This document shows positions 1 through 41,717 of a stretch of 41,717 nucleotides of DNA, in pieces. Below the pieces are notes generated by a model that was not told the origin of the DNA, ran no database searches, and saw only the letters and a list, made by a program, of their open reading frames with translations. Within the stretch, counting starts at the first letter, position 1. Each line of letters starts with the position of its first letter. The stretch comes from Candidatus Daviesbacteria bacterium RIFCSPLOWO2_01_FULL_37_10 (GTDB lineage Bacteria > Patescibacteriota > Microgenomatia > Daviesbacterales > UBA10151): contig MFDK01000004.1 in NCBI GenBank assembly GCA_001776865.1, positions 1 to 41,717 of the forward strand, in the 5' to 3' direction. The translations under genes were made by a program, and so were the position numbers.

Positions 1-53
1 TCTTCCGTATTTTCATATGTCTTTTTGTCCTTAAATTCTTATACATAATCTTC

Positions 54-614
54 CTACTTTCCAGCCCCTGCTGCTCCTACTTTTCCGGCTTTACCTGCTT
101 TTCTTCTTATATATTCTCCTTCATATCTTATTCCTTTACCTTTATATGGTTCCGGCGGTTTGACATCCCGTATTTTAGCAGCAATTTGTCCAACTAACTC
201 TTTATCAATTCCGGATACGGTTATTTTTGTATTATCCCTTACTTCGAATGTAATACCACTCTGTGCATTTATTACAACTGGATGAGAAAACCCTATATTT
301 AAGTTTAGTTTATCGCCCCCGCCTTCTGCCCTAAAACCAACTCCAATTAGCTCCAAATTTTTAGTCCAGCCTTTTGATACACCTTCTACCATATTAAATA
401 TCAAAGCTCTTGTTAATCCATGCATGGCTTTAGTTGCTTTTTCCTCATTTTTTCTGCTGATCATTACCTGCACTTCTTTTATCTCAACACTAACCCTTTG
501 ATCAAGTATCATTTTCAACTCACCCCTTGATCCACTTACCACTAAAAGGTCTCCAGTTTTTTCAACTGTGACTCCGGCAGGTATTAAAATAGGTGCATTT
601 CCAATTCTTGACAT
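54..614 (-). CDS. rplF: 50S ribosomal protein L6
   Basis: ORF 54..656. From the ATG at 612-614 the product reads MSRIGNAPILIPAGVTVEK..., canonical L6. The 14 upstream codons start at a TTG and overlap rpsH. It follows S8 as in spc operons and has a Gly/Ala/Lys-rich C-terminal tail. Confidence 0.95.
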   Translation of the reverse strand: MSRIGNAPILIPAGVTVEKTGDLLVVSGSRGELKMILDQRVSVEIKEVQVMISRKNEEKATKAMHGLTRALIFNMVEGVSKGWTKNLELIGVGFRAEGGGDKLNLNIGFSHPVVINAQSGITFEVRDNTKITVSGIDKELVGQIAAKIRDVKPPEPYKGKGIRYEGEYIRRKAGKAGKVGAAGAGK

Positions 615-624
615 AGTTTTCTTT

Positions 625-1005
625 CTACCAGACTTCTGCCATAACCTCTCCGCCAAGTTTCATCTTTCTTGCATCTCTATCTGTCAGTAAACCTTTCGGA
701 GTAGAAATAATTGCAATCCCGTATCCATTTAAAACTCTCCTGATTTTTTTTGCTCCACAATATACTCTAAGCCCTGGTTTAGATATCCTTTTTACTTCCA
801 ATAAAGCAGGTTTATGATTTGTATATTTAAGCTTGACCAGAATATCTTTTTTACTAATCTCTGCACTTTGAATATATCCTTCCTTAACTAAAAGTTCACA
901 AATGCCATTTATAAGTTTCGAATAAGGTATGCTGACCATAACTTTTGTGGCCATATATCCATTTTTTATTCTTATTAATGCATCTCCAACAGAATCGTTA
1001 ACCAT
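625..1005 (-). CDS. rpsH: 30S ribosomal protein S8
   Basis: MVNDSVGDALIRIKNGYMA... is canonical S8. ATG at 1003-1005. Operon position is between S14 and L6. Confidence 0.95.
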   Translation of the reverse strand: MVNDSVGDALIRIKNGYMATKVMVSIPYSKLINGICELLVKEGYIQSAEISKKDILVKLKYTNHKPALLEVKRISKPGLRVYCGAKKIRRVLNGYGIAIISTPKGLLTDRDARKMKLGGEVMAEVW

Positions 1006-1026
1006 AATATTTTAAAAACCCCTGTC

Positions 1027-1206
1027 CTACCAACTCGCTTTCTTTACCCCTGGCAGTTGTCCAAGGTGCGCAAGTTCTCTAAAACAAAGCCTGCAAAGCC
1101 CAAATTTTCTAAGGTACCCGCGGGGTCTGCCGCAACGCATGCAGCGGCTATTTGCCTGCACCTGAAACTTAAACTTTTTCTTAACTACGTTGCTTGTTTT
1201 AGCCAT
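1027..1206 (-). CDS. rpsN: 30S ribosomal protein S14, zinc-binding type Z
   Basis: Not in the ORF track (59 codons). The reverse complement reads [59 protein letters not shown], with a CxxC...CxxC pattern. It sits in the expected slot between L5 and S8 and overlaps the rplE stop by 8 nt. Confidence 0.9.
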
Positions 1207-1753
1207 TTACTTCTCCTTTCTTAAAAGGCATACCCATAAATTCTAGTAATTTTTTTCCCTCTTCCTTATTTTTCGCTGTCGTAACAATAGTGATTGCCAT
1301 ACCTCTTACCTTATCAATTGTCTTATAATCAACTTCGGGAAAAATTAATTGCTCCCTAATTCCTAATGTAAAATTACCTTTGCCATCAAAAGAGTTACTT
1401 GAAATTCCCCTAAAATCTCTTACCTTTGGTAAAACTATATTAAAAAATTTATCTAAAAAAATATACATTCTACTTCCTCTTAAACTAACCATTACTCCAA
1501 CAGGTGCACCCTGACTTAACTTAAACCCTGCTATTGATTTTTTGGCATATGTTACCACAGGCCGCTGTCCTGCCAAATTTCCAAGATATAAATTTACCTT
1601 ATCAAGGATTCCTTTATCTTCTTTCGCTTCTCCGAGTCCAATGCTTAATACCACTTTTTTAACTCCGGGTATAGCCATTTTGTTTTTTAACTTTAGCTCT
1701 TCCTGCAATTTAGGTAAAACTTCATTAATATATTTATCTTTTAATCTATTCAT
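1199..1753 (-). CDS. rplE: 50S ribosomal protein L5
   Basis: From the ATG at 1751-1753: [24 protein letters not shown]...[10 protein letters not shown], canonical L5. The ORF-track start at 1783 overlaps rplX. Confidence 0.95.
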
Positions 1754-1758
1754 AAAAA

Positions 1759-2073
1759 TTACTTTGTTATCTCCTTTTTGCATTTCTTACAAAATCTTAA
1801 TTTTATATTCCCTTCTATTTTAAATCCTACCCGCGTTGGCTTTTTACAATTAGGGCAGATTACAGAAACATTTGATAAATTCAAAGGTTTTGCAATATCC
1901 AAAATCTGGCCTTGCTGCCCTGTAACTTTCTTCCCGATATGCCTTTTAACTAAATTTATTCCGCCAACAATTATCTTTTTATCACTGGAAAGGATGCGCT
2001 CAACTCGACCTATCTTTCCACGGTCTTTACCAAGCAACACTATTACGTTGTCTCCTTTTTTTATCTTTTGCAT
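1759..2073 (-). CDS. rplX: 50S ribosomal protein L24 (KOW domain plus C-terminal CxxC...CxxC)
   Basis: From the ATG at 2071-2073: [24 protein letters not shown]..., the KOW motif of L24. The C-terminal half carries CPNC...CKKC. It lies between L14 and L5. Confidence 0.9.
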
Positions 2074-2077
2074 ATAT

Positions 2078-2446
2078 TTACCAAACTTCCGGGGCAAGAG
2101 ATACAATTTTGCTGTACCCTGCCTCTCTTACCTCTCTTGCTATTGGTCCAAAAATCCTTGTTGAGCGTAAATTTCCATCCTTATCAACTAAAACTCCTGC
2201 ATTATCATCAAATTTTATATATGAACCATCGTCTCTTCTTTTTTCTTTTTTTGTCCTTACAACTACAACCCTGACAATTTCACTTTTCTTTGCCTGCCCG
2301 TTTGGATCAGCGCTTTTGACAACAGCAACTAAAAGTTCACCAAGAGAAGCCTTCCTTTTACCTGATCCACCCAAAGGTTGAATCACCTGTAATCTCTTAG
2401 CTCCTGAATTATCTGCAACATTTAAAATACTTCTGTGTTGAACCAT
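2078..2446 (-). CDS. rplN: 50S ribosomal protein L14
   Basis: [23 protein letters not shown]... is canonical L14. Confidence 0.97.
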
Positions 2447-2454
2447 AAATTTAG

Positions 2455-2482
2455 CTATCAGTCTTCAGCTATCAGCTTTCAG
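2455..2482. repeat. Heptamer tandem array (CTWTCAG)x4
   Basis: Reads ctatcag tcttcag ctatcag ctttcag. It spans the rplN-rpsQ spacer and the rpsQ stop codon. The same units occur at 18701-18721. Confidence 0.8.
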
Positions 2483-2873
2483 ACTTCTCCTTTCTTTTAA
2501 CTTTAGTTTTCTTTTTAGTTTTTTCTTCTGTTTCATTATCTGATGTCTGATGACTGATGTCTGACGACTCTTCTCTCTTTTCTTCAGGCATTACTTCTGC
2601 TATTGCTTCCTTTGCAGCGTTTTTAAGGTCTTCTTTTGCGACTGCTTCAAACTGTCTCCCGACAACTTTACTAACCTTCCAGAATTTCTTTCTTGAAAGG
2701 GGTTTTACTGGAACTATTTCTATTACATCACCCAAAATTACACCCAATTCATCATGCGCAAGAAATTTTTTGCTTCTTTTGTATGTTTTTTTATACAGCG
2801 GATGCTTCTTGGTAGAAGTTATCAAAACCACTGCTGTATCTTTCATTTTTGTTGAAACAACTCGTCCAATCAT
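2472..2873 (-). CDS. rpsQ: 30S ribosomal protein S17 with ~50-aa charged C-terminal extension
   Basis: MIGRVVSTKMKDTAVVLITSTKKHPLYKKTYKRSKKFLAHD... is canonical S17. The tail ...SSDISHQTSDNETEEKTKKKTKVKRKEKSES is encoded by repeat-derived DNA. Confidence 0.9.
   Translation of the reverse strand: MIGRVVSTKMKDTAVVLITSTKKHPLYKKTYKRSKKFLAHDELGVILGDVIEIVPVKPLSRKKFWKVSKVVGRQFEAVAKEDLKNAAKEAIAEVMPEEKREESSDISHQTSDNETEEKTKKKTKVKRKEKSES
2538..2565. repeat. Heptamer tandem array (NNCTGAY)x4, inverted relative to 2455-2482
   Basis: Reads atctgat gtctgat gactgat gtctgac. It lies inside the rpsQ tail coding region and is preceded by a T-rich tract, as at 18736-18762 and 6396-6436. Confidence 0.8.
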
Positions 2874-3103
2874 ATCTTTGACTCCTTGCTTAACTCTTCA
2901 ACTAACTCCTTCTGTCTCAAAATCGTCATCATCTGTGCAATATCTTTTCTTTTTTTGTAAATTCCCTTTATGTCTTTTGAGCCCTTCACTCCTTGCTCTC
3001 TTGCTATAAAAAGCCCTGCCATATCAACTTTAGATTCTTTAATCTTTTTAACAAGATCTTTTATCTCCATATTCTTGATTCCCTTTAAGTCAGTCTTTTT
3101 CAT
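2870..3103 (-). CDS. rpmC: 50S ribosomal protein L29
   Basis: From the ATG at 3101-3103: MKKTDLKGIKNMEIKDLVKKIKESK... It sits in the slot between L16 and S17. The ORF-track start at 3109 is a TTG. Confidence 0.85.
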   Translation of the reverse strand: MKKTDLKGIKNMEIKDLVKKIKESKVDMAGLFIAREQGVKGSKDIKGIYKKRKDIAQMMTILRQKELVEELSKESKI

Positions 3104-3105
3104 AG

Positions 3106-3525
3106 TCAAAACTCTCCCTTGATGATAAATTTCGTTGAAACGGGAAGCTTATGTGCTGCAAGCCTCATTGCCTCCGTTGCTATATCTGTCGTTACAGCTC
3201 CCATTTCAAAAATAAATTGTCCTCTTTTTACAACAGCCACATACCCTTCAACATCTCCTTTACCAGAACCCATTGGAGCCTCTGCCGGATGCTTCGTGAT
3301 AGGTTTATCAGGAAAAACTCTAATCCAAATACGACCGCCTCTTTTAGTATAATTAGTCATCGCCCTTCTAGCAGCTTCAATCTGTCTACTCGTTAACCAG
3401 CCAGACTCCATAGCTTTTAATCCAAATTGCCCAAAGTTCAATTTGTTAGATCTCGTAGCAATACCCCCCATCTTACCTCTAAACTGTTTTCTATATTTTG
3501 TTCTCCCTGGTTGAAGTAATGCCAT
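3106..3525 (-). CDS. rplP: 50S ribosomal protein L16
   Basis: [21 protein letters not shown]... is canonical L16. Confidence 0.97.
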
Positions 3526-3526
3526 A

Positions 3527-4168
3527 TTATATTTCCACCTCTCCTTTGTTTATCCAAACTTTCACTCCAACGAACCCTGACTTTGTCAGTGCCGGGAAAG
3601 ATGCAAAATCTATATCCTGCCTTAGAGTATGCAGCGGCATAACTCCAGAAGCCTTCCATTCTCTTCTTGCAATTTCTGCCCCGTTTATTCTTCCGGATAC
3701 AACCACCCGTACTCCTTTTGCGCCTGCTCTCATAACTCTATCTATTGTTTGGTTCATGACTCTTTGCGCAGGAAGCCTTCTTATAAGCTGCTCAGCTACT
3801 CCCTGAGCAACCAGGTATGCTGATAAATCAACTGAACGTATATCCTGAGGAGCAATCTCCAAAGCATTTTCACTTTTTATCTTTAGCTCTTTTAATAAAA
3901 ACTTCTTCAACTCTGTAAGACCTGTCCCTCCTCTGCCTATTAAAACTCCGGGTCTTGCTACAAAAATAAAAACTTTGAGTTTATTAATTGATCTTTCTAT
4001 TTCAATATTTGCAACTCCTGCAGTTTTTAATTTTTTCATCAAAATTTCCCTGATTTTTAAATCTTCTCTTAAAGTTTCCTTGTATTTTCTGCTGTCTGCA
4101 AACCACCTGGATTTCCAGGGTGCAGCACCTCCTATTCTAAGCCCTACCGGATGTATCTTCTGTCCCAT
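3527..4168 (-). CDS. rpsC: 30S ribosomal protein S3
   Basis: [14 protein letters not shown]... has the KH and S3-C signature. Confidence 0.97.
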
Positions 4169-4626
4169 TATTTTTTGGACGATTCCGTCTCTCCTCCTTC
4201 TGTTAATTTAGTTTCTACTGCAGAATCGTCCACCCCGATCTTTTTCTCGACATTGTGTGTTTTTGTTTTTAACTTGTTTCTTGTTTCTTGTTTCTTAATC
4301 CTTAATTCATCCGTTAGGACAATTTTTATGTGTGCCATTCTTCTTTTATATGGCTTTGCTCTTCCTTTTGCTCCTGCTCGAAACCTTTTCATCTTTGGAC
4401 CTTCATTAATTTCAATTTTCTCAAAGCTTACTTTTTCCATACCTTTTTGTTTTGCGTTTGCTAAAACTGTTTGTATTGCCTTTACTAACTCTCCCGCTGC
4501 TGCTTTATTGGTAAAACGCAAAGATTCTAAAGCCTTTTCAGGCTCCATTTTTCGCACCATATCAGAAACCAGCCGAAGTTTACGCGGACTTGTATGTATA
4601 AATTTTTGTATCGTTTGTATTTGCAT
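4168..4626 (-). CDS. rplV: 50S ribosomal protein L22 with ~40-aa C-terminal extension
   Basis: ...HTSPRKLRLVSDMVRKM...ANAKQKG... is the L22 core. The tail is ELRIKKQETRNKLKTKTHNVEKKIGVDDSAVETKLTEGGETESSKK. Confidence 0.93.
   Translation of the reverse strand: MQIQTIQKFIHTSPRKLRLVSDMVRKMEPEKALESLRFTNKAAAGELVKAIQTVLANAKQKGMEKVSFEKIEINEGPKMKRFRAGAKGRAKPYKRRMAHIKIVLTDELRIKKQETRNKLKTKTHNVEKKIGVDDSAVETKLTEGGETESSKK
4273..4296. repeat. Heptamer tandem array (CTTGTTT)x3.4 inside the rplV tail
   Basis: Reads cttgttt cttgttt cttgttt ctt. It encodes KKQETRNK on the minus strand. Confidence 0.8.
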
Positions 4627-4637
4627 AATCTCTCCTT

Positions 4638-4704
4638 GTCATTCCGGACTTGATCCGGAATCTATACACATATTGTATAGATCCTGAAACGAGTTCAGGA
4701 TGAC
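4638..4704. repeat. Composite GTCAT...ATGAC hairpin element (three consecutive hairpins)
   Basis: Three hairpins: gtcattccggacttgatccggaatc (4638-4662), ctatacacatattgtatag (4662-4680) and gatcctgaaacgagttcaggatgac (4680-4704). They fill the rplV-rpsS spacer. The architecture matches 8871-8929. Confidence 0.85.
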
Positions 4705-4711
4705 GATATTG

Positions 4712-4996
4712 TTATGTTTTCTCCAAAGTTCTCTTTGTAACTTGTCCATGTCCGTGAAACTTTCTTGTTGGAGCAAATTCTCCAAGCCTGTGTCCAACCA
4801 TAGATTCACTAATAAAAACAGTAACAAAGTTTTTCCCTTGATGGACTAAAAATGTATGGCTTACAAATTCAGGCGGAATTTGAGATCTTCTAGCCCAGGT
4901 TTTAATCGGGTCTTTTTTGCCGTTTGTCTTTTGCAACATTACTTTTTTAAGTAACTTCTCGTCCACATACGGACCTTTTTTACTAGATCTAGACAT
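4712..4996 (-). CDS. rpsS: 30S ribosomal protein S19
   Basis: [19 protein letters not shown]... is canonical S19. Confidence 0.97.
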
Positions 4997-5745
4997 TATG
5001 TTTTTCTCCTTTTCAAAATATACTTACTTGTCCATTTCTTTTTATTTCTGGTTTTTCCAACTGCCGGTCTGCCATAAACCGTCATCGGTTTTTTACGACC
5101 CACTCCTGATCGACCTTCTCCGCCTCCATGCGGATGCGAATCAGGATCCTGTGCTACTCCTCTTACTGTTGGTCTAATTCCCATCCAACGGGATCGCCCT
5201 GCTTTTCCAATAACCCTGTTTCTATACTCCTCATTTCCTAAGCTTCCAATCGTAGCCAAAGAAAGAAGAGATACCTTCCTAATCTCTCCGCTTGGCATTT
5301 TAAGATGAGCAAACCCGCCTTCTTTTGCAGAGAGCTGTACTCCAGCTCCGGCAACTCTTGCAACCTGCCCCCCTTTACCAGGACTTAGTTCAACATTATG
5401 AACAATAGTTCCTATAGGAATATTTTTAAGCCTCATTGCATTTCCGGGCTTAACTTCTACCTTTTCCCCTGAAATAACCTTATCTCCAACTTTAAAACCT
5501 TTGGCTCCTAAAATATATCTAAAAGACCCATCCGGGTATTTTACCAGAGCTACGCTAACATTTCTATTCGGATCATATTCCAAAGCTATAATCTCCCCCT
5601 CTATCCCAAAATTCTCTCTTTTAAAATCAATCTCTCTCCAGTATCTTTTGTGTCTTCCCCCCTGATGACGTACGCTAATTTTCCCGGAAGCACTTCTTCC
5701 GGAATTCTTTTTTAAAATTGTTTTCAGACTCTTGACTCTTTTCAT
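4996..5745 (-). CDS. rplB: 50S ribosomal protein L2
   Basis: ...[12 protein letters not shown]...[11 protein letters not shown]... are L2 signatures. Confidence 0.97.
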
Positions 5746-5746
5746 A

Positions 5747-6202
5747 TTATTTTCCTGTAATAACCTTTCTTTGTGTTGTCGGAGCTACTCCAGGTGCCCC
5801 GCCTGCCGGACGGGCAGACCCTTTTTCAATCTTAACTTTTGTATTTCTGAATATATCTTTTTTCTCCTTCATAACAATTGGTTCACCTTCGGCAGTTGTA
5901 ACGGTTACCTCATTTTCTTCAGGTGCTTGTTCAAAAATAGAAATCTTTTGACCGGATTTAAGCTGTACCATTGCTTTTTTAAAACCTTTTGTAAAATAGG
6001 ACTTTCTCACTCTTCTTTGAAACTTTACCTCTCCTTTAACAATAATTGTTTTTACGCTTACTACATCAACTTTAAATTGGTCTGCTACGGCTTTTGCAAT
6101 TTGGGGTTTACTCGCATGTTTATCTACTAAAAATGTATATAAACTATTGTCTGTAAACTTCATTGACTTTTCCGTAACAATCGGCTTTCTTAAAACTATC
6201 AT
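5747..6202 (-). CDS. rplW: 50S ribosomal protein L23 with ~55-aa C-terminal extension
   Basis: MIVLRKPIVTEKSMKF...FLVDKHASKPQIAKAV... is the L23 core. An extra C-terminal segment ends ...GSARPAGGAPGVAPTTQRKVITGK. Confidence 0.9.
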   Translation of the reverse strand: MIVLRKPIVTEKSMKFTDNSLYTFLVDKHASKPQIAKAVADQFKVDVVSVKTIIVKGEVKFQRRVRKSYFTKGFKKAMVQLKSGQKISIFEQAPEENEVTVTTAEGEPIVMKEKKDIFRNTKVKIEKGSARPAGGAPGVAPTTQRKVITGK

Positions 6203-7002
6203 TTTACTATCTCCTTTTTATCGTTTTGTAAGATCGTCACTGCTTCTTTTGTTAGAAGCAATATCTGATGCCTTAAAATCTCATAAGCATTTATCTGATT
6301 AGCAGGTAAAACATCAATCCCGGGGATATTCCTTACTCCACGAACAATATTATCCATCTTTTCTCCAGTAACTATAAGAGAACTGACATTTTTTTGTTTT
6401 TTCTTGTCTAATGACTGATGACTGATGACTGATGACACTAACTTAGCCATTTCTTTTGTTTTACCTGTAGCTTTTTCTAAACCGGTAAGAGCAATTATTT
6501 CTGCGTCAATCGCTTTTGAAGATAACGCCGAAATTAGTGCTGCTTTTTTCATTTTCCTGGGGAGATCTAGTCTCGATCTTCTCGGAGTAGGACCAAAAAC
6601 TATTCCTCCGCCTACAAAAATAGGAGCTTTTTTAGCTCCATGCCTTGCTCTACCTGTTCCTTTTTGCCTGTAAATTTTAGCTGTTGAACCCTGAACTTCA
6701 CCACGAGTTTTAGTAGAACCGGGGTGTGATTTTTGGTTTGACATGTAAACTCTAAGCGCCTGCGCTAAAAGTTTTTTATTAACCTTCCCTCTAAAAATTT
6801 CCTTTGGCAACTCAAAAGTCCCGGAGGCTTTTCCGACTAAAGAATAAACAGGGACGGAAAAAGATGTAGTTCTCGAGCTCGCTCGAACACTAATTTTATT
6901 CTTCGAACGAGCGCTAACGAGTCGAGAAGTTTCCTTGGAAACTATAATTTTTTTACTTGTCACTTGTACTTTGTTACTTGTTACCTTTTTTTTAACTGGC
7001 AT
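6199..7002 (-). CDS. rplD: 50S ribosomal protein L4 with ~50-aa N-terminal extension and an internal repeat-derived insert
   Basis: ...KGTGRARHGAKKAPIFVGGGIVFGP... is the L4 signature. The Lys/Ser-rich N-terminus is MPVKKKVTSNKVQVTSKK... The internal VSSVISHQSLDKKKQKN is encoded by the heptamer element at 6396-6436. Confidence 0.9.
   Translation of the reverse strand: MPVKKKVTSNKVQVTSKKIIVSKETSRLVSARSKNKISVRASSRTTSFSVPVYSLVGKASGTFELPKEIFRGKVNKKLLAQALRVYMSNQKSHPGSTKTRGEVQGSTAKIYRQKGTGRARHGAKKAPIFVGGGIVFGPTPRRSRLDLPRKMKKAALISALSSKAIDAEIIALTGLEKATGKTKEMAKLVSSVISHQSLDKKKQKNVSSLIVTGEKMDNIVRGVRNIPGIDVLPANQINAYEILRHQILLLTKEAVTILQNDKKEIVK
6412..6436. repeat. Heptamer tandem array (TGACTGA)x3.6 inside rplD
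   Basis: Reads tgactga tgactga tgactga tgac, preceded by gttttttcttgtcta. It is about 27/32 identical to the rpoB-rpoC spacer arm gtttttttgtctgaagactgatgactgat by hand alignment. Confidence 0.8.
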
Positions 7003-7774
7003 TTTGCTCCTCTTCTTTCACCTCGGAGGTGTTTTCCTCTGTAACCTCAGATTTCACCTCGGAGGTGTTTGCTGTTATTTCCTCAGATTCTTCTTCCTTT
7101 TCCTCTGGAGGAGGAGTATATCCTTTAACCCTACCTAGCTTTTCAACTTTTATTAATCCTCCAGTTGAACCTGGAATTGCACCTTTTATAGTTAAAAGAT
7201 TTTTCTCTTTATCCAAAGCAACTACTTCCAAATTTTTAGTGGAAACAGTTTCACTTCCCATATGCCCTGCCATTTTTTTGCCTTTGTAAACTCTTCCCGG
7301 AGTTGTTCCTGAACCGATTGAACCCGGGGCTCTGTGCCTATCTGATTGGCCGTGAGTTTTTGGTCCACCATGAAACCCCCATCGTCTTACTCCTCCTTGA
7401 AAACCTTTTCCTTTAGAGATTCCGGAAACTTTAACTGAGTCTCCAATAGAAAAAACCTGAGCCAGATTAATTTCTGTCCCAGGCTTTACATCATCCGTAA
7501 TTCTTGATTCTTGATTCTTGATTCTGATTTCTCTAAACCATCTAATAGGTTTTTCAACTCCGGCTTTTCTACCATGTCCAAGTTGTGGTTTCTTAACACT
7601 TTTCTTGGTTCCAAACCCAAGTTGAATTGCGCTGTATCCATCCTTACTTTCCGTAGTTTTAATTTGAGTTACAAAATTTGGAGAAATTTCAACCACAGTT
7701 GCACCAACCCGTCTTCCACGGGAATCATAAGTACTTGTCATTCCTTTTTTTATACCTAAAAGTGTACTAATCAT
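6992..7774 (-). CDS. rplC: 50S ribosomal protein L3 with acidic C-terminal extension
   Basis: ...GKGFQGGVRRWGFHGGPKTHGQSDRHRAPGSIG... is the L3 signature. The tail PPPEEKEEESEEITANTSEVKSEVTEENTSEVKEEEQNAS contains an 18-19-nt direct repeat (7017-7034 and 7052-7070). Confidence 0.95.
   Translation of the reverse strand: MISTLLGIKKGMTSTYDSRGRRVGATVVEISPNFVTQIKTTESKDGYSAIQLGFGTKKSVKKPQLGHGRKAGVEKPIRWFREIRIKNQESRITDDVKPGTEINLAQVFSIGDSVKVSGISKGKGFQGGVRRWGFHGGPKTHGQSDRHRAPGSIGSGTTPGRVYKGKKMAGHMGSETVSTKNLEVVALDKEKNLLTIKGAIPGSTGGLIKVEKLGRVKGYTPPPEEKEEESEEITANTSEVKSEVTEENTSEVKEEEQNAS
7501..7528. repeat. Heptamer tandem array (TTCTTGA)x3 plus a variant, inside rplC
   Basis: Reads ttcttga ttcttga ttcttga ttctgat. 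It encodes RIKNQESRI on the minus strand. Confidence 0.8.
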
Positions 7775-7783
7775 AATTTACAC

Positions 7784-7821
7784 AAAAAAGAGTGACCTTC
7801 AACCAATGGCTGAGATCACTC
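7784..7821 (-). promoter_or_regulatory. Hairpin plus U6 immediately upstream of rplC (attenuator- or terminator-like)
   Basis: The minus strand reads gagtgatctcagccattggttgaaggtcactc followed by tttttt, then gtgtaaa and the rplC ATG. The stem is only 6-7 bp with a 17-nt loop, so this is weak. Confidence 0.3.
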
Positions 7822-7973
7822 AGTAAACGTGTCATCAATCGTCGTATCCTGGGCAGTTTCGTGGACGCACGATCTACTGAAATTTATTCTTAAGTAAACT
7901 TAAGAAGTGTTTTTAAACATCTAAGGAAATTTTAACAGAAGCTACGCTCAAATGCAAGTGACGAGCGCAGCGA

Positions 7974-7998
7974 GTCATCCTGAACGAAGCGAAGGATC
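7974..7998 (+). repeat. GTCAT-headed hairpin repeat
   Basis: Reads gtcatcctgaacgaagcgaaggatc in the rpsJ-rplC spacer. It is preceded by gtgacgagc, the tail motif of the ruvX-flanking elements. Confidence 0.75.
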
Positions 7999-8026
7999 TC
8001 TCAGCTTGTCTAATCCGCCTAGCGGA

Positions 8027-8344
8027 TTACATCTTAACCTCAATATCAACCCCTGCTGGAAGTTCTATGTGCATTAGGGAATCTATTGTTTTTTGTGTAG
8101 GTTCAATAATATCTAAAACTCTTTTGTGAGTTTTTATTTCAAAAGCTTCTCTTGCATCTTTATCTGTATGAGGAGAAGTTAAAACTGTAATTCTTTCAGT
8201 TTTCGTAGGAAGGGGAATAGGGCCAAGAATTTTTGCTCCGGTTCGGAGCGCCACATCAAGTAACTGCTCGCATGTCGAATCGAGTACTCTATGATCATAA
8301 CTTTTTAGTCTTACGCGTATTCTACCGCGTGTTGCTGTAGCCAT
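8027..8344 (-). CDS. rpsJ: 30S ribosomal protein S10
   Basis: ...IRVRLKSYDHRVLDSTCEQLLDVALRTGAKILGPIPLPTK... is canonical S10. An 8-bp hairpin, taatccgcctagcggatta (8011-8029), overlaps its stop codon. Confidence 0.97.
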   Translation of the reverse strand: MATATRGRIRVRLKSYDHRVLDSTCEQLLDVALRTGAKILGPIPLPTKTERITVLTSPHTDKDAREAFEIKTHKRVLDIIEPTQKTIDSLMHIELPAGVDIEVKM

Positions 8345-8390
8345 ATTTCCCTTTCAATGTGCAATTATTATACACTAATTCGAACCTATT

Positions 8391-8541
8391 GTCATTCTGG
8401 CACCGACAGAGTCGAGTGTTCTCGACGGAGTCGGGACTTGTCCAGAATCTTTATCTGTCATCTCGAACGAAGTGAGGAATCTCAAGACTAATCTAGAGAT
8501 TCCTCCTTGCCCGCCTCTGGCGGGGCTGCGCTCGGAATGAC
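8391..8541. repeat. Cluster of nested GTCAT hairpin repeats bounded by GTCAT...ATGAC
   Basis: At 8391-8449, gtcattctgg[...gtcgagtgttctcgac...]ccagaatc has a hairpin nested inside it. At 8457-8481 lies gtcatctcgaacgaagtgaggaatc. At 8498-8541, gattcctcc[..cccgcctctggcggg..]ctcggaatgac is inverted and carries a nested GC hairpin. Confidence 0.85.
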
Positions 8542-8543
8542 AG

Positions 8544-8831
8544 TTAAGATGTTTGTGCATCTTGTCTTGGTTCTACTGAGCCTACTTCATCTCCACGAAG
8601 CCTCTCTATAAATCCTTCATTAGATACTTGGTAAGTATGTAGTTGCTCTTTCTCATCTTTCTCAGTATAAAATATCACTGGTTCACCATTAAAATTGAAA
8701 ACAAATTTTGAAAGTCCTGCTATACGCTCTCCACCTCGAGAAAATATTAAATGCGTAATTTCATCTAATTCTTCGATCGTAATTTCCCTTTTTGGGTTAG
8801 TCACTGGTTGTTCAGAATTGCTTTCCGGCAT
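8544..8831 (-). CDS. Hypothetical 95-aa protein inserted between tuf and rpsJ
   Basis: Clean ORF with an ATG at 8829-8831, preceded by gaaaggaaaat (SD-like). I recognise no family. The 3' end abuts repeat DNA. Confidence 0.5.
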   Translation of the reverse strand: MPESNSEQPVTNPKREITIEELDEITHLIFSRGGERIAGLSKFVFNFNGEPVIFYTEKDEKEQLHTYQVSNEGFIERLRGDEVGSVEPRQDAQTS

Positions 8832-8842
8832 ATTTTCCTTTC

Positions 8843-8861
8843 AAAATGGGGCTTTCGCCCC
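8843..8861 (-). terminator. Possible intrinsic terminator after tuf
   Basis: The minus strand reads ggggcgaaagcccc followed by atttt, downstream of tuf and of the hairpin pair at 8871-8929. The stem (5 bp) and U tract are both short. Confidence 0.4.
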
Positions 8862-8870
8862 TTATTGTTT

Positions 8871-8929
8871 GTCATTCCGAACTTGTTTCGGAATCTTACT
8901 GTCAGATCCTGAATCAAGTTCAGGATGAC
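8871..8929. repeat. Composite GTCAT...ATGAC hairpin element
   Basis: gtcattccgaacttgtttcggaatc (8871-8895) and gatcctgaatcaagttcaggatgac (8905-8929). It is a near copy of the element at 4638-4704. Confidence 0.85.
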
Positions 8930-8937
8930 GATAAGGC

Positions 8938-10122
8938 TCATGCTATTATCTTAGTTATCACTCCAGCTCCAACTGTTTTTCCGCCTTCTCGAATTGCAAA
9001 CCTTAAACCTTCTTCCATAGCAACCGGTGTAATTAACTTTCCTGTAATTTTTACTGTATCTCCCGGCATTGCCATCTCTGTTCCTTCAGGAAGAGTAACT
9101 TCTCCTGTAACATCTGTTGTCCTAACATAAAATTGCGGTCTGTATCCTTTGAAAAATGGCGTGTGTCTTCCGCCCTCTTCTTTGCTCAAAACATAAATTT
9201 CTGCTTCAAACTCGGCGTGAGGAGTAATTGAACCGGGCTTTGCAAGAACCTGACCGCGTTCTATATCATCTTTTTCAATTCCCCGAAGTAAAATTCCTGC
9301 ATTATCTCCGGCTTCTCCCTGATCCAAGAGTTTGTGAAACATTTCAATTCCTGTAACAACGCTTTTCTTTGTTGGTCTAATTCCAACAATCTCTATTTCT
9401 TCGTTAACTTTTACAACTCCCCGTTCAATTCTACCAGTTGCCACTGTACCGCGTCCTTTAATAGAGAAAACGTCCTCAACAGCCATTAAAAACGGCTTAT
9501 CTTTATCTCTTACAGGAGTTGGAATCCACTCATCAACTTTTGCCATCAAATCTTCAATGCTCTTTATAGCCTCGGCATCACCTTCTAATGCTTTTTTAGC
9601 AGAACCACGGATAATTGGGCTTTGTGGATCATATTCATATTTTTTAAGGAGGTCTCTTACTTCTTCTTCAACTAAATCAAGGAGTTCAGGATCGTCAACC
9701 ATGTCGCATTTATTAAGGTAAACTACAATCGCAGGAACTCCAACCTGGCGAGCCAAAAGAAGGTGTTCACGAGTTTGAGGCATTGGACCATCTGGTGCGG
9801 AAACTACAAGTATTGCTCCGTCAGTTTGTGCAGCACCAGTAATCATGTTTTTAATATAGTCTGCGTGACCTGGCATATCTATATGTGCATAGTGACGGGT
9901 TTCTGTTTCATATTCCTGATGTGAAATATTAATCGTAATTCCTCGGGCTTTTTCTTCAGGAGCATTGTCAATTTGATCAACAGATCGCTTTTCTGCCAAC
10001 CCTTTAGAAGCCAGTACACTGGTAATAGCTGCAGTCAAGGTTGTTTTACCATGGTCAACATGACCCATGGTTCCAACGTTTACGTGTGGTTTACTTCTAT
10101 CGTACTTTTTAACGTCTGCCAT
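8938..10122 (-). CDS. tuf: Elongation factor Tu
   Basis: From the ATG at 10120-10122: [34 protein letters not shown]..., 394 aa, canonical EF-Tu. The 59 upstream codons of ORF 8938..10299 are read-through of a fusA relic. Confidence 0.97.
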
Positions 10123-10231
10123 ATAAGCTTTCCCGAGCAAAGCTTGCGAGCTTCGCTCTAAAAAACCAGCCCTATCCAGACTGGATATATAAAATCTTAC
10201 TATAAATCTTACAATATTGCAAGCACCAAAT

Positions 10232-10281
10232 TTACCATCCAACTCAACCTGTAAATCCGAGGATTCTACGATTTTGGAAAC
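10232..10281 (-). other. Decayed duplicate of the fusA 3' end, including the stop position
   Basis: ttaccatccaactcaacctgtaaatccgaggattctacgattttggaaac compared with fusA 11035-11085 ttacctttcaactctgcctgtaaatccggaggtttctactattttagcagt. By hand alignment 40/50 positions are identical with one 1-nt gap. The relic translates as [15 protein letters not shown]; fusA ends [15 protein letters not shown]. Confidence 0.8.
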
Positions 10282-10282
10282 T

Positions 10283-10828
10283 TCACTCTGAAGCACCAAG
10301 CAAATCTTTTTTCGCTACTATTTTATATGTAGAACAATTTTTTGAAAGTGCTTGGCTAATAAAATTTTCAAATCCCACATAAATAACTTTTTTCTGTTCT
10401 TCTTTCGCTGTTTTTATAGCTGGCAATAAATCTGTATCTGAGGAAAATAAATAACATTTTTCATATTCATTTTTAATCGCGCCGCGAACCATATCAACTG
10501 CAATCTGAACATCCACCCCCTTCTCATGGTAAGAACCGTCGGAGAATAGGAGAAAACCCAGCTTTATTTCGATATCTAATTTTCTTAAATTTGAGAATAA
10601 TGACTGTTGATTTGCATATAAACTTGCAGATTTCTTATTACCAGGATATTTTCTTATTTCACCAACATAATAGATTATCTGCAAATCTTTCGTTTTTTCT
10701 TTAGTTATAGAATGGACAAATTTTCTATAGTCAAGCCTCATTAGGTGAGTTTGGGGTAAGAGTTTCTTAACCTTATTATAGAAATTACTTCCATCAATCT
10801 GAACTAAAATTTTTTTATTCATCCTCAT
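10283..10828 (-). CDS. NYN-domain (LabA/DUF88-like) putative RNase
   Basis: The pattern ...[11 protein letters not shown]...[14 protein letters not shown]...[13 protein letters not shown]... matches the NYN/LabA family (DG.N, KGVD, sDtD). Confidence 0.85.
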
Positions 10829-10841
10829 ATTTTAAAAGAAA

Positions 10842-10866
10842 CCCCCGGGTCGTAAAGAACCGGGGG
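10842..10866 (-). promoter_or_regulatory. Leader hairpin plus U tract 13 nt before the NYN start (attenuator- or terminator-like)
   Basis: The minus strand reads cccccgg-ttctttacgac-ccggggg (7 GC pairs) followed by tttcttttaaaat and then the ATG. Confidence 0.45.
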
Positions 10867-10879
10867 GAGTTAGATTTTA

Positions 10880-10908
10880 ATAATATCAGATAATATTGTA
10901 TTTGTCAA
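10880..10908 (-). promoter_or_regulatory. Sigma70-type promoter for the NYN gene
   Basis: The minus strand reads TTGACA (10908-10903), a 17-nt spacer aatacaatattatctga, then TATTAT (10885-10880). Confidence 0.5.
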
Positions 10909-10943
10909 AAAAAATCCTGCGAAGACTTTTCGGTGTCGCAGGA
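10907..10943 (-). terminator. Intrinsic terminator after fusA
   Basis: The minus strand reads tcctgcga-caccgaaaagtct-tcgcagga (8-bp stem) followed directly by T8. Confidence 0.6.
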
Positions 10944-11034
10944 GATTTAAGTATTTATATACTATCACACTATTACTTGAAAATGCAAGTAGGGGATATT
11001 TTGCCAAATTTGAGCCTAAATAGTATTAATTATC

Positions 11035-13179
11035 TTACCTTTCAACTCTGCCTGTAAATCCGGAGGTTTCTACTATTTTAGCAGTAATATTACTTGGCAC
11101 TGGTTCATAGTGATCTGCTTCCATGTATGAAGTTGCCCTACCTTGAGACATACTCCTTATATTTGTAACATATCCATGCATTTCTGCTAAAGGAACTAAA
11201 GCTATAACCACCTTGGAATTTCCACGGGATTCGGAAGACAGAATTTGGGCTCTTTTTGCGCTCAAATCCCCAATAATATCCCCTAAAAATTCCTCCGGAG
11301 TAGTAACCTCCACCTTCATTATCGGTTCAAGTAAAATCATGTCCGCACGAGCTGCCGCATCGGAAAGTCCGAGTGACCCGGCTATTTTAAAGGCCATCTC
11401 AGAGGAGTCAACATCATGAAATGATCCATCATAAACTGTAACTTTTATATCCGTAACCGGGTATCCTGCTAAAATTCCAGTATCTTCTTTCTCTATTACA
11501 CCTTTCTCAATTGGTGCAATGAATTCTCTTGGAATAGCACCTCCAACAATTTCTGAAACAAATTCCCTTCCTTGCCCGCGTGGTAATGGCTCAATCTTGA
11601 GTAAACAGTGTCCGTATTGACCGCGACCTCCGGTTTGCCTGATATATTTTCCCTCACCACGAGCTTCCTTTGTAATAGTCTCTTTATATGCAACTTGCGG
11701 CTGGCCAACATTGGCCTCAACCTTAAACTCCCTTTTCATCCGGTCAACCAAAACTTCCAGCTGCAGCTCACCCATTCCGGCTATTATTGTTTGACCGGTT
11801 TCGTGATCAGATTTTACTCTAAAGGTTGGATCTTCCTCAGATAAACGACCAAGAGCTAAACCCAGCTTTTCCTGATCAGACTTTGTTTTAGGTTCAATTG
11901 CAAGGGATATAACCGGTTCCGGAAAAGAAATTGACTCCAAAACTACCGGATTTCCCTCATCACAAAGAGTGTTTCCGGTTATAGTATCTTTAAGTCCAAC
12001 TGCTGCTACAATTTCACCGGCATATGCCTCATCAATTTCTTCTCTATCGTTAGCATGCATAAGAAGAAGTCTACCAACCCGTTCCTTAATTTGTTTATTA
12101 ACGTTATAAACATACGTCCCGGATTTCAAAGTTCCAGCATAAACTCTAATATAGGTTAGCTTTCCAACGTGTGGATCAACTTGAATTTTGAAAGCAAGCG
12201 CGGCCATCGGAGCTTCTTTATCCCCATTGTTAATAACAATCTCTTCTTCAGGATTACTTGGATTTTTCCCGGTAATTGAAGTAATATCCTGCGGCGAAGG
12301 TAAATATTCAACAACACTATCGAGCATGGGCTGAACACCTTTGTTACGAAGTGAAGATCCGGCAAGTACTGGTACGATTTTATTGTCAATAACTGCCCGA
12401 CGAAGAGCTTTTTTCAGATCCTCAACTGAGATTTCCTCTCCACCCAGGTATTTTTCCATTAGCACGTCATCGGTTCCAGAAATCTCCTCCACCAGCTTAT
12501 CTCTATACTTATCTACATCTGAGGTCATATCTGCTGGAATATCTGCTTCTTTGAAATCAGCTCCAGTTTCTGATCCCTCCCATATAAATGCTTTCTTAGT
12601 TAATAAATCTATAACACCGCGAAAATCATTTTCTTTCCCAATTGGCAAGTTGTATGCAACTGCATTTGCGCCGAGTCTATCTCTAGCAGACTGTATTGTC
12701 CCATGAAAATCTGCGCCAACTACATCCATTTTGTTTGCAAAAGCAATAAGTGGAACTTTATATTTATTAGCCTGTCTCCATACTGTTTCTGTTTGAGATT
12801 GAACCCCTGATGCAGAGTCTAGAACAATTACACCTCCGTCCAAAACACGCAGAGATCTCTCGACTTCAGCTGTAAAATCAACGTGTCCCGGGGTATCAAT
12901 TAAGTTAATCCTAATTTCAGCGTCTTTAAAAGAACCACTCTTTGGAGTCCAGAAGGTAGTAATAGCAGCAGAAACAATTGTAATTCCACGCTCTTTTTCC
13001 TGCTCCATCCAGTCAGTTGTAGTTGTTCCCTCATCAATATCGCCAATTTTATAGGTTCGACCGGTGTAAAATAAAATTCGCTCGGTTGTTGTGGTTTTAC
13101 CTGCATCAATGTGCGCAATAATACCTATATTTCTAATTCTATCCAGAGGAAAATCCCGTTTAGTTTTTTGTATAGCCAT
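11035..13179 (-). CDS. fusA: Elongation factor G
   Basis: [41 protein letters not shown]... is 714 aa and canonical EF-G. Confidence 0.97.
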
Positions 13180-13180
13180 A

Positions 13181-13408
13181 TTACCCTAGCTCCTCCTCCA
13201 GTTTTTTTATTGTTTTTCTAGCATTAGCAATCTGCGCAGAAGCAACTTGTGCCTCCTCGGTTCTAAGTTCATACCCTGCATTTTCTTTTAAATCACCCTC
13301 ACGGGCTGCTTCCCCGCGAAGCAGCATCAGCTCATCAAATCTTTTTACAAGCTGACTTTCCTGTTTCTTCCAAAATTCTAATTTTTCTTTCAATGTTTTC
13401 TTATCCAT
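13181..13408 (-). CDS. Stand-alone GreA/GreB N-terminal coiled-coil domain protein (75 aa)
   Basis: ...[46 protein letters not shown] compares with E. coli GreA ...[36 protein letters not shown]. The acidic tip residues (D..E) are retained and there is no C-terminal globular domain. The stop is 1 nt before the fusA ATG. Confidence 0.7.
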
Positions 13409-13438
13409 AAAAAAATAGCCTCCCTCAAACGGGGGAGG
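13409..13438 (-). terminator. Hairpin plus T7 between the 171-aa ORF and the GreA-N-like gene
   Basis: The minus strand reads cctccc-ccgtttga-gggagg, then cta, then ttttttt, and then directly the ATG at 13408. Confidence 0.4.
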
Positions 13439-13472
13439 AGTATGTATATACTACAAAATCCGAACCTAAAAG

Positions 13473-13988
13473 TCAAATCACAATTCCCTGGCTTATCAAA
13501 AATTGATTAAAACTAAGCGCGCTTTGATATAAATCCTCATAATCATCAGGTATTGGAGAATTTTCAAGAATGCAAGGGTATAAATTTTTCCACCTTCTTT
13601 GAAAATTTCTATTTATTAACCCATGAGTAAGTATTGAGGCTTGATTGTGTTCTAACTCTTCACTTAGGCGATGTTTAAATTGAGCATTAATATAATCCTC
13701 CGGATCTAAATCTTTTAGCTCAATGATTAATCTTTTTCCATTTTCATCAGCGCAGCCTTGATGTTCAAGCAAAATATGCGCAACACTGTGTATTGCCCGC
13801 ATCATTTTTCTGCCTGGAGTAAGACTAGCACTTAAATACAGTTTTTTCCTGTAGTTTGGAGGAGACACTTCAAGAACAGCATCCAAATAATCTCTTAACT
13901 CTTCCGTTACTATATTTATTCCATAATAAGGCTTAAGATAATACTCTTCCAACTTTCTCAAAGTAGAATACTCAGTTTCTTGAAGCAT
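13473..13988 (-). CDS. Hypothetical 171-aa protein (possible degenerate ImmA/IrrE-like motif)
   Basis: Clean ORF between rpsG and fusA. The only hint is RKMMRAIHSVAHILLEH, which resembles the HExxH helix of DUF955/ImmA peptidases with the Glu replaced by Ser. Confidence 0.55.
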   Translation of the reverse strand: MLQETEYSTLRKLEEYYLKPYYGINIVTEELRDYLDAVLEVSPPNYRKKLYLSASLTPGRKMMRAIHSVAHILLEHQGCADENGKRLIIELKDLDPEDYINAQFKHRLSEELEHNQASILTHGLINRNFQRRWKNLYPCILENSPIPDDYEDLYQSALSFNQFLISQGIVI

Positions 13989-14038
13989 TGATCTGCAGTT
14001 AAAAGCATCTTAATGTCTGAAAAGCTATATGTCAATAT

Positions 14039-14515
14039 CTACCACCTGAAGTGGGCGAAGGCACGATTGGCATTTGCTACTTTTTGGATTTCTTCTTTTT
14101 TCTTCATGGCAACTCCAGTACCACCAGATGCCTCCATAATTTCTGCTGCAAGTTTTTTATCAAAACTGTGATAATCTTTATTTGGCCTTGTTTGCGCACC
14201 AGTTATAATCCACCTGATTGCCAAAGCTTCTTTTCTATCTCCTCTTACCTCAGATGGAACCTGATACGATGCTCCCCCAACTCTTCTTGGCTTAACTTCC
14301 ATTTTCGGGGAAACATTCGTAATTGCTGTTTCAAAAACTTTTAAAGGATCCTGATTAGATTCCTCTTTAATTTGATCCAGCGCTCCGTAAACCAGTCTTT
14401 GTGCTATACTTTTTTTTCCGTCAATCATCACGTAGTTTATGAATTTTTGCAAAAGTCTGGATCCATAAATAGGATCCGGAGTAATTATTCTTCTTGGTGC
14501 TTTTTTACTTCTCAT
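14039..14515 (-). CDS. rpsG: 30S ribosomal protein S7
   Basis: MRSKKAPRRIITPDPIYGSRLLQKFINYVMIDGKKSIAQRLVY... is canonical S7. Confidence 0.97.
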   Translation of the reverse strand: MRSKKAPRRIITPDPIYGSRLLQKFINYVMIDGKKSIAQRLVYGALDQIKEESNQDPLKVFETAITNVSPKMEVKPRRVGGASYQVPSEVRGDRKEALAIRWIITGAQTRPNKDYHSFDKKLAAEIMEASGGTGVAMKKKEEIQKVANANRAFAHFRW

Positions 14516-14524
14516 TTTTTCCTT

Positions 14525-15001
14525 TTATACTGGTGGAGCTGCATCCGGCGTCGGTGCAGCAGGTGCTGCTGCAGATCTAGGCGCAGCTCCTCCGCCGCCT
14601 TTCTTAGTTCCATATCTGCTTCTCCCCTGCTTTCTTCCAACTACACCTTCCATATCAAGTTTTCCACGGATTATATGATATTTAACTCCAGGAAGGTCTT
14701 TTACTCTACCCCCTCTTACTAAAACTATTCCGTGCTCTGCAAGAGAGTGTCCAATACCCTGAATATATGCAGTAACCTCAGTCCTGTTTGAGAGTCTTAC
14801 CCTGGCAACTTTTCTAAGAGCTGAATTCGGTTTTTTAGGAGTCATAGTTTTTACCAAAGTTACAACACCCCGTTTTTGAGGGTTAAAAGTCTGTTTGTAT
14901 CTCCGATCTTTAGCGTTAAAGCTTTTTCTAAGAGCTGTTGCCTTAATCTTTTTACTAACTTTTGACCTTCCTTTTCTAACTAACTGATTAATTGTCGGCA
15001 T
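14525..15001 (-). CDS. rpsL: 30S ribosomal protein S12 with Gly/Ala/Pro-rich C-terminal tail
   Basis: From the ATG at 14999-15001: [15 protein letters not shown]..., canonical S12. The extra tail [26 protein letters not shown] is encoded by a GC-rich stretch at 14525-14600. Confidence 0.95.
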
Positions 15002-15005
15002 ATTT

Positions 15006-18000
15006 TTACCCTTCCATCCTTGCTCTTTCCGGACTGGTTGGAATGAGTCTCCCGATGATAACATTTTCTTTAAGCCCTATCAACTTATCTACCTTTCCTG
15101 CAATCGCCGCATCTGAAAGAATTGTTGTAGTTTCCTGGAATGAAGCTGCTGAAAGGAAACTTTCTGTCTGAAGGCTTGCACGCGTTATACCTAAAATAAC
15201 AACTTCCGCTGTAGCCGGATCTCCTCCGCTTGCTAAAACTCTTTGGTTTTCTTCTTCAAACCTTAGTTTATCTACTATTTCCCCTGGTAAAAGATTGGTG
15301 TTACCTTGAGATTCAATCCTTACTTTATCAGACATTTTTCGAACTATTATTTCAAAATATCTTTCATTTAAAGGAACCCCCTGACCTTCATAGACGCTTC
15401 TCACTTCATCAACAATATATCTTTGTGCCTCTCTTAAGCCCTTCACCCGTAATATATCTTTTATATCCATATGACCCCCTGAAAGTTGAGTGCCTGCTGA
15501 AATAAGCTGACCATCTTCAACAAGGAGTTGAGCGGTAACAGGAATTGCATATTCCCTTTCTTCATGAGGCTTTTGAGTTGTACGTACTCTAAGCTTGATT
15601 CCTGTATCTGTTTCAATAACTGATACTTTACCTGCAATTTCAGCAAGCGGAGATGTCATCTTCGGAGATCTTGCCTCAAAAAGCTCTTCCACCCTTGGAA
15701 GACCTGTTGTAATATCTAAACCGACAATTCCCCCTGTATGGAAAGTACGCATTGTAAGCTGGGTTCCAGGTTCACCAATGCTTTGAGCGGAGATTACACC
15801 AACCGGAACACCAATTTTTACAGGAGCTCTTGTTGTAAGATCCAATCCGAAACATGCGCTGCAAATACCGTATTTCGCAATACATGCCAGGGGAGTTCTT
15901 ACAAACACTTTTTCTACTCCAATCTTCATTAAATCCTGTACAAACCCGTCACTTAGATAGTCATTTGCGGGAGCTACAACTTTTTTCGTCTTTGGGTTCA
16001 CTACTTTTTCAATAACTCTTCTTCCAAGCAGCTTTGAAATTCCGGCAATAGGGTTATCCTTTGGCACATCAAGCCATATTCCCTCATTTGTCCCGCAATC
16101 CTCAAGTCTTACAATTACATCATGCGCTACATCCACAAGCCTTCTGGTTAAATATCCTGCATCAGCAGTTTTCAAAGCCTTATCAGCAACTCCTTTCCTT
16201 GCACCCCTACACGACGTAAAATATTCAAAAACAGATAATCCTTCTCTGTAATTTGATTTTGTCGGAAGTTCAACTATTTTTCCTGTAGGGTCAGTCGAGA
16301 GTCCCCTCATAGCGGAAAGTTGTTTTGCCTGATCCCTGGAACCACGGGCTCCTGCTTCAACAAGCATTCTTATCGGATTAAACGAGCCAAGATGCTCCCA
16401 GGTTGCGTTTGCAAGCTCTTCAGTTGTTTTAATCCAGACTCCCTGGCTAAGTTGCGATTTCTCTTCAGAAGTAATAAAGCCCTTATCTAAATTGGATTCA
16501 ATTTCAGATATTTCTTTTTCTGCTTTCTTAATATATTCAGGTTTATCCGGTACAATTTTTGCATCATATATGCCTATTGATACACCTGCCATAGTAGCAC
16601 CCCAAAAACCGGTTGCTTTTATTTTGTCGATCAAATTTGCCACCTCATCTTTAGTAAAAGCTTCCATTGCCCTAAGTACAATATCTCTTATGGTTACACC
16701 CCTGATAGGAATATTCAAGAAACGCATTTGCTCCGGTAATACTTGATTAAATAGAATCCTACCAACTGATGTTTCAATTAGCTCTTTTTCTCTATAAATT
16801 TTGATTTTTTGCCGGATAGATACCAGCCCTAACTTAAAATTTAAAATTGCTTCTTCCTCACTCATAAAAAATTTCAAGTCTTTAGCTTCTGCATCCGGAA
16901 TAGTTGTCAAATAGTAACAGCCAAGTGCCATTTCGCGGTTTGGAATAGTTAGCGGCTGACCATTAGCAGGTCCGAATATATTTTCTTTTGCCATCATCAG
17001 ATCTTTTGCTTCTTGTTGAGCTTTTCCTGAAAGCGGAACATGTATAGCCATCTGATCGCCATCAAAATCAGCATTGAATCCTGCACAAACGCAAGGGTGG
17101 ATGGCGATTGCATTACCATCTACAAGTACCGGGAAAAACGCCTGCATTCCGAGTCTGTGCAGAGTCGGAGCACGGTTTATTAAAATCGGGTGTCCTTCTA
17201 TAATTTCTTCCAAAATATCCCAAACCTCAGCAGGTTTGTGCTCCAAAACATTTTTTGCGCCTTTAACATTTGCAGCTAAACCTCTATTTATTACTTCACG
17301 GAGTACAAATGGCTTAAACATCTCAAGAGCCATTTCTTTCGGAAGTCCTACCTGATCAAGCCTTAAGTTTGGACCAACTACTATAACTGATCTTCCGGAA
17401 TAATCAACTCTTTTCCCTAAAAGATTCTGCCTGAATCTTCCCTGTTTTCCTCTTAACATATCAGACAGTGAGCGCAGCGTGTGGCCTACTGCCACTCTTC
17501 TAGAAGCTCTTCCTGCTGAATCGATCAAAGCGTCTACCGCTTCCTGCAGCATCCTTTTTTCATTTCTTAAGATTATCTCCGGTGCGCCTAAATTAATTAA
17601 CCTATTAAGCCTGTTATTTCTATTTATTACCCTGCGGTATAAATCATTTAAGTCTGAGGTTGCAAATCTGCCGCCGGGAAGTTGTACCATAGGTCTTAGA
17701 TCCGGAGGGAGCACTGGTAAAACACGAAGTATTATACACTCAGGGGATATGGATGCAGACCTCATACCTTCTATAATTCGAAGTCTTTTTGTTGCTTTAA
17801 TATGCCTTTGACCTGTAGATTTTCTGACTTCTTCCCGAAGATGTGAAGAGACTTTATCCAAATCCAGTTTTTTTAAAACTTCCAGGAGACTTTCTGCCCC
17901 CATTCCAATTGTCAAAAAGTTTGCTACACCATATTCATTTAATTTATTAAATTCATCCTCAACAAGGAGCTTAAGAGGTACTACACTCTTTACCAAATCT

Positions 18001-18695
18001 GTTACTGCCTTAAAAATTTCCTCCAGCTGACCTTGCTCAACTACAAAGTTGTCGCGAAGTTTTTGTATTTCATGTCTGTTTTTGAGTTCAAGCTCGGACA
18101 CGAGGAGTTCAAATCTTTCTTTTTCCTTATTTGTTTTCTTCTTTAAAGCTGAAAGCTCTGTTTTAAGAGTATTGTCTAAAAGTTTAATTTGTTTTTCAAG
18201 GTTTTCTTTTTGGGTTTCTATTTTTGCTTGCAGATCTTTTTCCAGCTTCTGGAGGGCTTTTGTTTTTTCTTCAGAAGAAACATCTATTACTAAAAAGGAT
18301 GCAAAATAAATAACCGCTTCAAGGTTTTTAGGAGAAATATCCAGAATTAGAGATAACTTTGAAGGAGCACCTTTAACAAACCAGGTATGGGCAACAGGAC
18401 AAGCCAGGGTTATATGTCCCATCCTTTCGCGTCTCACTCTTGACTGAGTTACTTCAACTCCACATTTATCACAAATAACACCTCTATACCTTATTCTTTT
18501 ATATTTTCCGCAATAACATTCATAATCCTTTGTAGGACCAAAAATATTTTCACTAAAAAGTCCGTCCTTTTCAGCTTTAAGTGTTCGATAATTTATGGTT
18601 TCAGGCTTAGTAACCTCACCAAAAGACCATCCGCGAATTTCTTCCGGGTTTGCAGCAGTAATTTTTAGTGCTTCAAAATCAAGTAGGTCATTCAT
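15006..18695 (-). CDS. rpoC: DNA-directed RNA polymerase subunit beta'
   Basis: 1229 aa. It has the zinc-binding CxC...CxxC N-terminus and the [14 protein letters not shown] catalytic loop. Confidence 0.98.
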
Positions 18696-18700
18696 ATTAG

Positions 18701-18762
18701 TCTTCAGCTATCAGCTATCAGACAATTACAAAAGTTTTTTTGTCTGAAGACTGATGACTGAT
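18701..18762. repeat. Inverted pair of heptamer arrays filling the rpoB-rpoC spacer
   Basis: The left arm is tcttcag ctatcag ctatcag (18701-18721). A 20-nt A/T-rich spacer follows. The right arm is gtctgaa gactgat gactgat (18742-18762). gtcttcag/ctgaagac and cagac/gtctg can pair. Confidence 0.8.
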
Positions 18763-18764
18763 AG

Positions 18765-21700
18765 CTATTCTTCCTCCCCTCCTTTTATTTCTTCTGTTTG
18801 CGGACCTGCATCAATAATCTCAAATGGAGAGCTTTCAACTCCTTCAATTTCAGAAACGTCGCTGGAAGTTTCTGCCTGCAAAACTCTTTTCATTTCCTCT
18901 ATTTCTTCTTTTAATTCATCTTTTACCTGCACCTCAGGAAGTTGAATAATTTTTGCTCCCAACGTCTGTACACCCATTCCCAACGCCTGTAACTCTTTTA
19001 CTAAAACTCTAAAAGACTCTGGTACTAAAGCCTGAGGGATTTCCGTTCCTTTGACAATTGCCTCAAAAGCTTTTGCTCTTCCTGCGACGTCATCGGATTT
19101 TATTGTAAGCATCTCCTGTAAAATGTGCGCCGCACCATATGCTTCAAGAGCCCAAACTTCCATTTCTCCGAGTCTCTGACCTCCCATCTGAGCTTTCCCT
19201 CCAAGAGGCTGTTGTGTTACTAAAGAATACGGACCTGTAGATCTTGCATGAATTTTCTCCTCAACCATGTGAATTAATTTCATGATGTAGTTCTTACCCA
19301 CAGCTACAGGAGAATCAAACATTTGCCCAGTTCTTCCGTCAATAAGCTGACATTTCCCATCCACAGGCAAACCTGCTTTTTTAAGCTCCTCAATAAGAAT
19401 TTCTTCAGGAATTTTTTCAAATACCGGAGCTGCAACTTTATATCCTAGTTTCTCGGCTGCAATACCCCAATGGGTTTCCAAGAGTTGACCTAAATTCATT
19501 CGGGATAATACTGAAAGGGGGGATATAATAATATCTATCTTGTCACCTGTTGTAAAATACGGCATATCAGCTTCAGGTATAATTTTTGAGATTACACCTT
19601 TATTACCGTGACGTCCTGCAAGTTTATCTCCTTCTGTAACTTTTCTAAGCTGAGCCACTTTAACCTTAATTCTCTGTAAAGTTCCTGCATCCAGCTCATC
19701 TCCGCCGTCGCGGGACAAAATTTGAACTCCAATTACAGTACCTCTTTCTCCATGAGGCATGCGAAGGGAAGTATCCCTTACCTCTTTTGCTTTTTCACCA
19801 AAAATTGCCTGCAGTAACCTTTCCTCCGCAGTAAGTTCAGTCTCGCCTTTTGGCTGTACTTTTCCGACTAGAATATCATTTGGACCAACTTCCGAACCAA
19901 TGCTTATAATCCCTGTCAAATCTAAGTTTGCCAACGCATCCTCTGACACATTAGGGATATCACGGGTTAGCTCTTCCAATCCAAGTTTAGTCTCAACAAC
20001 ATCAACTTCATATTCTTCAATATGGATTGAAGTTAATACATCATCTTTAACAAGCCGATCGGAAATGACAATTGCATCCTCGTAACCTAATCCGTCAAAA
20101 CTCATGTACGCAATCAGTAAATTTTGACCCAATGCCAGCTCTCCGTTTTCGGTAGCAGCACCATCAATGAGTAGATCCCCTGCGTTAACCTTCTGACCTA
20201 AACTTACAACAGGTCTTTGAGAATAACATGTACCTTGAGGGGAATTCACAAATTTTTTTATCTCATACTCAAGCTCTTCTTTTCTAGTTTTTAATGTAAC
20301 TTTATTACCATCAACGTATGCTATTGTTCCTGCTTCCGGAGCCCGGATAACCCTGCCCATATTATCTGCAACTACTCTTTCCATACCGGTACCTACAATT
20401 GGCGCCGCAGGCCTAAGTAGAGGTACTGCCTGACATTGCATGTGTGTTCCCATTAAAGCCCTGTTGGCATCATCATGAGCTAAAAATGGAATTAACGAAG
20501 CTGAAGTCCCAACTACCTGCTGCGGAGAAATATCAATCAGACTAACTTCCTTTGCATCTTCTTCAAAAAAATTGCCTGATTTTCTTACAGGCACCCTTTT
20601 TGGGACTATGTAGCCCTTATCATCTATCTCTACAGTAGCCTCAGTTACAATATAGTTTTCTTCATCGTCTGCGAGCAGATAAATTATTTCGTCTGTAACT
20701 TTTGGCTTTCCTTTATCCAAAATAACCTTTCTATATGGAGTTTCCAGAAATCCGTACTCATTAATCCTGGAATAAAGCGCAAGATACGTTACCAAACCTA
20801 TATTTTGACCCTCCGGAGACCTAATCGGATCAATTCTCCCATACTGACTATGATTTATGTCTCTTATTGAAAAGCTTGCCCTATCTCTTGTTATTCCTCC
20901 TGTACCCATAACTGAAAGTCTTCTCAAATGATCAACTGCTGAAAGCGGATTAACCTGATCCCAGATAGAGGAAAGCTGCGACGTTCTGAAAAATTCGTTT
21001 ATTGCAGCTATTACCGGTTTTGCATTAATTAAACCACCTGGTGTTATCTCAGAATCAAGGGTTAAGAGACTCATTCTTTCTTTAATAACCCTCTCAAGCC
21101 TTAAGATCCCGTTTCTAAATGCATTTTGTTGAACCAGCTCTCCAACTCTCCTTATCCTTCTGTTAGCCAGATGATCTATATCATCAACTCTCCCTTCATT
21201 ATTGGCAAGTTTAATCAAATACTTCAGAGCCTCTACAACATCATTCTTTGTTAAAATCCAGTTCTCAGGAGTGTTAGGGATATTTAATCCCAGCCTTTTA
21301 TTAATTTTAAATCTCCCGACTTTTGTTAAATTGTAACGTCTGGATGAAAAAAACATACCATCAAGAAGTCCTTTTGCAGTATCCAGCACAACCGGATCCC
21401 CTGGTCTCATTTTTCTAAAGATTTCAAGTAAAGACTCATCTGTACTTTTAGCAGGATCTTTTGTTAAGGTTTTTTCAATTAAACTAATTTCTTCTGATCC
21501 AAAATCCTTAAACAGTTCAAGAATTTCCTCGTCAGACGAATACCCTATCGCACGAAGAAAAGTTGTAGCAGGAAATTTTCTCCTTCTGTCTATTTTTACA
21601 GTTAAAACATCTGTATGTGAGATAGAAAATTCCAGCCAGGAACCTCTATACGGACGAAGTTCAGCCTGATAGAGCCTTCTTCCTGTTATTGGATCATCAA

Positions 21701-22142
21701 CAGCTGAGAAAAATACACCGGGAGACCGGACTATCTGGTTAACAATAACTCTTTCTACCCCGTTTATAATAAAAGTCCCCCTTTCAGTCATTTGGGGGAT
21801 ATCGCCAAGGAAAACGTCCTGCTGGTATTTTTGTCCTGTTTGTTTATTAGTAAGTATTGTTTTTACCTTTAGAGGAGCATCGTAAGTTACGCCTTTTTCA
21901 AGAGCTACTTCAGGATTATATTTAGATTTTCCGAAATTAAATTCTCCGAATTCCAATATCCAATTTTTACCTGTAAAATCTTCAATAGGGGAAATTTCTT
22001 CTAAAACTTCTTTTATTCCGTCGATCAAAAACCAGTTATAGGAATCGAGTTGGAGTTGGATTAAGTTAAGCTCAGGTTTTAAGCTTATAACTTTACCCCA
22101 ATATTTTCTGTCTGTTTCTAAACCCGATAGTTTTTTAGACAT
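18765..22142 (-). CDS. rpoB: DNA-directed RNA polymerase subunit beta
   Basis: 1125 aa. MSKKLSGLETDRKYWGKV...LQLDSYNWFL... and the conserved beta-subunit blocks run throughout. Confidence 0.98.
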   Translation of the reverse strand: MSKKLSGLETDRKYWGKVISLKPELNLIQLQLDSYNWFLIDGIKEVLEEISPIEDFTGKNWILEFGEFNFGKSKYNPEVALEKGVTYDAPLKVKTILTNKQTGQKYQQDVFLGDIPQMTERGTFIINGVERVIVNQIVRSPGVFFSAVDDPITGRRLYQAELRPYRGSWLEFSISHTDVLTVKIDRRRKFPATTFLRAIGYSSDEEILELFKDFGSEEISLIEKTLTKDPAKSTDESLLEIFRKMRPGDPVVLDTAKGLLDGMFFSSRRYNLTKVGRFKINKRLGLNIPNTPENWILTKNDVVEALKYLIKLANNEGRVDDIDHLANRRIRRVGELVQQNAFRNGILRLERVIKERMSLLTLDSEITPGGLINAKPVIAAINEFFRTSQLSSIWDQVNPLSAVDHLRRLSVMGTGGITRDRASFSIRDINHSQYGRIDPIRSPEGQNIGLVTYLALYSRINEYGFLETPYRKVILDKGKPKVTDEIIYLLADDEENYIVTEATVEIDDKGYIVPKRVPVRKSGNFFEEDAKEVSLIDISPQQVVGTSASLIPFLAHDDANRALMGTHMQCQAVPLLRPAAPIVGTGMERVVADNMGRVIRAPEAGTIAYVDGNKVTLKTRKEELEYEIKKFVNSPQGTCYSQRPVVSLGQKVNAGDLLIDGAATENGELALGQNLLIAYMSFDGLGYEDAIVISDRLVKDDVLTSIHIEEYEVDVVETKLGLEELTRDIPNVSEDALANLDLTGIISIGSEVGPNDILVGKVQPKGETELTAEERLLQAIFGEKAKEVRDTSLRMPHGERGTVIGVQILSRDGGDELDAGTLQRIKVKVAQLRKVTEGDKLAGRHGNKGVISKIIPEADMPYFTTGDKIDIIISPLSVLSRMNLGQLLETHWGIAAEKLGYKVAAPVFEKIPEEILIEELKKAGLPVDGKCQLIDGRTGQMFDSPVAVGKNYIMKLIHMVEEKIHARSTGPYSLVTQQPLGGKAQMGGQRLGEMEVWALEAYGAAHILQEMLTIKSDDVAGRAKAFEAIVKGTEIPQALVPESFRVLVKELQALGMGVQTLGAKIIQLPEVQVKDELKEEIEEMKRVLQAETSSDVSEIEGVESSPFEIIDAGPQTEEIKGGEEE

Positions 22143-22220
22143 TAGTAGATGGCCTCTATACTACAAGAAAAAGAAGCGTAACGACTTTGTACGCCTCAAT
22201 TTCACTATTCAATTAATAGT

Positions 22221-22249
22221 ATTAAACCACAATATCTTGTGTCTGTCAA
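22221..22249 (-). promoter_or_regulatory. Candidate rpoB promoter
   Basis: The minus strand reads TTGACA (22249-22244), a 17-nt spacer ending in TGg, then TTTAAT (22226-22221). It lies about 80 nt upstream of the rpoB ATG. Confidence 0.45.
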
Positions 22250-22383
22250 GGTCTGATTTAATCAGACCGAAGACCCTGAATTTATTGAAGGGTCAAGGAT
22301 TAAAATTGTAGAATTCAGGAGTTACCAAAATATTCTTCGAGCGAAGTGAGAAGTTACCATAAGAATATTAATATTTTTATGGT
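22250..22383. repeat. Repeat-dense spacer (several hairpin modules shared with other loci)
   Basis: Four modules. ggtctgatttaatcagacc is at 22250-22268. gaccctgaatttattgaagggtc is at 22272-22294, with a copy at 29732-29753. attcttcgagcgaagtgagaagt is at 22332-22354, with a copy at 41441-41463 and an inverted copy at 41653-41675. accataa...ttatggt is at 22356-22383. Confidence 0.75.
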
Positions 22384-22474
22384 ATGTTCTCGCTCGCCTC
22401 GCTGAGTCGGCGAAGCGGGCTAATCACTCGAACAATAAATCTGCTGGGAAGAACTGAACTCATACATAAGACTA

Positions 22475-22501
22475 TTGACTTTCAAGCTTATCGCTTATAA
22501 T
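22475..22501 (+). promoter_or_regulatory. Candidate promoter for the 176-aa ORF
   Basis: TTGACT (22475-22480), a 15-nt spacer, then TATAAT (22496-22501), 14 nt before the ATG. The spacer is short. Confidence 0.35.
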
Positions 22502-22515
22502 ATAAATCCTACAGT

Positions 22516-23046
22516 ATGATTGACACCCCAGATCTTTCAGAAGAAACTTCTAATATTTCAGATAACGAGATTGCGACCGCGATTGATCTCGCAAGAAAAC
22601 CGCTTAAAGAAACCAACGTTTTAAGAACATATGACATTCAAGATAGTATTAAAATTTCTATTGATGAAAATCAAAGAATAGTATTTCCAGAAAGTATTAA
22701 CTTAGCAAAGATGAGTTTCGACCCTTACAAATTATTAATCGGAATAAGCGCTGGAGATTATGATGAAAGTCAGAATAAGGCGATTATTTTTTATCCCCAT
22801 GAAAGAAATAATAAACTGAATGGAAAGTCTGTTATGAGAATGAGTGTTAATGCTGCAGTTAAACTTTTAGAAACTTGTTCAGAATATTTGGGTATAGATT
22901 CTAAAAGATTATTTTATATTTTTGAGGATTATACTAATAGGACACGCATCTGGAATGACGAAGAAATGGAACTCCATGGAAATGGTTTAGTCTATACCTT
23001 ATTAAACCACTATTCAAATAAAGTAAGGGGTTCTACTGTCAAATAG
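22516..23046 (+). CDS. Hypothetical 176-aa protein
   Basis: Clean ORF with an ATG start. I recognise no family. Confidence 0.5.
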   Translation: MIDTPDLSEETSNISDNEIATAIDLARKPLKETNVLRTYDIQDSIKISIDENQRIVFPESINLAKMSFDPYKLLIGISAGDYDESQNKAIIFYPHERNNKLNGKSVMRMSVNAAVKLLETCSEYLGIDSKRLFYIFEDYTNRTRIWNDEEMELHGNGLVYTLLNHYSNKVRGSTVK

Positions 23047-23125
23047 TTTATTCTTGAACCAGAATACCTTCCTCCATTGGAGGAGGGATGAATGGTTCAC
23101 AGAAGAACTTGCCCGAAGGGATACT

Positions 23126-23674
23126 TCACAGTTTACTGCGGAGTAATTTATTTTTCGAAACCGAAGGAGGGTTTAATATAGCTTCATCAATAATATCACG
23201 GAAGCTATCAATTGTTCCAAGAAATTGGCATCTACTTCGGAAAGCAATATCTCTTAGAGACTCTACAGGATCTCGACCTGATGGATTGTGGAATGAAATA
23301 TCAAATGGGATTGCACTAGTTTGTCCAAGCTCTTCATTTAAAACGCCTGCTAAATTCTCCTCCATTCGTTGACGTGACGATTCATCTAAATTAGACAGAA
23401 GATATGGCAACGCATGAAGATGTACTTTTCCACTATGGCGTGTTTTTTCAACAGTAATTCCTAAAGCTATCGGCATACGGTATCCATTGATTAGCCAGGG
23501 ATAGAAAGTTTTCACTCTTTCTGCTATAGTCAGGGCTTGCATAGATCCATGATAAGGCGTTAGAAACTCCATTAAAAGACCCAAGGGAAGATACCCGCTT
23601 TCCTGTGCTTCTTTTAATTGTTGCATTGATGCTCTTTGATTAGCTTCCAACTCTTGTAATACCATAAACTGCAT
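23126..23674 (-). CDS. Hypothetical ~180-aa protein
   Basis: Clean ORF with no recognisable family. The second ATG at 23665 (MVLQELE...) fits the extended -10 at 23677-23685 better than the first. Confidence 0.5.
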   Translation of the reverse strand: MQFMVLQELEANQRASMQQLKEAQESGYLPLGLLMEFLTPYHGSMQALTIAERVKTFYPWLINGYRMPIALGITVEKTRHSGKVHLHALPYLLSNLDESSRQRMEENLAGVLNEELGQTSAIPFDISFHNPSGRDPVESLRDIAFRSRCQFLGTIDSFRDIIDEAILNPPSVSKNKLLRSKL

Positions 23675-23676
23675 AA

Positions 23677-23685
23677 ATTATACCA
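23677..23685 (-). promoter_or_regulatory. Extended -10 promoter (TGgTATAAT), divergent from the NUDIX promoter
   Basis: The minus strand reads tggtataat. The ATG at 23665 lies 11 nt downstream. Confidence 0.4.
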
Positions 23686-23694
23686 CAATTCCTC

Positions 23695-23703
23695 TGCTAT
23701 AAT
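23695..23703 (+). promoter_or_regulatory. Extended -10 promoter (TGcTATAAT) for a leaderless NUDIX mRNA
   Basis: tgctataat, then 6 nt (taccga), then the ATG at 23710. Confidence 0.45.
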
Positions 23704-23709
23704 TACCGA

Positions 23710-24171
23710 ATGAAAGCTAAAGAAGGAGAAAAACATTTTACTGCATCTTGTTGGATAACTTCCACTGGAAAACCCAAAAAAATTCTGCTTATTCATCATA
23801 AGAAATTAGGAAGGTGGCTTCAGCCAGGAGGACATATTGAAAAATTTGAAAACCCGGTTGTTGCTGCAATAAGGGAAGTTCGCGAGGAAACGGGACTAGA
23901 TATCAGCTTTTTAGCTGATGGAATTTCCGTTATAGATAGCGAGGGCACATTTTTAACAGAGCCTGATTTTTTAATGGAACAAACTATTCCTGCACACGGT
24001 AAACAACCTCTTCACTATCACCTGGATATAAATTATGTTGTGTCAGTACCAGAACAGAAAATAAAACGCGCTGTTAAAGAATCCCGCGATATTGGCTGGT
24101 TTACCAAAAAAAATGCTCTAAAACTTAATGTTCATGAGGATACCAAAGTAATTATTAAAAAACTTATGTAA
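23710..24171 (+). CDS. NUDIX hydrolase
   Basis: The Nudix box GGHIEKFENPVVAAIREVREETGL matches Gx5Ex7REUxEExGU. Confidence 0.85.
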   Translation: MKAKEGEKHFTASCWITSTGKPKKILLIHHKKLGRWLQPGGHIEKFENPVVAAIREVREETGLDISFLADGISVIDSEGTFLTEPDFLMEQTIPAHGKQPLHYHLDINYVVSVPEQKIKRAVKESRDIGWFTKKNALKLNVHEDTKVIIKKLM

Positions 24172-24180
24172 TTGAAGGAA

Positions 24181-24402
24181 TTAAGCTACCGGGGTTTTTG
24201 GTAAAGACTTTCTATTCATAATAGCTTCTTTCTTAAGTCTTTTTTCTTCCATATCTGATTCCACAGCTTCCTGGCAAATTTTATCCGGACAAACAGTTTC
24301 TGTACGTGTAAGTACAGTATTACCTATTTGCTGTGTCCACTCTTTTGATACAATCCTGTCTTTCCCACATCTAATACAAGGGTTTGAATATACGGTTTGC
24401 AT
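24181..24402 (-). CDS. Small zinc-ribbon-like protein (73 aa)
   Basis: CIRCGKDR...CPDKIC cysteine pairs. No other recognisable feature. Confidence 0.45.
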   Translation of the reverse strand: MQTVYSNPCIRCGKDRIVSKEWTQQIGNTVLTRTETVCPDKICQEAVESDMEEKRLKKEAIMNRKSLPKTPVA

Positions 24403-24490
24403 AAAAACAGGTTTTTAAGATAAATCAAAAAGGCAGAAGAAGTATCTATACCTAAAACATATTATAACAGAGTCAGTTTAGTTTAGCAAA

Positions 24491-24522
24491 TTACGGATTA
24501 TTGGCTACATTTTTTGTTCTTC
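24491..24522 (-). other. Decayed duplicate of the mltG 3' end, including the stop position
   Basis: ttacggattattggctacattttttgttcttc compared with mltG 25023-25058 tcaaggattatttgctacattttccaggtgttcttc. By hand alignment 28/32 relic positions are identical with one 4-nt gap. Confidence 0.75.
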
Positions 24523-24529
24523 TGAAATG

Positions 24530-24538
24530 TGATATAAT
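24530..24538 (+). promoter_or_regulatory. Extended -10 promoter (TGaTATAAT) for a leaderless hicB mRNA
   Basis: tgatataat, then 6 nt (ctcact), then the ATG at 24545. Confidence 0.5.
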
Positions 24539-24544
24539 CTCACT

Positions 24545-24817
24545 ATGAAAAAGATTACTCAGAAAGTTTTGAAATATACTGTAATTTTTGAACCAGCAAA
24601 AGAAGGTGGATATGTTGTGTCTGTACCTGCATTACCGGGTTGCGCTACTCAAGGAGAAACTTTTGAAGAAGCAATCTATATGATTAAGGACGCTATAAAA
24701 CTTTATCTTTCCGTATTAAAAGAAGATGGCGAAGATATTCCTCAGGAAAAGGACGATATATTAATAACTAAAATCTCCATACCTGTACCTGCCATTTCTA
24801 TCAATGGCATCCTTTAA
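24545..24817 (+). CDS. hicB: HicB-family antitoxin
   Basis: KYTVIFEPAKEGGYVVSVPALPGCATQGETFEEAIYMIKDAIKLYL is the HicB/UPF0150 fold signature. It overlaps hicA by 14 nt. Confidence 0.85.
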   Translation: MKKITQKVLKYTVIFEPAKEGGYVVSVPALPGCATQGETFEEAIYMIKDAIKLYLSVLKEDGEDIPQEKDDILITKISIPVPAISINGIL

Positions 24818-25019
24818 ACCGAAAGAAATTATTTCTATTCTTCAGAAACTTGGATTTATTAGAAAAAGACAATCAGGCAGTCATGTCATAATGTATCATC
24901 CAGAGACAAAGATAAGTCTTCCAGTACCGCTTCATACCAAAGATATTAAGAGAGGACTAGTTTTAAGTATCATTAAACAAGCTAAATCAAACGAGGAAGA
25001 GTTTATTAAACTGAAATAA
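24804..25019 (+). CDS. hicA: HicA-family mRNA interferase toxin
   Basis: ...KEIISILQKLGFIRKRQSGSHVIMYHPE... is the HicA/YcfA signature. Confidence 0.85.
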   Translation: MASFKPKEIISILQKLGFIRKRQSGSHVIMYHPETKISLPVPLHTKDIKRGLVLSIIKQAKSNEEEFIKLK

Positions 25020-25022
25020 GTT

Positions 25023-25979
25023 TCAAGGATTATTTGCTACATTTTCCAGGTGTTCTTCCAGGGTTTTTCCGTAGTGTGAATTTCCTTTACTATCATGATA
25101 GTAATATAAATACTGAGTATTCGGGTTTGCATTTGCAACAGCTTCCAGCGATGATAGGGATGGATTACAAATTGGAGCTGGCGGAAGACCTGGATTCTTA
25201 TACGTATTATAAGGAGATTTTATCTCTTTATCGTCTTTTGTAATATGTCTTTTCCACCAGGATTTTTCAGACTGCTGATATCCAAGGGCATATTGAACAG
25301 TTGCATCAACATCCAGTTTCATTCCAATATTTAACCTGTTAAGTAAAATCCCGGCAACTTCTGTTCTTACTTTATCTGACCTTCCTTCTCTTTCCACAAG
25401 CGAGGCTAAAATTACTCCTTCTTTCTCAGTTAACCCTTTAGCTTTTATTTTTTTCTTTAAATCATCCGCGTATTTCCTGTTAAAATTATCTTGAAGAGTC
25501 TCTGTTATATACTCAACTTCTGCGTCTTTTGGGAAAAGATACGTATCCGGAAACATATAACCTTCTTTTGATAGTTTAAGAAATTGTCCATTGTCAATTT
25601 TTAAGTTCCCGTTTAACTTTTCTGCCATTTCTTCTACTCTCCAACCTTCAATAAAAGTTACCCAAACATCATCTGTTCCGGAAGTTAAAACATTTGCAAT
25701 TTCAGAAATGCTCATGGAAGGGGAAAGCTTAAACGACCCTGCTTGAATCCTGGAAGCCAGATTATTTTGTCTGGCATAAATTTTAAAAGTAAGTTCTGAG
25801 CGGATTAAATTATCATCTTTTAATCTTTTAGCAATGCTAGATATCCCTTCACTTTTGGGAATTACTATTACCCTGGCATTTTCATCAGAGCTTACCGGAG
25901 AAGTTTGTACCTTCCACAAACCACCGGTAACTATAAACATCAGAAGAAAAATTAATATTATGGCTAAGAATTTTTTCAT
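25023..25979 (-). CDS. mltG: Endolytic murein transglycosylase MltG (YceG-like)
   Basis: N-terminal TM helix, then ...ILASLVEREG...NTYKNPGLPPAPICNPSLSSLEAV...YYYHDSKGNSHYGKTLEEH... Confidence 0.9.
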   Translation of the reverse strand: MKKFLAIILIFLLMFIVTGGLWKVQTSPVSSDENARVIVIPKSEGISSIAKRLKDDNLIRSELTFKIYARQNNLASRIQAGSFKLSPSMSISEIANVLTSGTDDVWVTFIEGWRVEEMAEKLNGNLKIDNGQFLKLSKEGYMFPDTYLFPKDAEVEYITETLQDNFNRKYADDLKKKIKAKGLTEKEGVILASLVEREGRSDKVRTEVAGILLNRLNIGMKLDVDATVQYALGYQQSEKSWWKRHITKDDKEIKSPYNTYKNPGLPPAPICNPSLSSLEAVANANPNTQYLYYYHDSKGNSHYGKTLEEHLENVANNP

Positions 25980-25992
25980 AAATATAAAAGCA

Positions 25993-26131
25993 GCGAAGTC
26001 ACGAGCTAGAAAAAATTTGGCGAGGAAGTTGTGTAGTTGCTATTCAACTTCCGAGCAATAAGTGAACGCATGAGAAATAGTTCATGATAATCACTTAAAG
26101 CGCGCGAACGGTTTTTTCAGCCGTGACGAGC
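25993..26131 (+). repeat. Structured ~135-nt element, copy 1 (downstream flank of ruvX)
   Basis: Head gcgaaGTCACGagc, closing pair gtcacg/cgtgac (25998-26003 and 26122-26127), inner hairpin ggaagttg-tgtagttgctatt-caacttcc (26024-26052) and tail cgtgacgagc. The last 15 nt are the ruvX 3' codons. Confidence 0.75.
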
Positions 26132-26509
26132 TGATTTCTCATCTAAATAACACTGTAAGATTTCTGCTGCAGCTTGGGCATCACTGGTTTTGCGCTTTTT
26201 TCTGGAAACTCCCATTTCTATCATTAGTTTACCGGCATTTTGAGTGGAAAGTGTTTCATCTGCAGTTTCTACATTGAAACCTTCTTTTTTCAAACCATTA
26301 ATCAGCCTTTTTGCAGCCTTTCCAGTTTCCCCTTCAGGCATCCCAACTATCACCTTATCCACCCCAATTTCCCTTATCTCCCTTATTATTTTATCGATTG
26401 CATCAGATAAAGAGGAAACAGAAATTACTTTATAAAGAGAAGCAAATTCCCCTGCAGATATAGCCAAACCTATTCTCTTTAACCCAAAATCAACACCCAA
26501 GTATTTCAC
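26117..26509 (-). CDS. ruvX: Putative pre-16S rRNA nuclease / Holliday junction resolvase-like YqgF
   Basis: (GTG start) MKYLGVDFGLKRIGLAIS... is the YqgF signature. Confidence 0.9.
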   Translation of the reverse strand: MKYLGVDFGLKRIGLAISAGEFASLYKVISVSSLSDAIDKIIREIREIGVDKVIVGMPEGETGKAAKRLINGLKKEGFNVETADETLSTQNAGKLMIEMGVSRKKRKTSDAQAAAEILQCYLDEKSARHG

Positions 26510-26542
26510 TAAATGATTTTATCACAGAGTCTGCTAAGAGTG

Positions 26543-26677
26543 GCGAAGTCATGAGCATAAAAGCAATTTGAAAATTTTTGTGTAGTCCTAAATCAAAAAT
26601 TTTCTCATAACGAGGCTAGTGAATATATTTAGTGATTCAGAATTATTAGCCGAGTGATGCTTTTTGCCATGACGAGC
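26543..26677 (+). repeat. Structured ~135-nt element, copy 2 (upstream flank of ruvX)
   Basis: Head gcgaaGTCATGagc, closing pair gtcatg/catgac (26548-26553 and 26668-26673), inner hairpin gaaaatttttg-tgtagtcctaaat-caaaaattttc (26570-26604) and tail catgacgagc. Confidence 0.75.
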
Positions 26678-26691
26678 CACTCACAATTTGA

Positions 26692-26717
26692 GATTGCTTC
26701 GCTACGCTCGCAATGAC
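26692..26717 (-). repeat. GTCAT-headed hairpin repeat
   Basis: The plus strand reads gattgcttcgctacgctcgcaatgac. On the minus strand this is GTCATTGCGAGCGTAGCGAAGCAATC. Confidence 0.8.
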
Positions 26718-26729
26718 GAGGAGGGGGAA

Positions 26730-27371
26730 TCAAATCATTTTCCCTATAACTACTAGCCTTTTTGTATTTAATCCTGGAGGAACACAGGTCATAAGGGAAA
26801 TATATCTTCCTACCCCATCCGGAGGAAGGGTAACAGAGGTCTCTTTCGGATCCACAACTCTGATCCCTAAAACTTTATATGTAAAATCTCCCCCTGCAGA
26901 AACTTTAATAATATCTCCTTTTTCAAGCCTTTGTAAATTTGCAAAAATTGCTCTATAATTTTTACTACCTCTGTAAATAATCGGTATTGCCGAATGACCT
27001 GAAATAAAAATATTACCTTTCTCCCCAGGAAGCGCGGTTCCCGGCAGATGAACCAATCCTTCACTTAAATTATTACTCTCAACTAAAACTTTTGCCTCTT
27101 CAATATCTAAGCGTGGAACTGAAATTAAAAATTCCGTATACGGAATAAACTCTCTTTTTGAGAAAGATATTAAAGCAGGAAAGTTATCTCTGGTGTTTTG
27201 AATGGAAACTCCCAAAACTCTATTGCTTTCTGAAATTGGACTCACAAGTATATTTTTTGCTTCTATATTGGCAAGTTCCCACAGCTTAAAATTTATAACC
27301 GGTATGGCTATCTGTACTAGAACGAAAAACCCTGCTAATAAAAAAATTGCCGGAATAATTTTTGCAATCAC
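26730..27371 (-). CDS. Sortase-family transpeptidase
   Basis: (GTG start) N-terminal TM helix, ...NIFISGHSAIP... (His), ...YISLMTCVPPG... (TLxTC-like Cys) and a downstream Arg. Confidence 0.8.
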   Translation of the reverse strand: MIAKIIPAIFLLAGFFVLVQIAIPVINFKLWELANIEAKNILVSPISESNRVLGVSIQNTRDNFPALISFSKREFIPYTEFLISVPRLDIEEAKVLVESNNLSEGLVHLPGTALPGEKGNIFISGHSAIPIIYRGSKNYRAIFANLQRLEKGDIIKVSAGGDFTYKVLGIRVVDPKETSVTLPPDGVGRYISLMTCVPPGLNTKRLVVIGKMI

Positions 27372-29653
27372 TTTAAGCTTACCTCAATTTTAATATTACG
27401 TTCTAAAATTGGCAATCTCGCAAGTTGCGCTGGAATAGGCGGTGTGAGTTTTATTTCTGACCCTAAAACATTTTCGTATGATTTTAAAATATCTGCCGCA
27501 GCTTTTGGAGTTTTTCCTGCCAACTTTTTCTTAATTTCGCTCTCATTTATTTTTGGCATCAGTTTTGCTTTGAAACGTGCTAAAAATATAAGCCTTCCAT
27601 CTTTTTCTACTTTAGATACATCAGCTTGTGTTTCTGTATCAGTAAGCCTTAGTTCAAACCCTTCCGGTACGTTTGTCTCAACAAGTTTTGAAACTATGCG
27701 TTTAAGATCATCATCTAAATATACTGTACCTTTATAATTAATAGTTAAATTTAAGTTGAACTCTCCCGCCTGATCGTTAATATTTTTACTAAATGATTTT
27801 TTTGTGATTTCCTCACTTAGTGCTTCTTCCAGAACTTTTTTACCCTCAAGTTTGGCCTGAAGTTTTTCCTGAGCCTGTTTTCTTAAAGCTGCAGCCAATG
27901 ATGCAAGTAGTTTCTTCTGGTCGGAATCTGATACAACAGTAACCTCTTTTGATGTTCCTCCCGAAAAATTACCCTCGGATTTTGCTGAAAAATCAGAAGA
28001 TGGTACTCCGGAAATAGTAAGTTGAGTCCCGGAGGGAATGTTTCCGTCTGCTCCAATCGATACGGAAACAGCATCTACAGTTGCCTTTCCGAAAGAAATA
28101 CCATCTTCAGTTGCAGATTGTGAAGCTATTGTAGCGGATGAGTCCAGAGTAAATTTAAGATTATCAGATCCCACAAGGATAGTCCCTTTGGAAAAGGTTT
28201 TAGAAGAATTTGTCTTATTTGTAATAATCACCGATCCTTTTGCATTTTCCCCAACCTGTTTTTTACCTGTTGCACTTCCCTTTTCGCTTCCGCTAATTTG
28301 AGTTTCAACTATTTGACCGGGTATTTTTTTACCTTCCTCATCAACTTCTTTTACACTAGGATCTGCTGTAACTTGAGTATCTTTTTCAACAACTCTCGGC
28401 TCTACAAATACCGTAACTTTTGCCTGAGGAAGGAAAATATATGATAAGACAAGAAGGATTAAAATTACAACAGGAATTATTAGCTTTAGATTGAAAAATC
28501 TACTACCTGATCCTTCTAACTTCTCCCTTGTTACTGAAGGTGTCGCTAATGAGTTATCCTGAACAGGAAATCCCAAGTTATGTTGTGTTTTTTCCATCTC
28601 TCCATCTTCTTCCTGACCGAAATCTTCATCCAGTCCATCAGTAGTTTGGACAAATTCATCATCAGGATTAACGTCTTTTTCCATGACCCTTAAATCTTCA
28701 GTTCCATCGTCTTCTTTTATTAAACTCTCATCCTTTTCATCTTCAGCAGAAACTTTTTCCATCACATCTCCCTGAACAAAACCTGTATCCTCAACCGGAA
28801 TTTGTTTTTCAGGTGGTTCAGGAATTTTTACTTCTTCTTCCTTTGGCATAGCAGAAACTAAAGGTGAGTTCTTTACAAGCTGTTCTACAGGCTGGTACTT
28901 TATATCCGGCACCAGTTCAACTCCTCCGGCAAGCGCAACAGCTTTAATTTCCAAACCCCCTTCCAGGATATCAATTTTAGGGAGATGTAGAAACGAAAGC
29001 CGATTCATCCAGGGGAATGACAAAAGTTCATTTTTTTGTTTATCAAGGCTCTCTGCGTTTAGGCTGAAAAGAAGCATCCTTGAAGGAAGAACCTCAACCT
29101 CGGTAAATTGCAAAAGAAGCTTTTCTATATCCTCACCCAAACTACCGCTTCTTTTTATTATCTTTGTTCCATCAATTTTACCTCCTCTTGAAACCGTAAC
29201 TAAAACATGCCCTTCTCCAACTCCTGTAAGTATCGCCGTAGTTGGTGCACTTTCTTTTTTCTCAAGAAAATGAAAAATAGCATGTGAGGTTGAAACAAAA
29301 GCCATTGGTTTAAGCTCAAGGCTTTTTACAACATTCCTTAAAAGCTGCAAATATGAATCTTTTAAATTGTCATCAACCAGCCAGGAATCAGGAACTCCAA
29401 AGAGTATTTTTGTAGGCTCAATTTGAATTTCCCCTAAAGCCTGATCTAAAAGCCTGTCGGCAACTGTAACAATTTCCTCCTCGGACGAATATTTTGAAGA
29501 AACTATATTTAAAACTTTTAACTTATCTTTTTCTATTGTCCAGAGGCAAACCCTTAAAGTTTCCGGTCCAATATTAAGAGCAAAAAAAGTCTCAGTTTGT
29601 TCCTCTGGTTTACCGAAAGGCAGCATTGATGTAACTTTATCCAAAAAACTCAT
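27368..29653 (-). CDS. Large membrane protein: N-terminal FtsA/PilM-like (actin-fold) region, acidic linker, one TM helix, ~350-aa extracytoplasmic domain
   Basis: From the ATG at 29651-29653: MSFLDKV... The N-terminal ~260 aa (FFALNIGPETLRV...LKPMAFVSTSHAIFHFL...AILTGVGEGHVLVTV) weakly resembles the FtsA/PilM pattern. The TM helix is LKLIIPVVILILLVLSYIFL. The stop overlaps the sortase start. Confidence 0.6.
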   Translation of the reverse strand: MSFLDKVTSMLPFGKPEEQTETFFALNIGPETLRVCLWTIEKDKLKVLNIVSSKYSSEEEIVTVADRLLDQALGEIQIEPTKILFGVPDSWLVDDNLKDSYLQLLRNVVKSLELKPMAFVSTSHAIFHFLEKKESAPTTAILTGVGEGHVLVTVSRGGKIDGTKIIKRSGSLGEDIEKLLLQFTEVEVLPSRMLLFSLNAESLDKQKNELLSFPWMNRLSFLHLPKIDILEGGLEIKAVALAGGVELVPDIKYQPVEQLVKNSPLVSAMPKEEEVKIPEPPEKQIPVEDTGFVQGDVMEKVSAEDEKDESLIKEDDGTEDLRVMEKDVNPDDEFVQTTDGLDEDFGQEEDGEMEKTQHNLGFPVQDNSLATPSVTREKLEGSGSRFFNLKLIIPVVILILLVLSYIFLPQAKVTVFVEPRVVEKDTQVTADPSVKEVDEEGKKIPGQIVETQISGSEKGSATGKKQVGENAKGSVIITNKTNSSKTFSKGTILVGSDNLKFTLDSSATIASQSATEDGISFGKATVDAVSVSIGADGNIPSGTQLTISGVPSSDFSAKSEGNFSGGTSKEVTVVSDSDQKKLLASLAAALRKQAQEKLQAKLEGKKVLEEALSEEITKKSFSKNINDQAGEFNLNLTINYKGTVYLDDDLKRIVSKLVETNVPEGFELRLTDTETQADVSKVEKDGRLIFLARFKAKLMPKINESEIKKKLAGKTPKAAADILKSYENVLGSEIKLTPPIPAQLARLPILERNIKIEVSLK

Positions 29654-29713
29654 GCGGTTTTGCCCCAAAAGAAGGAGGCATTAATAGAATATTAACACAT
29701 TCAAATATCTTCC

Positions 29714-29825
29714 GTCATACTGAACTTGTTTACCCTGAATTTTATTGAAGGGTTTCAGGATCTAATACTACTGTCATTCTAGCTTGTCCAGAATCTTCCT
29801 TGTCATTCCTGCGAAAGCAGGAATC
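29714..29825 (+). repeat. Three GTCAT hairpin repeats, the first with a nested insertion
   Basis: 29714-29762 is gtcatactgaacttgttt[accctgaattttattgaagggt]ttcaggatc. 29773-29795 is gtcattctagcttgtccagaatc. 29802-29825 is gtcattcctgcgaaagcaggaatc, identical to 41410-41433. Confidence 0.85.
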
Positions 29826-29828
29826 CAA

Positions 29829-30188
29829 TTAAAAGAATCTCCTAGGAAAATTTCCTGGATAGGGTAAGCCTAAATATCTGAATTCTCTGAATATTCCATC
29901 CAAGAAACTAGCATTTAAGTCGGGTCTTTCTTGTAGCTCCATTAAAAGCGGAACCAAACCAGAAAATGCTATTCTAGCAAGCTCAGCATGATGCCCATCC
30001 TGAAAAGTTCTAGCTAAAAAATGGGCACTTTTTTGTCCCAAAGTCTCTGCCCATTGTTGATCAGAAACTACCCCTCTATTTCTTTCAAACCAATCCACAT
30101 CATTCCTGGCAAATGCTACTTCATGAGATCTCTTTTCGTCTTGCGGTTGATAGTCTGAATGGGACACTTCAATAACTCTATCTTTCAT
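29829..30188 (-). CDS. Hypothetical ~119-aa protein
   Basis: ORF 29829..30212 begins at a TTG. The first ATG, at 30186-30188, gives MKDRVIEVSH... I recognise no family. Confidence 0.45.
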   Translation of the reverse strand: MKDRVIEVSHSDYQPQDEKRSHEVAFARNDVDWFERNRGVVSDQQWAETLGQKSAHFLARTFQDGHHAELARIAFSGLVPLLMELQERPDLNASFLDGIFREFRYLGLPYPGNFPRRFF

Positions 30189-30228
30189 ATTAGTGAAACT
30201 ATAACACCCCAAATCTTATTTGTCAAAA

Positions 30229-32061
30229 TCAAACAAGCTCCGCATAAATTCTTCTGACCCCTGAAGAAACTGCTTCTTCCTTGGTAATCTTTATACCACC
30301 AATCACATTTGTATGCTCAACATGTGGTCCGCCACAAAATTCGGCTGAGTAGTAACCACTGCGCTCACGTTGATCCTTTGCATTCACATCATAAATATGA
30401 TTTGACCCTATTACATAAATACTTACTTCTTCATCGTATTTTCCACCGAAGAGCCCAATGGCATTCATCTTCTGTGCCTCTTTCACACTCATAAATTTTC
30501 TTTCCACTACCAAATCTTCTTCTATTTTTTCATTAACCAGATCCTCAACTTTTTTAATTTCCTCCTCAGTCATTTTTCTATCATACGAAAAATCAAATCT
30601 TAACCGTTCGGTATTAATATTCGATCCTTTCTGAAAAACTTCCGGACCTAAAACATCTCTTAGAGCCTGGTGGAGGAGGTGAGTAACAGTATGGTATTTA
30701 ATCTCTGTTTCAGAATGTCCAGCCAAACCTCCCTTAAACATTCCTGCAGATGCAGTCCTTGAAAGTTCTTGATGTTTTTCAAACTCTTTCTTAAATTGCT
30801 CTTTATCAATATCTTGTCCTTTTTGCCTAAACAATTCCTCAGTCACTTCATATGGAAATCCAAATGTTTGATATAAATCAAAAGCAATTTTGCCATCTAT
30901 TTCGGAAATTTTCTCAATTTCTTTTAATCCTTTATCCAAAGTCTTCTGAAATTTTTCCAGTTCTTCGGTTATTACTTTGTTCACCCTGGGTAAACCTTCT
31001 TCCCAGTCAATTTCAAAAATCTCATTATACTGCGTTCTAATGATTCGAATCATTGAAACAAATGAGCTCACATCTAACCTTCCACTTAAATTGCGCATTT
31101 TTATTGCAGCTCTCCTAAGCAGTCTTCGCAAAACATAACCGTGCAGCTTATTAGAAGGAATCACACCATCCATAATCAAAAAAACAGAAGCTTTCAAATG
31201 GTCTGCAATAATTCTCATTAATTTTTTTTCTTCCTCGTCCTCATATGGATTACCAATAACTTGTACGATCGCATCAGTTATTGGCTTATGTAAATCAGTC
31301 TGGAATATATCCGGGTTATCATTAGTTGCTGCCGTTAATCTCTCCAATCCTCCTCCAAAATCAACGTTTTTTTGCGGAAGTTTTTCAAATTCGCTGTCGC
31401 CTGTTTTTTTGTATTCAATGAAAACTGAGTTTCCTATCTCCATAAAACGCCCGCAATTACAGTGAGGATGACATTTTTCTCCAAACCTTTCATCATGTTC
31501 TACTTGTGGAAACTCGAAGAATATCTCCGAATCAGTTCCTCCGATTTCTCCAACCGGCATTTGATCGGGAGATCCGGATCTACTCCACCAATTTTCTTTA
31601 ACTCCATAAAAATAGATCCTATCCTCAGGTACTCCAAAATCCTTCCATATACTAAAAGTCTCTTCATCTTTAGGGATTAAATTATCTCCCTCAAAAACTG
31701 TTACATGAAGTCTGTTAGGATCTAATCCTAATACATTAGTTAAAAATTCATAAACCCACCATATTTGTTCTTTCTTAAAGTAATCCCCCAAACTCCAGTT
31801 ACCCAACATCTCAAAAAATGTGGTGTGCCTGTTATCTCCAACCCCTTCTATGTCCTCAGCCCTAAAACAGGCTTGCGAATTAACCAATCTTATACCTTCA
31901 GGATGAGTTTTCCCCATTAAATACGGAATTAACTGCTGCATTCCGGATGAGGTAAAAAGTGTTGTCTGATCATCCGACACCAATCTGGCTGGATTTATTT
32001 GCACATGTTTTCTGCTTTTAAAAAAATCCAGGAATTTTTGTCTAATAACTCTTGAATCCAT
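30229..32061 (-). CDS. alaS: Alanine--tRNA ligase, short form lacking the C-Ala domain
   Basis: MDSRVIRQKFLDFFKSRKH...FTSSGMQQ...RHTTFFEMLGNWSLGDYFK is the class II AlaRS core. The editing-domain motifs HTVTHLLHQAL and CGGPHV are present. At 610 aa it ends about 30 aa after the CxxxH motif. Confidence 0.95.
   Translation of the reverse strand: MDSRVIRQKFLDFFKSRKHVQINPARLVSDDQTTLFTSSGMQQLIPYLMGKTHPEGIRLVNSQACFRAEDIEGVGDNRHTTFFEMLGNWSLGDYFKKEQIWWVYEFLTNVLGLDPNRLHVTVFEGDNLIPKDEETFSIWKDFGVPEDRIYFYGVKENWWSRSGSPDQMPVGEIGGTDSEIFFEFPQVEHDERFGEKCHPHCNCGRFMEIGNSVFIEYKKTGDSEFEKLPQKNVDFGGGLERLTAATNDNPDIFQTDLHKPITDAIVQVIGNPYEDEEEKKLMRIIADHLKASVFLIMDGVIPSNKLHGYVLRRLLRRAAIKMRNLSGRLDVSSFVSMIRIIRTQYNEIFEIDWEEGLPRVNKVITEELEKFQKTLDKGLKEIEKISEIDGKIAFDLYQTFGFPYEVTEELFRQKGQDIDKEQFKKEFEKHQELSRTASAGMFKGGLAGHSETEIKYHTVTHLLHQALRDVLGPEVFQKGSNINTERLRFDFSYDRKMTEEEIKKVEDLVNEKIEEDLVVERKFMSVKEAQKMNAIGLFGGKYDEEVSIYVIGSNHIYDVNAKDQRERSGYYSAEFCGGPHVEHTNVIGGIKITKEEAVSSGVRRIYAELV
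31035..31054. repeat. 20-nt motif ttctaatgattcgaatcatt, copy 1, inside the alaS coding sequence
   Basis: Exact 20-mer shared with 34049-34068 and 35549-35568. The core aatgattcgaatcatt is a perfect 16-nt palindrome. Here it encodes SMIRIIRT. Confidence 0.85.
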
Positions 32062-32078
32062 GAAGGTAGTATACCTTC

Positions 32079-32297
32079 TTAGCGTACATTTTTGAAGAGG
32101 CGGCGATTTGGTAATTTCGAAGACTTAGAGACTGTTAATATTTTCTCTTTTGCTTCTTCTGTATTCAAAAGCTTCTGTATACTATTTAAAGCCTGTTTTA
32201 AATCTCTGAGTATAAAAAATACCTGTAATCCTGTAATTGATAAAAATATGCCAAGAAGTATTATTAAAAAAATAAGTGCTATTTGTAAAAAATCCAT
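32079..32297 (-). CDS. Small membrane protein (72 aa)
   Basis: The N-terminal hydrophobic helix is FLQIALIFLIILLGIFLSITGLQVFFIL. A 7-bp hairpin, gaaggtagtataccttc (32062-32078), follows its stop. Confidence 0.45.
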   Translation of the reverse strand: MDFLQIALIFLIILLGIFLSITGLQVFFILRDLKQALNSIQKLLNTEEAKEKILTVSKSSKLPNRRLFKNVR

Positions 32298-32317
32298 ACC
32301 AGATATTTTAATACAAT

Positions 32318-32956
32318 CTAATCTTTTAAGTAAACAGTTCTTTCAACCTGTGTAGTTTTTCCGAATTTCGATGTAGAAGAAACCAATATTTTATTTACAC
32401 TCTCTGAAAGCTTAAGTTCCTGGGAAAAATTACCGTTACTGTCAGTCTCAATTTCCTGATTATTAATTGTAAGTTTTGCTTCCGGAATTGTTTTCCCGGA
32501 AACTGTAACTATTTGAGATTCAACATTTTGCTGATCTGTGGGAGTTGAAACCTCAAGAAAAGGGGAACCAACTAAATATCTATACTCATACCAAAGATAG
32601 CCAAAAAATATTATTACAAGGGTCACTACAATGGCTGACAGAACTTTTGCCGGAGTAAGAATAATTCTGCTTGTTTCTAGGGGGTTTCTAAAAGATTCTA
32701 AAATCTTCGGTGGATTCTTTTGATCTGAAAACTCCCTTCTGTAGATTGCCAGGAGCTTCTCTTTATCAAGCCCTAAAAATTTTCCATAACTTTTAATAAA
32801 TCCTTGTACAAAAGTTGAGGGAGGAAGTTTTGAGTAATCATCATTTTCGAGCGCCAGCAAAAGTTCTTTCCTGATCTTTGTTACTTTTTCGATTTCATCA
32901 AGAGTATAAAACTTTTTTTCCCGTTCTTCCTTTAAGATTTGCCCAACAGTTCTCAT
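32318..32956 (-). CDS. RodZ-like cytoskeleton/HTH membrane protein
   Basis: N-terminal XRE-type HTH (GQILKEEREKKFYTLDEIEKVTKIRKELLLALENDDYSKLP), a central TM helix and a C-terminal beta-rich domain. Confidence 0.7.
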   Translation of the reverse strand: MRTVGQILKEEREKKFYTLDEIEKVTKIRKELLLALENDDYSKLPPSTFVQGFIKSYGKFLGLDKEKLLAIYRREFSDQKNPPKILESFRNPLETSRIILTPAKVLSAIVVTLVIIFFGYLWYEYRYLVGSPFLEVSTPTDQQNVESQIVTVSGKTIPEAKLTINNQEIETDSNGNFSQELKLSESVNKILVSSTSKFGKTTQVERTVYLKD

Positions 32957-32977
32957 GGAGTAAATTATACAACAACC

Positions 32978-33006
32978 GTCATTGCGAGGCGAAGCCGAAG
33001 CAATCT
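32978..33006 (+). repeat. GTCAT-headed hairpin repeat
   Basis: gtcattgcgaggcgaagccgaagcaatct. Confidence 0.8.
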
Positions 33007-33414
33007 CTATACCGATCTTTTTCTAGCCTGTGGGAAATGAATAAGGAATAAAATTATTCCAACCAAGCTAAATGTTATCGCATTCTTGATATCATCAACC
33101 TGATGTTGTTTTCTATCTGCTGCTTCATTTTTTAGGCATTGTTCTTTTGCTCGTTGTATTTCCTGAGCGCTCGGGGTGCTCTCTATCCCATCTGGAGGCA
33201 GTACTTTAACTGACATCGGTCCTCTTGCAACCGGTACCAATCCATCTGCTCCATAGTCGCAGCTTGTGATTCCTCCCCATCTAAGTGGATACTGTTCAAA
33301 TTGCGTAGAATTTACAATAAAATTTGCAGCATTAAATATCCCAATAACCATTAAAATTATCGATCCAACTGAAATTATATAAAAATATATCGTAGCAATT
33401 GTCTTTCCGGACAT
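33007..33414 (-). CDS. Hypothetical membrane protein (135 aa, 2 TM helices)
   Basis: Hydrophobic helices at both termini (IATIYFYIISVGSIILMVIGIF and FSLVGIILFLIHF). Confidence 0.5.
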   Translation of the reverse strand: MSGKTIATIYFYIISVGSIILMVIGIFNAANFIVNSTQFEQYPLRWGGITSCDYGADGLVPVARGPMSVKVLPPDGIESTPSAQEIQRAKEQCLKNEAADRKQHQVDDIKNAITFSLVGIILFLIHFPQARKRSV

Positions 33415-33415
33415 A

Positions 33416-33697
33416 TTAAATTACTTTCATCTCGCTGAGATGCTCTCTAATCAATAAATTGGCAGCGTTTGATGTATCAATCCCTTTCTTTCTGGCCATC
33501 TTTTTAACCGCTTTCACTATTTCCGAATCAAGCGTTATAATCTCCTTATCTTCAAAAACCGATACCAGATTTTTGGAAAATTTCATATCTGTCACAGGTT
33601 CCCAAAAATCCGGGAAGTCTTCGGTTGAGTGAGTATCCCAAAATTCTGCCTCCTCTTGAATACTTTTAAATTTAGGTACAGTTCTAGTTTTTTTCAT
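33416..33697 (-). CDS. brnA: BrnA-type antitoxin
   Basis: From the ATG at 33695-33697: MKKTRTVPKFKSIQEEAEFWDTHSTEDF... plus a C-terminal RHH-like region. It overlaps the brnT stop by 14 nt. An upstream ATG at 33730 is also possible. Confidence 0.75.
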   Translation of the reverse strand: MKKTRTVPKFKSIQEEAEFWDTHSTEDFPDFWEPVTDMKFSKNLVSVFEDKEIITLDSEIVKAVKKMARKKGIDTSNAANLLIREHLSEMKVI

Positions 33698-33953
33698 TTT
33701 TAAATCTCCTTTTTTCCTTAAAATCAGCATCTCTTGCTGTCATTGGATAGAAATAACCACCCAATCTTGGTGATAAGATTATAGTTAAATACCTACCACT
33801 AACTGATTGCCCTATTAACTTGTAACTACCACTCCTACCTTTAGTGAATAAATTTTTGCTATTACAAGCCTCCTCTACTTCACTCTGCTCAACATTATGT
33901 CTTGCAGTATGGGCAATATTCCACTCGTCCCAGACCAGTTTCTTAATTACCAT
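33684..33953 (-). CDS. brnT: BrnT-type toxin (DUF497)
   Basis: ...LVWDEWNIAHTARHNVEQSEVEEA...YPMTARDADFKEKRRF is the BrnT/DUF497 pattern. Confidence 0.8.
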   Translation of the reverse strand: MVIKKLVWDEWNIAHTARHNVEQSEVEEACNSKNLFTKGRSGSYKLIGQSVSGRYLTIILSPRLGGYFYPMTARDADFKEKRRFKNEKN

Positions 33954-33961
33954 CCTTGTAT

Positions 33962-33970
33962 ATTATACCA
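33962..33970 (-). promoter_or_regulatory. Extended -10 promoter (TGgTATAAT) for a near-leaderless brnTA mRNA
   Basis: The minus strand reads tggtataat, then 8 nt, then the ATG at 33953. Confidence 0.45.
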
Positions 33971-34048
33971 CGGACAAATTTTTTACCATCACACTATATT
34001 TATATGCGCCAATATAATGTACGATCGTATATCTTATTGGTTAAGATA

Positions 34049-34068
34049 TTCTAATGATTCGAATCATT
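34049..34068. repeat. 20-nt motif ttctaatgattcgaatcatt, copy 2
   Basis: Exact copy, about 80 nt upstream of the brnT -10. GTCAT hairpins follow. Confidence 0.85.
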
Positions 34069-34080
34069 GAAGTCATAACT

Positions 34081-34105
34081 GTCATCCTCGCGTAGGCAGG
34101 GATCC
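34081..34105 (+). repeat. Degenerate GTCAT hairpin repeat
   Basis: gtcatcctcgcgtaggcagggatcc (imperfect stem). Confidence 0.6.
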
Positions 34106-34168
34106 ATTTAAAAACCTGCGTAGTAATTTCCACCGAGTCGAACTAGGCAGGCATCCCCAAGTGGGAAG

Positions 34169-34902
34169 CTAAATTTCCATTTGGGCAGATAGTTTTGGTA
34201 GATGAGAATAGTAAAACCAGCCTGTTTCAATTTGGGTCAGTACCAGTCTTACCTTTTCATAATCATTAAACTCTAATTCTCTAGAGGGGAAATCTCTTTT
34301 CATCACATCTAAATTAATCATATAACTAATACTACCAAGTCTTATATAATCTTCATCAAAAGGAGAACTCTGGTCATAACCATGATTTATCAATACAGCC
34401 TTACCTTGCTTTGTAAAGAAATATGTATATTGATACTCACACATAAATCCATTTCATCAACCCACATAATATCATCTGGATCTAATATTTCGGCATTAGC
34501 AGGAACTAGATCTCCCCCATAATCTTCAGGTCTGAGTCCTAAACTATAAACCGGATAATCAAAGCCTTCTGGTATTTTAAATGACCAGTTCTCTAACATG
34601 GATTCTTCCTGAAAAACCGTAATAAATGCCAAATGCGAAGGCAGATCTTTTTTGCTACATAAAAAGAGCATCGCTGTATTTAAACTCAAATCAGGATGTT
34701 CTAGTTTTTCCTTCTCGACTATTTTCTTAATCCTGTCAGCAAATAGTTTATTTTCTGCTTTAAAAATTTCTTCAGTTTCTCTCTCAGACATGGATAAGAT
34801 TATAAACCAAGGGTATGTTTTTATCAATTCATTCTCAGCTCCGCCTCCCCTTTGAGCCAAATATTCCTCTGCATTTTTAACCAGGAAATTTCCTGATTGC
34901 AT
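34169..34902 (-). pseudogene. Frameshifted ORF (two overlapping frames) whose 5' end is the ftsK relic
   Basis: ORFs 34390..34902 and 34169..34444 overlap in different frames. Removing one TG from the tgtgtg run (plus-strand cacaca, 34438-34443) fuses ...VDEMDL to CEYQYTYFF... The true start may be M38 (34791, MSERETEE...). Confidence 0.4.
34839..34889 (-). other. Decayed duplicate of the ftsK 3'-terminal coding sequence
   Basis: ctccgcctcccctttgagccaaatattcctctgcatttttaaccaggaaat compared with ftsK 36308-36358. By hand count 44/51 positions are identical with no gaps. It encodes LVKNAEEYLAQRGGG; ftsK has LVKNVEEYLAQRGGG. Confidence 0.85.
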
Positions 34903-34916
34903 ATATCGAACTGGTC

Positions 34917-34925
34917 TGCTATAAA
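34917..34925 (+). promoter_or_regulatory. Extended -10 promoter (TGcTATAAA) for the two-gene unit
   Basis: tgctataaa, then 7 nt, then the ATG at 34933. Confidence 0.4.
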
Positions 34926-34932
34926 TACACTT

Positions 34933-35121
34933 ATGAAAACAATTAACCTTTCAAGGCTTTTGAAAAACTTCTCTTCAGGATGGGTGGCTATTACTTCTGA
35001 CTATAAAAAAGTGGTTGCGTCAGGCAAAACCCTAAAAGAAGTTTCCAGTAAAGTCGGGGACGAAGATGTTGTTTTAATTTCTGCCTCAAAAAATTATAGA
35101 GGATATATAACTGCCGGATAA
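34933..35121 (+). CDS. Small protein (62 aa), DUF5678-like
   Basis: From the ATG at 34933: MKTINLSRLLKNFSSGWVAITSDYKKVVASGKTLKEVSSKVGDEDVVLISASKNYRGYI. From memory the pattern (GxWVAI..., vvasG.tl.ev) resembles DUF5678-type proteins. This needs an HMM search. Confidence 0.5.
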   Translation: MKTINLSRLLKNFSSGWVAITSDYKKVVASGKTLKEVSSKVGDEDVVLISASKNYRGYITAG

Positions 35122-35122
35122 G

Positions 35123-35527
35123 ATGAATTTCCCATATGCCACCCTCCCTGGTGTGCCAAAAGATACTAGAAGACCATTAGCACTAATTAAATTTATTCAC
35201 AAAGATAAATCAACTCGCCCGATTCTTTGTTTAATTGCTTCTGGTGCAGACTACTCTTATTTAACAACAGAGATTGCTGATTTATTGAATATTAATTTAA
35301 GTAAAATTACTCCACAGAAATCATTTGCAATTAACGGTTCGCAATTCTTATGTTACCCGTCAGAAATTGAAATCGAGATAGGTGGTCATCGATTAACTAT
35401 TCCAGTTCACTTTACTAAATCATTAACTTCGGCTTTCCCCTGCATAATAGGTCAGGAAAATTTCTTTAGCAAAACCAGGATTATTTTTGAAAGATACAAA
35501 TGGAATTTGGATATCAAATTAGTTTGA
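35123..35527 (+). CDS. Retropepsin-like (clan AA) domain protein with Ala in place of the catalytic Asp
   Basis: ...ILCLIASGADYSYLTTEIADLLNI... aligns with the D[ST]GA motif, read here as ASGA. A later ...PCIIGQENFF... aligns with the ILG.dfL motif. The gene starts 1 nt after the upstream stop. Confidence 0.55.
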   Translation: MNFPYATLPGVPKDTRRPLALIKFIHKDKSTRPILCLIASGADYSYLTTEIADLLNINLSKITPQKSFAINGSQFLCYPSEIEIEIGGHRLTIPVHFTKSLTSAFPCIIGQENFFSKTRIIFERYKWNLDIKLV

Positions 35528-35548
35528 AAATATATTTCATGTAATTTG

Positions 35549-35568
35549 TTCTAATGATTCGAATCATT
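35549..35568. repeat. 20-nt motif ttctaatgattcgaatcatt, copy 3
   Basis: Exact copy, 21 nt after the stop of the retropepsin-like gene. GTCAT hairpins follow. Confidence 0.85.
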
Positions 35569-35582
35569 AAAGCAACACATTT

Positions 35583-35695
35583 GTCATTCTGAAACGAACA
35601 AAAAGAAGCGATAAGCAGAACTTGCTTTTGCTACGCAAAAGTAGAATCTTTCTCCGTCATTGCGAGGAGCGAGTGAAGCGAGCGACGTGGCAATC
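35583..35695 (+). repeat. Two GTCAT hairpin repeats with nested inserts
   Basis: 35583-35648 is gtcattct[...ttttgctacgcaaaa...]agaatc. 35656-35695 is gtcattgcgaggagcgagtgaagcgagcgacgtggcaatc. Confidence 0.8.
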
Positions 35696-35736
35696 TATCT
35701 GACATTCCCACATTCCAAGTGGAAAACTATATAGAA

Positions 35737-36264
35737 TCACATTGCAACAAGTTGTGGAGAATGTAAACCTAAAACATGCTCTATAGAAGGAGGCTGAATG
35801 AAATGAATTTGAATCCTCTTAAAAATTTCAGGATGATCTGGAACAGGATAGTATCGCGGTGCTTCGTTAAGTTTCTTTTGCCATCTTTCAATTACTACTA
35901 TATCATCTTGATACCCCAATAAAACTTCTTCTCTATCCCTAACAACGCATAACACATTTGGATAAGTAGAATTAGTAGTGGGCATTAAACAAAGAGTTAA
36001 TATTAAAGGGTTATCTTCAATACCTCTTAATGCTTGAATATCTAACATCCGCCTATGAATAGTAGCGCTGGGTAAATTACCTTCCTCTATAAACTCTCTT
36101 CTTTGTTCTATTAGAGCATTCTTCCTATATAATAAAGGGCGCACATGAACATCCCATAAATCGAAATATTGTGAGGGGGAAATATTTCCTTTATCATCTA
36201 CATCATACTCAGAAAACGGAGTAATATCCTGACCTAATCGAACATCAATACGCTCTTCTACCAT
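35737..36264 (-). CDS. Hypothetical 175-aa protein (island cargo)
   Basis: Clean ORF with an ATG at 36262-36264. I recognise no family. Confidence 0.5.
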   Translation of the reverse strand: MVEERIDVRLGQDITPFSEYDVDDKGNISPSQYFDLWDVHVRPLLYRKNALIEQRREFIEEGNLPSATIHRRMLDIQALRGIEDNPLILTLCLMPTTNSTYPNVLCVVRDREEVLLGYQDDIVVIERWQKKLNEAPRYYPVPDHPEIFKRIQIHFIQPPSIEHVLGLHSPQLVAM

Positions 36265-36296
36265 TAAATAAACTATAAACTAGATGGTTTTATTTG

Positions 36297-38390
36297 TCAA
36301 CTTTCCCCTCCGCCGCCTCTTTGAGCCAAATATTCTTCAACATTTTTGACCAGGACATCCCGCGGTTTTGCACCGTCTCCTGTTCCAACAACTCCTGCCT
36401 CTTCCAGCTCATCCAGGATACGGGCTGCACGCGCATAGCCCACGCGAAGCCGTCTCTGCAGAAGTGAGGCTGAAGCCCGGTCATATTGACAAACAGTTCT
36501 TACCGCCTCCTCAAATAAATCATCTTCTTCACCTATACCACCTCCTTTACCAATTCTTCCAAGAGGCATTTCTGTTACCTCAGTTGTATACTGCGGCTCA
36601 ACTCCTGTTGATTTAAGATACTTTATTAAGTTATTTATTTCGGGGTCTTGAACGAAAACTCCCTGTATTCTAACAGGTTTGCTTGCATCAGGAGGTAAAA
36701 ACAACATATCTCCGCGACCAAGAAGTTTCTCAGCCCCCGGCGTATCCAAAATGACCCGGGAGTCAATCATGGATGATACATTAAATGCAATACGGCAGGG
36801 GATATTTGCCTTAATTAAACCTGTTATAACATCAACGGATGGCCGCTGCGTTGCCACAACAAGATGAATTCCTGTTGCTCTTGCCAGTTGGGCAATACGG
36901 GTGATTGCATCTTCCACTTCAACTGGAGCAAACATCATTAAATCTGCAAGTTCATCAATTATAATTACAATGTAAGGAAGAGCCTGAAATCCTGACATTT
37001 CATTATACCCTGCAATATTTCTAACTCCAACGGACTGGAAAAGTTTATACCTGCGGTCCATTTCTGCCATTGCCCATTTTAAGGCTGAGAGGATTTTTTC
37101 AGGCTCTGTTATAACAGGAGTTAAAAGATGGGGGATGCCGTTATAGTTTGTCAGTTCCACCCTTTTTGGGTCTATTAGAATAAGTTTAAGCTCGTCCGGA
37201 GAATTTCTGAAAAGCAGAGAGCTAATCATAGAATTTATTAAAATTGATTTTCCGGATCCGGTTGTTCCAGCAACCAGGCAATGGGGCATCCTGTCTATAT
37301 CAACAATCATAGGTTTTGAAGCTGTATCCCTGCCTAAAGATACTGCAAGTTTAGATTTGTGCTTACTCATCTCATCAGATGCCAGGATATTTTTAAGCCC
37401 TACTATCTCCAGTGAATGGTTTGGCACTTCAATCCCTACTAAAGATTTTCCGGGAATTGGCGCCTCAATTCTAACAGTTCCTGTTGGCGTAGCCAGGGAA
37501 AGAGCTATATCGTGCTGTAGGTTTGCAATTTTGGCAATTTTTGTCCCTGCTGATATTTCCAGCGCATATTGAGTAACAGCCGGACCACCGTTTACTTCAG
37601 CCACTCTTGCCTGAACCCCGAAAGAGTCCAGTGTTTTTTCAATAACGGAAGCATTTTTCTTTATATCTCCCCTGTTTGCAGGAGAACCAACTTTATCTGA
37701 TAGAAGAGAAAGCGGCGGATATTTCCAAACCCTTGCCTGCCCGGCAACATTTTGCACAAGTTCATCAGCCATAACTGTTTCTTTAGATTTCACAGGAGTT
37801 TTTTCAGAAGTCTGGTTCAATCCGGAAAGTTTGATAGGGATATGTTTTGCCTCAAAGGTTCTTTGTCTGGCAAATACAGGAATAAGTATTTTTTCCTTTA
37901 TAGCTTTTATTACCCACCCCAATATCCCAAAAATCTGCGAAAGCGAAGTATTAAACATTACAACAAGTCCCACTAAAAATACCCCTATTAACAAAAATGC
38001 ACTGCCTAAAGGAGTAATAAAAGATGCCAGCTGACTCCATAGAGAAAAACCAATCATGCCCGCATTTTCAGAAGAAATTCCTGCAGTAAGGCCTGTAATT
38101 GATAAAATTAAAAGTACAAGTCCTAAAAGTACATTTGTTTGAGCAAACCCCCACTTTACTTTTTGTAAGACAAGCCCGCAAAGCACAAATAAAACTGGAG
38201 AAAAAACATAAGTCCAGCCCAATGTTTTAAATAGAAAATTTTTCCAGAACCTTAAAATACTCGCATCCATTACCAATGATACTAAAGAAAGTCCTGCCAG
38301 CATAAAACTGATCAGGGATCCCACGGCAAAAATGGTTTTCTTTTTAAGTCTTAACTTTGGTGTTGAATAAATAGATCTTCGTCTAGACAT
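36297..38390 (-). CDS. ftsK: DNA translocase FtsK/SpoIIIE
   Basis: N-terminal TM helices, the motor domain with Walker A (VAGTTGSGKS), and a C-terminal winged-helix gamma-like domain (...LLQRRLRVGYARAARILDELEEAGVV...). Confidence 0.95.
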   Translation of the reverse strand: MSRRRSIYSTPKLRLKKKTIFAVGSLISFMLAGLSLVSLVMDASILRFWKNFLFKTLGWTYVFSPVLFVLCGLVLQKVKWGFAQTNVLLGLVLLILSITGLTAGISSENAGMIGFSLWSQLASFITPLGSAFLLIGVFLVGLVVMFNTSLSQIFGILGWVIKAIKEKILIPVFARQRTFEAKHIPIKLSGLNQTSEKTPVKSKETVMADELVQNVAGQARVWKYPPLSLLSDKVGSPANRGDIKKNASVIEKTLDSFGVQARVAEVNGGPAVTQYALEISAGTKIAKIANLQHDIALSLATPTGTVRIEAPIPGKSLVGIEVPNHSLEIVGLKNILASDEMSKHKSKLAVSLGRDTASKPMIVDIDRMPHCLVAGTTGSGKSILINSMISSLLFRNSPDELKLILIDPKRVELTNYNGIPHLLTPVITEPEKILSALKWAMAEMDRRYKLFQSVGVRNIAGYNEMSGFQALPYIVIIIDELADLMMFAPVEVEDAITRIAQLARATGIHLVVATQRPSVDVITGLIKANIPCRIAFNVSSMIDSRVILDTPGAEKLLGRGDMLFLPPDASKPVRIQGVFVQDPEINNLIKYLKSTGVEPQYTTEVTEMPLGRIGKGGGIGEEDDLFEEAVRTVCQYDRASASLLQRRLRVGYARAARILDELEEAGVVGTGDGAKPRDVLVKNVEEYLAQRGGGGES

Positions 38391-38484
38391 AATTAATTAA
38401 GTTTTCCAAGCTACAAGTGTCCAATTATTCCAACCAATAACCAAATATTTGTAACTTGTTTCTTGGATACTTGTTACTTATCAC

Positions 38485-38493
38485 ATTATACCA
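38485..38493 (-). promoter_or_regulatory. Extended -10 promoter (TGgTATAAT) upstream of ftsK
   Basis: The minus strand reads tggtataat, about 90 nt upstream of the ftsK ATG. The leader contains cttgtt-type repeats. Confidence 0.4.
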
Positions 38494-38508
38494 CATTCCA
38501 CTATAGGT

Positions 38509-40206
38509 TTAGACCTCCACAACTACCGGTAAAATCATTGGTCTACGCTCTGTTGCCTGATGTAAAAACTTTTGCAGATCATTTTCTATGCTTCTTCTTG
38601 TAAGCCTCCAGTCAGATATTTTTTTACCTTGCTGGTTTATTGTATTTTTTACAACCTCTCTTGCGTCATCTAAAAGTTCTTCTGATATTTCTTCAAAAAC
38701 AAATCCTTTTGAAATAACATCAGGCTCCCCCACTAAATTTCCTGAACTGTGATCCACCCTCACAATAACTACAACAATTCCCTCCTCACTCATAAGTTTC
38801 CTATCCCGTAAAACAACATTCCCTATATCTCCTACACCAAGTCCGTCAACAAATATATTTTGTACATCAACTCTCCCGTCAATCTTTATACCGTTTCTAT
38901 CCAAATTAATAATATCTCCATCTACTACATCCAGAATTTTGCGTTTTTCATATCCTAACCCCTGAGCCATATTTGAAAATGCCCTCATATGTTTATAAGT
39001 ACCTCCTATCGGAAGCATGTATTCAGCTTTGATTAAATTTACCATAAGCCTTAGCTCCTCAAGCGCAGCATGACCTGAAACATGCAAATCAGAAGTTATG
39101 GCAGAATAATAAACATTTACCCCTAACTTTGTTAAATCATCAATTAAAGCATTTTGTGCAGATTCTGTCGATGGAATCGGGTCTGCCGAAAAAATAACAC
39201 TATCCCCGTCTTTTAATTTGATTGTTTTATGTTCATCGTTTGCAACCCGATCCAGTGCTGACCCTTCCTGACCTTGTGATCCTGCAATTAAAATAAGTAG
39301 CTTACCAGGTGCAAACGAAGGAATTGCTTCCTGATTTATCATGATTCCCGGAGGAGCATTCAAATACCCAAGGTCTCTTGCAACCTGAAAATTATTTTCA
39401 AAGCTTCTCCCTGCAAGTGTAACTTTACGACCCAATTTATAAGCCACGTTTATTGCCTGCTGCATCCTGGATACATTTGAGGACGTCATTGTAATTAAAA
39501 GCTTACCCTGTGTATCAAGAGCTGCTTTTTCAAAGGTTTCCTCAATACTTTTTTCGCTTTTATTAAATCCCGGTTTTTCAACTCTCAAGCAATCCATTAA
39601 AAGAAGCTTTACACCAGATGCGCCAACCTGGGCAATACGGTTTACATCTGTAACTTGCCCAGAAACCGGAGTCCAGTCTATTTTAAAATCTGCCTGATGA
39701 ATAATAGTTCCCACGGGAGTTTTAATAACAATCCCCTGAGAGTCAGGGATTGAGTGGGAAACCACATAAAATGATATATCAAAAACTCCAAGTTTAAGAG
39801 TTTGATCAAATTTAAGATCAAAAATTTTGTTTTTAGGTAAATTATGTTCAGTGAACTTGGCTCTTATAAATCCTGCAGTAAGTCTTTGGGTATAGATTGG
39901 AACCTGAAGTTCTGGCCAAATAAAGGGGAGCCCACCAATGTGGTCATCATGTCCATGAGTAATTATTATCCCTCTAATTTTATCAGTTTTGCCTCTGAGG
40001 TAAGATATATCCGGAATAACAAGATCAACCCCAGGCATAGCTTCATCAGGAAACCCAACTCCACAATCAATAATAATAATATCATTTCCGTATTCATAAA
40101 TATACATGTTCTTTGTGACATCACCTACACCACCAAGTGGAATAAGTTTAAGTGTCCCACCAGCTTTGTTGTTATCTCCAAAAAACTTTGGTTTAAAACT
40201 TTTCAT
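38509..40206 (-). CDS. rnj: Ribonuclease J (beta-CASP metallo-beta-lactamase)
   Basis: ...IIITHGHDDHIGGLPFIWPEL... is the HxHxDH motif. Length is 565 aa with RNase J architecture. Confidence 0.93.
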   Translation of the reverse strand: MKSFKPKFFGDNNKAGGTLKLIPLGGVGDVTKNMYIYEYGNDIIIIDCGVGFPDEAMPGVDLVIPDISYLRGKTDKIRGIIITHGHDDHIGGLPFIWPELQVPIYTQRLTAGFIRAKFTEHNLPKNKIFDLKFDQTLKLGVFDISFYVVSHSIPDSQGIVIKTPVGTIIHQADFKIDWTPVSGQVTDVNRIAQVGASGVKLLLMDCLRVEKPGFNKSEKSIEETFEKAALDTQGKLLITMTSSNVSRMQQAINVAYKLGRKVTLAGRSFENNFQVARDLGYLNAPPGIMINQEAIPSFAPGKLLILIAGSQGQEGSALDRVANDEHKTIKLKDGDSVIFSADPIPSTESAQNALIDDLTKLGVNVYYSAITSDLHVSGHAALEELRLMVNLIKAEYMLPIGGTYKHMRAFSNMAQGLGYEKRKILDVVDGDIINLDRNGIKIDGRVDVQNIFVDGLGVGDIGNVVLRDRKLMSEEGIVVVIVRVDHSSGNLVGEPDVISKGFVFEEISEELLDDAREVVKNTINQQGKKISDWRLTRRSIENDLQKFLHQATERRPMILPVVVEV

Positions 40207-40250
40207 ATGTTTCTTCTGTCATCCACCAATGGCAAATCCATAAATATCTA

Positions 40251-40315
40251 TCATTCTGAGCCGAAGGCGAAGAATATAAACACGAAATTATATCCTTCAC
40301 TCCGTTCAGAATGAC
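40251..40315. repeat. MITE-like element bounded by inverted (G)TCATTCTG termini
   Basis: tcattctgagccgaaggcgaagaat ... ttcactccgttcagaatgac. It lies between the Lon-like gene and rnj. Confidence 0.75.
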
Positions 40316-40319
40316 ATTA

Positions 40320-41342
40320 TTATGCTGGCAGATATCCTGTCAAATTCTCCACTGTTATCCTGAATGGTCCCGGCTTTCCTTCCACAACTTCCCTTGCTAT
40401 TTTTCTTATTATTCCTTGTACAGTTCTTGCAAGAGACCTTATTCCTGCATCAAATCCTAGCGGTCTTATAATTTGAATCCATAACCCCTCATCTATAATA
40501 ACAGACTTTTGATCAAGACCTGCCTCTCTAATTGCTTTTGGTAAAAGATAATTCTTACCGATAATCAATTTTTCTTCGTCACTGTATGCAGGCATCTCAA
40601 TTGGCTCAATTCTATCCATAACTGCAGTTGCAATATTGGTTGTATTATTAGCTGTTGCTATAAACATTACTTTTGATAAATTAAATGGGAAATCCAGGTA
40701 GTGATCCACAAAAGCGTGATTTTGTTGTGGGTCAAGGAGCTCAACTAATACTCCCATTATATTAACCCTACCCTCTTCTGCAACTCTATCTATCTCATCA
40801 AGGAGTATAACAGGATTATTAACCCCGGTTGATTTTAATGCTTTCATAATCTGACCTGGCTCAGCTTCCGGTTGAATCCTTGATACCCCACGAAGTTGAC
40901 GGGGGTCCCCCATGCCACCGAAAGGTATTCTAATTATTGGTCTGCCCAATGATTCTGCAATTGAATATGCAATAGAAGTTTTACCGGTTCCGACAAGACC
41001 AATAAATGCCAGAATTGGAGCATGAAATCCAGCCGGATTCGGATTTTTACTGTTTAAAATCAAAACTGATAAATACTCCAAAATCCTATCTTTAACAACT
41101 TGTATACCATAATGATTTTTATCCAAAACCTGTTTTGCCCGAACTAAATCCAAAATATCCTGGGACGATTTATTAAAAGGAAGACTTAAAACAAATTCGA
41201 CAAAAGATATAATTTTCTCAAACTCGGCTCCAGTTCCGGGGAAACGAAGAGCGTTACTTAGCTTTTCCTGAATTTCCTGAGGTAGCTGAGCTTGTGTAAT
41301 TTTTTGTTTAAGGGCATCAACCCCCTGGGCAGCATTATCCAT
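40320..41342 (-). CDS. Lon-type AAA+ ATPase module without LON N-domain or S16 protease domain
   Basis: ...KNHYGIQVVKDRILEYLSV..., Walker A GLVGTGKTS, ...GGMGDPRQLRGVSR..., Walker B VILLDEIDRV and ...FIATANN...MDRIEPIEM...AGIRSLARTV... are collinear with the Lon ATPase core. The protein is only 340 aa. Confidence 0.8.
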   Translation of the reverse strand: MDNAAQGVDALKQKITQAQLPQEIQEKLSNALRFPGTGAEFEKIISFVEFVLSLPFNKSSQDILDLVRAKQVLDKNHYGIQVVKDRILEYLSVLILNSKNPNPAGFHAPILAFIGLVGTGKTSIAYSIAESLGRPIIRIPFGGMGDPRQLRGVSRIQPEAEPGQIMKALKSTGVNNPVILLDEIDRVAEEGRVNIMGVLVELLDPQQNHAFVDHYLDFPFNLSKVMFIATANNTTNIATAVMDRIEPIEMPAYSDEEKLIIGKNYLLPKAIREAGLDQKSVIIDEGLWIQIIRPLGFDAGIRSLARTVQGIIRKIAREVVEGKPGPFRITVENLTGYLPA

Positions 41343-41354
41343 AAATTCTTAATT

Positions 41355-41703
41355 GTCATCCTGAGGCGTAGCCGAAGGATATAATCTTATCTTATATTTT
41401 ACCTCTTTTGTCATTCCTGCGAAAGCAGGAATCTATAATTATTCTTCGAGCGAAGCGAGAAGTAACTTTCAACATCCTCGGACAAACATATCACGATCGT
41501 TATATAAATGTCCCAAAAACTTACTATCTACTTAACATGGCGGGACTTGATACTTCGCATTAAATCTAGAGATTCTTCACTTCGTCCACTCACAAAGTGA
41601 GCGAGACCTCGACTTTAGTCGGGCTCAGAACGACAATAATTTTTTTAAGGAAACTTCTCACTTCGTTAGAAGAATAAAGATCCTGAAACAAGTTCAGGAT
41701 GAC
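41355..41703. repeat. Non-coding, repeat-dense tail of the window (at least 6 hairpin modules)
   Basis: The modules are 41355-41380 gtcatcctgaggcgtagccgaaggat; 41410-41433 gtcattcctgcgaaagcaggaatc; 41441-41463 attcttcgagcgaagcgagaagt; ~41569-41636, an inverted nested unit; 41653-41675; and 41679-41703 gatcctgaaacaagttcaggatgac. Confidence 0.8.
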
Positions 41704-41717
41704 ATATAAATTAATAT

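Follow-up and report, generated by a model that had tools for sequence, protein, structure and literature searches.

How did copies of the ends of three conserved genes come to bracket small groups of unrelated cargo within a single contig? The window, i.e. the whole 41,717-nt stretch analysed here, comes from an uncultured groundwater Daviesbacteria population (candidate phyla radiation, CPR). In it, the 3' sides of essential genes host small cassettes of toxin-antitoxin type, bracketed by a 30-100-base copy of the gene's own end (Table 1); the distal copy is called the relic below. A sequence-only reading had reported three such terminal duplications, at fusA, mltG and ftsK, and attributed them to one new trans-acting mechanism. 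All three duplications were confirmed, with scores far above those of shuffled controls (z = 16.6, 9.0 and 23.3, respectively). Its gene identities also held: EF-G, YceG/MltG, FtsK, NYN, HicB, HicA and DUF5678 were found with Pfam, and homologues of the 134-aa protein called retropepsin-like have aspartyl-protease domains.

Table 1. Coordinates of the features discussed, in positions of the window.
Feature	Position	Strand	Evidence
tuf (EF-Tu)	8938-10131	-	Pfam
fusA relic	10232-10275	-	Local alignment; positional orthologue of L132 and L130 relics
NYN-domain protein (181 aa), present fusA-slot cargo	10283-10828	-	Pfam NYN, E = 1.2e-18; all same-species contigs
NYN-gene promoter-like site, TTGACA-17-TATTAT with TG	10880-10908	-	Sequence reading
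Slot-specific motif CAAATTTGGCAAAATAT, 23 nt past fusA stop	10996-11012	-	Recurs in L130, L132
fusA terminal repeat, gene-proximal copy (last 45 nt including TAA)	11035-11079	-	Local alignment z = 16.6; blastn 84% over 45 nt
fusA (EF-G, 714 aa), slot target	11035-13179	-	Pfam GTP_EFTU, EFG_III, EFG_IV, EFG_C
Promoter-like site of 73-aa ORF, TTGCTA-17-TATAAT with TG	24461-24489	-	Sequence reading
mltG relic	24491-24522	-	Local alignment
hicB (24545-24817) and hicA (24804-25019), toxin-antitoxin pair	24545-25019	+	Pfam HicB_lk_antitox, HicA_toxin
mltG (YceG family, 318 aa), slot target; terminal repeat copy 25023-25058	25023-25979	-	Pfam YceG, E = 1.8e-80
Older accessory block, relic to conserved HTH_25 gene	33007-34812	-	Comparison with relatives
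ftsK relic and duplicated promoter	34794-34889	-	Aligns at ~80% to single ftsK ends of L125, L128
DUF5678-like ORF and 134-aa aspartyl-protease-family ORF	34897-35527	+	Pfam DUF5678; homologues with PF13975 or PF13650
p175, ORFan, ftsK-proximal variable position	35737-36264	-	Comparison with relatives
ftsK repeat, gene-proximal copy (last 62 nt of ftsK and promoter)	36268-36358	-	Alignment
ftsK (697 aa), slot target	36297-38390	-	Pfam FtsK_alpha, FtsK_SpoIIIE, FtsK_gamma

The same structures were recovered in independent assemblies (ENA, JGI, NCBI) and are thus not assembly artefacts. The cassettes were seen in every same-species contig read (16-19 of 16-19), and no empty-site polymorphism within the species was found among these contigs. 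At fusA, the alignment has a single 1-nt gap and is identical in 38 of 45 columns (local score of 53 against a shuffle mean of 15.3), and at ftsK the gene end is identical to 34839-34889 at 44 of 51 positions. The mltG relic is short and its score of 35 stands modestly above the null maximum of 32 over the whole 2.9-kb downstream region, which could speak for chance similarity; it has a 4-nt deletion, and the remaining three differences from the gene end are all synonymous, including TGA to TAA. Nevertheless, chance similarity, ordinary local tandem duplication or assembly artefact is scarcely credible as an explanation: the z-scores range from 9 to 23, the relics lie exactly at cassette boundaries, the independent assemblies are identical in structure, and the two ftsK copies are followed by ORFs that bear no relation to each other, so that no tandem segment duplication is involved. 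For fusA and ftsK this explanation is already contradicted.

At mltG, hicBA is convergent with the target gene, with 3 nt separating the hicA and mltG stops. An extended -10 element (TGATATAAT) lies by hicB at ~24528-24536, and the promoter-like site of the 73-aa ORF begins 1 nt past the relic. In the window, every relic either includes the promoter or stops 1-12 nt short of a promoter-like -35 hexamer.

At fusA, the view of cassette and duplication as one unit was not borne out. The relic has a frameshift, an in-frame TGA and a terminal TAA, with the tuf -35 hexamer 12 nt downstream, and the tuf promoter and leader (~10160-10225) follow it directly. The block formed by the relic and the tuf promoter is orthologous across the fusA-tuf slots compared (76% identity over 226 nt with L132). 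This relic is common to three species (window, L130 and L132) that differ in cargo, and it predates the NYN cargo. In a fourth species, L004, a fusA relic of its own encloses ~4.7 kb of other cargo; the cargo thus varies among the four slots and a relic is present in each. By these comparisons the fusA relic is ancient and not the product of repeated recent activity. Within the slot, a hairpin with a T-run (10910-10948) is placed ahead of the NYN-gene promoter-like site, and the slot-specific motif recurs three times in L130 and once in L132, every time inside the fusA-tuf slot.

At ftsK, the duplication is real and the 51 nt first attributed to it are too short an extent. It covers ~95 nt, passing the stop codon and a near-consensus promoter and halting just before the next start codon. 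The promoter of the gene-proximal copy (TTGACA-17-TATAGT, 36300-36272) overlaps the ftsK stop codon, and its duplicate in the relic (TTGATA-17-TATAAT, 34827-34799) probably drives the downstream ORF. The cassette is not a single unit here either, and is composed of the ORFan p175 and the DUF5678/aspartyl-protease pair. No homologue of p175 was found among 1.84 billion representative proteins; its position is empty of it in L129 and holds other ORFs in L125 and L138. The pair is toxin-antitoxin-like, has its own promoter (~34895-34925), adjoins the relic, and comprises a DUF5678-like ORF called at 34897-35121, with a probable ATG at 34933, and the protease ORF at 35123-35527. It is a long-standing resident of the slot, found at ftsK without a relic in L125 and L138. 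On the other side of the relic, the older accessory block contains a split 244-aa ORF, a BrnT/CopG-like pair and a 135-aa ORF. The HTH_25 gene that bounds it directly follows ftsK in L128 and all distant relatives, and other cargo follows ftsK in L125, L129 and L138. The empty site anticipated at ftsK was thus found in one relative, L128.

The same pair was also found at a second target. In L135 and L136, it is located after a Na_H_Exchanger gene, in the opposite orientation relative to the target. In L135, it is bracketed by a 48-nt duplicate of the Na+/H+ exchanger gene end (identity in 43 of the 48 aligned columns, and a score of 59 against a null maximum of 26), the cassette starting 2 nt before the ATG and finishing at the stop codon. 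One cassette therefore occurs at two targets and is accompanied at both by a local duplication; the duplicated sequence is that of the local target, not element-borne. Using L133 as outgroup, two changes were assigned to each L135 copy, in keeping with a single duplication and later divergence. Together with the fusA relics of L004, L130 and L132, this duplicate establishes that the footprint recurs in relatives.

A blind scan covered the window and 80 fusA loci of other genomes (~1.1 Mb), setting each ORF end against the 6 kb that follow it. Matches involving real genes were obtained only in the window and its closest relative L004, both Daviesbacteria. As the sequence-only reading had stated, no integrase or transposase was detected in the cassettes or their neighbours with Pfam, NCBIfam and PHROGs; about eight instances and their flanks contained no integrase or fragment of one. 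No terminal inverted repeats were found at the cassettes, no tRNA or tmRNA was found and no Rfam family was matched. No motif common to the three targets reached significance (pairwise p = 0.19-0.56; triple p ~0.08), and there is no sign of a single site-specific enzyme. The repeats differ in length (32, 45-58, 48 and ~95 nt), and the same slots also take relic-less insertions (L125, L138, and p175 relative to L129).

These results bear on the proposal of a dedicated, undescribed trans-acting CPR system moving promoter-plus-cargo cassettes into gene 3' ends. Such a system would account for a footprint present in several genomes, mostly with toxin-antitoxin cargo and very tight cassette boundaries, and AAAAT(N)GT(A/T)G occurs nine times on the window coding strand, six of them in repeats, in a post hoc test. 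However, this motif is not significant under proper controls, no candidate enzyme was seen in cis, and the three-fold spread in repeat length, the relic-less insertions (as in L125) and the age of the fusA relic all argue against it. We consider it highly doubtful. The sequence-only reading is upheld in part: the footprints are real, recurrent and devoid of a recombinase in cis, but a single new mechanism is opposed by the separate histories of the fusA relic and its cassette, by the old protease pair of the ftsK slot, which is relic-less in L125 and L138, and by the fact that a described class already fits.

Alternatively, the repeats could be attL/attR scars of site-specific elements that carried a replacement gene end in attP, their integrase acting in trans or having been lost, in which case the cassettes would be decayed islands reduced to addiction modules. 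CIME-like non-autonomous elements and tycheposon-like satellites are comparable. The 3' ends of conserved genes with a regenerated reading frame are the classic integrase position, and accretion is gene-adjacent, with older blocks pushed distally (ftsK; L130). The fusA end was used in two seemingly independent lineages, each repeat pair retains identical runs of 10-17 nt that could be a crossover core, and toxin-antitoxin modules are what a decaying element would be expected to retain longest. This origin is nonetheless unlikely. Besides the missing integrase, one cassette family is found at two targets, in both orientations, with different, locally derived repeats; the cassettes are ORF-tight (L135, hicA) and thus leave no room for attP arms; the repeats vary in length and share no core; and the two fusA events begin at different positions, ~-46 and ~-58.

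The differences between gene ends and relics, which include two stop-to-stop changes, comprise 20 synonymous and 16 non-synonymous ones where 24% synonymous would be expected (P = 3.5e-5). The synonymous share is somewhat above the prediction for duplication followed by decay (~39%, an estimate), which leaves room for the copies being gene ends from two lineages. This would be the outcome of a one-ended homologous import of related Daviesbacterium DNA, or homology-facilitated illegitimate recombination, a mechanism demonstrated in competent bacteria with small linear DNA (PMC3240628). The conserved gene would anchor homologous recombination on one side, the other side being joined illegitimately; the two copies would be the donor and recipient versions, and the relic the truncated end of the resident or imported segment. 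Copy identity is 77-86% in the window, L004 and L130 (90% in L135), and the 14-20% divergence between copies equals the between-species divergence of the clade. The ftsK relic codes for a normal FtsK tail (…KNAEEYLAQRGGGAE) with the Ala and Ala-Glu states of L125 and L128, unlike the window's own gene. Similarly, a 30-nt stretch of the fusA relic in L132 matches the L130 fusA end perfectly but has 4 differences from L132's own gene, and the ftsK duplication extends through the orthologous promoter and leader. Such an import is possible but rather unlikely as the general explanation. It leaves the first arrival unexplained because the donor must already have cargo beside the same gene, and L135 polarises as one duplication with later change on both copies. 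Moreover, gene and relic share lineage-specific states in the window (TTG in ftsK, ..GG TAA in fusA), and the relics are always short (32-62 coding nt), requiring an added loss of longer repeats by recombination.

The best fit, which we hold tentatively and at slightly less than even chances, is insertion with long target duplication that requires no recombinase, brings in addiction modules and is followed by turnover of the cargo. The related species show that these sites are long-lived variable slots, situated immediately past conserved genes of a compact CPR genome. Foreign DNA, mainly small self-stabilising modules (HicAB, the DUF5678/aspartyl-protease pair and the NYN RNase; Phd/ParE and HTH_17/PIN_3 in relatives), would insert at the very 3' terminus of the preceding gene, and its entry would leave 30-100 bp of target on both sides. 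The duplication may arise during break repair by the host or through illegitimate joining, without any element-encoded recombinase. The promoter of the next gene abuts or overlaps the upstream stop codon in these genomes, and survivors would carry the duplication because only insertions duplicating this overlap would preserve both the end of the essential gene and the promoter context of the next one. The slot would then persist, possibly with addiction retaining the cargo, the relic decaying slowly and further cassettes accreting, and the cargo between gene and relic would be exchanged, probably via homologous recombination in the conserved flanks. Against insertion with target duplication, no pair of closely related occupied and empty sites was found in which both copies match a single target at high identity (the only empty site, that of L128, is ~75-80% identical), the same slots take relic-less insertions, and the relic-forming event at fusA and ftsK cannot be tied to the present cargo.

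Among known systems, integrase-driven 3'-end islands and their derivatives include streptococcal ICE, IME and CIME at protein-gene ends and tycheposons with partial-tRNA repeats. They likewise regenerate the target 3' end, displace a partial copy distally, accrete in tandem and have integrase-less members, whereas here no instance has an integrase, attP-arm space or a common core, and one cassette family has target-derived repeats at two targets. Integron gene cassettes are also compact, ORF-tight, often toxin-antitoxin and stacked at one site, but no attC-like imperfect palindrome, IntI or attI accompanies the present cassettes, whose repeats copy the host gene end. Homology-facilitated illegitimate recombination (PMC3240628) shares recombinase-less additive integration beside a conserved anchor and predicts two diverged, once-functional versions of one gene end, as here; its experiments concern only a few competent species and E. 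coli conjugation, and alone it leaves the arrival at a new target (L135) unexplained. Finally, insertion with long target duplication (Nobusato et al. 2000, Gene 259:99; Furuta, Abe & Kobayashi 2010, PMC2853133) is recognised by direct repeats >30 bp, an insert <20 kb and no mobility gene, often touching a gene 3' end, as with the 46-bp repeats overlapping a gene 3' end in Haemophilus (PMC2853133). That class was described for restriction-modification genes, whereas the cargo here is toxin-antitoxin or RNase, and the published idea of cargo-made breakage driving insertion fits poorly because this cargo has no DNA-cutting enzyme. The present cases also differ in their CPR hosts and in their targets, essential-gene ends whose stops abut the next promoter, and the relics are old and diverged where most published pairs are near-identical. 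Common to both are gene units 0.5-5 kb long that lack integrase and transposase and carry addiction-type cargo between unique direct repeats >30 bp, of variable length and derived from the local target. The footprint thus matches a rare class, already described but unexplained, and not a new class of mobile element.

The end of each of the three genes was compared with its relic, the second, diverged copy distal to the cargo, by local alignment against dinucleotide-preserving shuffles. The duplicated gene ends recognised in the sequence-only reading exceed these controls, with local scores of 53, 35 and 68 for fusA, mltG and ftsK (z = 16.6, 9.0 and 23.3, respectively), and chance similarity or artefact is an extremely improbable source of the repeats. 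The weakest relic, that of mltG, scores above a null maximum of 32 taken over the whole downstream region and coincides exactly with the distal boundary of hicBA. The direct repeats measure 45 nt at fusA, 32-36 nt at mltG (borderline for a limit of >30 bp) and 51 to ~95 nt at ftsK, and are present in two copies only, in the 41.7-kb window as at each locus. At ftsK the duplicate is real and the 51 nt reported earlier were too short: it passes the stop codon, crosses an 11/12 promoter (gene copy: TTGACA-17-TATAGT; relic: TTGATA-17-TATAAT) and stops immediately short of the following ORF's start codon. A tandem segment duplication at ftsK was rejected because unrelated ORFs follow the two copies. 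The window relics of fusA and mltG end 1-12 nt upstream of the next -35 hexamer (that of tuf and that of a 73-aa ORF after mltG), and the ftsK relic contains the next promoter, the ftsK stop codon lying inside TTGACA. A blind scan, in which each ORF end was compared with its own 6 kb downstream over the window and 80 fusA loci of other genomes (~1.1 Mb), gave matches of this type at real genes solely in the window and in L004.

The window belongs to a bacterium of the candidate phyla radiation (CPR), and L004, a Candidatus Daviesbacteria MAG, is the nearest genome in the species-level collection. Loci identical to the window were found on 16-19 contigs from groundwater metagenomes, and also in the NCBI assemblies GCA_001775315.1 and GCA_001777095.1. 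All those with identical EF-G or FtsK carry the cassettes, so that no empty-site polymorphism was seen within the species; this check rests on EF-G and FtsK matches, the exact MltG protein having no record. Almost every gene of the window lies on the minus strand. Pfam confirmed the conserved genes fusA, tuf, mltG (YceG), ruvX, alaS, ftsK and RNase J, together with the cargo families NYN, HicB/HicA, DUF5678 and a BrnT/CopG-like pair; aspartyl-protease domains occur in the homologues of the 134-aa protein. The coordinates of the features are collected in the table.

Cargo between fusA and its relic, and positions of further features in the window and in related loci (L-numbers)
Locus	Position	Feature	Remarks
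window		fusA cargo	NYN
L130		fusA cargo	162-aa ORF and split 91-aa ORF; EF-G 94%
L132		fusA cargo	99-aa and 91-aa ORFs; EF-G 92%
L004		fusA cargo	4.66 kb: histidine kinase, DUF6259 protein, Phd/ParE; EF-G 80%
window	2521-2571, 6389-6439	low-complexity repeat (TGATGTCTGATGACTGATG…)	twice in ribosomal-protein operon
window	4636-4708, 8869-8933, 40290-40319, 41678-41707	REP-like units
window	10166-10184	hairpin and T-run in tuf leader	between tuf promoter and start codon; kept in L130 and L132
window	10996-11012	AAATTTGGCAAAATAT motif
L130	8887, 9687, 10512	AAATTTGGCAAAATAT motif
L132	9727	AAATTTGGCAAAATAT motif
window	13181-13988	two non-canonical ORFs, rpsG-fusA interval of str operon	171 aa (no family) and 75 aa (weak GreA N-terminal match); kept in L004, L130 and L132
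window	31028-31058, 34042-34072, 35542-35572	perfect 16-bp palindrome AATGATTCGAATCATT	first copy inside alaS ORF
window	34169-34902	ORF downstream of ftsK relic, split	170 + 91 aa, in-frame stops
window	~35650-35700	second REP-like type (…CGCTCCTCGCAATGACGG)	in ftsK slot; same kinds in L132
window	35737-36264	p175, 175-aa ORF beside ftsK	ORFan
L004	13087-13500	truncated IS200-type (Y1) transposase ORF	~750 nt beyond fusA relic, outside flanked insert
L132	5543-5573, 6025-6055	palindrome near-identical to AATGATTCGAATCATT	flanks Trp_repressor-family ORF between rpsG and next ORF
L132	13022-13261	GIY-YIG nuclease-family ORF, opposite strand	between rpsJ region and rplC, flanked by REP-like units

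The absence of integrase, transposase, terminal inverted repeats and tRNA from the window, noted from the sequence, was borne out by repeat searches at the cassette ends and by domain and tRNA searches, which also gave no tmRNA and no Rfam family there. Likewise, no integrase, transposase or other mobility domain was detected with Pfam, NCBIfam or PHROGs in the examined cassettes or their flanks, nor any tyrosine or serine recombinase in the window cassettes or in the related loci L004, L130, L132 and L135. The similarity among the three targets does not rise above that of random coding segments (pairwise p = 0.19-0.56, the triple likewise). The motif AAAAT(N)GT(A/T)G, with 6 of its 9 occurrences on the coding strand of the window inside repeats, was rejected as a shared recognition motif: alignment controls were not significant, and 8.4% of random coding-segment triples share a comparable 9-mer. 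The one new trans-acting mechanism that the sequence-only reading had proposed is supported only in part, although the footprint is confirmed and extends to relatives. The ordinary target similarity, the spread of repeat lengths from 32 to ~95 nt, the different starts of the two fusA events (about -46 and -58) and the lack of an integrase or transposase domain in these searches argue against a single site-specific enzyme. We hold as very doubtful a dedicated trans-acting CPR system that inserts ORF-tight toxin-antitoxin (TA)-type cassettes at gene 3' ends while copying 30-100 bp of target, for which the slots after fusA, mltG and ftsK would be preferred landing sites.

Direct repeats outnumber inverted ones 15 to 1 in the Daviesbacteria loci, an excess that we set aside as evidence since it is partly due to REP-like palindromic units. 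Such units (…TCATTCCGGACTTGATCCGGAAT… / …AGATCCTGAAAC.AGTTCAGGATGAC…) occupy ribosomal-protein operon spacers, with the same kinds in L132. The separate palindrome AATGATTCGAATCATT may be an operator or another cassette boundary.

In four Daviesbacteria species, four distinct cargos lie between fusA and its relic. The window's relic and tuf-promoter block is collinear with that of L132 (76% over 226 nt), and L130 and L132 are likewise collinear over the block of cargo plus relic (68% over 373 nt); the fusA relic is therefore older than the split of these three species, and the NYN gene is just the present occupant of the slot. Relic-to-relic identity is 34-36 of ~46 positions and relic-to-gene identity 37-39 of ~47. 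By our estimate the relics changed at about half the synonymous rate, a slowness suggestive of constraint or occasional gene conversion. The relic of L004, where the repeat measures 52 nt, is nearest to its own fusA (38/48, vs 31-35 of 46-47 to the others), a sign of an independent event or of concerted evolution. No empty fusA site was found within the clade.

In L130 a 120-aa ORF and then an HTH_17/PIN_3 pair separate the fusA relic from tuf; a 47-nt direct repeat containing AAATTTGGCAAAATAT (43/47 identical) flanks this pair. The AAATTTGGCAAAATAT motif often follows a short hairpin and is confined to the fusA-tuf slot. The hairpin and T-run of the tuf leader look like an attenuator. In ordinary bacteria the fusA-tuf gap is ~50-100 nt. 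Integrases were considered as occupants of enlarged gaps in other CPR genomes and rejected, these gaps containing, by eye, pilin-like and ATPase-like ORFs and a conserved small ORF (M..QLK..I.L.KKTGDRI.VFD…), which stands just upstream of tuf in many CPR genomes (L012, L014, L016, L017, L019, L037, L071) with gaps up to 0.4-4.9 kb.

The ftsK slot could be compared with an arrangement lacking the cargo. In all more distant Microgenomates and in the relative L128 (FtsK 85% identical), the next gene after ftsK is a conserved HTH_25 gene, 195 nt away in L128; the window has 3.3 kb of additional DNA there. The one ftsK end in L128 aligns with each of the two window copies, though only at 77-81%. 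The protease pair, consisting of the DUF5678-like and 134-aa ORFs, recurs in this slot. In L129 (92%) it lies 150 nt after ftsK, without p175, and the contig ends just before the expected relic position; in L125 (87%) ftsK is followed by an HXXEE ORF and the pair in decayed form, and in L138 by a different ORF and the pair, in both cases without a relic. L138 was thereby rejected as a third target of the pair, being again an ftsK context. The presence of the pair beside ftsK in these three loci makes it an old resident of the slot, and the ORF between it and ftsK is exchangeable; on this comparison the ftsK relic cannot be assigned to any single cassette. In the window that ORF is p175, which matched only itself among 1.84 billion representative proteins and whose predicted promoter overlaps the ftsK stop codon. 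Beyond the relic, the ORF that is split in the window forms a single 244-aa reading frame in L121-L123, which are sister assemblies of the same species; the split reflects either recent pseudogene formation or an error in the sequence. JGI metagenome loci found via AlaRS, which are only distant relatives usable for synteny (identity <=59% for the full-length protein, reaching 70% for fragments), showed no relics.

The same cassette family was found at a second target. Two further Daviesbacteria lineages encode protease proteins with 71-73% identity to that of the window directly after, and co-directional with, a Na_H_Exchanger/TrkA_N gene. In the first lineage (L135/L136) the two-gene unit begins 2 nt before its own ATG, finishes at its own stop codon and is flanked by a 48-nt duplicate of the last 34 nt of the exchanger gene and 13 nt downstream (43/48 aligned columns identical; score 59 vs a null maximum of 26). 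An exchanger-end relic, decayed, is also present in the second (L133/L134). When L133 is taken as outgroup, the four coding differences divide evenly: the relic has two, and the gene has the other two, both of them synonymous. A single duplication with later divergence predicts this pattern. Neither mltG nor the L135 target yielded an empty site. Relative to its target, the pair is in opposite orientations at ftsK and at Na_H_Exchanger, and each repeat derives from the local gene. That a single cassette family occupies two unrelated targets, in either orientation and each time with a local duplicate, argues against a target copy borne by the element and for duplication of the target at insertion. 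Integrase scars (attL/attR), with a gene-end mimic carried by the element, would also yield two functional-looking gene ends; we consider them unlikely, given that no recombinase was found in the element, that a one element-one target pairing does not hold, and that the window's gene and relic have lineage-specific states in common.

The differences between the copies bear on a further explanation. Of the 36 nucleotide differences counted over five repeat pairs, 20 are synonymous, including TGA to TAA and TAG to TAA, where 24% would be expected under random change (P = 3.5e-5); selection on the gene copy after duplication would by our estimate give ~39%, a part of the excess. This leaves room for the copies being functional gene ends of two lineages, as would result from one-ended homologous import from a related donor (PMC3240628). 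Such an import would agree with the synonymous excess, with the ftsK relic coding for a normal FtsK tail (residues as in L125 and L128) and with 30 nt of the L132 fusA relic equalling the L130 fusA end. It is rather unlikely in our judgement; the lineage-specific states shared by gene and relic in the window count against it too.

We tentatively favour, at somewhat less than an even chance, the view that cassettes entered persistent slots by a recombinase-independent insertion with long target duplication and that the cargo has since turned over. An insertion between abutting genes would survive only if it kept the last codons of the essential gene as well as the next promoter and its upstream context. 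Together with the retention of addiction modules, this filter would leave visible those insertions that carry a duplicated gene end, and it could also account for the slow decay of the fusA relics. If this is true, the overlap of stop codon and promoter is a simple reason why survivors carry the duplication, and CPR core operons hold persistent slots with fast cargo turnover. The cassettes lie in some of the most conserved bacterial gene neighbourhoods (the str operon and the stretches downstream of mltG and ftsK), in organisms with genomes of roughly 1 Mb. The cassette family at two targets offers a concrete comparative handle on the mechanism.

Among known systems, the main alternative family comprises islands that an integrase places at gene ends, together with derivatives lacking the integrase. 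Integron cassettes differ in their attC site, next to an integron integrase and attI; no attC-like palindrome was found at the cassette ends here, and no integrase in the window. IS elements, MITEs and transposons differ in having terminal inverted repeats, none of which was found at the cassette ends, and duplications of <15 bp. The footprint appears to match insertion with long target duplication, defined by repeats >30 bp, an insert <20 kb and no mobility genes; 46-bp repeats that extend over the 3' end of a gene are among the published examples (PMC2853133). The class was recognised first around restriction-modification genes of Helicobacter pylori and later in Haemophilus, Neisseria, Campylobacter, Microcystis and other genera (PMC2853133), and has also been invoked for rRNA operons (PMC3457768). 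The likeness lies in repeats >30 bp, flanked inserts of 0.5-4.7 kb and the lack of a mobility gene. The difference lies in the cargo, which is mainly restriction-modification in the published cases and here TA-type, cutting no DNA: family domains identify HicB/HicA in the window, Phd/ParE in L004 and HTH_17/PIN_3 in L130, and the DUF5678/protease pair would be TA-like by architecture only. The footprint has been known since 2000 without a mechanism, and its authors suggested that DNA breakage made by the cargo takes part (PMC2853133). If our cases belong to the class, that suggestion is unsuited since these cargos cut no DNA, and the insertion process would be cargo-independent and host-driven.

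Follow-up and report, generated by a model that had tools for sequence, protein, structure and literature searches.

How did a gene for a putative nuclease come to lie between fusA and tuf in a Daviesbacteria genome, and what does the damaged fusA-like sequence in front of tuf record? These questions are addressed here for a window of 41.7 kb, the whole stretch of DNA analysed, in which all the genes treated (fusA, NYN and tuf) are encoded on the minus strand (Table 1). NYN is the only gene of the insert and is followed by a relic of the fusA 3' end. Contigs of at least three independent samples (L001-L003) show this identical fusA-NYN-relic-tuf layout, and an assembly artefact is therefore excluded.

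Table 1. Features of the fusA/tuf region in the 41.7-kb window, in the direction of transcription.
Feature	Position	Strand	Basis or content
fusA (EF-G, 714 aa), intact	11035..13179	-	All EF-G Pfam domains; relatives 100-94% identical
Last 66 nt of fusA, functional copy of the duplicated tail	11035-11100	-	Tail alignment
Junction segment directly past the fusA stop	10990..11034	-	Holds motif AAATTTGGCAAAATAT at 10996-11011
NYN-associated upstream element	10907..10989	-	Promoter-like TTGCAT-18-TAGTAT, then hairpin and U8
Strong sigma-70-like promoter TTGACA-17-(TG)TATTAT	10880..10908	-	Promoter scan: 11/12 matches, TG extension
Conserved NYN leader	10834..10886	-	CUAACU, 10-bp GC-rich hairpin (10842-10867), U-rich tail
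NYN/LabA-like gene (181 aa)	10283..10828	-	Pfam; alignment; structure model
Long tuf ORF (453 aa)	8938-10299	-	ORF call
Spurious 59-codon N-terminal extension of the tuf ORF	10123..10299	-	Reads through relic and tuf leader
Relic of the fusA 3' end, non-coding	10232..10296	-	Last ~20 codons and TAA; 1-nt deletion, internal TGA
Predicted tuf promoter TTGCAA-17-TAAGAT	10191..10222	-	Consensus reading; not listed by the promoter scan
Conserved tuf 5'-leader hairpin CCAG..CTGG, then U6	10160..10184	-	-9.5 kcal/mol
Extra 10-bp hairpin GAGCGAAGCU-CGCA-AGCUUUGCUC in the tuf leader	10135..10158	-	-15.1 kcal/mol, z=-3.0
tuf (EF-Tu, 394 aa), true start ATG 10122	8938..10122	-	EF-Tu 79-95% identical to relatives, residues 1-394

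A decayed copy of the fusA 3' end

Local alignment paired the fusA 3' end (11035-11079) with positions 10232-10275 over 45 columns, comprising 38 matches, 6 mismatches and one 1-nt gap. The alignment score of 53 compares with a mean of 20.0 (sd 2.4) and a maximum of 40 in 500 shuffles, and an independent repeat search recovered the pair 10232-10259 / 11035-11062 at 86%. A codon-register alignment moved the 5' limit of the relic to GTG 10294-10296, giving a length of about 65 nt with 46/65 positions identical. At the 3' terminus stands a TAA (10232-10234). With the lost base put back, the sequence reads KIVES(S)GFTG*VGW*, a TGA standing in place of an Arg codon. The segment is a decayed duplicate of the last ~20 fusA codons plus the stop.

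An earlier note on this DNA had read the extension of the tuf ORF as fusA C-terminus rather than EF-Tu, carrying a 1-nt deletion and beginning at a tta (stop) triplet, and the alignment bears out each of these points. The note had also let the NYN stop codon abut the relic. The final four NYN codons (GASE) and the stop (10283-10285), which together span 10283-10297, actually fall within the 5' part of the relic and use a different frame.

Predicted promoter and leader of tuf

The relic stop and the tuf ATG are separated by 109 nt. Within this interval tuf is predicted to have its own promoter, which begins ~10 nt past the relic stop and keeps the same geometry in L172, L174, L175 and L177, making five lineages with the window. 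The conserved leader hairpin follows 8-10 nt downstream of the -10 box in 5/5 lineages; from its consensus and conservation, the idea is proposed that it may act as a stabiliser of the 5' end. The extra 10-bp hairpin is found only in this genome and is missing from L172, L174 and L175.

Empty sites and other cargo in related genomes

Two relatives carry neither cargo nor relic between the two genes: the fusA-tuf spacer measures 73 nt in L175 (EF-G 90%) and 205 nt in L177. In both, the fusA stop is followed by a TTGCAT-17-TATATT promoter, a CCAGC..GCTGG hairpin and tuf. The L175 sequence after the fusA stop, TAA followed by ATTGGTGCTTGCAT...CCAGC..GCTGG-TTTT-ATG, is collinear with the relic stop and the tuf leader of the window. 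The ancestral order proposed earlier (fusA stop, short spacer, tuf) can thus be seen directly in L175 and L177, and the suggested comparison with related spacers shows this collinearity. The two marks of a duplicated-tail scar are both present: an uninterrupted site in L175 and L177, and, past the insert of the window, a displaced, nonfunctional second fusA 3' end that is collinear with L175 through the stop into the spacer.

The same note had called fusA and tuf universally adjacent, which does not hold for this group. A gap of 309-3127 nt separates the two in 11 of the 14 CPR-labelled GTDB loci where tuf lies downstream of fusA, and in L012 the 4 kb after fusA no longer include tuf. Among the closest relatives, at 90-94% EF-G identity, the junction bears other small genes: ORFs of 162, 66, 41 and 120 aa plus HTH_17/PIN_3 in L172; of 99, 91 and 41 aa in L174; of 184, 65, 41 and 83 aa in P0126; and of 128 and 79 aa in P0127. 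PADLOC and Pfam found no families in the relatives' cargo ORFs; the HTH_17 of the L172 cargo is paired with PIN_3 as a toxin-antitoxin pair. The fusA/tuf junction in this Daviesbacteria clade is an insertion hot spot.

Relics of the fusA tail recur with this other cargo. In both L172 and L174 one follows the 41-aa ORF (45 nt at 78% and 29 nt at 86%, respectively); that of L174 lies directly 5' of the tuf promoter, as in the window, and that of L172 is parted from the promoter by more cargo. The relic DNA of the window, L172 and L174 was compared, and in 3/3 relics an Ile codon has changed from ATT to GA(A/G) (Ile-to-Glu); none of 6 functional fusA DNAs or of 120 EF-G proteins has this change. 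The probability that the 2-3 shared derived relic bases arose by chance is roughly estimated at ~0.04. A neighbour-joining tree of EF-G, a single gene without support values, groups the window with L172, L174, P0126 and P0127 and leaves L175 and L177 outside. Furthermore, L172 bears a second scar like the fusA-tail relic: its toxin-antitoxin pair stands between the copies of a 49-nt direct repeat (88%), and the left of these is the 3' terminus of the preceding gene.

The 16-nt motif AAATTTGGCAAAATAT occurs once in the window and recurs at the cargo junctions of L172, with three copies (8776, 9576 and 10401), and of L174. Outside the cargo junctions of these three genomes, only look-alikes with 1-2 mismatches were found in 1.3 Mb. 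A role of the motif as a general promoter or UP element was rejected, given the one window copy and 3-mismatch matches at chance level.

The NYN protein and its leader RNA

The NYN domain proposed for the inserted gene was confirmed by a profile search (PF01936, E=1.2e-18; score 68.5 bits, cut-off 24.2), residues 6-168 covering profile positions 1-141 of 145. The first in-frame ATG is at 10828, and homologs begin at the second, 10822. The AlphaFold model (pLDDT 80.7) has 2QIP (VPA0982) as its top PDB match (E=3.3e-8, TM 0.64/0.71); the NYN profile matched no PDB sequence, and the fold search alone succeeded. Residues D12, D106, D112, D131 and D133 are invariant in an alignment of 16 homologs. 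By family membership, the protein is a putative RNase. The NCBIfam model TIGR00288 scored 31.1 bits against its cut-off of 178.45, over residues 104-174 only. The protein also matches the PADLOC candidate HEC-09 at 1e-14; this identity was rejected, as the match merely reflects the common NYN domain. In its domain, predicted fold and invariant acidic residues it resembles LabA-like NYN proteins (PF01936; 2QIP), from which the subfamily differs in being unusually conserved and in having a dedicated leader RNA. Identity across Microgenomates is 65-75%, about as high as that of EF-G.

Two candidate promoters precede the gene. The distal one, TTGCAT-18-TAGTAT, was read by eye and matched by no tool; it is followed by a hairpin, CTCCTGCGA..TCGCAGGA then U8 (-12.5 kcal/mol, z=-2.9), of which a near-identical version lies 5' of NYN in L125. 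Distant NYN homologs are preceded by an equivalent leader of promoter, hairpin and U-run. The proximal candidate came from the promoter scan. The conserved NYN leader stops 5 nt before ATG 10828 and has a fold energy of -16.8 kcal/mol. Its hairpin covaries, with 91% of cells paired and 19 double-sided changes compared with 4.8 in shuffles. A covariance model of the leader, R1, scores 64.3 bits at this locus and has 68 matches with E <= 0.02 in 84 NYN loci; its only match in 809 kb of non-NYN sequence is this leader.

Rfam 15 gave no matches in the window at the gathering score. A permissive search (E<=10, positions 10000-11200) returned at best anti-hemB with 21 bits (gathering 49.5) and snoR64a with ~21 against 45, and five NYN loci yielded tRNAs only. 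The hairpin of the NYN leader is a covarying RNA element new to Rfam and a candidate autoregulatory or stabilising element. With one or two predicted promoters of its own, the leader hairpin and the coding sequence, the NYN module appears to be autonomous.

Origin of the relic and arrival of NYN

It is likely that the fusA/tuf boundary is a tolerated insertion site and that 10232-10296 is the scar of an insertion there. The rearrangement scar itself is real, though not extraordinary. The ancestral layout would have had the tuf promoter starting ~8 nt past the fusA stop, followed by the 5' stem-loop. DNA set upstream of this promoter would leave tuf active, provided that the fusA 3' end was complete; insertions would be tolerated there because tuf keeps its own (predicted) promoter. 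The insertion event would have duplicated the last ~20 fusA codons, the upstream copy staying functional and the downstream copy, before the tuf promoter, decaying through a frameshift and an internal stop. Here the cargo between the tail copies would be a NYN/LabA-like nuclease module that is complete in itself and whose coding sequence now takes its stop and the four codons before it from the relic. The insertion may have come about through a duplication and a later deletion, or by recombination of DNA that had a fusA-tail arm.

NYN is situated elsewhere in every other lineage examined, and its position between fusA and tuf is therefore derived. The earlier view that NYN DNA was placed there later holds in this respect; the implied link between that placement and the relic does not necessarily follow. 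The relic need not stem from the NYN insertion because the homologous relics of L172 and L174 adjoin different cargo. The most likely order, which we favour with slightly better than even confidence, is that the relic predates the arrival of NYN. It would have been inherited from an ancestor carrying other small genes, and NYN would have replaced these between the 10996-11011 motif and the relic.

A single event that put ~750 bp with NYN into an intact fusA-tuf pair and made the relic at the same time is possible, if rather unlikely. It would account for the NYN frame running straight into the relic and for the C-terminal tail leaving the family consensus, in the alignment, exactly where the relic-derived codons begin, as expected of a junction that NYN-bearing DNA had made. 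It would also suit the apparent reach of the window relic to codon -21, slightly farther 5' than in L172 and L174. Identity between the two tail copies is still 84% over 45 nt, compared with 57% at fusA third-codon positions between the window and its closest relative, and the relic could be young. However, this identity is a weak clock because lineages differ unusually little in the fusA tail (89-91% identity in the last bin), which is built from the preferred AT-rich codons. Against a single event also stand the relatives nesting around the window, whose relics occupy the same position beside other cargo and bear the common Ile-to-Glu change, and the motif to the left of the NYN module, which is common to the cargo arrays of L172 and L174.

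More doubtful is the proposal that the junction is an attachment site, where cassettes with a mimic of the fusA tail replace that tail by means of a recombinase encoded elsewhere. Equally doubtful is its elaboration into a docking site for cassettes mobilised in trans (NYN, toxin-antitoxin, tiny membrane ORFs), in which exchange would occur at copies of the upstream gene's tail and at AAATTTGGCAAAATAT, within an array lacking a recombinase, and NYN and its leader would move as a block. Recurrent direct repeats of 29-49 nt flank each cargo block, and the gene upstream always contributes its 3' end as the left copy; the 16-nt motif is specific to the cargo junctions of three genomes, and cargo varies between close relatives. 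However, the repeats are imperfect and vary in extent (84% over 45 nt here, 88% over 49 nt around the L172 pair), and duplication followed by deletion would give the same pattern of direct repeats as attL/attR. Sliding identity against L172, L174 and L175 revealed no recombination breakpoint near the fusA tail, that is, no identity drop of the kind that marks imported sequence. The NYN module is also seen in ~60 other genomic contexts without fusA-like flanks.

The gene content points the same way. Pfam detected no recombinase, integrase or transposase in most long window ORFs outside the ribosomal-protein and RNA-polymerase genes, no recombinase was found among the called genes of the relatives' cargo, and no integrase, transposase or excisionase was found in the window or in that cargo. 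The word cassette, used earlier for the insert, is not supported in the sense of a mobile element for a locus without a detected integrase or transposase in the window and a conserved gene family that brings its own promoter and leader.

A reading of the relic as a conserved regulatory element in the tuf leader, with a coincidental or convergent likeness to fusA, is very improbable. The relic does lie directly upstream of the tuf promoter in the window and in L174, and its core GGATTTACAGG is unchanged in all functional copies and in 2/3 relics. However, L175 and L177 have a real fusA coding tail at this position, which contradicts a tuf leader element unrelated to fusA, the outcome that the earlier note had named as refuting its reading. 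In L172 further cargo separates relic and tuf promoter, and the relic of the window has no stable fold (z=-0.7) and gathers a frameshift and stops. The core is built from preferred AT-rich codons, and L012, which has no tuf in the 4 kb after fusA, carries it with one change. On these grounds, nucleotide-level constraint on the fusA tail as a tuf upstream element was rejected as unsupported.

Finally, a genuine EF-Tu with a 59-residue N-terminal extension can be dismissed with near certainty: a 453-aa frame runs open from TTG 10299, and the long form is the one that automated gene callers picked (a 452-aa tuf overlapping NYN on identical ENA contigs), but the extension is out-of-frame fusA tail plus promoter and hairpin, it overlaps NYN, Pfam starts the GTP_EFTU domain only at residue 70, and it has no counterpart in the EF-Tu of relatives, which is 392-394 aa long and starts with MA(D/E/G).. 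at the position matching ATG 10122. The long ORF is an annotation artefact, called because relic and leader chance to be open in the tuf frame.

Comparison with known systems

Zengel and Lindahl reportedly described, for the str operon of E. coli, a secondary tufA promoter located within fusA or past its end. As there, tuf would be transcribable independently of the upstream str genes, which is a prediction in the present case. The promoter proposed here differs in lying just past the fusA stop, in being deduced from conservation in five lineages and in being followed by a conserved 5' hairpin.

In E. coli, e14 and phage 21 are prophages that enter icd at its 3' end and bring a replacement tail; these elements encode an integrase and measure tens of kilobases. 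The outcome is alike in that the gene stays intact, its 3' end is duplicated and the displaced copy decays at the far side of the insert. In contrast, the insert described here is ~0.75 kb long and has no recombinase, and either tail could be the original. The cargo arrays of the relatives also recall integron cassettes: small, mostly promoter-poor genes with a recurring junction sequence at one chromosomal site. Unlike in integrons, there is no integrase or attI, the 16-nt motif lacks the imperfect palindrome of an attC site, promoters are predicted within the NYN module itself, and the repeats duplicate the tail of the gene upstream.

Small gene insertions are known in the conserved rpoBC-str-S10-spc cluster (Brandis and co-workers: PMC8046335, PMC6735719), where they loosen later synteny (PMC8046335). 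The examples of these authors, from Gammaproteobacteria and Bacilli, lie mostly between operons (rpoBC/str and str/S10), with one within the rpoBC operon. In those cases and in the present one, a few genes enter the most conserved cluster of bacteria at a place where the downstream unit stays expressed, here by prediction. L012, with tuf beyond 4 kb of fusA, would fit the pattern of synteny loosening. The present site differs in lying between fusA and tuf, which form one operon in E. coli, and in belonging to a CPR lineage; a duplicated gene-tail scar remains, and the cargo differs between close relatives.

Implications

One practical consequence is a systematic annotation error in public assemblies, in which EF-Tu is called 58 residues too long and overlaps NYN. 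As a by-product, the analysis brings out a family of putative NYN nucleases that is strongly conserved and whose leader hairpin covaries. If the doubtful reading with cassettes mobilised in trans were true, the NYN module would be a nuclease gene with a dedicated structured leader RNA that is mobile around Microgenomates genomes.

The locus is a clean natural case in which a gene pair supposed to be fixed has been broken, with the empty site, the scar and the alternative cargos visible in relatives. The str/S10 region of CPR bacteria is porous, because tuf has its own (predicted) promoter.

A decayed fusA tail precedes tuf

Local alignment of the fusA tail (11035-11079) with the stretch in front of tuf (10232-10275) gave 45 columns with 38 matches, 6 mismatches and one 1-nt gap, both copies terminating exactly at TAA. 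The alignment score was 53, compared with 20.0±2.4 (maximum 40) for 500 shuffles, and an independent repeat search recovered the same pair. In a codon-register alignment the similarity reaches GTG 10294-10296, so that the relic measures ∼65 nt (46/65 identical), equivalent to the last ∼20 fusA codons, and carries two defects: a 1-nt deletion and a TGA replacing an Arg codon. The locus is identical across contigs of at least three samples. The relic, reported in the earlier note as a frameshifted fusA C-terminus, is real. That note also had the stop codon of the adjacent NYN-domain gene abutting the relic; the stop and the four codons before it in fact lie inside the relic, in a different frame. 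The NYN C-terminal tail (…KKDLLGASE vs the family consensus …KKxQILKFxK) diverges right at this overlap.

Gene order around the fusA-tuf junction, in transcription order
Feature	Position	Strand	Remark
S12	14525-15064	-	first in transcription order
S7	14039-14515	-	after S12
Small ORF, 171 aa	13473-13988	-	between S7 and fusA
Small ORF, 75 aa	13181-13408	-	directly before fusA; weak GreA_GreB_N match
fusA	11035-13179	-
NYN-domain ORF	10283-10828	-	between fusA and tuf
tuf	8938-10122	-	from ATG 10122; long ORF from TTG 10299
95-aa ORF	8544-8831	-	between tuf and S10; without family match
S10	8027-8344	-	after the 95-aa ORF

The long tuf ORF starts at TTG 10299 and encodes 453 aa, with the EF-Tu GTPase domain beginning only at residue 70. 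In the closest relatives, EF-Tu has 392-394 aa, with a start equivalent to ATG 10122. The N-terminal extension is thus not EF-Tu sequence, as had been proposed, and the 452-aa tuf overlapping NYN that gene callers report on identical public contigs is an annotation artefact. The 179-aa S12 ORF, which overlaps the end of rpoC (15006-18695, minus strand) by 59 nt, may be another over-extended start call: S12 has 152-159 aa in relatives, and the alignment with other phyla begins only at residue ∼20.

The ancestral junction and the tuf promoter

The best named EF-G matches belong to Candidatus Daviesbacteria, and relatives' loci were retrieved through exact EF-G look-up. Two of them, L175 (90% EF-G identity) and L177 (89%), run from fusA through spacers of 73 and 205 nt, respectively, directly into tuf, bearing out the proposed ancestral order of fusA stop, short spacer and tuf. 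The L175 junction reads …GGATTTACAGGCAGAGTAGAAAGATAA|ATTGGTGCTTGCATTTTG…TATATT…CCAGC…GCTGGTTTTCAA ATG, and the window's relic and leader read …GGATTTACAGGTTGAGTTGGATGGTAA|ATTTGGTGCTTGCAATATTG…TAAGAT…CCAGTCTGGATAGGGCTGGTTTTTT…ATG. From this comparison, the relic is the former tail of fusA with the ancestral spacer still joined to it.

In L172, L174, L175, L177 and the window alike, the spacer has a conserved promoter geometry (TTGCA[T/A], 17 nt, TAnnAT) and, 8-10 nt further on, a CCAG…CTGG hairpin. These signals suggest that tuf has a promoter of its own and an mRNA starting with a 5′ stem-loop, which would explain how DNA could be inserted upstream without silencing tuf. The window's tuf leader also contains a 10-bp hairpin (10135-10158) that the relatives lack.

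An insertion hot spot between fusA and tuf

Four relatives carry different small genes at this position. In L172/L173 (94% EF-G identity), fusA is followed by ORFs of 162, 66, 41 and 120 aa, an HTH_17/PIN_3 pair and tuf; in L174 (92%), by ORFs of 99, 91 and 41 aa and tuf. P0126 (90%) has ORFs of 184, 65, 41 and 83 aa after fusA, and P0127 (90%) has ORFs of 128 and 79 aa, then tuf. In the more distant L012 (80%), a histidine kinase follows fusA and tuf is absent within 4 kb. The earlier note had called fusA and tuf universally adjacent, which is wrong for the CPR group: the fusA-to-tuf gap is 309-3127 nt in 11 of 14 CPR-labelled GTDB loci with tuf downstream. It is <250 nt in 24 of 31 loci from other bacteria.

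A fusA-tail relic lies directly after the homologous 41-aa ORF in both L174 (29 nt, 86%) and L172 (45 nt, 78%). Furthermore, the L172 HTH_17/PIN_3 toxin-antitoxin pair is bracketed by a 49-nt direct repeat (88%; 9555-9603 and 10380-10428); the 120-aa gene in front of the pair supplies the left copy with its 3′ end. The repeat bears the same duplicated-tail signature as the fusA relic, so scars of this type have arisen at least twice.

The window has a single copy of the 16-nt junction motif AAATTTGGCAAAATAT, shortly downstream of fusA (10996-11011, minus strand); further copies lie at cargo-gene boundaries in L172 (8787, 9587 and 10412) and L174 (8728). Elsewhere in 1.3 Mb of fetched sequence only look-alikes with 1-2 mismatches were found, and a role as a general promoter motif of this genome was rejected. 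The first 9 nt of the motif resemble the start of the ancestral spacer (TAAATTTGG…).

Age and origin of the scar

In codon register, the relics of the window, L172 and L174 all have GA(A/G) where every functional fusA has AT(T/A/C), and Glu occupies this position in none of 120 EF-G homologs. GAAGTT is common to the relics of the window and L174, where functional copies read ATTACT or similar; the probability that the few bases common to the relics arose by chance is roughly estimated at about 0.04. A neighbor-joining tree of one gene, EF-G, built without support values, groups ((window, L172), L174) with (P0126, P0127), all cargo-bearing, and leaves L175 and L177 outside. The most parsimonious reading is that of one old relic with later turnover of cargo, the NYN module having taken the place of older genes in the stretch from the junction motif to the relic. 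It is only moderately supported, because the tree represents a single gene, the common bases are few and the window relic is possibly a few codons longer than those of L172 and L174. Alternatively, the NYN-bearing DNA itself may have made the junction, as favored by the way in which the NYN reading frame is fused to the relic. The interpretation of the earlier note is borne out only in part; its underlying observation is confirmed.

Neither the window nor the relatives' cargo contains an integrase or transposase, and no identity break was seen at the fusA tail. The scar could have formed by tandem duplication, with a novel joint fusing the NYN 3′ end to fusA codon -20 and subsequent loss of the intervening copy; genes classically move in this way, through duplication-deletion. 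A second candidate would be recombination with linear or circular DNA that bears a fusA-tail arm. A third, site-specific integration like that of e14 at icd, with the recombinase gene located elsewhere, stays a candidate of low probability because tail duplications and the junction motif recur.

A conserved NYN gene with its own leader RNA

A profile check, as suggested previously, matched the NYN protein to PF01936. Its predicted structure (pLDDT 80.7) has a match in the LabA-like protein 2QIP (E=3e-8), and five acidic residues are invariant among its homologs. These number >1300 and retain 65-75% identity across Gottesman-, Woese-, Woyke- and WWE3 lineages, about equal to the EF-G identity between the same groups (67-69%), a pattern more like that of an important, conserved gene than that of typical mobile cargo. 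The genomic context varies between lineages, and NYN lies between fusA and tuf in none of 80 metagenome loci. In one Microgenomates lineage (L006, L096-L098; L006 NYN at ∼5001-5537), it is divergent and immediately upstream of fusA, which there lacks S12/S7 on its upstream side. With about 60 contexts in all, two independent cases of NYN next to fusA would be more than expected by chance, as a post-hoc observation. The nearest non-identical NYN is only 75% identical, while EF-G relatives reach 94%, so the closest relatives seem to be without a close NYN ortholog in the database; NYN could have been acquired from outside the clade, or the relatives' assemblies could simply be missing.

Upstream of every NYN homolog, in Microgenomates and beyond, lies a conserved element of (G)CUAAyU, a GC-rich hairpin and a U-run. 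This leader is located just 5′ of NYN in the window (10834-10886, minus strand) and in fetched loci (L004-L176). Its 10-bp hairpin is 91% paired on 31 distinct sequences (slid registers, 42-70%), and G-C/A-U swaps at three pairs gave 19 double-sided cells vs 4.8±1.7 in shuffles. A covariance model built from this element was run on the window together with 83 non-NYN loci (809 kb), where 10834-10886 was its sole match. On 84 NYN loci it gave 68 matches (E <= 0.02); with two exceptions, these sit directly 5′ of NYN and share its strand. In two loci (L137 656-707 and L145 2174-2225, both minus strand), a match lies immediately downstream of an NYN gene on the opposite strand and may mark a second, convergent NYN unit. 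The leader has no match in Rfam.

In many loci the leader makes up the 3′ part, about one half, of a unit of ∼70 nt that consists of a promoter, a variable hairpin, the UUGAUUUGCUAAyU linker and the leader hairpin; a second promoter-like site adjoining the NYN start follows. In the window, a strong promoter (10908-10880) precedes the leader, and further upstream (10907-10989) lie another promoter-like site and a hairpin followed by U8. That hairpin is near-identical to one upstream of the L125 NYN and resembles the leader of distant NYN homologs. The NYN module thus brought its own putative expression signals; the U8 hairpin may in addition act as a terminator for fusA.

Another conserved non-coding block was observed ∼100-250 nt upstream of NYN in L094, L095 (∼3700-3830), L110, L111 and L112, and with inserts in L114, L132 and L139. 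After a TATAAT-like box it reads ACCGAAUGAUCyyuGUGGUGAAAGUA…GGAGCGAAUGUUG…CCACAAGGAUCGA, and it looks like another small structured RNA beside the NYN unit. Rfam at gathering score returned only tRNAs for five of these loci.

Other seemingly variable spots of the region

The S7-fusA interval (13181-13988, minus strand) looks like a second variable spot of the str region. Where the window has its 171-aa and 75-aa ORFs, relatives have a Trp-repressor-like protein (L174), a histidine kinase (P0126, P0127) or, on the other strand, a phosphoribosyltransferase (L175); a small GreA_N-like ORF is retained just before fusA. Between tuf and S10, L174 has a 94-aa ORF, likened by position to the window's 95-aa ORF, and L175 has none. 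Short palindromic repeats (GTCATCCTGAACGAAGCGAAGGATCTC and variants; 7974-8000, 8457-8483 and 8906-8926) are intergenic around S10 and the 95-aa ORF, with similar palindromes in L172 and L174 cargo spacers. L174 also has a 167-aa ORF and a GIY-YIG gene between S10 and L3 (11375-12261), further evidence of an insertion-accepting S10 region in this clade.

Gammaproteobacteria and Bacilli likewise have documented cases of small insertions into this conserved cluster (PMC8046335). The window holds an insertion scar that is well resolved and lies at a hot spot specific to this lineage, within the str region; it is another case of an already known type of event. Worth following up are the leader RNA conserved in front of NYN and the array of cargo genes at the fusA-tuf junction.

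Follow-up and report, generated by a model that had tools for sequence, protein, structure and literature searches.

A stand-alone Gre-type N-terminal coiled coil encoded directly upstream of fusA in Daviesbacteria-like Microgenomates

Directly upstream of fusA, the gene for elongation factor G (EF-G), the window (the whole stretch of DNA analysed here, 41,717 nucleotides of contig MFDK01000004.1 from Candidatus Daviesbacteria bacterium RIFCSPLOWO2_01_FULL_37_10) carries a 75-aa open reading frame whose product, hereafter mini-Gre, corresponds by sequence comparison to the N-terminal coiled coil of the Gre factors and to that domain only. Mini-Gre is a lineage-wide family of Daviesbacteria-like Microgenomates, tied to fusA and not to rpsG or rpoC, and it is under purifying selection. 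On balance, we think it probable that mini-Gre is a Gre-family transcript-cleavage factor that does without the C-terminal domain (CTD) that binds RNA polymerase (RNAP), and that it is co-expressed with EF-G. Gre factors are understood as two-domain proteins, in which a catalytic finger is joined to an anchor held necessary for RNAP binding. A finger-only family with a strictly conserved tip raises the question of how little suffices to service the RNAP active site, and of whether the anchor has been made dispensable by the polymerases of CPR bacteria or by gene dosage through the EF-G operon.

The mini-Gre gene runs on the minus strand from ATG to TAA. Its stop codon (13183-13181) is followed by a single base (13180) and then by the fusA ATG at 13179, as an earlier note on this DNA had described, and the Shine-Dalgarno sequence of fusA (GGAGGAGGAG) lies within the last mini-Gre codons (GAG GAG GAG CTA GGG). 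On the minus strand the genes are ordered rpoB, rpoC, rpsL, rpsG, a 171-aa ORF, mini-Gre, fusA, a NYN-domain gene, tuf and the S10 operon. The gene had been placed between rpsG and fusA and near rpoC; this holds, with rpoC about 1.6 kb away and with the unrelated 171-aa ORF intervening, such that rpsG is not adjacent. The genes that matter for the argument are as follows.

13181..13408, minus strand: mini-Gre coding sequence; the product is the antiparallel coiled coil of the Gre N-terminus and lacks the C-terminal domain (ORF translation, HMM, hhalign, model, dN/dS)
11035..13179, minus strand: fusA (EF-G), the conserved downstream partner (translation and sequence)
13988-13473, minus strand: unrelated 171-aa ORF of no secure family, with only a weak IrrE/M78 match
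14515-14039, minus strand: rpsG (gene order reading)
15006, minus strand: end of rpoC (gene order reading)
2873-3148: genuine L29 gene in the S10 operon (Pfam/annotation of the window)

Elsewhere in the window there is no further Gre-like or DksA-like gene. The NYN-domain gene (a predicted RNase; 10283-10828, minus strand) is inserted between fusA and tuf, where other genomes carry different genes; a weak phmmer match that made it a candidate Gre-like partner was noise, and the gene carries a NYN domain.

The identification of a stand-alone Gre N-terminal domain (NTD), made earlier from the sequence alone, was borne out by a family HMM, by hhalign, by a profile search of the PDB and by a modelled hairpin, and it is secure at the level of the family, not from the window protein alone. 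By itself, the window protein matches Pfam GreA_GreB_N (PF03449) over residues 32-69 with an E-value of 0.0023 and 18.6 bits, below the gathering score of 24.5; the proposed check against PF03449 succeeded for the family, 21 of 23 diverse members of which match the model (best E 2.9e-11), and stayed sub-threshold for the single protein. Seven NCBIfam GreA models are also matched by the window protein, the best being TIGR01462 greA (E 2e-4, residues 18-69). When the mini-Gre profile was aligned by hhalign to eleven full-length CPR GreAs recovered from genomes, residues 9-69 of mini-Gre corresponded to residues 8-68 of GreA with a probability of 98.8% and an E-value of 4.6e-17. In a PDB search with a broad profile, the three best sequences were E. 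coli GreA (1grj) with an E-value of 2e-5, a chimera of Thermus GreA and Gfh1 with 6e-4, and GreB. The AlphaFold2 model of mini-Gre is a two-helix hairpin (helices 3-36 and 44-74, pLDDT 89) of the same length as the GreA NTD, and its best Foldseek match in the PDB is again GreA 1grj, with generic hairpins scoring similarly.

It had also been claimed that the ORF stops where the anchoring CTD would begin, and the full-length proteins agree with this: all eleven CPR GreAs contain both PF03449 and PF01272, with PF01272 starting at about residue 78, while the window protein ends at residue 75 and, as anticipated, has no Pfam match to PF01272.

The close family comprises 23 homologues of 75-86 aa with 28 invariant positions, which are concentrated in residues 28-57; an exhaustive search brought more distant small proteins into a broad alignment. 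The tip motif G38-D39-L40-K41-E42-N43-A44 is encoded at 13277..13297 (minus strand), and in the broad alignment G38, D39, L40 and E42 are invariant and N43 nearly so. The catalytic residues D41 and E44 of E. coli GreA (GDLKENAEY in 1grj) have their counterparts in D39 and E42, which confirms that both acidic residues of the tip are kept, and Ala34, Ala35 and Glu51, which are conserved in real Gre factors, are retained as well. The closest full-length relatives are the GreAs of CPR bacteria, including the ~148-aa GreA of Shapirobacteria, in which the homologous coiled coil has the same length, the tip GDL(K/S/R)ENAxY is the same and the flanks (EAAxEGDL...E) are nearly identical: EAAAEGDLKENSAY. 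The consensus of the full-length CPR GreA NTD over this region is RSEAAAEGDLKENSAYIFMGERAxVLxSQI. What sets mini-Gre apart, besides the missing globular domain that anchors GreA and GreB on the beta' rim helices, is a tryptophan within a K(L/I)xxW motif that is common to all mini-Gre groups and absent from the full-length NTDs in group consensus sequences. This residue, Trp13 (codon 13370..13372, minus strand), is invariant in the close subfamily and is a candidate for a substitute contact residue.

A profile search (E below 1e-3) recovered at least 518 mini-Gre clusters at 90% identity. Among the matches listed, 120 mini-Gre clusters are all 74-95 aa long, and most carry PF03449 alone. A narrow profile, run exhaustively against representative sequences, gave 16 representatives, all of them small but for one repetitive 2564-aa protein with 13 short matches, and no mini-Gre relative was found among the viral contigs searched. 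Individual look-ups of genomic context always placed mini-Gre directly before fusA. For a systematic survey, GTDB species genomes were scanned for the tip motif [EA]AAx[EM]GDL[RSK]E, which occurs in 417 stretches in all of GTDB; the scan yielded 77 loci in 73 assemblies, which HMM searches divided as follows.

46 assemblies: mini-Gre directly upstream of EF-G, with a gap of about -13 to +142 nt
4 assemblies among these 46: further mini-Gre copies elsewhere
4 assemblies: only mini-Gre copies that are not next to EF-G
23 assemblies: ordinary ~148-aa GreA (11 Shapirobacteria, others)
0 assemblies: both mini-Gre and full-length GreA

Conservation of the gene at this position, which the earlier note had proposed to survey, is therefore found in 46 of the 50 species genomes that bear mini-Gre. 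The split of 50 mini-only, 23 full-length-only and no mixed assemblies comes from a scan that sees only genes with this one motif, and a conventional GreA whose tip reads otherwise would have escaped it; likewise, in the complete 820-kb Daviesbacteria chromosome CP066688.1 only mini-Gre was found by the same tip-motif scan. In the 46 assemblies with a fusA-linked copy, the distance between mini-Gre and the rpsG upstream of it varies from 21 to 6436 nt. Since this distance is variable and the gap to fusA short, what is conserved is the pairing of mini-Gre with fusA, and the DNA that separates rpsG from mini-Gre is a site of variable insertions. None of the full-length greA genes in the scan has an EF-G gene within 3 kb downstream, in contrast to the position of mini-Gre. 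As a separate observation, the cargo of the rpsG-to-mini-Gre interval (loci L001-L067) includes a Trp-repressor-like gene, a histidine phosphatase, a histidine kinase and a PKD-domain protein, and in the window the 171-aa ORF.

Between the EF-G of the window and those of the scanned mini-bearing genomes, identity is 78-92%, which places the window organism in the same Daviesbacteria-like clade, whereas its mini-Gre is only 37-49% identical to theirs. Many of the MAG records among loci L009-L077 are titled "uncultured Gammaproteobacteria bacterium" (binchicken/SRP co-assemblies) and nonetheless carry an EF-G that is 78-87% identical to the window's and to those of named Daviesbacteria; on such str operons the title is evidently a placeholder or wrong.

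Mini-Gre copies away from fusA often occur in tandem pairs, and one further pair stands upstream of fusA.

L040, 9905-10477: tandem mini-Gre pair, not fusA-linked; Asp-to-Tyr copy at 10235-10477
L047, 1799-2391: tandem mini-Gre pair, not fusA-linked
L058, 1487-2067: tandem mini-Gre pair, not fusA-linked
L068, 1779-2370: tandem mini-Gre pair, not fusA-linked
L027, 207-654: tandem mini-Gre pair upstream of fusA; tip of the second copy GDWNENAEF

In the tandem pairs, one copy has the tip GDLSENAAY and the other GYLSENA-Y, in which the first catalytic Asp is replaced by Tyr and one residue is deleted. Judging from these substitutions, the tip-mutated paralogues may be natural inactive or antagonist forms. 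That the K(L/I)xxW motif is shared by all mini-Gre groups and missing from full-length NTDs suggests a single origin of mini-Gre, followed by duplication and relocation. Some of the copies away from fusA have a convergent gene for an RRM-type RNA-binding protein downstream, a neighbour they share with several full-length greA genes, which hints weakly that these copies sit at the ancestral greA locus. At one other locus (L086, 4163-4611) a full-length-type greA is split into gene calls of 50 aa (N-terminal) and 54 aa (C-terminal) about 130 nt apart; this greA is decaying or mis-assembled and is no true split gene.

How might a finger without an anchor work? Folded like the GreA NTD, mini-Gre would enter the RNAP secondary channel and bring D39 and E42 to the active site. 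There the two residues would stimulate the endonuclease activity intrinsic to the polymerase, backtracked RNA would be cut, and stalled transcription could resume. With the anchor missing, occupancy of the channel would depend on a high concentration of mini-Gre, which would be ensured by co-transcription with the gene for the highly abundant EF-G, joined in most genomes by coupled translation, and maybe on a family-specific contact, for instance through Trp13, a conserved residue close to the finger's base. The isolated GreA NTD studied by Koulich and colleagues reportedly keeps weak cleavage-inducing activity. In the two-domain factors, the nucleolytic and anti-arrest activities are assigned to the NTD and the binding to RNAP beta' to the CTD (PMC3132773).

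That mini-Gre binds RNAP, stimulates cleavage and is the main or only Gre factor of its lineage is our inference, as are the part given to Trp13 and the argument from dosage; the underlying reading as a CTD-less Gre factor draws on the homology to the Gre NTD, the invariant GDLxEN tip, the length of the hairpin, purifying selection, the size of the family and the 50/23/0 split of the scan. EF-G directly downstream in 46 of 50 mini-bearing genomes is counted in its favour too, although this reading does not require so tight a tie to fusA, in place of one to rpoBC, and the tie could point to a translation-related role. Other points weigh against it: the E. coli CTD is needed for stable binding to RNAP, so a bare finger may bind too weakly; the scan covered one tip motif, and a conventional GreA with another tip context may co-occur; and the window protein alone stays under the Pfam threshold. 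A more far-reaching version, which we put forward tentatively and regard as possible rather than probable, is that mini-Gre would be the sole Gre-type factor of Daviesbacteria-like Microgenomates and would have replaced two-domain GreA, with the anchor substituted by Trp13 or by EF-G/ribosome-coupled delivery, with the Asp-to-Tyr paralogues acting as antagonists, and with the whole forming a minimal, hairpin-only secondary-channel system.

The same finger could also occupy the channel without cutting. Gfh1 of Thermus, Rnk, DksA and TraR all have a helical finger that is likely aimed at the same site on RNAP, and mini-Gre might, like Gfh1, DksA or TraR, modulate initiation, pausing or the access of other factors. 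TraR, a protein of about 73 aa, provides a precedent for a small binder that can work in the secondary channel, and an anchor-less finger may bind transiently, as a competitor could; the tandem paralogues that have lost the first acidic tip residue (GYLSENA-Y) indicate, in addition, that the family diversifies at the catalytic position. The likeness has limits, however, since Gfh1 and Rnk keep the Gre CTD, which mini-Gre lacks, and DksA and TraR have a globular part with a Cys4 zinc finger and are not homologous to the Gre NTD, whereas mini-Gre contains no cysteine, no globular part and no Pfam match to the DksA/TraR C4 zinc finger (PF01258). Moreover, in the copy linked to fusA the entire Gre tip, with its two acidic residues, is invariant across hundreds of clusters, which fits catalysis better than occupancy, and in the mini-bearing genomes the tip-motif scan saw no full-length GreA to compete with. 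We consider a non-cleaving channel regulator unlikely.

A role on the translation apparatus, in which the repurposed hairpin would bind EF-G or the ribosome or take part in transcription-translation coupling, would explain why the gene travels with fusA, as seen in the gap of -13 to +142 nt to fusA in 46 genomes against a distance of 21 to 6436 nt to rpsG. L29, another helical hairpin, was also a weak PDB match of the close-subfamily profile. Yet housekeeping transcription factors are often encoded within ribosomal-protein operons, paralogues away from fusA exist, and the residues conserved in mini-Gre coincide exactly with the ones through which Gre factors serve RNAP catalysis. The L29 matches were as weak as those to GreA with the narrow profile (E 0.3-0.6, not significant) and were absent with the broad one, which finds GreA at E 2e-5; mini-Gre has no Pfam match to uL29 (PF00831); and a true L29 gene is present at 2873-3148. 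An L29 paralogue was rejected on the broad profile, hhalign and this genuine gene, and a translation role in general seems improbable to us.

A split Gre factor, in which mini-Gre would work with a separately encoded Gre C-terminal domain docking on RNAP, is highly improbable. Proteins with PF01272 alone are present in the protein database, but of two contigs read that encode them, one owes its protein to truncation at the contig end and the other to a broken full-length gene, and several of the remaining proteins begin inside GreA sequence and look like truncated calls. Neither the window nor the mini-bearing loci searched, about 0.75 Mb in all, contain a CTD-like ORF. The PF01272-only proteins came from a database search with a CPR GreA CTD alignment, which gave only 18 short proteins as candidate orphan partners and, having missed the full-length GreAs behind the alignment, is uninformative on such a partner.

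The weakest alternative takes the ORF for an artefact, be it a greA in decay or disrupted by a frameshift, a paralogue of L29 or an open frame that arose by chance. It has the sub-threshold Pfam score of the window protein on its side and is refuted by the evidence in hand, which leaves it next to no probability. The dN/dS of mini-Gre is 0.16 (dS 0.74) and 0.14 against two relatives, that is, about 0.15, and a family of this many clusters shares one length among the members listed. Four independent groundwater/soil metagenome runs agree over 13102-14100, a stretch that takes in the ORF, without a substitution or indel, and three of the four cover the locus from 12994 or earlier. The claim that no frameshift joins the ORF to a Gre C-domain stands, because the start of fusA leaves no room for it, in the window as in about 50 other genomes. 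A fusion of mini-Gre and EF-G by frameshift was likewise rejected, since the spacing between the two genes differs from genome to genome.

The identity of the domain is not new: databases label many members GreA/GreB-like, and member names range from "GreA/GreB family factor" (JGI) to "hypothetical" in Daviesbacteria (NCBI). For the subfamily of the window protein there is no precomputed Pfam match and a single NCBI name, "Uncharacterized protein", in a Microgenomates MAG, so that its current labels, "uncharacterized" or "hypothetical", call for correction. What is apparently new is a naturally finger-only family that spans a whole lineage, is linked to fusA and seemingly replaces GreA, together with its paralogues and its leader element. 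In the literature searched there was no description of a stand-alone Gre N-domain or of a naturally anchor-less Gre factor, and no paper that links GreA to Patescibacteria, Daviesbacteria or CPR, or that cites PF03449. The nearest counterpart is the laboratory-made isolated GreA NTD (Koulich et al. 1998, J Mol Biol 276:379; cited in PMC3132773 and PMC7527559), which is the same piece of protein; that fragment, however, was engineered from a two-domain protein, whereas mini-Gre is the natural, selected product of a whole lineage. As such, it would offer a natural minimal scaffold with which to probe or block the secondary channel.

Upstream of the mini-Gre start codon the window contains two further elements.

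13409..13438, minus strand: leader hairpin CCTCCC-CCGTTTGA-GGGAGG followed by CTATTTTTTT, directly before the ATG (terminator scan)
13448..13476, minus strand: promoter-like site TTGACT-17 nt-TAGTAT, just upstream of the hairpin (consensus scan only)

The leader hairpin is terminator-like, its 3' arm doubles as the Shine-Dalgarno sequence and its 5' arm (GCCTCCC) resembles an anti-Shine-Dalgarno sequence. It is the sole such motif in the window, and in 40 of 50 related loci (for example L023, L031, L034 and L043) a comparable hairpin with a T-run lies no more than 120 nt upstream, compared with 8.65% of random windows. The E. coli greA leader also has a terminator (GraL). The hairpin could be an attenuator, a switch that sequesters the Shine-Dalgarno sequence or a 5' stabiliser, and beside the last option we note that RNase J is encoded in the window (38509-40206). 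No Rfam family was found in the window, the hairpin included, and none of the metatranscriptomes searched contains the locus. As for the promoter-like site, strings such as TTGAC...TAATAT can be read upstream of mini-Gre in several relatives.

Two observations concern other genes of the window. At the 3' end of rpsL (about 14525-14640, minus strand), S12 has a Gly/Ala/Pro-rich C-terminal extension of about 35 aa, and the rpsL ORF as annotated (179 aa) overlaps the end of rpoC, with the true start likely at MPTINQL. Further along the contig, a 766-aa protein (27368-29668, minus strand) with only a weak Baseplate_J-like match is encoded directly upstream of a sortase gene (26730-27371, minus strand) and may be a sortase substrate or surface protein.

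Follow-up and report, generated by a model that had tools for sequence, protein, structure and literature searches.

How does a pair of genes without any mobility gene come to lie against the stop codon of a housekeeping gene, flanked by a second copy of that gene's own end, with the gene itself left intact? This question is raised by the mltG locus of Candidatus Daviesbacteria bacterium RIFCSPLOWO2_01_FULL_37_10, which was analysed within a 41,717-nucleotide stretch of contig MFDK01000004.1 (hereafter, the window) and compared with the corresponding loci of its relatives.

The mltG end, the hicBA cassette and the relic

The gene order sortase-ruvX-mltG-variable gap-rpoB is kept across 80 relatives, and it is at the mltG side of this gap that the cassette is found. 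In the window, mltG (25023-25979, minus strand) encodes an intact 318-aa endolytic transglycosylase of the YceG family (Pfam PF02618, E 1.8e-80); the public gene call for MltG starts later than this 318-aa ORF. The last 11 codons of mltG together with its stop (25023-25058, minus strand; EEHLENVANNP followed by the TGA read from the sequence at 25023-25025) constitute the segment termed T, of which this is the gene-linked copy. A spacer of only 3 nt, likewise read from the sequence (25020-25022), separates the mltG stop from that of the convergent hicA (25017-25019, plus strand), and these coordinates agree with an earlier note on this DNA, in which the two stops were placed 3 nt apart on opposite strands. 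The same note held that nothing but an extended -10 promoter, hicB and hicA had been inserted, and the sequence, the ORFs and the Pfam matches all support this content. In fact, the cassette (24523-25022, plus strand) measures 500 bp and comprises the extended -10 motif TGaTATAAT (24530-24538), located 6 nt 5' of the hicB ATG, the gene for a short-form antitoxin of 90 aa, hicB (24545-24817; HicB_lk_antitox PF15919, E 9.5e-13, residues 11-68), and the gene for a toxin of 71 aa with a conserved G-S-H motif, hicA (24804-25019; HicA_toxin PF07927, E 1.1e-20), the two genes overlapping by 14 nt. On the other side of the cassette, alignment revealed a relic copy of T (24491-24522, minus strand), which is 32 nt long, carries a 4-nt deletion and ends in NVANNP and a TAA stop (24491-24493). 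Beginning 2 nt past this stop, the promoter scan placed a promoter composed of TTGCTA, 17 nt and TG-TATAAT (24461-24489, minus strand), with 10 of 12 consensus matches in addition to the TG. It precedes a gene from the ORF list for a 73-aa Cys-rich, zinc-ribbon-like protein, zn73 (24181-24402, minus strand), for which no Pfam match was obtained.

Both partners of the cassette resemble known toxin-antitoxin proteins. HicA aligns with PDB 1WHZ (E 4.9e-08), its G-S-H motif standing opposite the G-G-H of 1WHZ, and HicB matches the HicB structures 6U0I and 6HPB over residues 5-67, a match limited to the N-terminal ~60 residues of these references, which have 138-148 aa against the 90 aa of the HicB in the window. 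By Pfam and structure alignment, the toxin-binding domain alone was matched and the C-terminal DNA-binding domain (RHH/HTH, autoregulation) is absent, which is compatible with HicAB membership because many, not all, HicB proteins carry that domain. The two features that define this membership, a toxin with the HicA domain, known for its dsRBD-like fold and conserved catalytic His, and an adjacent antitoxin with the HicB N-terminal domain in the same operon, are both present, and the hicA and hicB ORFs are intact and identical in at least nine contigs from different samples. The pair is predicted to be a self-contained type II toxin-antitoxin (addiction) cassette, with HicA as a predicted RNase toxin. 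The putative hicB promoter is an extended -10 element without a -35, its function being read from the motif: the consensus scan reported no -35/-10 pair for it, and TGnTATAAT is likewise found just 5' of hicB in L039, L081, L082 and L096. The hicBA mRNA is probably leaderless. With the HicAB systems of E. coli, Yersinia, Burkholderia and Streptococcus, the pair in the window shares the HicA and HicB N-terminal domains and the overlapping bicistronic operon, whereas it differs from them in its 90-aa short-form HicB devoid of the DNA-binding domain, in the antitoxin-first order of the operon and in its promoter, a bare extended -10 abutting the start codon.

The relic aligns to 25023-25058 with one 4-nt gap, in a block of 18/19 matching nucleotides followed by one of 8/9. 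Its local score is 35, whereas 5000 dinucleotide shuffles gave 29 at most (z about 8), and the mltG end is the best match of the relic's intergenic region across the whole window on both strands. Thus, the 32-nt relic of the mltG end that had been proposed at 24491-24522 was recovered with statistical support, the lack of which had been named as a reason to abandon it. Read in the mltG frame, the relic yields NVANNP and a stop, as the gene does, and over the last seven codons the sole differences between gene and relic are GCA/GCC, CCT/CCG and TGA/TAA, so that a stop at the homologous position, also claimed previously, is retained as TAA.

A further proposal was that the heptamer ctgaaat, seen at both junctions of the cassette, might act as a junction signal. 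Its copies are indeed present at 24522-24528 and 25011-25017, but the role of a signal was rejected, since the window contains 18 copies of the heptamer where 12 are expected, some shared 7-mer turns up in about 6% of cases when two 30-nt stretches are drawn at random 490 nt apart, and the orthologous cassette of L039 has ctcaaat and ccaaaat in its place. Judged by these counts, its presence at both junctions is chance.

Empty sites and exchange of the cassette among Daviesbacteria

In the relatives L170 and L173, whose MltG proteins are 81% and 71% identical to that of the window, hicBA is absent and a single mltG end runs directly into the promoter and the 73-aa gene located beyond the relic in the window; zn73 adjoins mltG in L172 as well. 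Positions 4935-4953 of L170 align to both T copies of the window. Additionally, a single mismatch in 32 aligned positions (31/32) separates the relic from the L170 mltG end, and the relic is continuous with DNA orthologous to the sequence past the mltG stop in L170. Because the single mltG end of L170 and L173 leads into the same promoter and the same 73-aa gene, the relic represents the displaced original mltG end. This comparison of loci shows it to be the terminus that the resident gene once had, still joined to its original downstream promoter and gene, and on the same grounds zn73 is the gene that originally followed mltG in this clade. The alignment of occupied and empty sites also shows hicBA to be a 500-bp insertion. 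Hence, the view of the earlier note that a cassette had been inserted next to a relic of the mltG end found its confirmation in L170 and L173; the part placing the insertion at the mltG stop did not hold, recombination inside the last 36 nt of mltG being the better description. For L039, the corresponding empty site is L075 (mltG/ribK).

An orthologous hicBA pair lies downstream of mltG, in the same orientation, in five genomes (the window, L039, L175, L176 and L177), and the junction between the hicB promoter and the relic is orthologous in all five. Beyond the relic, zn73 follows in the window and ribK in the four others; since the downstream DNA differs among them, the mltG end is the sole flank that they have in common on that side. 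The stretch 25019-24484 of the window is 79% identical to 5189-5730 of L039. Among the five genomes, DNA identity amounts to 76-93% for hicB and 78-92% for hicA, against 62-72% for mltG and 61-66% for ruvX in the same genomes. Therefore, horizontal transfer of hicBA took place later than the host splits. These comparisons show that Daviesbacteria exchange the cassette and that it arrives repeatedly at one site, where it is joined to the relic in the same way.

The relic is longest in the window and L039 (32-36 nt), shorter in L175 (about 29 nt) and shortest in L176 and L177 (about 14 nt). Among 80 species-representative loci, a significant relic was detected only in L039, which carries an orthologous hicBA; the idea that mltG-end relics are a general trait of the variable mltG-rpoB gap was rejected on this count. 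It was also verified that no relic is present in the relatives examined that lack hicBA, an occurrence that had been regarded in advance as contradicting the insertion. The locus has received other DNA as well. In L050, an unrelated hicAB lies directly past the mltG stop with no relic, and in L175-L177 and L039 other DNA is found between mltG and hicA, which has left no T relic; therefore, insertions at the mltG end follow more than one rule. The two genes are separated in L039 by a 290-nt non-coding stretch, whose tail is similar to that of an unrelated L175 cargo cassette, a tail that bears a palindrome. A recombinase-like N-terminal motif in one frame of this stretch brought up an integrase remnant as a candidate, which was rejected given that no Pfam or NCBIfam match was obtained at E up to 10. 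Clade-specific palindromes follow other cargo genes at the mltG locus in relatives. A duplication of the promoter region around the 184-aa insert of L172 was likewise rejected (score 14, z -1.7), as was a phage as carrier of hicBA, because no relatives of HicB were found in the viral contig collection.

Homologous cassettes are also found at the ends of other genes. Direct repeats of 28-125 nt, derived from different targets, flank 9 of 30 homologous hicBA loci; the targets of the more distant cassettes include clp, rplX, a tRNA and an oxidoreductase gene, and the repeats of L102 and L103 derive from a tRNA 3' end. Across many independent contexts, the repeats sit 15-40 nt from the hicB start, and the neighbours of hicBA homologs are housekeeping genes. 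Within the window itself, end duplications of fusA and ftsK occur too, and a 453-aa 'tuf' ORF and the ORF at 34390-34902 are annotation artefacts arising from relics.

Affinities of the two T copies and a proposed route of entry

Three sites, synonymous or within the stop, distinguish the gene-linked copy of T from both the relic and the L170 end, and over its last 21 nt this copy agrees fully (21/21) with the mltG end of L175, the genome whose hicB is closest to that of the window (93%). Upstream of these 21 nt, the mltG of the window is 87-91% like L170 and 64-73% like L175. This switch of affinity inside T is the mosaic that a crossover in the shared core AAAATGTAGC would leave, and the last 21 nt that mltG has today may have been imported with the cassette. 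A donor tract reaching into mltG beyond T was rejected, since the identity to L170 is steady along the gene and the switch is confined to the last 21 nt. The variants GCA, CCT and TGA are widespread polymorphisms in Daviesbacteria (two of the three occur in L173), and the last 21 nt of the relic are matched exactly by L177 and L029; because the marker sites are commonly polymorphic, the mosaic argument leans on few characters.

The way in which the copies have diverged is also informative. In 4/4 cases with aligned stops, the similarity between gene and relic drops to background directly past the stop, and in L093 the coding part of the copies differs at 3/90 sites and the post-stop part is diverged. 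Similarity that ends at the stop therefore fits orthologous ends of different genomes, unlike a mechanical target duplication. Over eight pairs, 30 of the differences between gene copy and relic are synonymous and 27 non-synonymous, whereas 31-42% synonymous changes would be expected if the copies arose by duplication in place and then decayed neutrally (P = 0.0005-0.07 depending on assumptions), which makes the synonymous excess moderately significant. In the codon-position test, the data were clearly separated from the expectation that both copies are neutral and weakly from that of duplication in place.

We lean, with modest confidence, towards the reading that hicBA arrived by horizontal transfer and entered the mltG 3' end through recombination involving a cassette-borne copy of the target end, and the pattern points to a recombinase-free route by which selfish gene pairs target gene ends. 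The mobile unit would carry its own copy of the terminal segment T of its target and would enter through a single reciprocal exchange within T, performed by host homologous recombination or by a recombinase supplied in trans. In one variant, a circular T-hicA-hicB molecule would integrate in the Campbell manner; in another, a linear T-cassette-T fragment would enter by double crossover, the relic then corresponding to a short homology arm. On the mltG side, the product would consist of the resident mltG with the imported last ~21 nt, followed by the cassette, and on the far side the cassette-borne 5' part of T would be joined to the resident 3' part of T and to the resident downstream DNA. As a result, mltG would stay intact and the promoter of its neighbour would remain undisturbed, while the inserted toxin-antitoxin pair would counter deletion between the two repeats. 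The length of T speaks against an exchange of the RecA type, as its 36 nt, with an identical core of about 10 nt, are short for RecA.

The structure of the locus, exactly target-cassette-target over a single-copy empty site, would also result from duplication in place, in which some enzyme or repair process would make staggered breaks 36 nt apart at the mltG end, ligation of the cassette and fill-in would duplicate the resident target, and the copies, identical at first, would later diverge. In each genome, the repeats are similar to the gene resident there, and the locus has the features set out for restriction-modification insertions, namely a repeat above 30 bp, no mobility gene and an insert below 20 kb (PMC2853133). 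We nevertheless regard this origin as rather unlikely, considering that related cassettes have repeats of unequal length (28-125 nt), that similarity ends at the stop codon, that the same cassette/relic junction recurs beside different downstream DNA, that an excess of synonymous differences separates the copies and that not one pair of copies is identical. Moreover, of the two copies it is the relic that lies nearer to the outgroup L170, although a relic evolving neutrally would be expected to diverge faster than the gene copy, which is under constraint.

Improbable as well, in our judgement, is that a larger integrase-bearing element once occupied the mltG 3' end and was streamlined to the addictive hicBA, leaving an integrase-less, cis-mobilizable remnant. 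No integrase or transposase was detected by Pfam in the variable gap of the window or in the 500-bp cassette, none in 10 large ORFs from the mltG gaps of relatives and, next to hicBA homologs (57 ORFs), none among the 25 most frequent of 71 Pfam families. An origin of the repeats in gene 3' ends, and in a tRNA 3' end in L102 and L103, is a classic feature of att sites, the 290-nt non-coding stretch retained in L039 could be a trace of such an element, and the current model for solitary chromosomal toxin-antitoxin 'islets' assumes arrival on larger mobile elements and subsequent streamlining (PMC13617665). However, the L039 spacer has no protein-family match and shares its tail with unrelated L175 cargo, the genes intervening between mltG and hicA vary by lineage, which marks them as later arrivals and not as a shared backbone, and the borders of the cassette are tight in many independent contexts. 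A single ancient insertion in Daviesbacteria, with vertical descent, precise loss in most lineages and gene conversion maintaining the relic, would be in line with the orthologous junctions of the five genomes and the graded decay of their relics. This history is very improbable, given that hicBA identity of up to 93% lies far above the 62-72% of the flanking genes, that close relatives have clean empty sites and that the relic is absent from 79 of 80 species representatives; in addition, the relic is almost identical to the functional end of L170 and is therefore young.

Relation to known systems and significance

Insertion with long target duplication is known from restriction-modification gene complexes (Nobusato et al. 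2000, Gene 259:99; Furuta et al. 2010, PMC2853133). The hicBA insertion is comparable in being a small selfish addiction unit with no mobility gene, whose direct repeats, tens to hundreds of bp long and often including the stop codon of a gene, correspond to the single copy of the empty site. It differs in that its repeat extends no further than the stop codon, that related cassettes strike one site repeatedly and that the copies resemble ends from different genomes, not a fresh duplication. Because the predicted activity of HicA is that of an RNase, DNA breakage by a restriction enzyme, the proposed common cause, cannot apply. Held against the definition of Furuta et al. 2010, the locus presents a repeat of 32/36 nt, empty sites in L170 and L173, no mobile-element gene and an insert of 500 bp, but its cargo is hicBA instead of a restriction-modification system. 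Since the class was defined on restriction-modification systems, hicBA extends the phenomenon and falls outside the set first described.

A surrogate 3' end of the target gene is brought along by integrative islands such as phage 21/e14 in icd and ICESt1/3 in fda. Integrase-less, att-flanked elements mobilizable in cis are in use as an element class of their own, the CIMEs (PMC6323972, PMC7563491). Both kinds resemble the hicBA insertion in their target 3'-end repeats, in the gene being kept intact and in the displaced copy at the far border, and CIMEs additionally in having no recombinase inside. As in a CIME, attL/attR-like repeats from the target 3' end are present and the gene is restored; no cognate tyrosine or serine recombinase was found in the cassette, the scanned genes of the window, the gaps of relatives or the listed neighbour families. 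In contrast to CIMEs, hicBA is limited to two genes on 500 bp, the analysis turned up no integrase-bearing element cognate to it, and its flanks of 22 nt and 3 nt leave no room for arm-type recombinase sites. The toxin-antitoxin cassettes of Vibrio superintegrons are compact, mobile, promoter-containing operons that stabilise their neighbourhood (PMC2654758). The hicBA cassette is likewise a compact, mobile, promoter-bearing toxin-antitoxin operon, but its flanks are copies of the end of a housekeeping gene, and neither an attC-like palindrome at either border of the window's cassette nor an intI integrase was found. Transposons, IS elements and MITEs are marked by terminal inverted repeats and by a brief target-site duplication of constant length; in the window, no inverted repeat pairs the ends of the cassette, and the duplications of the cassette family, of 28-125 nt, are variable in length.

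The locus offers a clean natural series that runs from empty sites through a young insertion, whose displaced gene end is still nearly complete, to older decaying relics and sister cassettes at other gene ends, and it includes horizontal exchange between genomes whose flanking genes are only about 65% identical; among the genes and families scanned, no recombinase gene accompanies any part of this series. For annotation, relics matter because they give rise to pseudo-ORFs and to spurious N-terminal extensions. Should the cassette-borne target end guide homing, 'long target duplication' insertions would become explainable and testable, and one way would be seen in which tiny, streamlined CPR genomes gain accessory genes inside core operons while leaving these undamaged. 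A broader suggestion, which we put forward tentatively and hold to be possible but doubtful, is that Daviesbacteria, and probably other Patescibacteria, host a class of minimal recombinase-free selfish cassettes, each made up of a toxin-antitoxin pair and a bare promoter, that home via a short portable copy of the conserved 3' end of a housekeeping gene. Cassette DNA set free by one cell and imported by a relative of it would be guided to the same gene end, the gene-end copy being its sole 'mobility device' and acting as a portable homology arm or attachment site; homing would restore the gene with an imported surrogate end, and addiction would then guard against deletion. If true, such homing would also explain the duplicated fusA and ftsK ends of the window and would supply a mechanism for the 25-year-old phenomenon of insertion with long target duplication.

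The hicBA cassette and the repeated mltG terminus

In this Candidatus Daviesbacteria (Microgenomates/Patescibacteria) genome, the minus strand carries a sortase gene, ruvX and mltG (25023-25979; Pfam YceG, 1.8e-80), beyond which lie hicA (24804-25019, plus strand; HicA_toxin, 1.1e-20) and hicB (24545-24817, plus strand; HicB_lk_antitox, 9.5e-13), followed by zn73, a 73-aa Cys-rich ORF (24181-24402, minus strand), a NUDIX gene, two unknown ORFs and rpoB. The earlier note had placed only an extended -10 promoter, hicB and hicA between mltG and its relic, a layout confirmed from the sequence: hicB and hicA overlap by 14 nt, and 3 nt separate the hicA stop (25017-25019) from the mltG stop (25023-25025). 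An assembly artefact is excluded, since the exact MltG protein is also encoded on contig MFCK01000012.1 of GCA_001775285.1 and on 24 or more contigs from different samples and assemblers, each with the same local gene order, and since 721 bp around the cassette and relic are identical in eight contigs, a ninth ending inside the cassette. Adjoining the sortase gene, a position conserved in relatives, a 766-aa ORF (27368-29668) gave a weak Baseplate_J match below the cut-off (E 0.001).

The duplicated segment, T, corresponds to the last 36 nt of mltG. Its relic at 24491-24522 (minus strand; TTACGGATTATTGGCTACATTTTTTGTTCTTC) aligns to the gene-linked copy at 25023-25058 (minus strand; TCAAGGATTATTTGCTACATTTTCCAGGTGTTCTTC) with a single 4-nt gap and a local score of 35, above the maximum of 29 in 5000 dinucleotide shuffles; this is the top match of the 142-nt intergenic region, the next best among all 100-nt stretches of the window, on both strands, scoring 28. 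Translated in the mltG frame, gene and relic alike end in NVANNP-stop, and the last seven codons differ only by GCA/GCC, CCT/CCG and TGA/TAA. The relic beyond the 500-bp cassette and its retained stop, both noted previously, were thus borne out. The heptamer ctgaaat, once read as marking the junctions, does occur at both (24522-24528 and 25011-25017), but it was rejected as a signal: the window holds 18 copies against 12 expected, the orthologous cassette of the relative L039 lacks it, and about 6% of random 30-nt pairs 490 nt apart share a 7-mer. The heptamer excepted, the reading of an insertion flanked by an mltG-end relic is supported.

HicA retains the G-S-H motif and aligns with PDB 1WHZ. 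HicB is a 90-aa short form whose similarity to HicBs of solved structure is confined to their toxin-binding N-terminal domain; since the DNA-binding domain of those structures is absent from it, the usual HicB autoregulation is probably absent as well. The motif TGaTATAAT (24530-24538) ends 6 nt 5' of the hicB ATG without a -35 element, and a consensus scan detected no -35/-10 pair upstream of hicB. The promoter is therefore probably of the extended -10 type and, because it lies so close to the ATG, the mRNA is probably leaderless. The same bare layout recurs in cassette homologs.

Empty sites and related cassettes in other Daviesbacteria

Among 80 species-representative relatives, the order sortase-ruvX-mltG-[gap]-rpoB is conserved, with varied cargo (Fic, AbiEii, NUDIX, transporters, other hicAB pairs) in a gap of about 140 bp to over 4 kb. 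Comparison of mltG loci, the check proposed earlier, revealed insertion through empty sites in two closer relatives without hicBA, L170 (MltG 81% identical) and L173 (71%; mltG|zn73). In L170 the mltG end (...GAAGAACACCTTGAAAATGTAGCCAATAATCCATAA) is directly followed by ATTTGCTAAAATTAC...CTGTTATAATAT...AGGTATAGATACTT and the zn73 ATG, and the window carries the same downstream sequence directly after the relic TAA (TTTGCTAAACTAAAC...CTGTTATAATAT...AGGTATAGATACTT), a stretch containing the zn73 promoter (TTGCTA-17-TGTTATAAT). By BLASTN, L170 4055-4953 aligned to window 25925-25027 and L170 4935-5722 to window 24513-23674, 19 nt of L170 aligning to both copies. Moreover, the relic matches the functional mltG end of L170 at 31 of 32 aligned positions, GCC and TAA among them. 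Together, the empty sites, the shared downstream DNA and this match indicate that the insert is 24523-25022 (500 bp) and that the relic is the displaced original mltG terminus, still joined to its original downstream DNA.

An orthologous cassette is found in L039 (MltG 56-58% identical), with 79% DNA identity over window 25019-24484, relic included. The L039 relic (5683-5722; score 40, z 8.3), 21 nt upstream of the flavokinase gene ribK, is the only significant one among the 80 loci; hence none of the hicBA-less genomes there has the relic, whose presence would have counted against the earlier interpretation. L075 provides the matching empty site, mltG|ribK. A HicB protein search returned many homologs at 77-88% identity, and three contexts (L175, L176 and L177) were compared. 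All have the order mltG, an unrelated 223-274-aa ORF, hicA and hicB on the opposite strand, a relic remnant and ribK. The junction between hicB promoter and relic is orthologous in all five genomes (window ...ATCACATTTCA|GAAGAACA...; L175 ...ACATATTTTG|GAAGAACATAATG...), and relic preservation is graded, from 32-36 nt in the window and L039 through about 29 nt in L175 to about 14 nt in L176 and L177.

Pairwise DNA identity reaches 76-93% for hicB and 78-92% for hicA, compared with only 62-72% for mltG and 61-66% for ruvX. Protein selection cannot explain this, because mltG and ruvX are far more diverged at the DNA level in the same genomes; the common ancestor of the cassettes is thus younger than that of the genomes carrying them. 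The zn73 context of the window and the ribK contexts have only one flank in common on the relic side, the mltG end, so integration is directed at this segment. It is established that the hicBA cassette was recently inserted, is horizontally mobile and targets the conserved mltG terminus.

The ORFs between mltG and hicA (L175 3027-3701; L176 3056-3880; L177 2982-3653) have no Pfam domain, those of L176 and L177 being homologous to each other and that of L175 different. As these unrelated ORFs left no mltG-end relic, the mltG stop is a hot spot for insertions of different kinds. In L172 (MltG 79% identical), another insert between mltG and zn73 (830-1700) comprises a gene for a 184-aa membrane protein, a palindrome and hairpin repeats; promoter-like sequence on both sides was considered as a flanking duplication and dismissed for want of statistical support.

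Similar duplications and repeats at other sites

Significant direct repeats flank the cassette in 9 of 30 more distant hicBA loci (metagenomes, enough flank). The targets are the C-terminal end of a Clp ATPase (L081, L082; 48-65 nt, the relics still encoding complete alternative C-termini), the end of a ribosomal protein L24-like gene (L093; about 120 nt, with three synonymous differences in a 90-nt coding core), 33 nt upstream of recA (L092; a 33-nt repeat), an internal part of a membrane-protein gene (L096, L101; about 100 nt), the 3' end of a tRNA gene with a group I intron (L102, L103; about 28 nt) and the end of an oxidoreductase-like gene (L140; 123 nt). The distance between one repeat copy and the hicB start is usually 15-40 nt, and the neighbouring genes are housekeeping genes. 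The intron-bearing tRNA gene targeted in L102 (470-756; Rfam RF00028, 94.6 bits) was missed by ARAGORN, and the original terminator hairpin comes after its displaced 3' end.

Within the window, a systematic scan of gene ends detected a 3'-end relic beyond a small insert for exactly three genes, ftsK (z 17), fusA (z 15) and mltG (z 7.3), and no genuine 5'-end duplication. The last ~45 nt of fusA (EF-G, 11035-13179) recur at 10232-10276, just upstream of tuf, and an NYN-domain (PIN-like RNase) gene (10283-10828) lies between the copies (region 10232-11062); this relic keeps its TAA and gives the tuf ORF a false N-terminal extension, to an apparent 453 aa. The last ~62-75 nt of ftsK (36297-38390) recur at 34815-34889 (region 34815-36358), across a 1.4-kb insert with a DUF5678-like small ORF (34933-35122) and ORFs at 35123-35527 and 35737-36264. 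The ftsK relic has lost its stop and is now the N-terminus (MQSGNFLVKNAEEYLAQRGGG...) of ORF 34390-34902, either a gene fusion or a pseudo-ORF.

A perfect 16-nt palindrome, AATGATTCGAATCATT, occurs three times in the window (31039-31054, 34053-34068, 35553-35568), and a second family (CCAATA..GTACGATCG..TATTGG) nearby (31253-31284, 34009-34040); two of these copies lie within the alaS ORF. The former is clade-restricted: in 1.09 Mb of DNA examined, only the window, L170-L172 and L175 contain it, with 10 matches in total. At the mltG locus of relatives it directly follows inserted cargo genes (after the mltG stop in L171, in the L172 insert, before hicA in L175), with a degenerate copy in the L039 spacer; possible functions are those of a terminator, a repeat element or a recombination site. 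The region immediately upstream of a second toxin-antitoxin pair (33416-33953, minus strand; CopG_antitoxin 33416-33730, and a weak BrnT_toxin match below the Pfam cut-off, 33684-33953) contains the palindromes at 34009-34072. A dispersed family of two hairpin-like units, TTGTCATTCCGGACTTGATCCGGAATCT and AGATCCTGAAACGAGTTCAGGATGACGATA, is intergenic between core genes (4636-4708, 8869-8933, 40290-40319, 41678-41707), and units resembling them ('GTCATTGCGAGG...GGCAATC') are present at 35580-35700 as well as in L171 and L172.

Proposed recombination within the mltG terminus

The target-cassette-target structure could result from duplication of a long target in place. However, this leaves the stop-codon boundary, the variable repeat length and the shared cassette/relic junction unexplained, and is considered unlikely. 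In all four cases with aligned stops, similarity between the T copies drops to background directly past the stop codon; in L093 the coding part is 97% identical and the post-stop part diverged. Relative to the outgroup L170, the constrained gene-linked copy of the window carries four synonymous or stop differences, and the unconstrained relic one. In addition, L175, whose hicB is the closest, has exactly the same last 21 nt of mltG as the window, whereas over the 39 and 90 nt before them the window mltG resembles L170 at 87-91% and L175 at only 64-73%. Across eight pairs, 30 codon differences are synonymous and 27 non-synonymous, against 31-42% synonymous expected if the duplication arose in place and the relic evolved neutrally (P = 0.0005-0.07 under different assumptions). 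Although there are few informative characters, several of them common polymorphisms, this boundary, these affinities and the synonymous excess argue for gene ends from different genomes brought together by recombination and against a fresh resident duplication.

From these comparisons we infer a recombination mechanism at the mltG end. On balance, and with modest confidence, we favour a single reciprocal exchange inside T, around the core AAAATGTAGC that both copies share, in which the resident mltG end recombined with a copy of T borne by the cassette. It could proceed by Campbell-type integration of a circle or, equally, by double crossover of a T-cassette-T fragment with the relic as short arm. 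The mltG end downstream of the crossover would then be imported and the 3' part of the relic resident, and the 5' part, with its frameshifting 4-nt deletion, would travel with the cassette and never be translated. The exchange may be carried out by the host's own homologous recombination once DNA has been taken up, or by a trans-acting recombinase. Decay of an integrase-bearing island would fit the att-like repeats and agrees with the current streamlining model for toxin-antitoxin systems (PMC13617665), but it is doubtful: no recombinase was found in the cassette, the scanned window genes, 10 large ORFs in the gaps of relatives or the 25 Pfam families listed, of 71 (57 ORFs), near hicBA homologs; in other lineages, mltG and hicA are separated by unrelated DNA that arrived later; and the L039 spacer has no protein-family match. 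A single ancient insertion followed by vertical descent is contradicted by both the hicBA versus mltG/ruvX identities and the young relic, and is highly improbable.

The closest described phenomenon is the insertion with long target duplication of RM systems, which involves long variable direct repeats that span stop codons, no mobility genes and empty sites in relatives, and whose mechanism was tentatively tied to DNA breakage by the restriction enzyme (PMC2853133). Apart from the cargo, the hicBA/mltG case fits its operational criteria; as the toxin, HicA, is an RNase, the case speaks against DNA cleavage specific to the cargo as the mechanism. It is also similar to CIMEs, the integrase-less att-flanked derivatives of integrative elements, and to the toxin-antitoxin cassettes of integrons, but without the defining recombinase of either or the attC features of the latter. 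No report of this architecture for toxin-antitoxin cassettes or in Patescibacteria was found in the open-access literature, and the series at the mltG locus is unusually complete, which makes it useful for elucidating the mechanism.

Follow-up and report, generated by a model that had tools for sequence, protein, structure and literature searches.

The window, meaning the whole 41.7-kb stretch of Candidatus Daviesbacteria DNA analyzed here, contains a sortase gene, ruvX and yceG/mltG in succession on the minus strand, with one copy of a structured element at each of the two junctions between them. Table 1 presents the coordinates of the genes, of both copies with their parts, and of a small hairpin beside copy 2. 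Coordinates of the element are written on the strand that bears its G-A mismatches (hereafter the GA strand); the flanking genes are encoded on the opposite strand.

Table 1. Genes and element parts around ruvX, with positions in the window. For the element, + is the GA strand.
Feature	Position	Strand	Remarks
yceG/mltG	25023..25979	-	start codon lies 9 nt outside the paired part of copy 1 (25988); no Shine-Dalgarno sequence
Element copy 1 (type 1)	25988..26136	+	covariance-model match 25986-26138, 128 bits; fold z = -7.4 (opposite strand -6.6)
Copy 1, imperfect extension outward of P0			AAAAG/(A)UUU
Copy 1, outer stem P0, 5' arm CAGC	25991..25994	+	partner GCUG 26130-26133; columns covary CA/UG, UG/CA, CG/CG, UC/GA
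Copy 1, invariant internal loop GAA	25995..25997	+	faces GA at 26128-26129
Copy 1, stem P1, 5' arm GUCACG	25998..26003	+	partner CGUGAC 26122-26127; column 17/191: U-A 13, C-G 14
Copy 1, long stem continued past bulged A (GCU, then GAAAAAAUUU)	26005..26018	+	partner 26109-26121
Copy 1, hairpin 1: GGC-GA-GGAAGUUG, loop UGUAGUUGCUAUU, CAACUUCC-GA-GC	26019..26057	+	tandem G-A at base
Copy 1, hairpin 2 arm (GU-GA-ACGC...GCGCGC-GA-AC)	26062..26109	+	loop departs from family consensus
Copy 1, tail CGUGAC-GA-GCUG	26122..26133	+	minus strand reads the last RuvX codons and stop (SARHG*)
ruvX (Holliday junction resolvase-like)	26117..26509	-	homology with relatives stops at ...YLDEK
Element copy 2 (type 2)	26538..26682	+ (GA strand, antisense to flanking genes)	covariance-model match 26536-26684, 142-148 bits; fold z = -7.1 (opposite strand -6.4); orthologues L037, L038
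Copy 2, outer stem P0, 5' arm GAGUGGC	26538..26544	+	partner GCCACUC 26676-26682 (fold)
Copy 2, GAA loop	26545..26547	+	partner GA 26674-26675
Copy 2, stem P1, 5' arm GUCAUG	26548..26553	+	partner CAUGAC 26668-26673
Copy 2, hairpin 1: GAAAAUUUUUG, loop UGUAGUCCUAAAU, CAAAAAUUUUC	26570..26604	+	
Copy 2, hairpin 2 arm: AC-GA-GGCUAG, 26-nt loop with UUUAGUGAUUCAG, UUAGCC-GA-GU	26610..26655	+	
Small REP-like hairpin GTCATTGCGAGCGTAGCGAAGCAATC beside copy 2	26692..26717	-	5' end CTCGTCAT equals the gene-sense start of the big element
Sortase gene	26730..27371	-	precedes the small hairpin and copy 2 in gene sense

An earlier note on this DNA had described two copies of a repeat flanking ruvX in the same orientation, and both their coordinates and their shared orientation hold on the sequence. 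The exact head GCGAAGTCAYGAGC and tail GCCRTGACGAGC are each found solely at these two copies in 41.7 kb. The reported covariation of the closing pair is present as described (gtcaCg/cGtgac in copy 1, gtcaTg/cAtgac in copy 2), as are the inner hairpin stems, ggaagttg/caacttcc and gaaaatttttg/caaaaattttc, which are unrelated in sequence and both perfectly paired. The proposed extent of ~135 nt proved too short, since the covarying outer stem runs into the supposed flanks (CAGC/GCUG in copy 1; GAGUGGC/GCCACUC in copy 2). The 13-nt loop said to be identical at 10/13 positions reaches that figure only with a 1-nt shift, the ungapped identity being 8/13; across the family its length and its 5' UGYAG are kept, while the rest of the loop is not conserved. 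The earlier description also lacked another, larger hairpin whose loop (ACUnAAUGnUUCAG) is conserved. Both copies share one architecture: the long closing stem, interrupted by a GAA/GA internal loop, opens into a three-way junction that bears two hairpins.

Genome and metagenome scans, together with neighboring loci, yielded 27 distinct full-length members, all from Ca. Daviesbacteria/Patescibacteria. The repeats in the window are members of this previously undescribed, lineage-specific family of ~135-150 nt in the Daviesbacteria/Microgenomates (Patescibacteria), which are groundwater bacteria of the Candidate Phyla Radiation (CPR), and they match its covariance model with E values of about 1e-36 to 1e-40. 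Collecting copies and building such a model was the check that the earlier note had suggested, and compensatory pairing is retained across the 27 members. Its claim of selection on the folded structure is borne out by double compensatory changes in 33 of the 42 consensus pairs and by orthologues in other species that differ by compensated changes. For the 27 members, 95.6% of cells are paired compared with 36-46% in slid controls, and none of 500 shuffles reached the observed values. Pairwise identity between copies is 60-88%.

The general layout runs from P0 through the GAA/GA internal loop, P1 (GUCAYG/CRUGAC), a bulged A and P1b to the three-way junction and its two hairpins. The closing stem is almost perfectly Watson-Crick, and the GAA/GA loop is invariant in all pattern-found members; the divergent member at L011:117-266 has AA on the 3' side. 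In type 1, tandem G-A mismatches (CGAG/CGAG), confined to one strand, occur at the foot of each of the three arms; in type 2 they are missing from hairpin 1. In type 3 members the two hairpin loop modules stand in swapped order. An origin of type 3 by inversion of the interior was rejected, as the GU-GA...GA-AC frame is collinear and only the loop modules are exchanged. Of 1036 cells, 8 are G-U and 11 are A-C, about 1% each, with no excess of G-U. On the GA strand, mismatches are more often purine-purine (26) than pyrimidine-pyrimidine (10), the loops are A-rich, and the fold is on average 4 kcal/mol more stable than that of the complement. Loop-loop pseudoknots between hairpin-1 CUAAU and junction AUUAG, or between UCUCUA and UAGAGA of hairpin 2, can be drawn in some members and were set aside because they lack covariation.

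The copy number of the family is low. Two big-element copies lie in the 41.7-kb window, and the sampled parts of JAQTPP01 hold at least five (two in L011, one in L013 and two in L045), which are independent paralogues. A match in Glycomyces sambucus (L008) is due to chance, as it lies inside a coding sequence and does not share the fold, and the viral contigs scanned contained no copy. Rfam 15 gave no match to the whole window at the gathering threshold, and at E <= 10 both window copies and the L011 and L012 members gave chance-level matches only (E > 0.6). A tRNA/tmRNA scan returned none, and nothing relevant was found in the literature on repeats or structured RNAs of CPR bacteria or Daviesbacteria.

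The position of the element relative to genes is regular. Members fill the entire spacer between co-directional genes in many unrelated housekeeping operons, with contexts that include sucC/D-like, dcd-dcd, murC-murB, rpsB-tsf, purP-purP and recR genes and a site upstream of polA. Flanking ORFs are opposite to the GA strand in 36 of 39 cases, and since genes and GC skew are co-oriented here, this rule applies equally to gene and to replication direction. Gaps from element to ORF are mostly 0-15 nt, and the 3' end of the upstream gene is often overlapped. The tail of copy 1 does in fact supply the last five codons and the stop of ruvX (SARHG*), as the earlier note had read it, and in L013 one copy lies in frame within polA. 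The sequences bordering the element are mutually complementary, forming a stem extension, and are not direct repeats; comparison of filled with empty junctions revealed no target duplication. Identity between orthologous copies is 91% and 83%, against 35-59% at four-fold sites and 77-87% at codon positions 1+2 of the flanking genes. Identity so far above that of the four-fold sites argues that the element is under strong selection, and orthologous elements are more strongly conserved than the neighboring proteins.

Promoter and terminator consensus matches around the copies were no more frequent than in shuffles, and the sequences upstream on the GA strand show no conserved promoter. All that the terminator consensus scan retrieved was a trivial hairpin of 5 bp on the + strand. 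In gene sense, CUUUUAUAUUU follows the stem in copy 1, L011 and L026 and is absent from copy 2. Three tiny SOLiD metatranscriptomes did not contain the element sequence. The DNA read sets X1-X5 contain the locus.

The arrangement around ruvX had been likened to a cassette, in which the direct repeats would act as attC-like recombination sites bounding a mobile ruvX gene. A short gene with a copy in the same orientation on each side, a size of 135-150 bp and a structure conserved over variable sequence do recall attC. Comparison of the ruvX flanks in relatives, which the earlier note had recommended, nevertheless contradicts the proposal to the point that we give it almost no credence. Sortase-ruvX-yceG is a conserved core gene order, found without any element in five relatives (L042, L043, L044, L046 and L047), where the genes overlap or lie 2-15 nt apart, and with one element, at the sortase junction only, in two others (L037 and L038). 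In L038 the element remains with the sortase gene while ruvX lies 4 kb away. What separates filled from empty sites is the element by itself, with no gene; members of the family are spread over many unrelated operons, and the flanks are core housekeeping genes. Genes for an integrase, a transposase or a reverse transcriptase were not found near the ruvX locus, and a search for integrase domains in the window neighborhood and syntenic loci gave no intI/attI system. The ends are GCGAAGTCAYGAGC/GCCRTGACGAGC, and an RYYYAAC/GTTRRRY core was not noticed by eye. The two copies are separate occupants of adjacent junctions, sortase|ruvX and ruvX|yceG. The sortase|ruvX copy (copy 2) is the old one, present also in L037 and L038; the ruvX|yceG copy (copy 1) is confined to this lineage and has rewritten the last codons of ruvX. 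We are highly confident that the repeats represent a dispersed family of structured elements and not a cassette.

The best reading is inferred to be a structured insertion element of the MITE/REP/Correia/RPE kind that is carried in operon transcripts. The family may have been propagated as a mobile or duplicative element that is non-autonomous, in the way of MITEs, REP/REPINs, Correia elements and Rickettsia palindromic elements. Since the flanking genes leave no space for a terminator and a promoter between them, each copy would be transcribed within the operon mRNA. There, its near-perfect duplex of ~25 bp and the junction might act as an intercistronic processing, stability or uncoupling signal, in one version as a site for a double-strand-specific RNase like those of Correia elements, T7 intercistronic sites and rRNA intervening sequences. 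Such a selected role in mRNA, argued by analogy, is possible and somewhat short of probable; the reading as a whole, in a judgment that blends its secure and its less secure part, falls a little short of an even chance. Two observations count against an mRNA-level role: the hallmarks of the folded strand (G-A motifs, purine-purine mismatches, A-rich loops and stability) are on the gene-antisense strand, and a G-U frequency no higher than that of A-C is unusual for an RNA formed from one strand. Low copy number and the lack of an identified target-site duplication, transposase or mobilizing gene also count against this reading.

Several known repeat systems resemble the element in part. Correia/NEMIS elements (MITEs of Neisseria) and the enterobacterial ERIC/IRU elements are likewise imperfect palindromes of 100-155 bp that are intergenic and interspersed; they are co-transcribed with their neighbors and form long hairpins in mRNA, as the Daviesbacteria element presumably would. 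Correia hairpins are RNase III substrates that alter mRNA stability. Correia elements carry terminal inverted repeats of 25 bp, duplicate a TA target and exist as hundreds of near-identical copies in both orientations, whereas the Daviesbacteria element is low in copy number, lacks a duplication, has a three-way-junction interior and a fixed orientation, and has orthologues that are conserved and compensated across species. The terminal inverted repeats of a classical MITE are present in imperfect form (head GCGAAGTCAYGAGC versus reverse-complemented tail GCTCGTCAYGGC), but in place of a target-site duplication the flanks are complementary. No autonomous parent element with the same ends was seen in the sampled regions. 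Rickettsia palindromic elements (RPE) of about 100-150 bp insert at gene ends in a reduced genome, even in frame within protein genes, and the copies in L013 polA and at the RuvX C-terminus may be compared with them. RPEs have mostly been studied as in-frame coding insertions, while the Daviesbacteria copies are nearly all intercistronic and orientation-locked, and their sequences are unrelated to those of RPEs.

REP/BIME/REPIN sequences combine a short conserved 5' motif with a hairpin, occur as inverted doublets, show correlated changes that keep the hairpin, and have roles in mRNA stability and termination. The small GTCAT-hairpin repeats of the window and their doublets are of like kind. 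The 135-nt element differs from a REPIN in not being a two-REP doublet, as its halves pair mutually around a junction with conserved loops, and no RAYT gene was seen in the window or the syntenic loci. Integron attC sites (57-141 bp) are defined by the fold of the single strand and not by sequence; their unpaired or extrahelical bases are conserved, and they keep one orientation toward ORFs and leave very little space beside them. The Daviesbacteria element shares the structure-defined site, unpaired conserved bases, ORF-fixed orientation and minimal spacing; it differs in having no integrase and no R''/R' core sites seen by eye, in moving without a gene, and in core flanks that keep conserved synteny. 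The bcr4-6-type repeats of the Bacillus cereus group are interspersed, ~100-150 nt long, and carry compensatory changes that have been read as an RNA-level function; the present family differs from them in phylum and sequence, in its orientation lock and in the absence of wobble pairs. The intercistronic RNase III sites of phage T7 and the rRNA intervening sequences are repeated same-orientation stem-loops with internal loops and about two duplex turns. Placed exactly between cistrons, they provide a functional analogy for the proposed role, although they are simple hairpins of 50-60 nt and are not mobile.

Two broader alternatives place the function outside the operon mRNA. One is that the element acts as DNA, with a folded single strand or cruciform serving as the substrate of a recombinase, an HUH-type transposase (REP/REPIN-RAYT, IS200/IS605-like or attC-like) or a host DNA-binding protein; the orientation lock would then arise from strand-specific action at the replication fork and not from transcription, gene and replication direction being inseparable here. 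We consider this rather unlikely. It accords with the strictly Watson-Crick pairing, with the constancy of termini and of unpaired or bulged bases next to stems that vary, a pattern known from attC sites and REPs, and with presence/absence polymorphism in many contexts. It also gains from the at least 13 small REP-like hairpins of the window (GTCAT-stem-loop-stem-ATC, inverted doublets included); the big element in gene sense begins with the same CTCGTCAT. The small hairpin beside copy 2 is kept at the same position in L037 and L038. The small hairpins, however, occur in both orientations, unlike the big element. Conservation of loops and stems between species goes far past neutral expectation, and a selfish substrate needs no such conservation at each site. 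The strand with the G-A motifs is the template of the leading strand and of transcription and would be the least often single-stranded. No target duplication is seen, and the window and syntenic loci contain no transposase, integrase or RAYT gene, the sole exception being an unrelated DDE transposase in L040.

The other alternative is that the GA strand gives rise to a small non-coding RNA of ~135-150 nt that is antisense to the operon junction and represents a new structured class with a three-way junction and tandem sheared G-A pairs; it would work either in trans through protein binding or in cis, regulating the junction as an antisense RNA. The conserved CGAG/CGAG tandem G-A motifs at the arm bases, the GAA/GA loop, the purine- and A-rich unpaired nucleotides, the conserved UGYAG and ACUnAAUGnUUCAG loop motifs and the more stable fold of that strand would all suit such an RNA, as would conservation exceeding that of the neighboring proteins (as in structural RNAs) and the swapped modules of type 3 (as in permuted ncRNAs). 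An independent gene, however, has no need of fixed orientation and zero spacing to its neighbors. There is no conserved -35/-10 at a fixed distance, and the upstream sequence simply reads the start codon of the following gene in antisense and changes from locus to locus; there is no consistent terminator, G-U is not in excess over A-C, and one copy lies in frame within polA. On balance we hold this stand-alone RNA to be unlikely. The same low credence goes to a bolder form, in which the family, with its three-way junction, a tandem sheared G-A at each arm base and two loop modules in either order, is not a passive palindromic insertion and is instead a CPR-specific new structured ncRNA or single-strand-recognized mobile element, produced antisense and bound by a dedicated protein, for example to police or process operon transcripts.

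Self-cleavage of the GA strand in the manner of a hairpin ribozyme, with domain A formed by P0, the loop and P1, domain B by hairpin 2, and a helical junction between them, is very improbable. The element's GAA-GUCA/UGAC matches G8-A9-A10 and helix 2 of the sTRSV hairpin ribozyme, and the YAG-AGAA start of hairpin 2 resembles its helix 3 and loop B (ACCAG-AGAA). GAA-GUCA is invariant and YAG-AGAA occurs in about half of the hairpin-2 loops; these are short motifs and the likeness is one of resemblance only. Natural hairpin ribozymes have two loop-bearing arms on a junction (PMC8216279), as the element does. Among 941 of them, G+1, C25 and A38 are perfectly conserved, G+1 standing after the scissile bond and pairing with C25 (PMC8216279), but G+1 is unmatched here, as GAGC follows UGAC in all members and gives A at +1 with only two unpaired bases. 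Conservation is also lacking at the counterparts of C25 and A38, and the C25 counterpart after AGAA varies. Rfam scans with a library presumed to include this family gave no match to it at E <= 10, and the host is a DNA genome, a setting in which hairpin ribozymes have never been found (PMC8216279). Among other known motifs, a kink-turn was rejected because GUCAYG after GAA pairs in Watson-Crick fashion with CRUGAC and the k-turn register would give U-G, C-C and A-A, and a hammerhead core (CUGANGA...GAAA...UH) is, by eye, incompatible with the invariant head and tail.

The genomes of CPR/Patescibacteria are tiny, gene-dense and poorly understood, and to our knowledge hardly any non-coding elements are described from them. 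The family combines textbook-quality covariation, conservation above that of neighboring essential proteins, an orientation rule, and gain and loss at orthologous junctions. Whether read as a structured insertion element carried in operon transcripts or otherwise, it is a good candidate for experiment, either as a new functional RNA or as a new form of operon punctuation in a compact genome. As the element rewrites gene ends, that of ruvX for instance, and can even lie within the polA reading frame, it matters for the annotation of CPR genomes, and the tempting reading of a mobile ruvX cassette is removed. The element itself was also considered as coding sequence and rejected, as the peptides are not conserved; one gene-sense frame stays open through 9 of the 25 elements, compared with 1 of 25 for the opposite strand, a bias that arises because the loops are pyrimidine-rich in that sense.

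The two repeats around ruvX are copies of a genuine interspersed Daviesbacteria element that had not been described before and that shows strong structure and strong conservation. Both copies have the sequence and shared orientation that the earlier note gave them, and the exact head and tail occur at these two sites only in the 41.7-kb window. The copies fold into one architecture far above shuffled controls, with z = -7.4 (copy 1) and -7.1 (copy 2) on the + strand and z = -6.6 and -6.4 on the complement. Outermost is the stem P0 (CAGC/GCUG in copy 1, GAGUGGC/GCCACUC in copy 2), which extends into what had been taken for flanks. Inside it follow an invariant internal loop with GAA facing GA, the stem P1 (GUCAYG/CRUGAC), a bulged A, GCU/AGC (copy 1) or GCA/UGC (copy 2), an A/U-rich stem of 7-10 bp and, innermost, a three-way junction bearing two hairpins. 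As claimed, the hairpin-1 stems of the two copies pair perfectly in unrelated sequences, while the identity of the 13-nt loop, put earlier at 10/13, comes to 8/13 in an ungapped comparison; a second, larger hairpin present in both copies had been overlooked. No similar family was found in Rfam 15, and no tRNA or tmRNA genes were found in the window.

Coordinates of the element, of small hairpins and of neighboring features (in the window unless a locus is named)
Feature	Position	Strand	Details
Copy 1	25988-26136	+	head GCGAAGTCACGAGC from 25993, tail GCCGTGACGAGC to 26131
Copy 2	26538-26682	+	head GCGAAGTCATGAGC from 26543, tail GCCATGACGAGC to 26677
Weak third tail	26710-26721		part of small adjoining hairpin
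Small hairpin	4638-4662	+
Small hairpin	4680-4704	-
Small hairpin	7974-7998	+
Small hairpin	8871-8895	+
Small hairpin	8905-8929	-
Small hairpin	26692-26717	-
Small hairpin	29773-29795	+
Small hairpin	29802-29825	+
Small hairpin	40291-40315	-
Small hairpin	41355-41381	+
Small hairpin	41410-41433	+
Small hairpin	41679-41703	-
Palindrome upstream of rpoB	22338-22430		CGAGCGAAGTGAGAAG...TTCTCGCTCGCCTCG, then GGCGAAGCGGG
Related sequence	41434-41460		TTCTTCGAGCGAAGCGA
hicB-hicA pair	24545-25019	+	yceG/NUDIX gene interval
766-aa protein	27368-29668	-	upstream of sortase
Chance match	L008:1097-1236		Glycomyces sambucus
Divergent copy	L011:117-266		type 3
polA member	L013:295-445		Ca. Daviesbacteria STB_119, JAQTPP010000008.1
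Degenerate derivative	L045:9366-9450		JAQTPP01, sortase-ruvX spacer
Type-3-like copy	L045:20886-20957		JAQTPP01, after greA-like gene
Split small hairpin	L038:5795-5850		beside copy-2 orthologue

A scan for the head...tail pattern, one genome per species, returned eight matches. Seven are true elements and come from MAGs of Ca. Daviesbacteria and other Patescibacteria. The eighth, an exact 24-base head...tail match in an actinobacterial coding sequence, does not share the common fold and arose by chance; the pattern is thus not diagnostic by itself. A like scan of metagenome contigs from groundwater and sediment gave 21 further loci, and 24 distinct matches were left after duplicate removal. 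All 24 were recovered by R1, a covariance model built from nine sequences, which in addition picked up a divergent copy with compensated changes in both head and tail (GUCGCA/UGCGAC); two additional orthologous copies were found in relatives. This collection and model, which the earlier note had proposed, show that pairing is kept by compensation across 27 distinct sequences. Standard pairs make up 95.6% of pair cells, two-sided changes occur in 33 of the 42 pairs, none of 500 shuffles matches the observed pairing values, and sliding the partners by 1-3 columns lowers pairing to 36-46%. The invariance of head and tail is partly by construction, since the search pattern fixed both; they are able to vary with compensation, as seen in divergent copies in L011, L038 and L045. 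The inference of selection on a folded structure was therefore right.

Three subtypes of the element are distinguished: type 1 (window copy 1, L011, L013, L014, L020, L021 and L023), type 2 (window copy 2, L009, L010, L012 and others) and type 3 (L017, L022, L026 and the divergent copy in L011). The window's + strand, called the GA strand, has a tandem G-A mismatch at the base of its arms (context CGAG/CGAG), found in all three arms of type 1 and missing from hairpin 1 of type 2; the closing stem of this strand carries GAA/GA. UGYAG opens the hairpin-1 loop, which often contains CUCUAAU, and ACUnAAUGnUUCAG lies in the hairpin-2 loop. Type 3 is a natural module swap on a three-way junction: the arms are exchanged and, contrary to types 1 and 2, hairpin 1 bears a AUGAUUCAG-type loop and hairpin 2 a GUCUCUAC-type one. 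The GU-GA...GA-AC frame remains collinear. Helix-internal mismatches on the GA strand are mostly purine-purine (26 vs 10 pyrimidine-pyrimidine), and this strand is more stable than its complement by 4 kcal/mol on average. RNA families typically tolerate G-U pairs. Because wobble pairs are almost absent here, with 981 Watson-Crick, 8 G-U/U-G and 11 A-C/C-A pairs among 1036 cells (about 6 G-U vs 3 A-C once doubtful alignment columns are discounted), that tolerance is missing on both strands.

In gene sense, opposite to the GA strand, the order is sortase, small hairpin, copy 2, ruvX, copy 1 and yceG/mltG, followed by a hicAB pair on the other strand. The earlier note had likened ruvX, bracketed by direct repeats, to a cassette and suggested comparing its flanks. 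In nine other Daviesbacteria, reached via MltG homologues, element-free, copy-2-only and rearranged junctions were found. Sortase-ruvX-yceG is a conserved core arrangement, with alaS upstream and rpoB/rpoC downstream. No element was found at this region in five relatives, all with ruvX overlapping or abutting yceG; the three genes share 4-nt overlaps in L042, L043 and L046, and the sortase-ruvX gap is 15 nt in L044 and 7 nt in L047. Only the element after the sortase, beside the same small hairpin, is present in L037 (MltG 81% identical) and L038 (71% by database search, 69% in our own alignment), and in L038 ruvX is displaced by 4 kb with the element still at the sortase. The sortase-ruvX spacer of L045 (JAQTPP01) holds a short, rearranged, degenerate derivative whose head is GCGAAGTCG...CGACGAGCC, with an additional tail and an outer stem of 8 bp, GGAGCAGC/GCTGCTCC, that pairs perfectly. 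Since the core gene order stands without the element in five relatives and the element is the sole difference between filled and empty sites, the cassette inference is wrong and retains practically no credence.

RuvX homology stops at ...YLDxx, beyond which three lineages have different tails, SARHG* (window), LRHSERSEESQD* (L037) and SSNPALE* (L040), made by whatever inserted at the gene end. The hairpin-1 stem of copy 1 is also that of L020, at an rpsB/tsf junction. Given the relatives' junctions, the RuvX tails and this stem match, copies 1 and 2 are independent occupants of two adjacent junctions. The window's copy 2 shares 91% identity with its orthologue in L037 and 83% with that in L038; the flanking sortase, ruvX and yceG are 35-59% identical at four-fold degenerate sites and 77-87% at codon positions 1+2. 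P1 passes through a compensated series, GUCAUG/CAUGAC to GUCACG/CGUGAC to GUCACA/UGUGAC, and AC/GU changes to GC/GC and GC/GC to UC/GA. Because orthologue identity exceeds that of the flanking four-fold sites and stem differences are compensated, decaying junk is excluded, and the comparison argues for function at each site.

The window, a Patescibacteria contig of ~37% G+C, comes from Rifle-type groundwater; nearly all its genes are on the minus strand, and plus-strand GC skew is negative throughout. Over the whole family, 36 of the 39 ORFs that flank the element run opposite to the GA strand; a divergent pair, a convergent pair and a distant gene make up the three exceptions. As a rule the element occupies the whole spacer, with the upstream stop codon 0-5 nt ahead of the outer stem or 4-49 nt within it and the downstream start codon within about 0-25 nt, often without a Shine-Dalgarno sequence. 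Host operons are unrelated (sucC/sucD-like, dcd-dcd, murC-murB, rpsB-tsf, purP-purP, recR, a glycosidase before polA, YfhO-methyltransferase), and no integrase, transposase or reverse transcriptase was found near the window copies. At window positions 25979 and 26509 and at the L011, L020, L022 and L026 junctions, the downstream gene starts 5-20 nt past the stem in A/U-rich sequence without a recognisable Shine-Dalgarno (ruvX with GTG); AAGGAG precedes the downstream gene in L009 and L027 only. In element-free relatives the same genes are translationally coupled through ATGA-type overlaps. The L013 member lies in frame in the polA linker, between the 5'-nuclease and polymerase domains, and adds about 46 residues (...GAARHGAKNRS...TARDFAA...) with no stop codon, in the frame that yields SARHG* in RuvX; it reflects either a tolerated in-frame insertion (cf. 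Rickettsia palindromic elements) or fusion between two genes that were once separate. JAQTPP01 has at least five copies in its sampled parts.

That the element is a dispersed structured family and not a cassette is very probable. As to the molecule in which it acts, each reading carries its own probability, and the one ranked highest, itself tentative, is a structured insertion element acting within the operon transcript through processing, stability or uncoupling, where the ~25-bp duplex would be an RNase III-type substrate. Judging from gene layout, transcription of the sense (mRNA) strand is certain, since the genes on either side point the same way and there is no space for both terminator and promoter. 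Joining the nature of the element to this mRNA-level role gives the best overall explanation, held at slightly under even confidence.

The next in rank, and rather doubtful, is a DNA-level substrate that is read in single-stranded form, on the model of REP/RAYT, IS200/IS605 or attC. Several features agree with it: wobble pairs are nearly absent from both strands, termini and unpaired bases are conserved, the element is gained and lost, and genes are co-oriented with GC skew. It also agrees with the litter of small REP-like hairpins in the window, with which the big element has its gene-sense start CTCGTCAT in common; however, no mobilising gene was seen, and strong loop conservation at orthologous sites is unexpected for a mere transposition substrate. 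The RNA-like hallmarks (G-A motifs, purine-purine mismatches, stability) sit on the GA strand and could speak for an antisense small RNA, yet this strand has no consistent terminator and no conserved promoter, its upstream sequence being the antisense of a different gene start at each locus, and such an RNA is unlikely.

GAA-GUCA/UGAC resembles loop A and helix 2 of the hairpin ribozyme, and YAG-AGAA resembles helix 3 and loop B. The invariants of that ribozyme, G+1, C25 and A38 (PMC8216279), are not matched and Rfam scans gave no match, which places the element outside that class and leaves a hairpin-ribozyme-like RNA highly improbable. K-turn and hammerhead registers are incompatible with the invariant head and tail, and an attC assignment failed. 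The element has the terminal inverted repeats of a classical MITE but not the target duplication. Closest in kind are Correia, ERIC, RPE and REPIN-type elements, among which its three-way junction with tandem G-A motifs, strict orientation, missing wobble pairs and conservation above neighboring proteins are unusual.

The small hairpins, at least 13 in the window on both strands, are 23-27 nt long and follow the frame GTCAT-stem-loop-stem-ATC; one example, GTCATTCCTGCGAAAGCAGGAATC, occurs twice identically. The inverted doublets at 4638-4704 and 8871-8929 resemble REPINs, and hairpins that are read through give peptide-like tails to adjoining ORFs. The small hairpin in L038 is split by a nested one, GTCATTCTGAGCGAAGC[CGAGTTTGACTCGG]TGAAGCGAAGAATC, a sequence arrangement which suggests that small repeats insert into one another. 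The intergenic palindromic element upstream of rpoB draws on the same vocabulary and scores only 5 bits with R1.

Turning to the neighborhood, hicB-hicA is absent from its place in L037, L038, L042, L044, L046 and L047, and L040 has a different pair (DUF433/DUF5615) between ruvX and yceG; the surroundings of yceG look like a hotspot of small insertions. The 766-aa protein, which has no Pfam domain, keeps its place in every Daviesbacteria locus examined (722-752 aa there); in most of them its gene overlaps the sortase start, and it is possibly the sortase substrate or a surface protein.

Follow-up and report, generated by a model that had tools for sequence, protein, structure and literature searches.

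A probable recombination scar at the 3' end of ftsK within a gene-gain hotspot of Candidatus Daviesbacteria

The genome analysed is that of a Candidatus Daviesbacteria (CPR) bacterium in which a 1.47-kb block of accessory genes landed in the last ~55 bases of ftsK, in agreement with the original prediction of an insertion of that size at the 3' end of this gene. The reading that best accounts for the locus, to which a probability of roughly 0.6 is assigned, is that a foreign block of 1469 bp entered by homology-anchored insertion and left a recombination scar at a hotspot of gene gain; the event itself is a reconstruction from the sequence and was not directly observed. The scar is of an ordinary kind, resembling known replacement-end insertions, and is not a new cassette system. 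All positions refer to the window, the whole 41.7-kb stretch of DNA that was analysed.

The ftsK gene is intact (697 aa; 36297..38390, minus strand) and matches Pfam FtsK_alpha, FtsK_SpoIIIE and FtsK_gamma. The predicted recurrence of its C-terminal peptide 1469 nt downstream is borne out, with both peptides as originally quoted, and the 51-nt match survives formal alignment. Positions 36308-36358 and 34839-34889 are identical at 44 of 51 positions without gaps, the start-to-start spacing is 1469 nt, and the local alignment score is 76, compared with 23.4 ± 2.3 and a maximum of 35 for 200 shuffled queries. The repeat exceeds 51 nt, extending over ~97 nt (36358-36262 versus 34889-34789) through the stop codon and an element resembling -35 and -10 hexamers to the next ATG. 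In the upper copy (DR1, 36262..36358, minus strand), which takes in the last 18 codons of ftsK and the stop, the TGA (36297-36299) is embedded in a -35-like TTGACA (36295-36300), and a -10-like TATAGT (36272-36277) is followed after 7 nt by the ATG of an ORF designated p175 (36264). In the lower copy (DR2, 34789..34889, minus strand) the tail relic is followed by a 4-nt duplication, GAATGAAT (34827-34834), a -35-like TTGATA (34822-34827) with the old TGA inside, and a -10-like TATAAT (34799-34804) ahead of an ATG at 34789-34791, which is codon M38 of the gene behind the relic, p207, as called. These are the two best promoter-like matches in 3.2 kb (11/12 each), both 7 nt before an ATG and in corresponding positions of the two copies; the overall count of such matches is at the level of shuffled sequence (12 versus 11.3), and it is the position and conservation of the two that suggest their use as promoters.

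Because the FtsK_gamma match extends to residue 681 and duplicated sequence begins at residue 680, the duplication covers only the variable C-terminal tail, and since the insertion lies past this domain a swap of tails should be tolerated. On comparative grounds the lower copy can be identified as the displaced original end of ftsK, because the p207 family directly follows ftsK in two other Daviesbacteria and because FtsK relatives end near EEY[LF]. In L025 and L026 the ORFs concerned begin 2-5 nt past the end of ftsK, and they form one family with p207 (hhalign probability 95.8%, E = 8e-9). All of the ~160 FtsK relatives end 8-25 residues past EEY[LF], several of them in AEN before the stop, as the relic does after removal of the extra GAAT. 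The predicted polarity, with the lower copy as the relic, is thus supported, and the long C-terminal continuation of FtsK that had been named as evidence to the contrary occurs in none of these relatives. A donor of the 1469-bp block was not found, and a comparison of ftsK with its nearest neighbours in sliding windows revealed no mosaic pattern, which is attributed to the relatives being uniformly 67-84% identical.

The contents foreseen for the segment between the copies are all present, namely p175 on the minus strand, a plus-strand gene pair (34933-35527), hairpins and one copy of a 20-nt motif (35549). The cargo ORF p175 (35737..36264, minus strand), which has its own promoter-like element, is an orphan. 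It has no match in Pfam or NCBIfam, its sole match among 5.8 billion protein clusters and 1.84 billion representatives is itself, and the pLDDT of its AlphaFold model is 34. A CCACTTGG box forming the mini-hairpin UUCC-ACUU-GGAA (box A, 35709..35729, minus strand) lies 15 nt past its stop. Box B, at 34157-34164 and 4 nt past the p207 stop, shares 15 of 18-19 positions with box A and shows a compensatory change in the stem. The 3' tail of p175 (35573..35708, minus strand) contains degenerate hairpins of the GTCAT family (35583, 35656) together with a stem resembling a terminator (35622-35644), and its overall folding is no better than that of shuffled sequence (z = +1.5). The 3' tail of p207 (34042..34168, minus strand) carries, besides box B, a GTCAT-family hairpin (34081-34107) and a motif copy (34042-34072). 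The order of ORF, ccaagtgg box, hairpins and motif is found after both ftsK ends, as had been described. The GTCAT hairpins do occur in both units but are not specific to them: strict copies are spread over at least 10 intergenic regions of the window, and 13 of the 17 are intergenic though ~89% of the window is coding, so that they are generic intergenic elements rather than module parts. The inverted two-gene module (34890..35541, plus strand) comprises p62 (34933-35121), which is DUF5678-like, and p134 (35123-35527), which is retropepsin-like with ASGA instead of DSGA, each by a weak Pfam match. A -10-like TGnTATAAA, read from the sequence, lies 7 nt ahead of the p62 ATG, and homologous pairs are located between p72 and alaS in three relatives (L035, L036, L085).

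Comparison with relatives reveals that the gap between ftsK and rodZ is a lineage-wide hotspot in which most ORFs are confined to a single species. The ancestral synteny RNase J-ftsK-rodZ-p72-alaS is kept in ~80 species, while the gap varies between 7 nt and 5.6 kb and holds 142 ORFs that group into 56 families, including 42 singletons, sitting mostly right after ftsK. An independent second case of the scar is provided by L079, in which a perfect ftsK-tail repeat (49/49 nt, 504-nt spacing) flanks one orphan ORF with its own promoter-like element; the junction is seen again in a second assembly (L178), and a sister species (L082) has an empty site. A probable third case is L052, where a brnTA pair follows the ftsK-tail repeat; such a pair directly follows ftsK in L068. 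In the window this toxin-antitoxin pair (33416..33953, minus strand) is the next accessory module of the hotspot, recognised by Pfam as a small BrnT-fold toxin adjacent to a CopG/RHH antitoxin (CopG_antitoxin with E = 1e-10, which passes the cut-off; BrnT_toxin with E = 3e-3, which falls short of it). In all cases the last ~25 nt of ftsK are part of the repeat.

Under homology-anchored insertion, the ancestral layout would have been ftsK with the ending ...AQRGGGAEN, then a short promoter-bearing spacer, p207 with its 3' tail, and brnTA. The foreign 1469-bp block would have joined ftsK inside its last ~55 nt, in the variable-tail part past the gamma domain, carrying its own ftsK tail (ending ...AQRGGGGES) with the homologous promoter, p175 with its 3' tail, and the inverted p62/p134 pair. 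The target gene would have remained intact by taking the incoming tail, the resident tail and promoter being displaced 1469 nt downstream. The relic tail, now outside any gene, would be decaying, the GAAT duplication having put its TGA out of frame and opened a reading frame into p207 by accident. Expression of p207 as a leaderless mRNA starting at ATG 34791 probably still depends on the promoter part of the relic, and that of p175 from ATG 36264 probably on the promoter of the upper copy. The likeliest route would be homology-anchored recombination of DNA from a related strain or species with a different occupant in the same slot, either through one-ended homologous pairing in ftsK and an illegitimate second join or through a circularised fragment and a single crossover in the ~50-100-nt shared end. 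The p175 and p207 units have the appearance of alternative occupants of a single slot that came to be stacked, since they share homologous flanks on the 5' side (ftsK tail and promoter) and the 3' side (CCACTTGG mini-hairpin and alaS-like palindrome).

A retained anchor duplication of ~55 nt is not known as the usual outcome of homology-facilitated illegitimate recombination. That process, known from natural transformation (de Vries & Wackernagel 2002; Prudhomme et al. 2002; Meier & Wackernagel 2003, as cited in PMC6382021), resembles the proposed event in its one-sided anchor (here ftsK), its illegitimate second join and its independence of mobility genes; the experiments that describe it come from other phyla, not from CPR bacteria. 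The orphan C-terminal modules of rhs/cdi loci are similar in that an incoming module brings a new 3' end and displaces the old one, which stays downstream with a piece of conserved sequence. Unlike in those polymorphic-toxin loci, the FtsK tail is no toxin domain and the downstream ORFs lack recognisable immunity families.

Alternatively, the block might descend from a site-specific integrative element, as its remnant or as a cis-mobilisable derivative, with the ftsK 3' end as attachment site, the integrase lost or acting in trans, the repeats representing attL and attR, and repeated integrations shifting older cargo downstream in the manner of tRNA-linked island arrays. This explanation is unlikely, although several features speak for it. 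Direct repeats containing the 3' end of the target gene flank the insert in the window and in L079, which is a classic signature, the same place is probably used in L052 also, and a palindrome, CCAGGAAATTTCCTG, spans the relic boundary at 34889/34890. The repeats of both solid cases start 55-60 nt before the stop, which could point to a site-specific enzyme rather than a random illegitimate join, or may reflect counter-selection of long unstable repeats; yet the starts in the window and in L079 fall at non-homologous codons. Similar repeats, of 12-54 bp, typically accompany elements that carry an integrase and sit in housekeeping genes, among them the streptococcal ICEs, which likewise use ftsK as a conserved anchor and leave the gene product unchanged but are large conjugative elements with tyrosine integrases that target the 5' end, not the 3' end (PMC4701971). 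Tycheposon islands form stacked arrays with partial target copies between elements (bioRxiv 10.1101/2020.12.28.424599); as in such islands, the target gene here is intact with a replacement 3' end supplied by the insert, the displaced end persists as a direct repeat, and one site is used repeatedly across the lineage with older cargo pushed inward. The ftsK locus differs from them in that the target is the tail-coding end of ftsK, the inserts are only 0.5-1.5 kb with orphan genes, and no mobility gene was found. Specifically, the island ORFs, the precomputed Pfam matches for ±10 kb and 20 scanned window ORFs yielded no integrase or excisionase, the tested ORFs included no adjacent tyrosine or serine recombinase, and the 25 families listed of the 59 Pfam families matched by 63 hotspot ORFs in relatives included no mobility gene. 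Also weighing against an integrative element are the very small size of the two inserts (0.5 and 1.47 kb) with their unrelated orphan genes, the fixation of the island in all 15 strain contigs of the host species (99.5-100% identity, with no un-inserted allele among them), and the lack of any match among viral contigs. A self-encoded integrase is less likely than homology-anchored recombination.

A dedicated, integrase-poor form of gene capture at the tail-coding end of ftsK in Daviesbacteria, and perhaps in other CPR bacteria, with units stacked by a recombinase encoded elsewhere, is quite improbable. If it did operate, the 5' site of each unit would be its own ftsK tail with a leaderless promoter, the 3' site would be the CCACTTGG mini-hairpin with the alaS-derived palindrome, and the variety of FtsK tails seen among species would itself be a by-product of such events. 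Local tandem duplication of a ~1.5-kb unit (ftsK tail, promoter, ORF and 3' tail) followed by divergence is disfavoured and very unlikely. The ftsK tail, the 20-nt motif and the ccaagtgg box recur with similar periods (1469, 1500 and 1558 nt), but p175 and p207 are dissimilar while their non-coding flanks are 77-87% identical, and coding sequence should not diverge faster than its flanks; moreover, other species have p207 homologues behind ftsK whereas p175 has none, and the p62/p134 pair occurs just once.

The original comparison with cassettes stacked in series, each with a palindromic site at its end, did not hold, and an integron-like or Xer (dif-module)-like platform with the 20-nt motif as its recombination site is highly improbable. 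The motif, TTCTAATGATTCGAATCATT, occurs in three exact copies in the window compared with 0.03 expected, has an inverted-repeat layout of 9-6-9 (TTCTAATGA-TTCGAA-TCATTAGAA) and lies at the distal boundary of both units, and brnTA is a neighbouring module. Acinetobacter dif modules carry toxin-antitoxin cargo of this kind, and Xer-dependent modules lie between 28-bp dif-like sites (11-6-11) to which XerC/XerD bind. The motif has a 6-nt centre and ~9-nt arms that do not resemble the dif consensus, and no switch in strand bias is present. As in integron arrays, compact units of one or a few genes are stacked at a fixed anchor and end near an imperfect palindrome; however, no integrase of the intI kind, which in integrons adjoins attI and a Pc promoter, was found in the island ORFs, in the Pfam matches for ±10 kb or in 20 scanned window ORFs, an attI or attC architecture is absent, and the motif lacks the RYYYAAC...GTTRRRY cores of attC (R''/L''...L'/R'). 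Integron cassettes are mostly promoterless and in a single orientation; here, 11/12 promoter-like elements precede the p175 and p207 ATGs by 7 nt, and the p62/p134 pair is inverted. The motif is instead a 23-33-nt fragment of alaS coding sequence, ancestral in that gene: one of the three copies lies within alaS (31028..31058, minus strand; codons FVSMIRIIRTQ) and encodes MIRIIR, the island copy (35542..35572, minus strand, core 35549-35568) translates as MIRIIRTNY, and the alaS genes of L047 and L042 have near-identical DNA at these codons. The alaS copy is the probable source of the island copies. Outside coding sequence the motif occurs in 0 of 80 relatives' loci, and it is absent from the viral contigs. 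A second alaS-like segment, a 45-nt near-palindrome upstream of brnT (33996..34041, plus strand), is similar to alaS 31251-31295 (score 36 versus 20.7 ± 2.4 for shuffles; by tblastn, LYAPI*CTIVYLIG against LHKPITDAIVQVIG). The insertion model does not account for the recurrence of the alaS-derived palindrome at the 3' ends of the two units.

The relic is, as the original prediction held, literally read in frame into ORF 34390..34902, because the GAAT duplication displaces the old TGA, but a real fusion does not follow from this. That ORF is the front part of a 244-codon ORF that is intact in other strains. The only close homologue of p207, P0003, begins at residue ~44, and a strong promoter-like element, of the same geometry as that ahead of p175, lies between the relic and M38; the real start of p207 (34169..34791, minus strand; called as 244 aa from ATG 34902) is most likely M38, and the in-frame fusion is probably an artefact of decay. 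That the 244-aa product is functional, with the FtsK-tail peptide as its N-terminal module, is barely credible even though the frame is open from ATG 34902 and intact in several strains, given homologues (P0003, L025, L026) that lack the extension, a duplicated peptide from outside the gamma domain, a promoter-like element within the extension, a start just 30 nt from the divergent p62 start, and a frameshifted gene in the window and several other strain contigs. The frameshift in the window is a 1-nt deletion at 34455, and it is polymorphic, p207 being intact in several strain contigs.

The original prediction that the end of ftsK is duplicated holds under formal alignment: the ftsK tail (36308–36358) and a lower copy (34839–34889), spaced 1469 nt apart, match without gaps at 44 of 51 positions, with a local alignment score of 76 compared with 23.4 ± 2.3 for shuffled queries. 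The lower copy was confirmed to be in frame with the next open reading frame (ORF), and the repeat exceeds 51 nt, similarity running beyond the stop codon up to the ATG of the next ORF. The minus-strand genes RNase J (38509–40206), ftsK (36297–38390) and the orphan ORF p175 (35737–36264) are followed by a non-coding tail (A, 35528–35736), the plus-strand p62/p134 pair (34933–35527), the second ftsK-end copy, a minus-strand ORF behind it (34169–34902; 170 + 91 aa in the window, 244 aa in other strains), a second non-coding tail (B, 33954–34168), and, again on the minus strand, brnT/brnA (33416–33953), a DUF5671 protein (33007–33414), a RodZ-like protein (32318–32956), p72 (32079–32297) and alaS (30229–32061). 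The contig belongs to Candidatus Daviesbacteria (CPR, Microgenomates), and identical sequence occurs in GCA_001775315.1 and several groundwater metagenome assemblies. The island is fixed at 99.5–100% identity across 15 strain contigs, the sole notable polymorphism being a 1-nt deletion that breaks p207, the gene behind the lower copy, in the window. Strain contig L012 was rejected as a variant, as it has the same arrangement with scaffold gaps.

That the lower copy is the relic, as proposed originally, is upheld by members of the p207 family that begin 2–5 nt after the ftsK stop in two relatives (loci L025 and L026; hhalign probability 95.8%, E = 8e-9, 181 columns). A long FtsK C-terminal continuation was found in none of ∼160 FtsK relatives, all of which end 8–25 residues past EEY[LF]. 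Together these observations indicate that relic and p207 represent the old adjacency, and on this sequence evidence the 1469-bp block is the insertion, made up of a new tail and promoter, p175, tail A and the inverted p62/p134 pair. The locus is a clean, polarised example of gene gain. The FtsK_gamma domain ends at residue 681, and the duplicated codons (FtsK residues 680–697) lie beyond it, where the sequence differs freely from species to species; this accounts for the tolerance of an insertion inside the ftsK coding sequence. At 34873–34897, between the relic and the promoter-like region of p62, lies a palindrome, CCAGGAAATTTCCTG, whose centre coincides exactly with the upstream edge of the relic (34889/34890).

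The best two sigma-70-like matches in 3.2 kb, each at 11 of 12 positions, occupy homologous places in both repeat copies. In the upper copy TTGACA, overlapping the ftsK TGA, is followed by 17 nt, TATAGT, 7 nt and the p175 ATG at 36264, and in the lower copy TTGATA is followed by 17 nt, TATAAT, 7 nt and an ATG at 34791. Since the total of promoter-like matches is no higher than in shuffled sequence, the argument rests on position, conservation between copies and the occurrence of the same geometry behind ftsK in three relatives (L079, L048 and L032).

The ATG at 34791 corresponds to codon 38 in the long ORF; in protein P0003 (52% identity), the only close homologue of this ORF, the start falls at the position equivalent to residue ∼44. 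On the basis of the promoter-like geometry and the P0003 start, the real gene is taken to be p207, which probably starts at M38 and is probably leaderless; the ftsK-like N-terminus of the 244-aa ORF would then be untranslated upstream DNA. The GGAG-to-TTGA interval is 4 nt longer in the lower copy, which contains a tandem GAATGAAT at 34827–34834, and the relic minus one GAAT reads GGA GCT GAG AAT TGA, giving the ending GGGAEN plus stop that is seen in several relatives (L039, L042, L050, L052). The old TGA persists within TTGATA, now out of frame. As the extra GAAT shifts this TGA, a dead gene end in decay appears to be the best explanation of the in-frame fusion. For annotation the lesson is that a 244-aa “protein” starting with an FtsK tail has most likely arisen artefactually as the relic decayed. 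A 1-nt deletion at 34455, relative to strain contigs L002, L004, L009, L010, L012 and L014, divides p207 into ORFs of 170 and 91 aa; its polymorphism in an otherwise near-clonal population suggests that p207 is dispensable. AlphaFold models of the 244-aa ORF with its single homologue (pLDDT 32) and of p175 (pLDDT 34) are unusable.

p175 lacks any Pfam or NCBIfam match, and two very large protein searches yielded no homologue of it, with coiled-coil noise (P0005) as the sole extra match. The p62/p134 pair (DUF5678-like/retropepsin-like) lies between p72 and alaS, not behind ftsK, in three relatives (L035, L036, L085). At residue ∼39 of p134 (35123–35527) the window has ASGA versus the catalytic-type DSGA in these three homologues, and the window p134 may, judged by this residue, be inactive. 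A p134 profile found no match among PDB sequences. A phage or plasmid-like link was sought in IMG/VR, where neither the 20-nt palindromic motif of the tails nor the ftsK-tail repeat nor p134 gave a match.

The module order originally described, an ORF followed by a ccaagtgg box, GTCAT hairpins and the motif, is indeed found twice, and the motif, TTCTAATGATTCGAATCATT, has three exact copies in the window versus 0.03 expected. The hairpins (e.g., GTCATTCCTGCGAAAGCAGGAAT; for example at 4638, 4704, 7974, 8871, 8929, 26717, 29773, 29802, 32978, 41355, 41410 and 41703) are a genome-wide intergenic family, with 13 of 17 strict copies intergenic in a window that is ∼89% coding, and the island tails overall fold no better than shuffled sequence, so that the hairpins carry no weight for the module model. 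They resemble REP-type or terminator elements, are frequently arranged in inverted pairs downstream of genes, and generate spurious small ORFs such as MSFLRKQESI. Two features are unit-specific, the motif and a CCACTTGG box just past each stop; the A and B boxes match at 15 of 18–19 positions and fold into a YCC-ACUU-GGR mini-hairpin in which the two copies differ by a compensatory change. The P0003 contig (L096, 4 kb), in which the P0003 gene does not adjoin ftsK, has a CCACTTGG box at 3574–3581, 9 nt after the stop of a convergent 116-aa gene, a placement as in the window that may be beyond chance.

The motif was rejected as an independent element: identical DNA encodes FVSMIRIIRTQ in alaS and is found at the corresponding codons in the nearest alaS relatives. 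Translation of copy A in the island gives MIRIIRTNY, with synonymous changes relative to alaS, and another alaS-like stretch, 45 nt long, lies in tail B. Near-matches in five relatives (L018, L034, L042, L047, L059) lie inside tsaC/yrdC coding sequence (SSLNDLNHFNI) and are coincidental. The alaS coding sequence holds two strong palindromes (31028–31058 and 31251–31295), a perfect 16-nt AATGATTCGAATCATT and a ∼32-nt near-palindrome, CCAATAAC...GTTATTGG, and short copies of both lie in the non-coding tails at 34042–34072, 33996–34041 and 35542–35572. The copies could be relics of rearranged alaS, junction filler DNA or binding sites. No tRNA or Rfam family was found in the region. Because the two units share both flanks, they look, from sequence comparison, like alternative occupants of one slot, each marked at its distal end by a short alaS fragment.

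The core order RNase J-ftsK-rodZ-p72-alaS is conserved across 80 species representatives. The ftsK-rodZ gap is as short as 7 nt in Curtissbacteria and some Daviesbacteria and reaches up to 5.6 kb. Its 142 ORFs (69 loci) fall into 56 families, 42 of them singletons, which lie directly behind ftsK, with a semi-conserved trio near rodZ (the DUF5671 protein, TsaC/YrdC and a 160-aa protein without assigned function). The cargo is miscellaneous (HxlR, ketoacyl synthase, GNAT, HAD, EEP nuclease, HIT, cupredoxin, BrnTA, PurC, PurB, MFS), and a fixed slot behind ftsK turns over across ∼70 species. In one relative (L079, FtsK 76% identical) a perfect 49-nt ftsK-tail repeat (3141–3189 and 3645–3693) encloses a single 122-aa orphan ORF with its own TTGCAA-17-TATAAT element; the relic ends in QQF and the live gene in QQY before the stop. 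The site is empty in the sister species (L082), L081 has a different 411-aa ORF at the same place without a repeat, and a separate assembly from a single run shows the same L079 junction. L052 also has a 23-nt exact repeat of the ftsK tail, which follows a scaffold gap and lies just upstream of brnTA. An FtsK-tail peptide HMM run against six-frame gap translations of relatives matched only the window relic, a relic match in L095 being due to chance, and among the matches listed for the FtsK C-terminus in metagenomes, mostly from distant taxa, there were no new tail repeats. The displaced gene end left by incoming DNA is a datable scar, in at least two species.

The window feature is genuine, well resolved and of an ordinary kind: a scar left by an insertion at a gene-gain hotspot, with the old gene end displaced. 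As to enzymology, we infer that DNA from a relative with a different occupant would have entered by homology anchoring, either through one-ended homology and an illegitimate join, as in homology-facilitated illegitimate recombination, or through a single crossover of a circularised fragment; a scan for mosaic structure in ftsK was uninformative. The main rival, a site-specific element, would account for the repeat signature and its recurrence at one site, and agrees with published target-gene repeats of 12–54 bp (PMC4701971) and stacked islands with partial target copies (bioRxiv 10.1101/2020.12.28.424599); streptococcal ICEs, by comparison, integrate at the 5′ end of ftsK (PMC4701971). However, no recombinase was found in any ORF set searched (none among the 25 families listed of 59 for the hotspot ORFs), the inserts, besides being tiny, are unrelated to each other, and the repeats start at non-homologous positions, for which reasons homology-anchored entry is favoured. 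A dedicated enzyme, if true, would make this a new gene-capture platform, but the present evidence does not require one. Tandem duplication of one unit is disfavoured because p175 and p207 are unrelated although their flanks are 77–87% identical. The integron-like cassette reading fails in four respects: integrase, attC, promoters and orientation.

Genomes of CPR bacteria are tiny, with few recognizable mobile elements and many orphan genes; the host phylum is under-studied, and to our knowledge gene gain in these bacteria is poorly documented. Other repeat-bounded segments lie in this neighbourhood in relatives: L095 has a perfect 101-nt direct repeat (10592–10692 and 14019–14119, 3427 nt apart), and L091 (Curtissbacteria) a ∼73-nt element three times between genes, at 10490, 11171 and 12321. 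In ∼13 relatives (L029, L050, L051, L058, L061, L062, L063, L065, L067, L070, L075, L080, L097) only alaS has a reversed orientation with respect to rodZ and p766, a single-gene inversion in otherwise conserved synteny. Within the window, a second accessory-looking patch at 22143–25022 consists of plus-strand ORFs amid an otherwise minus-strand region and contains three ORFs without Pfam hits, a NUDIX hydrolase and a HicB-like antitoxin.
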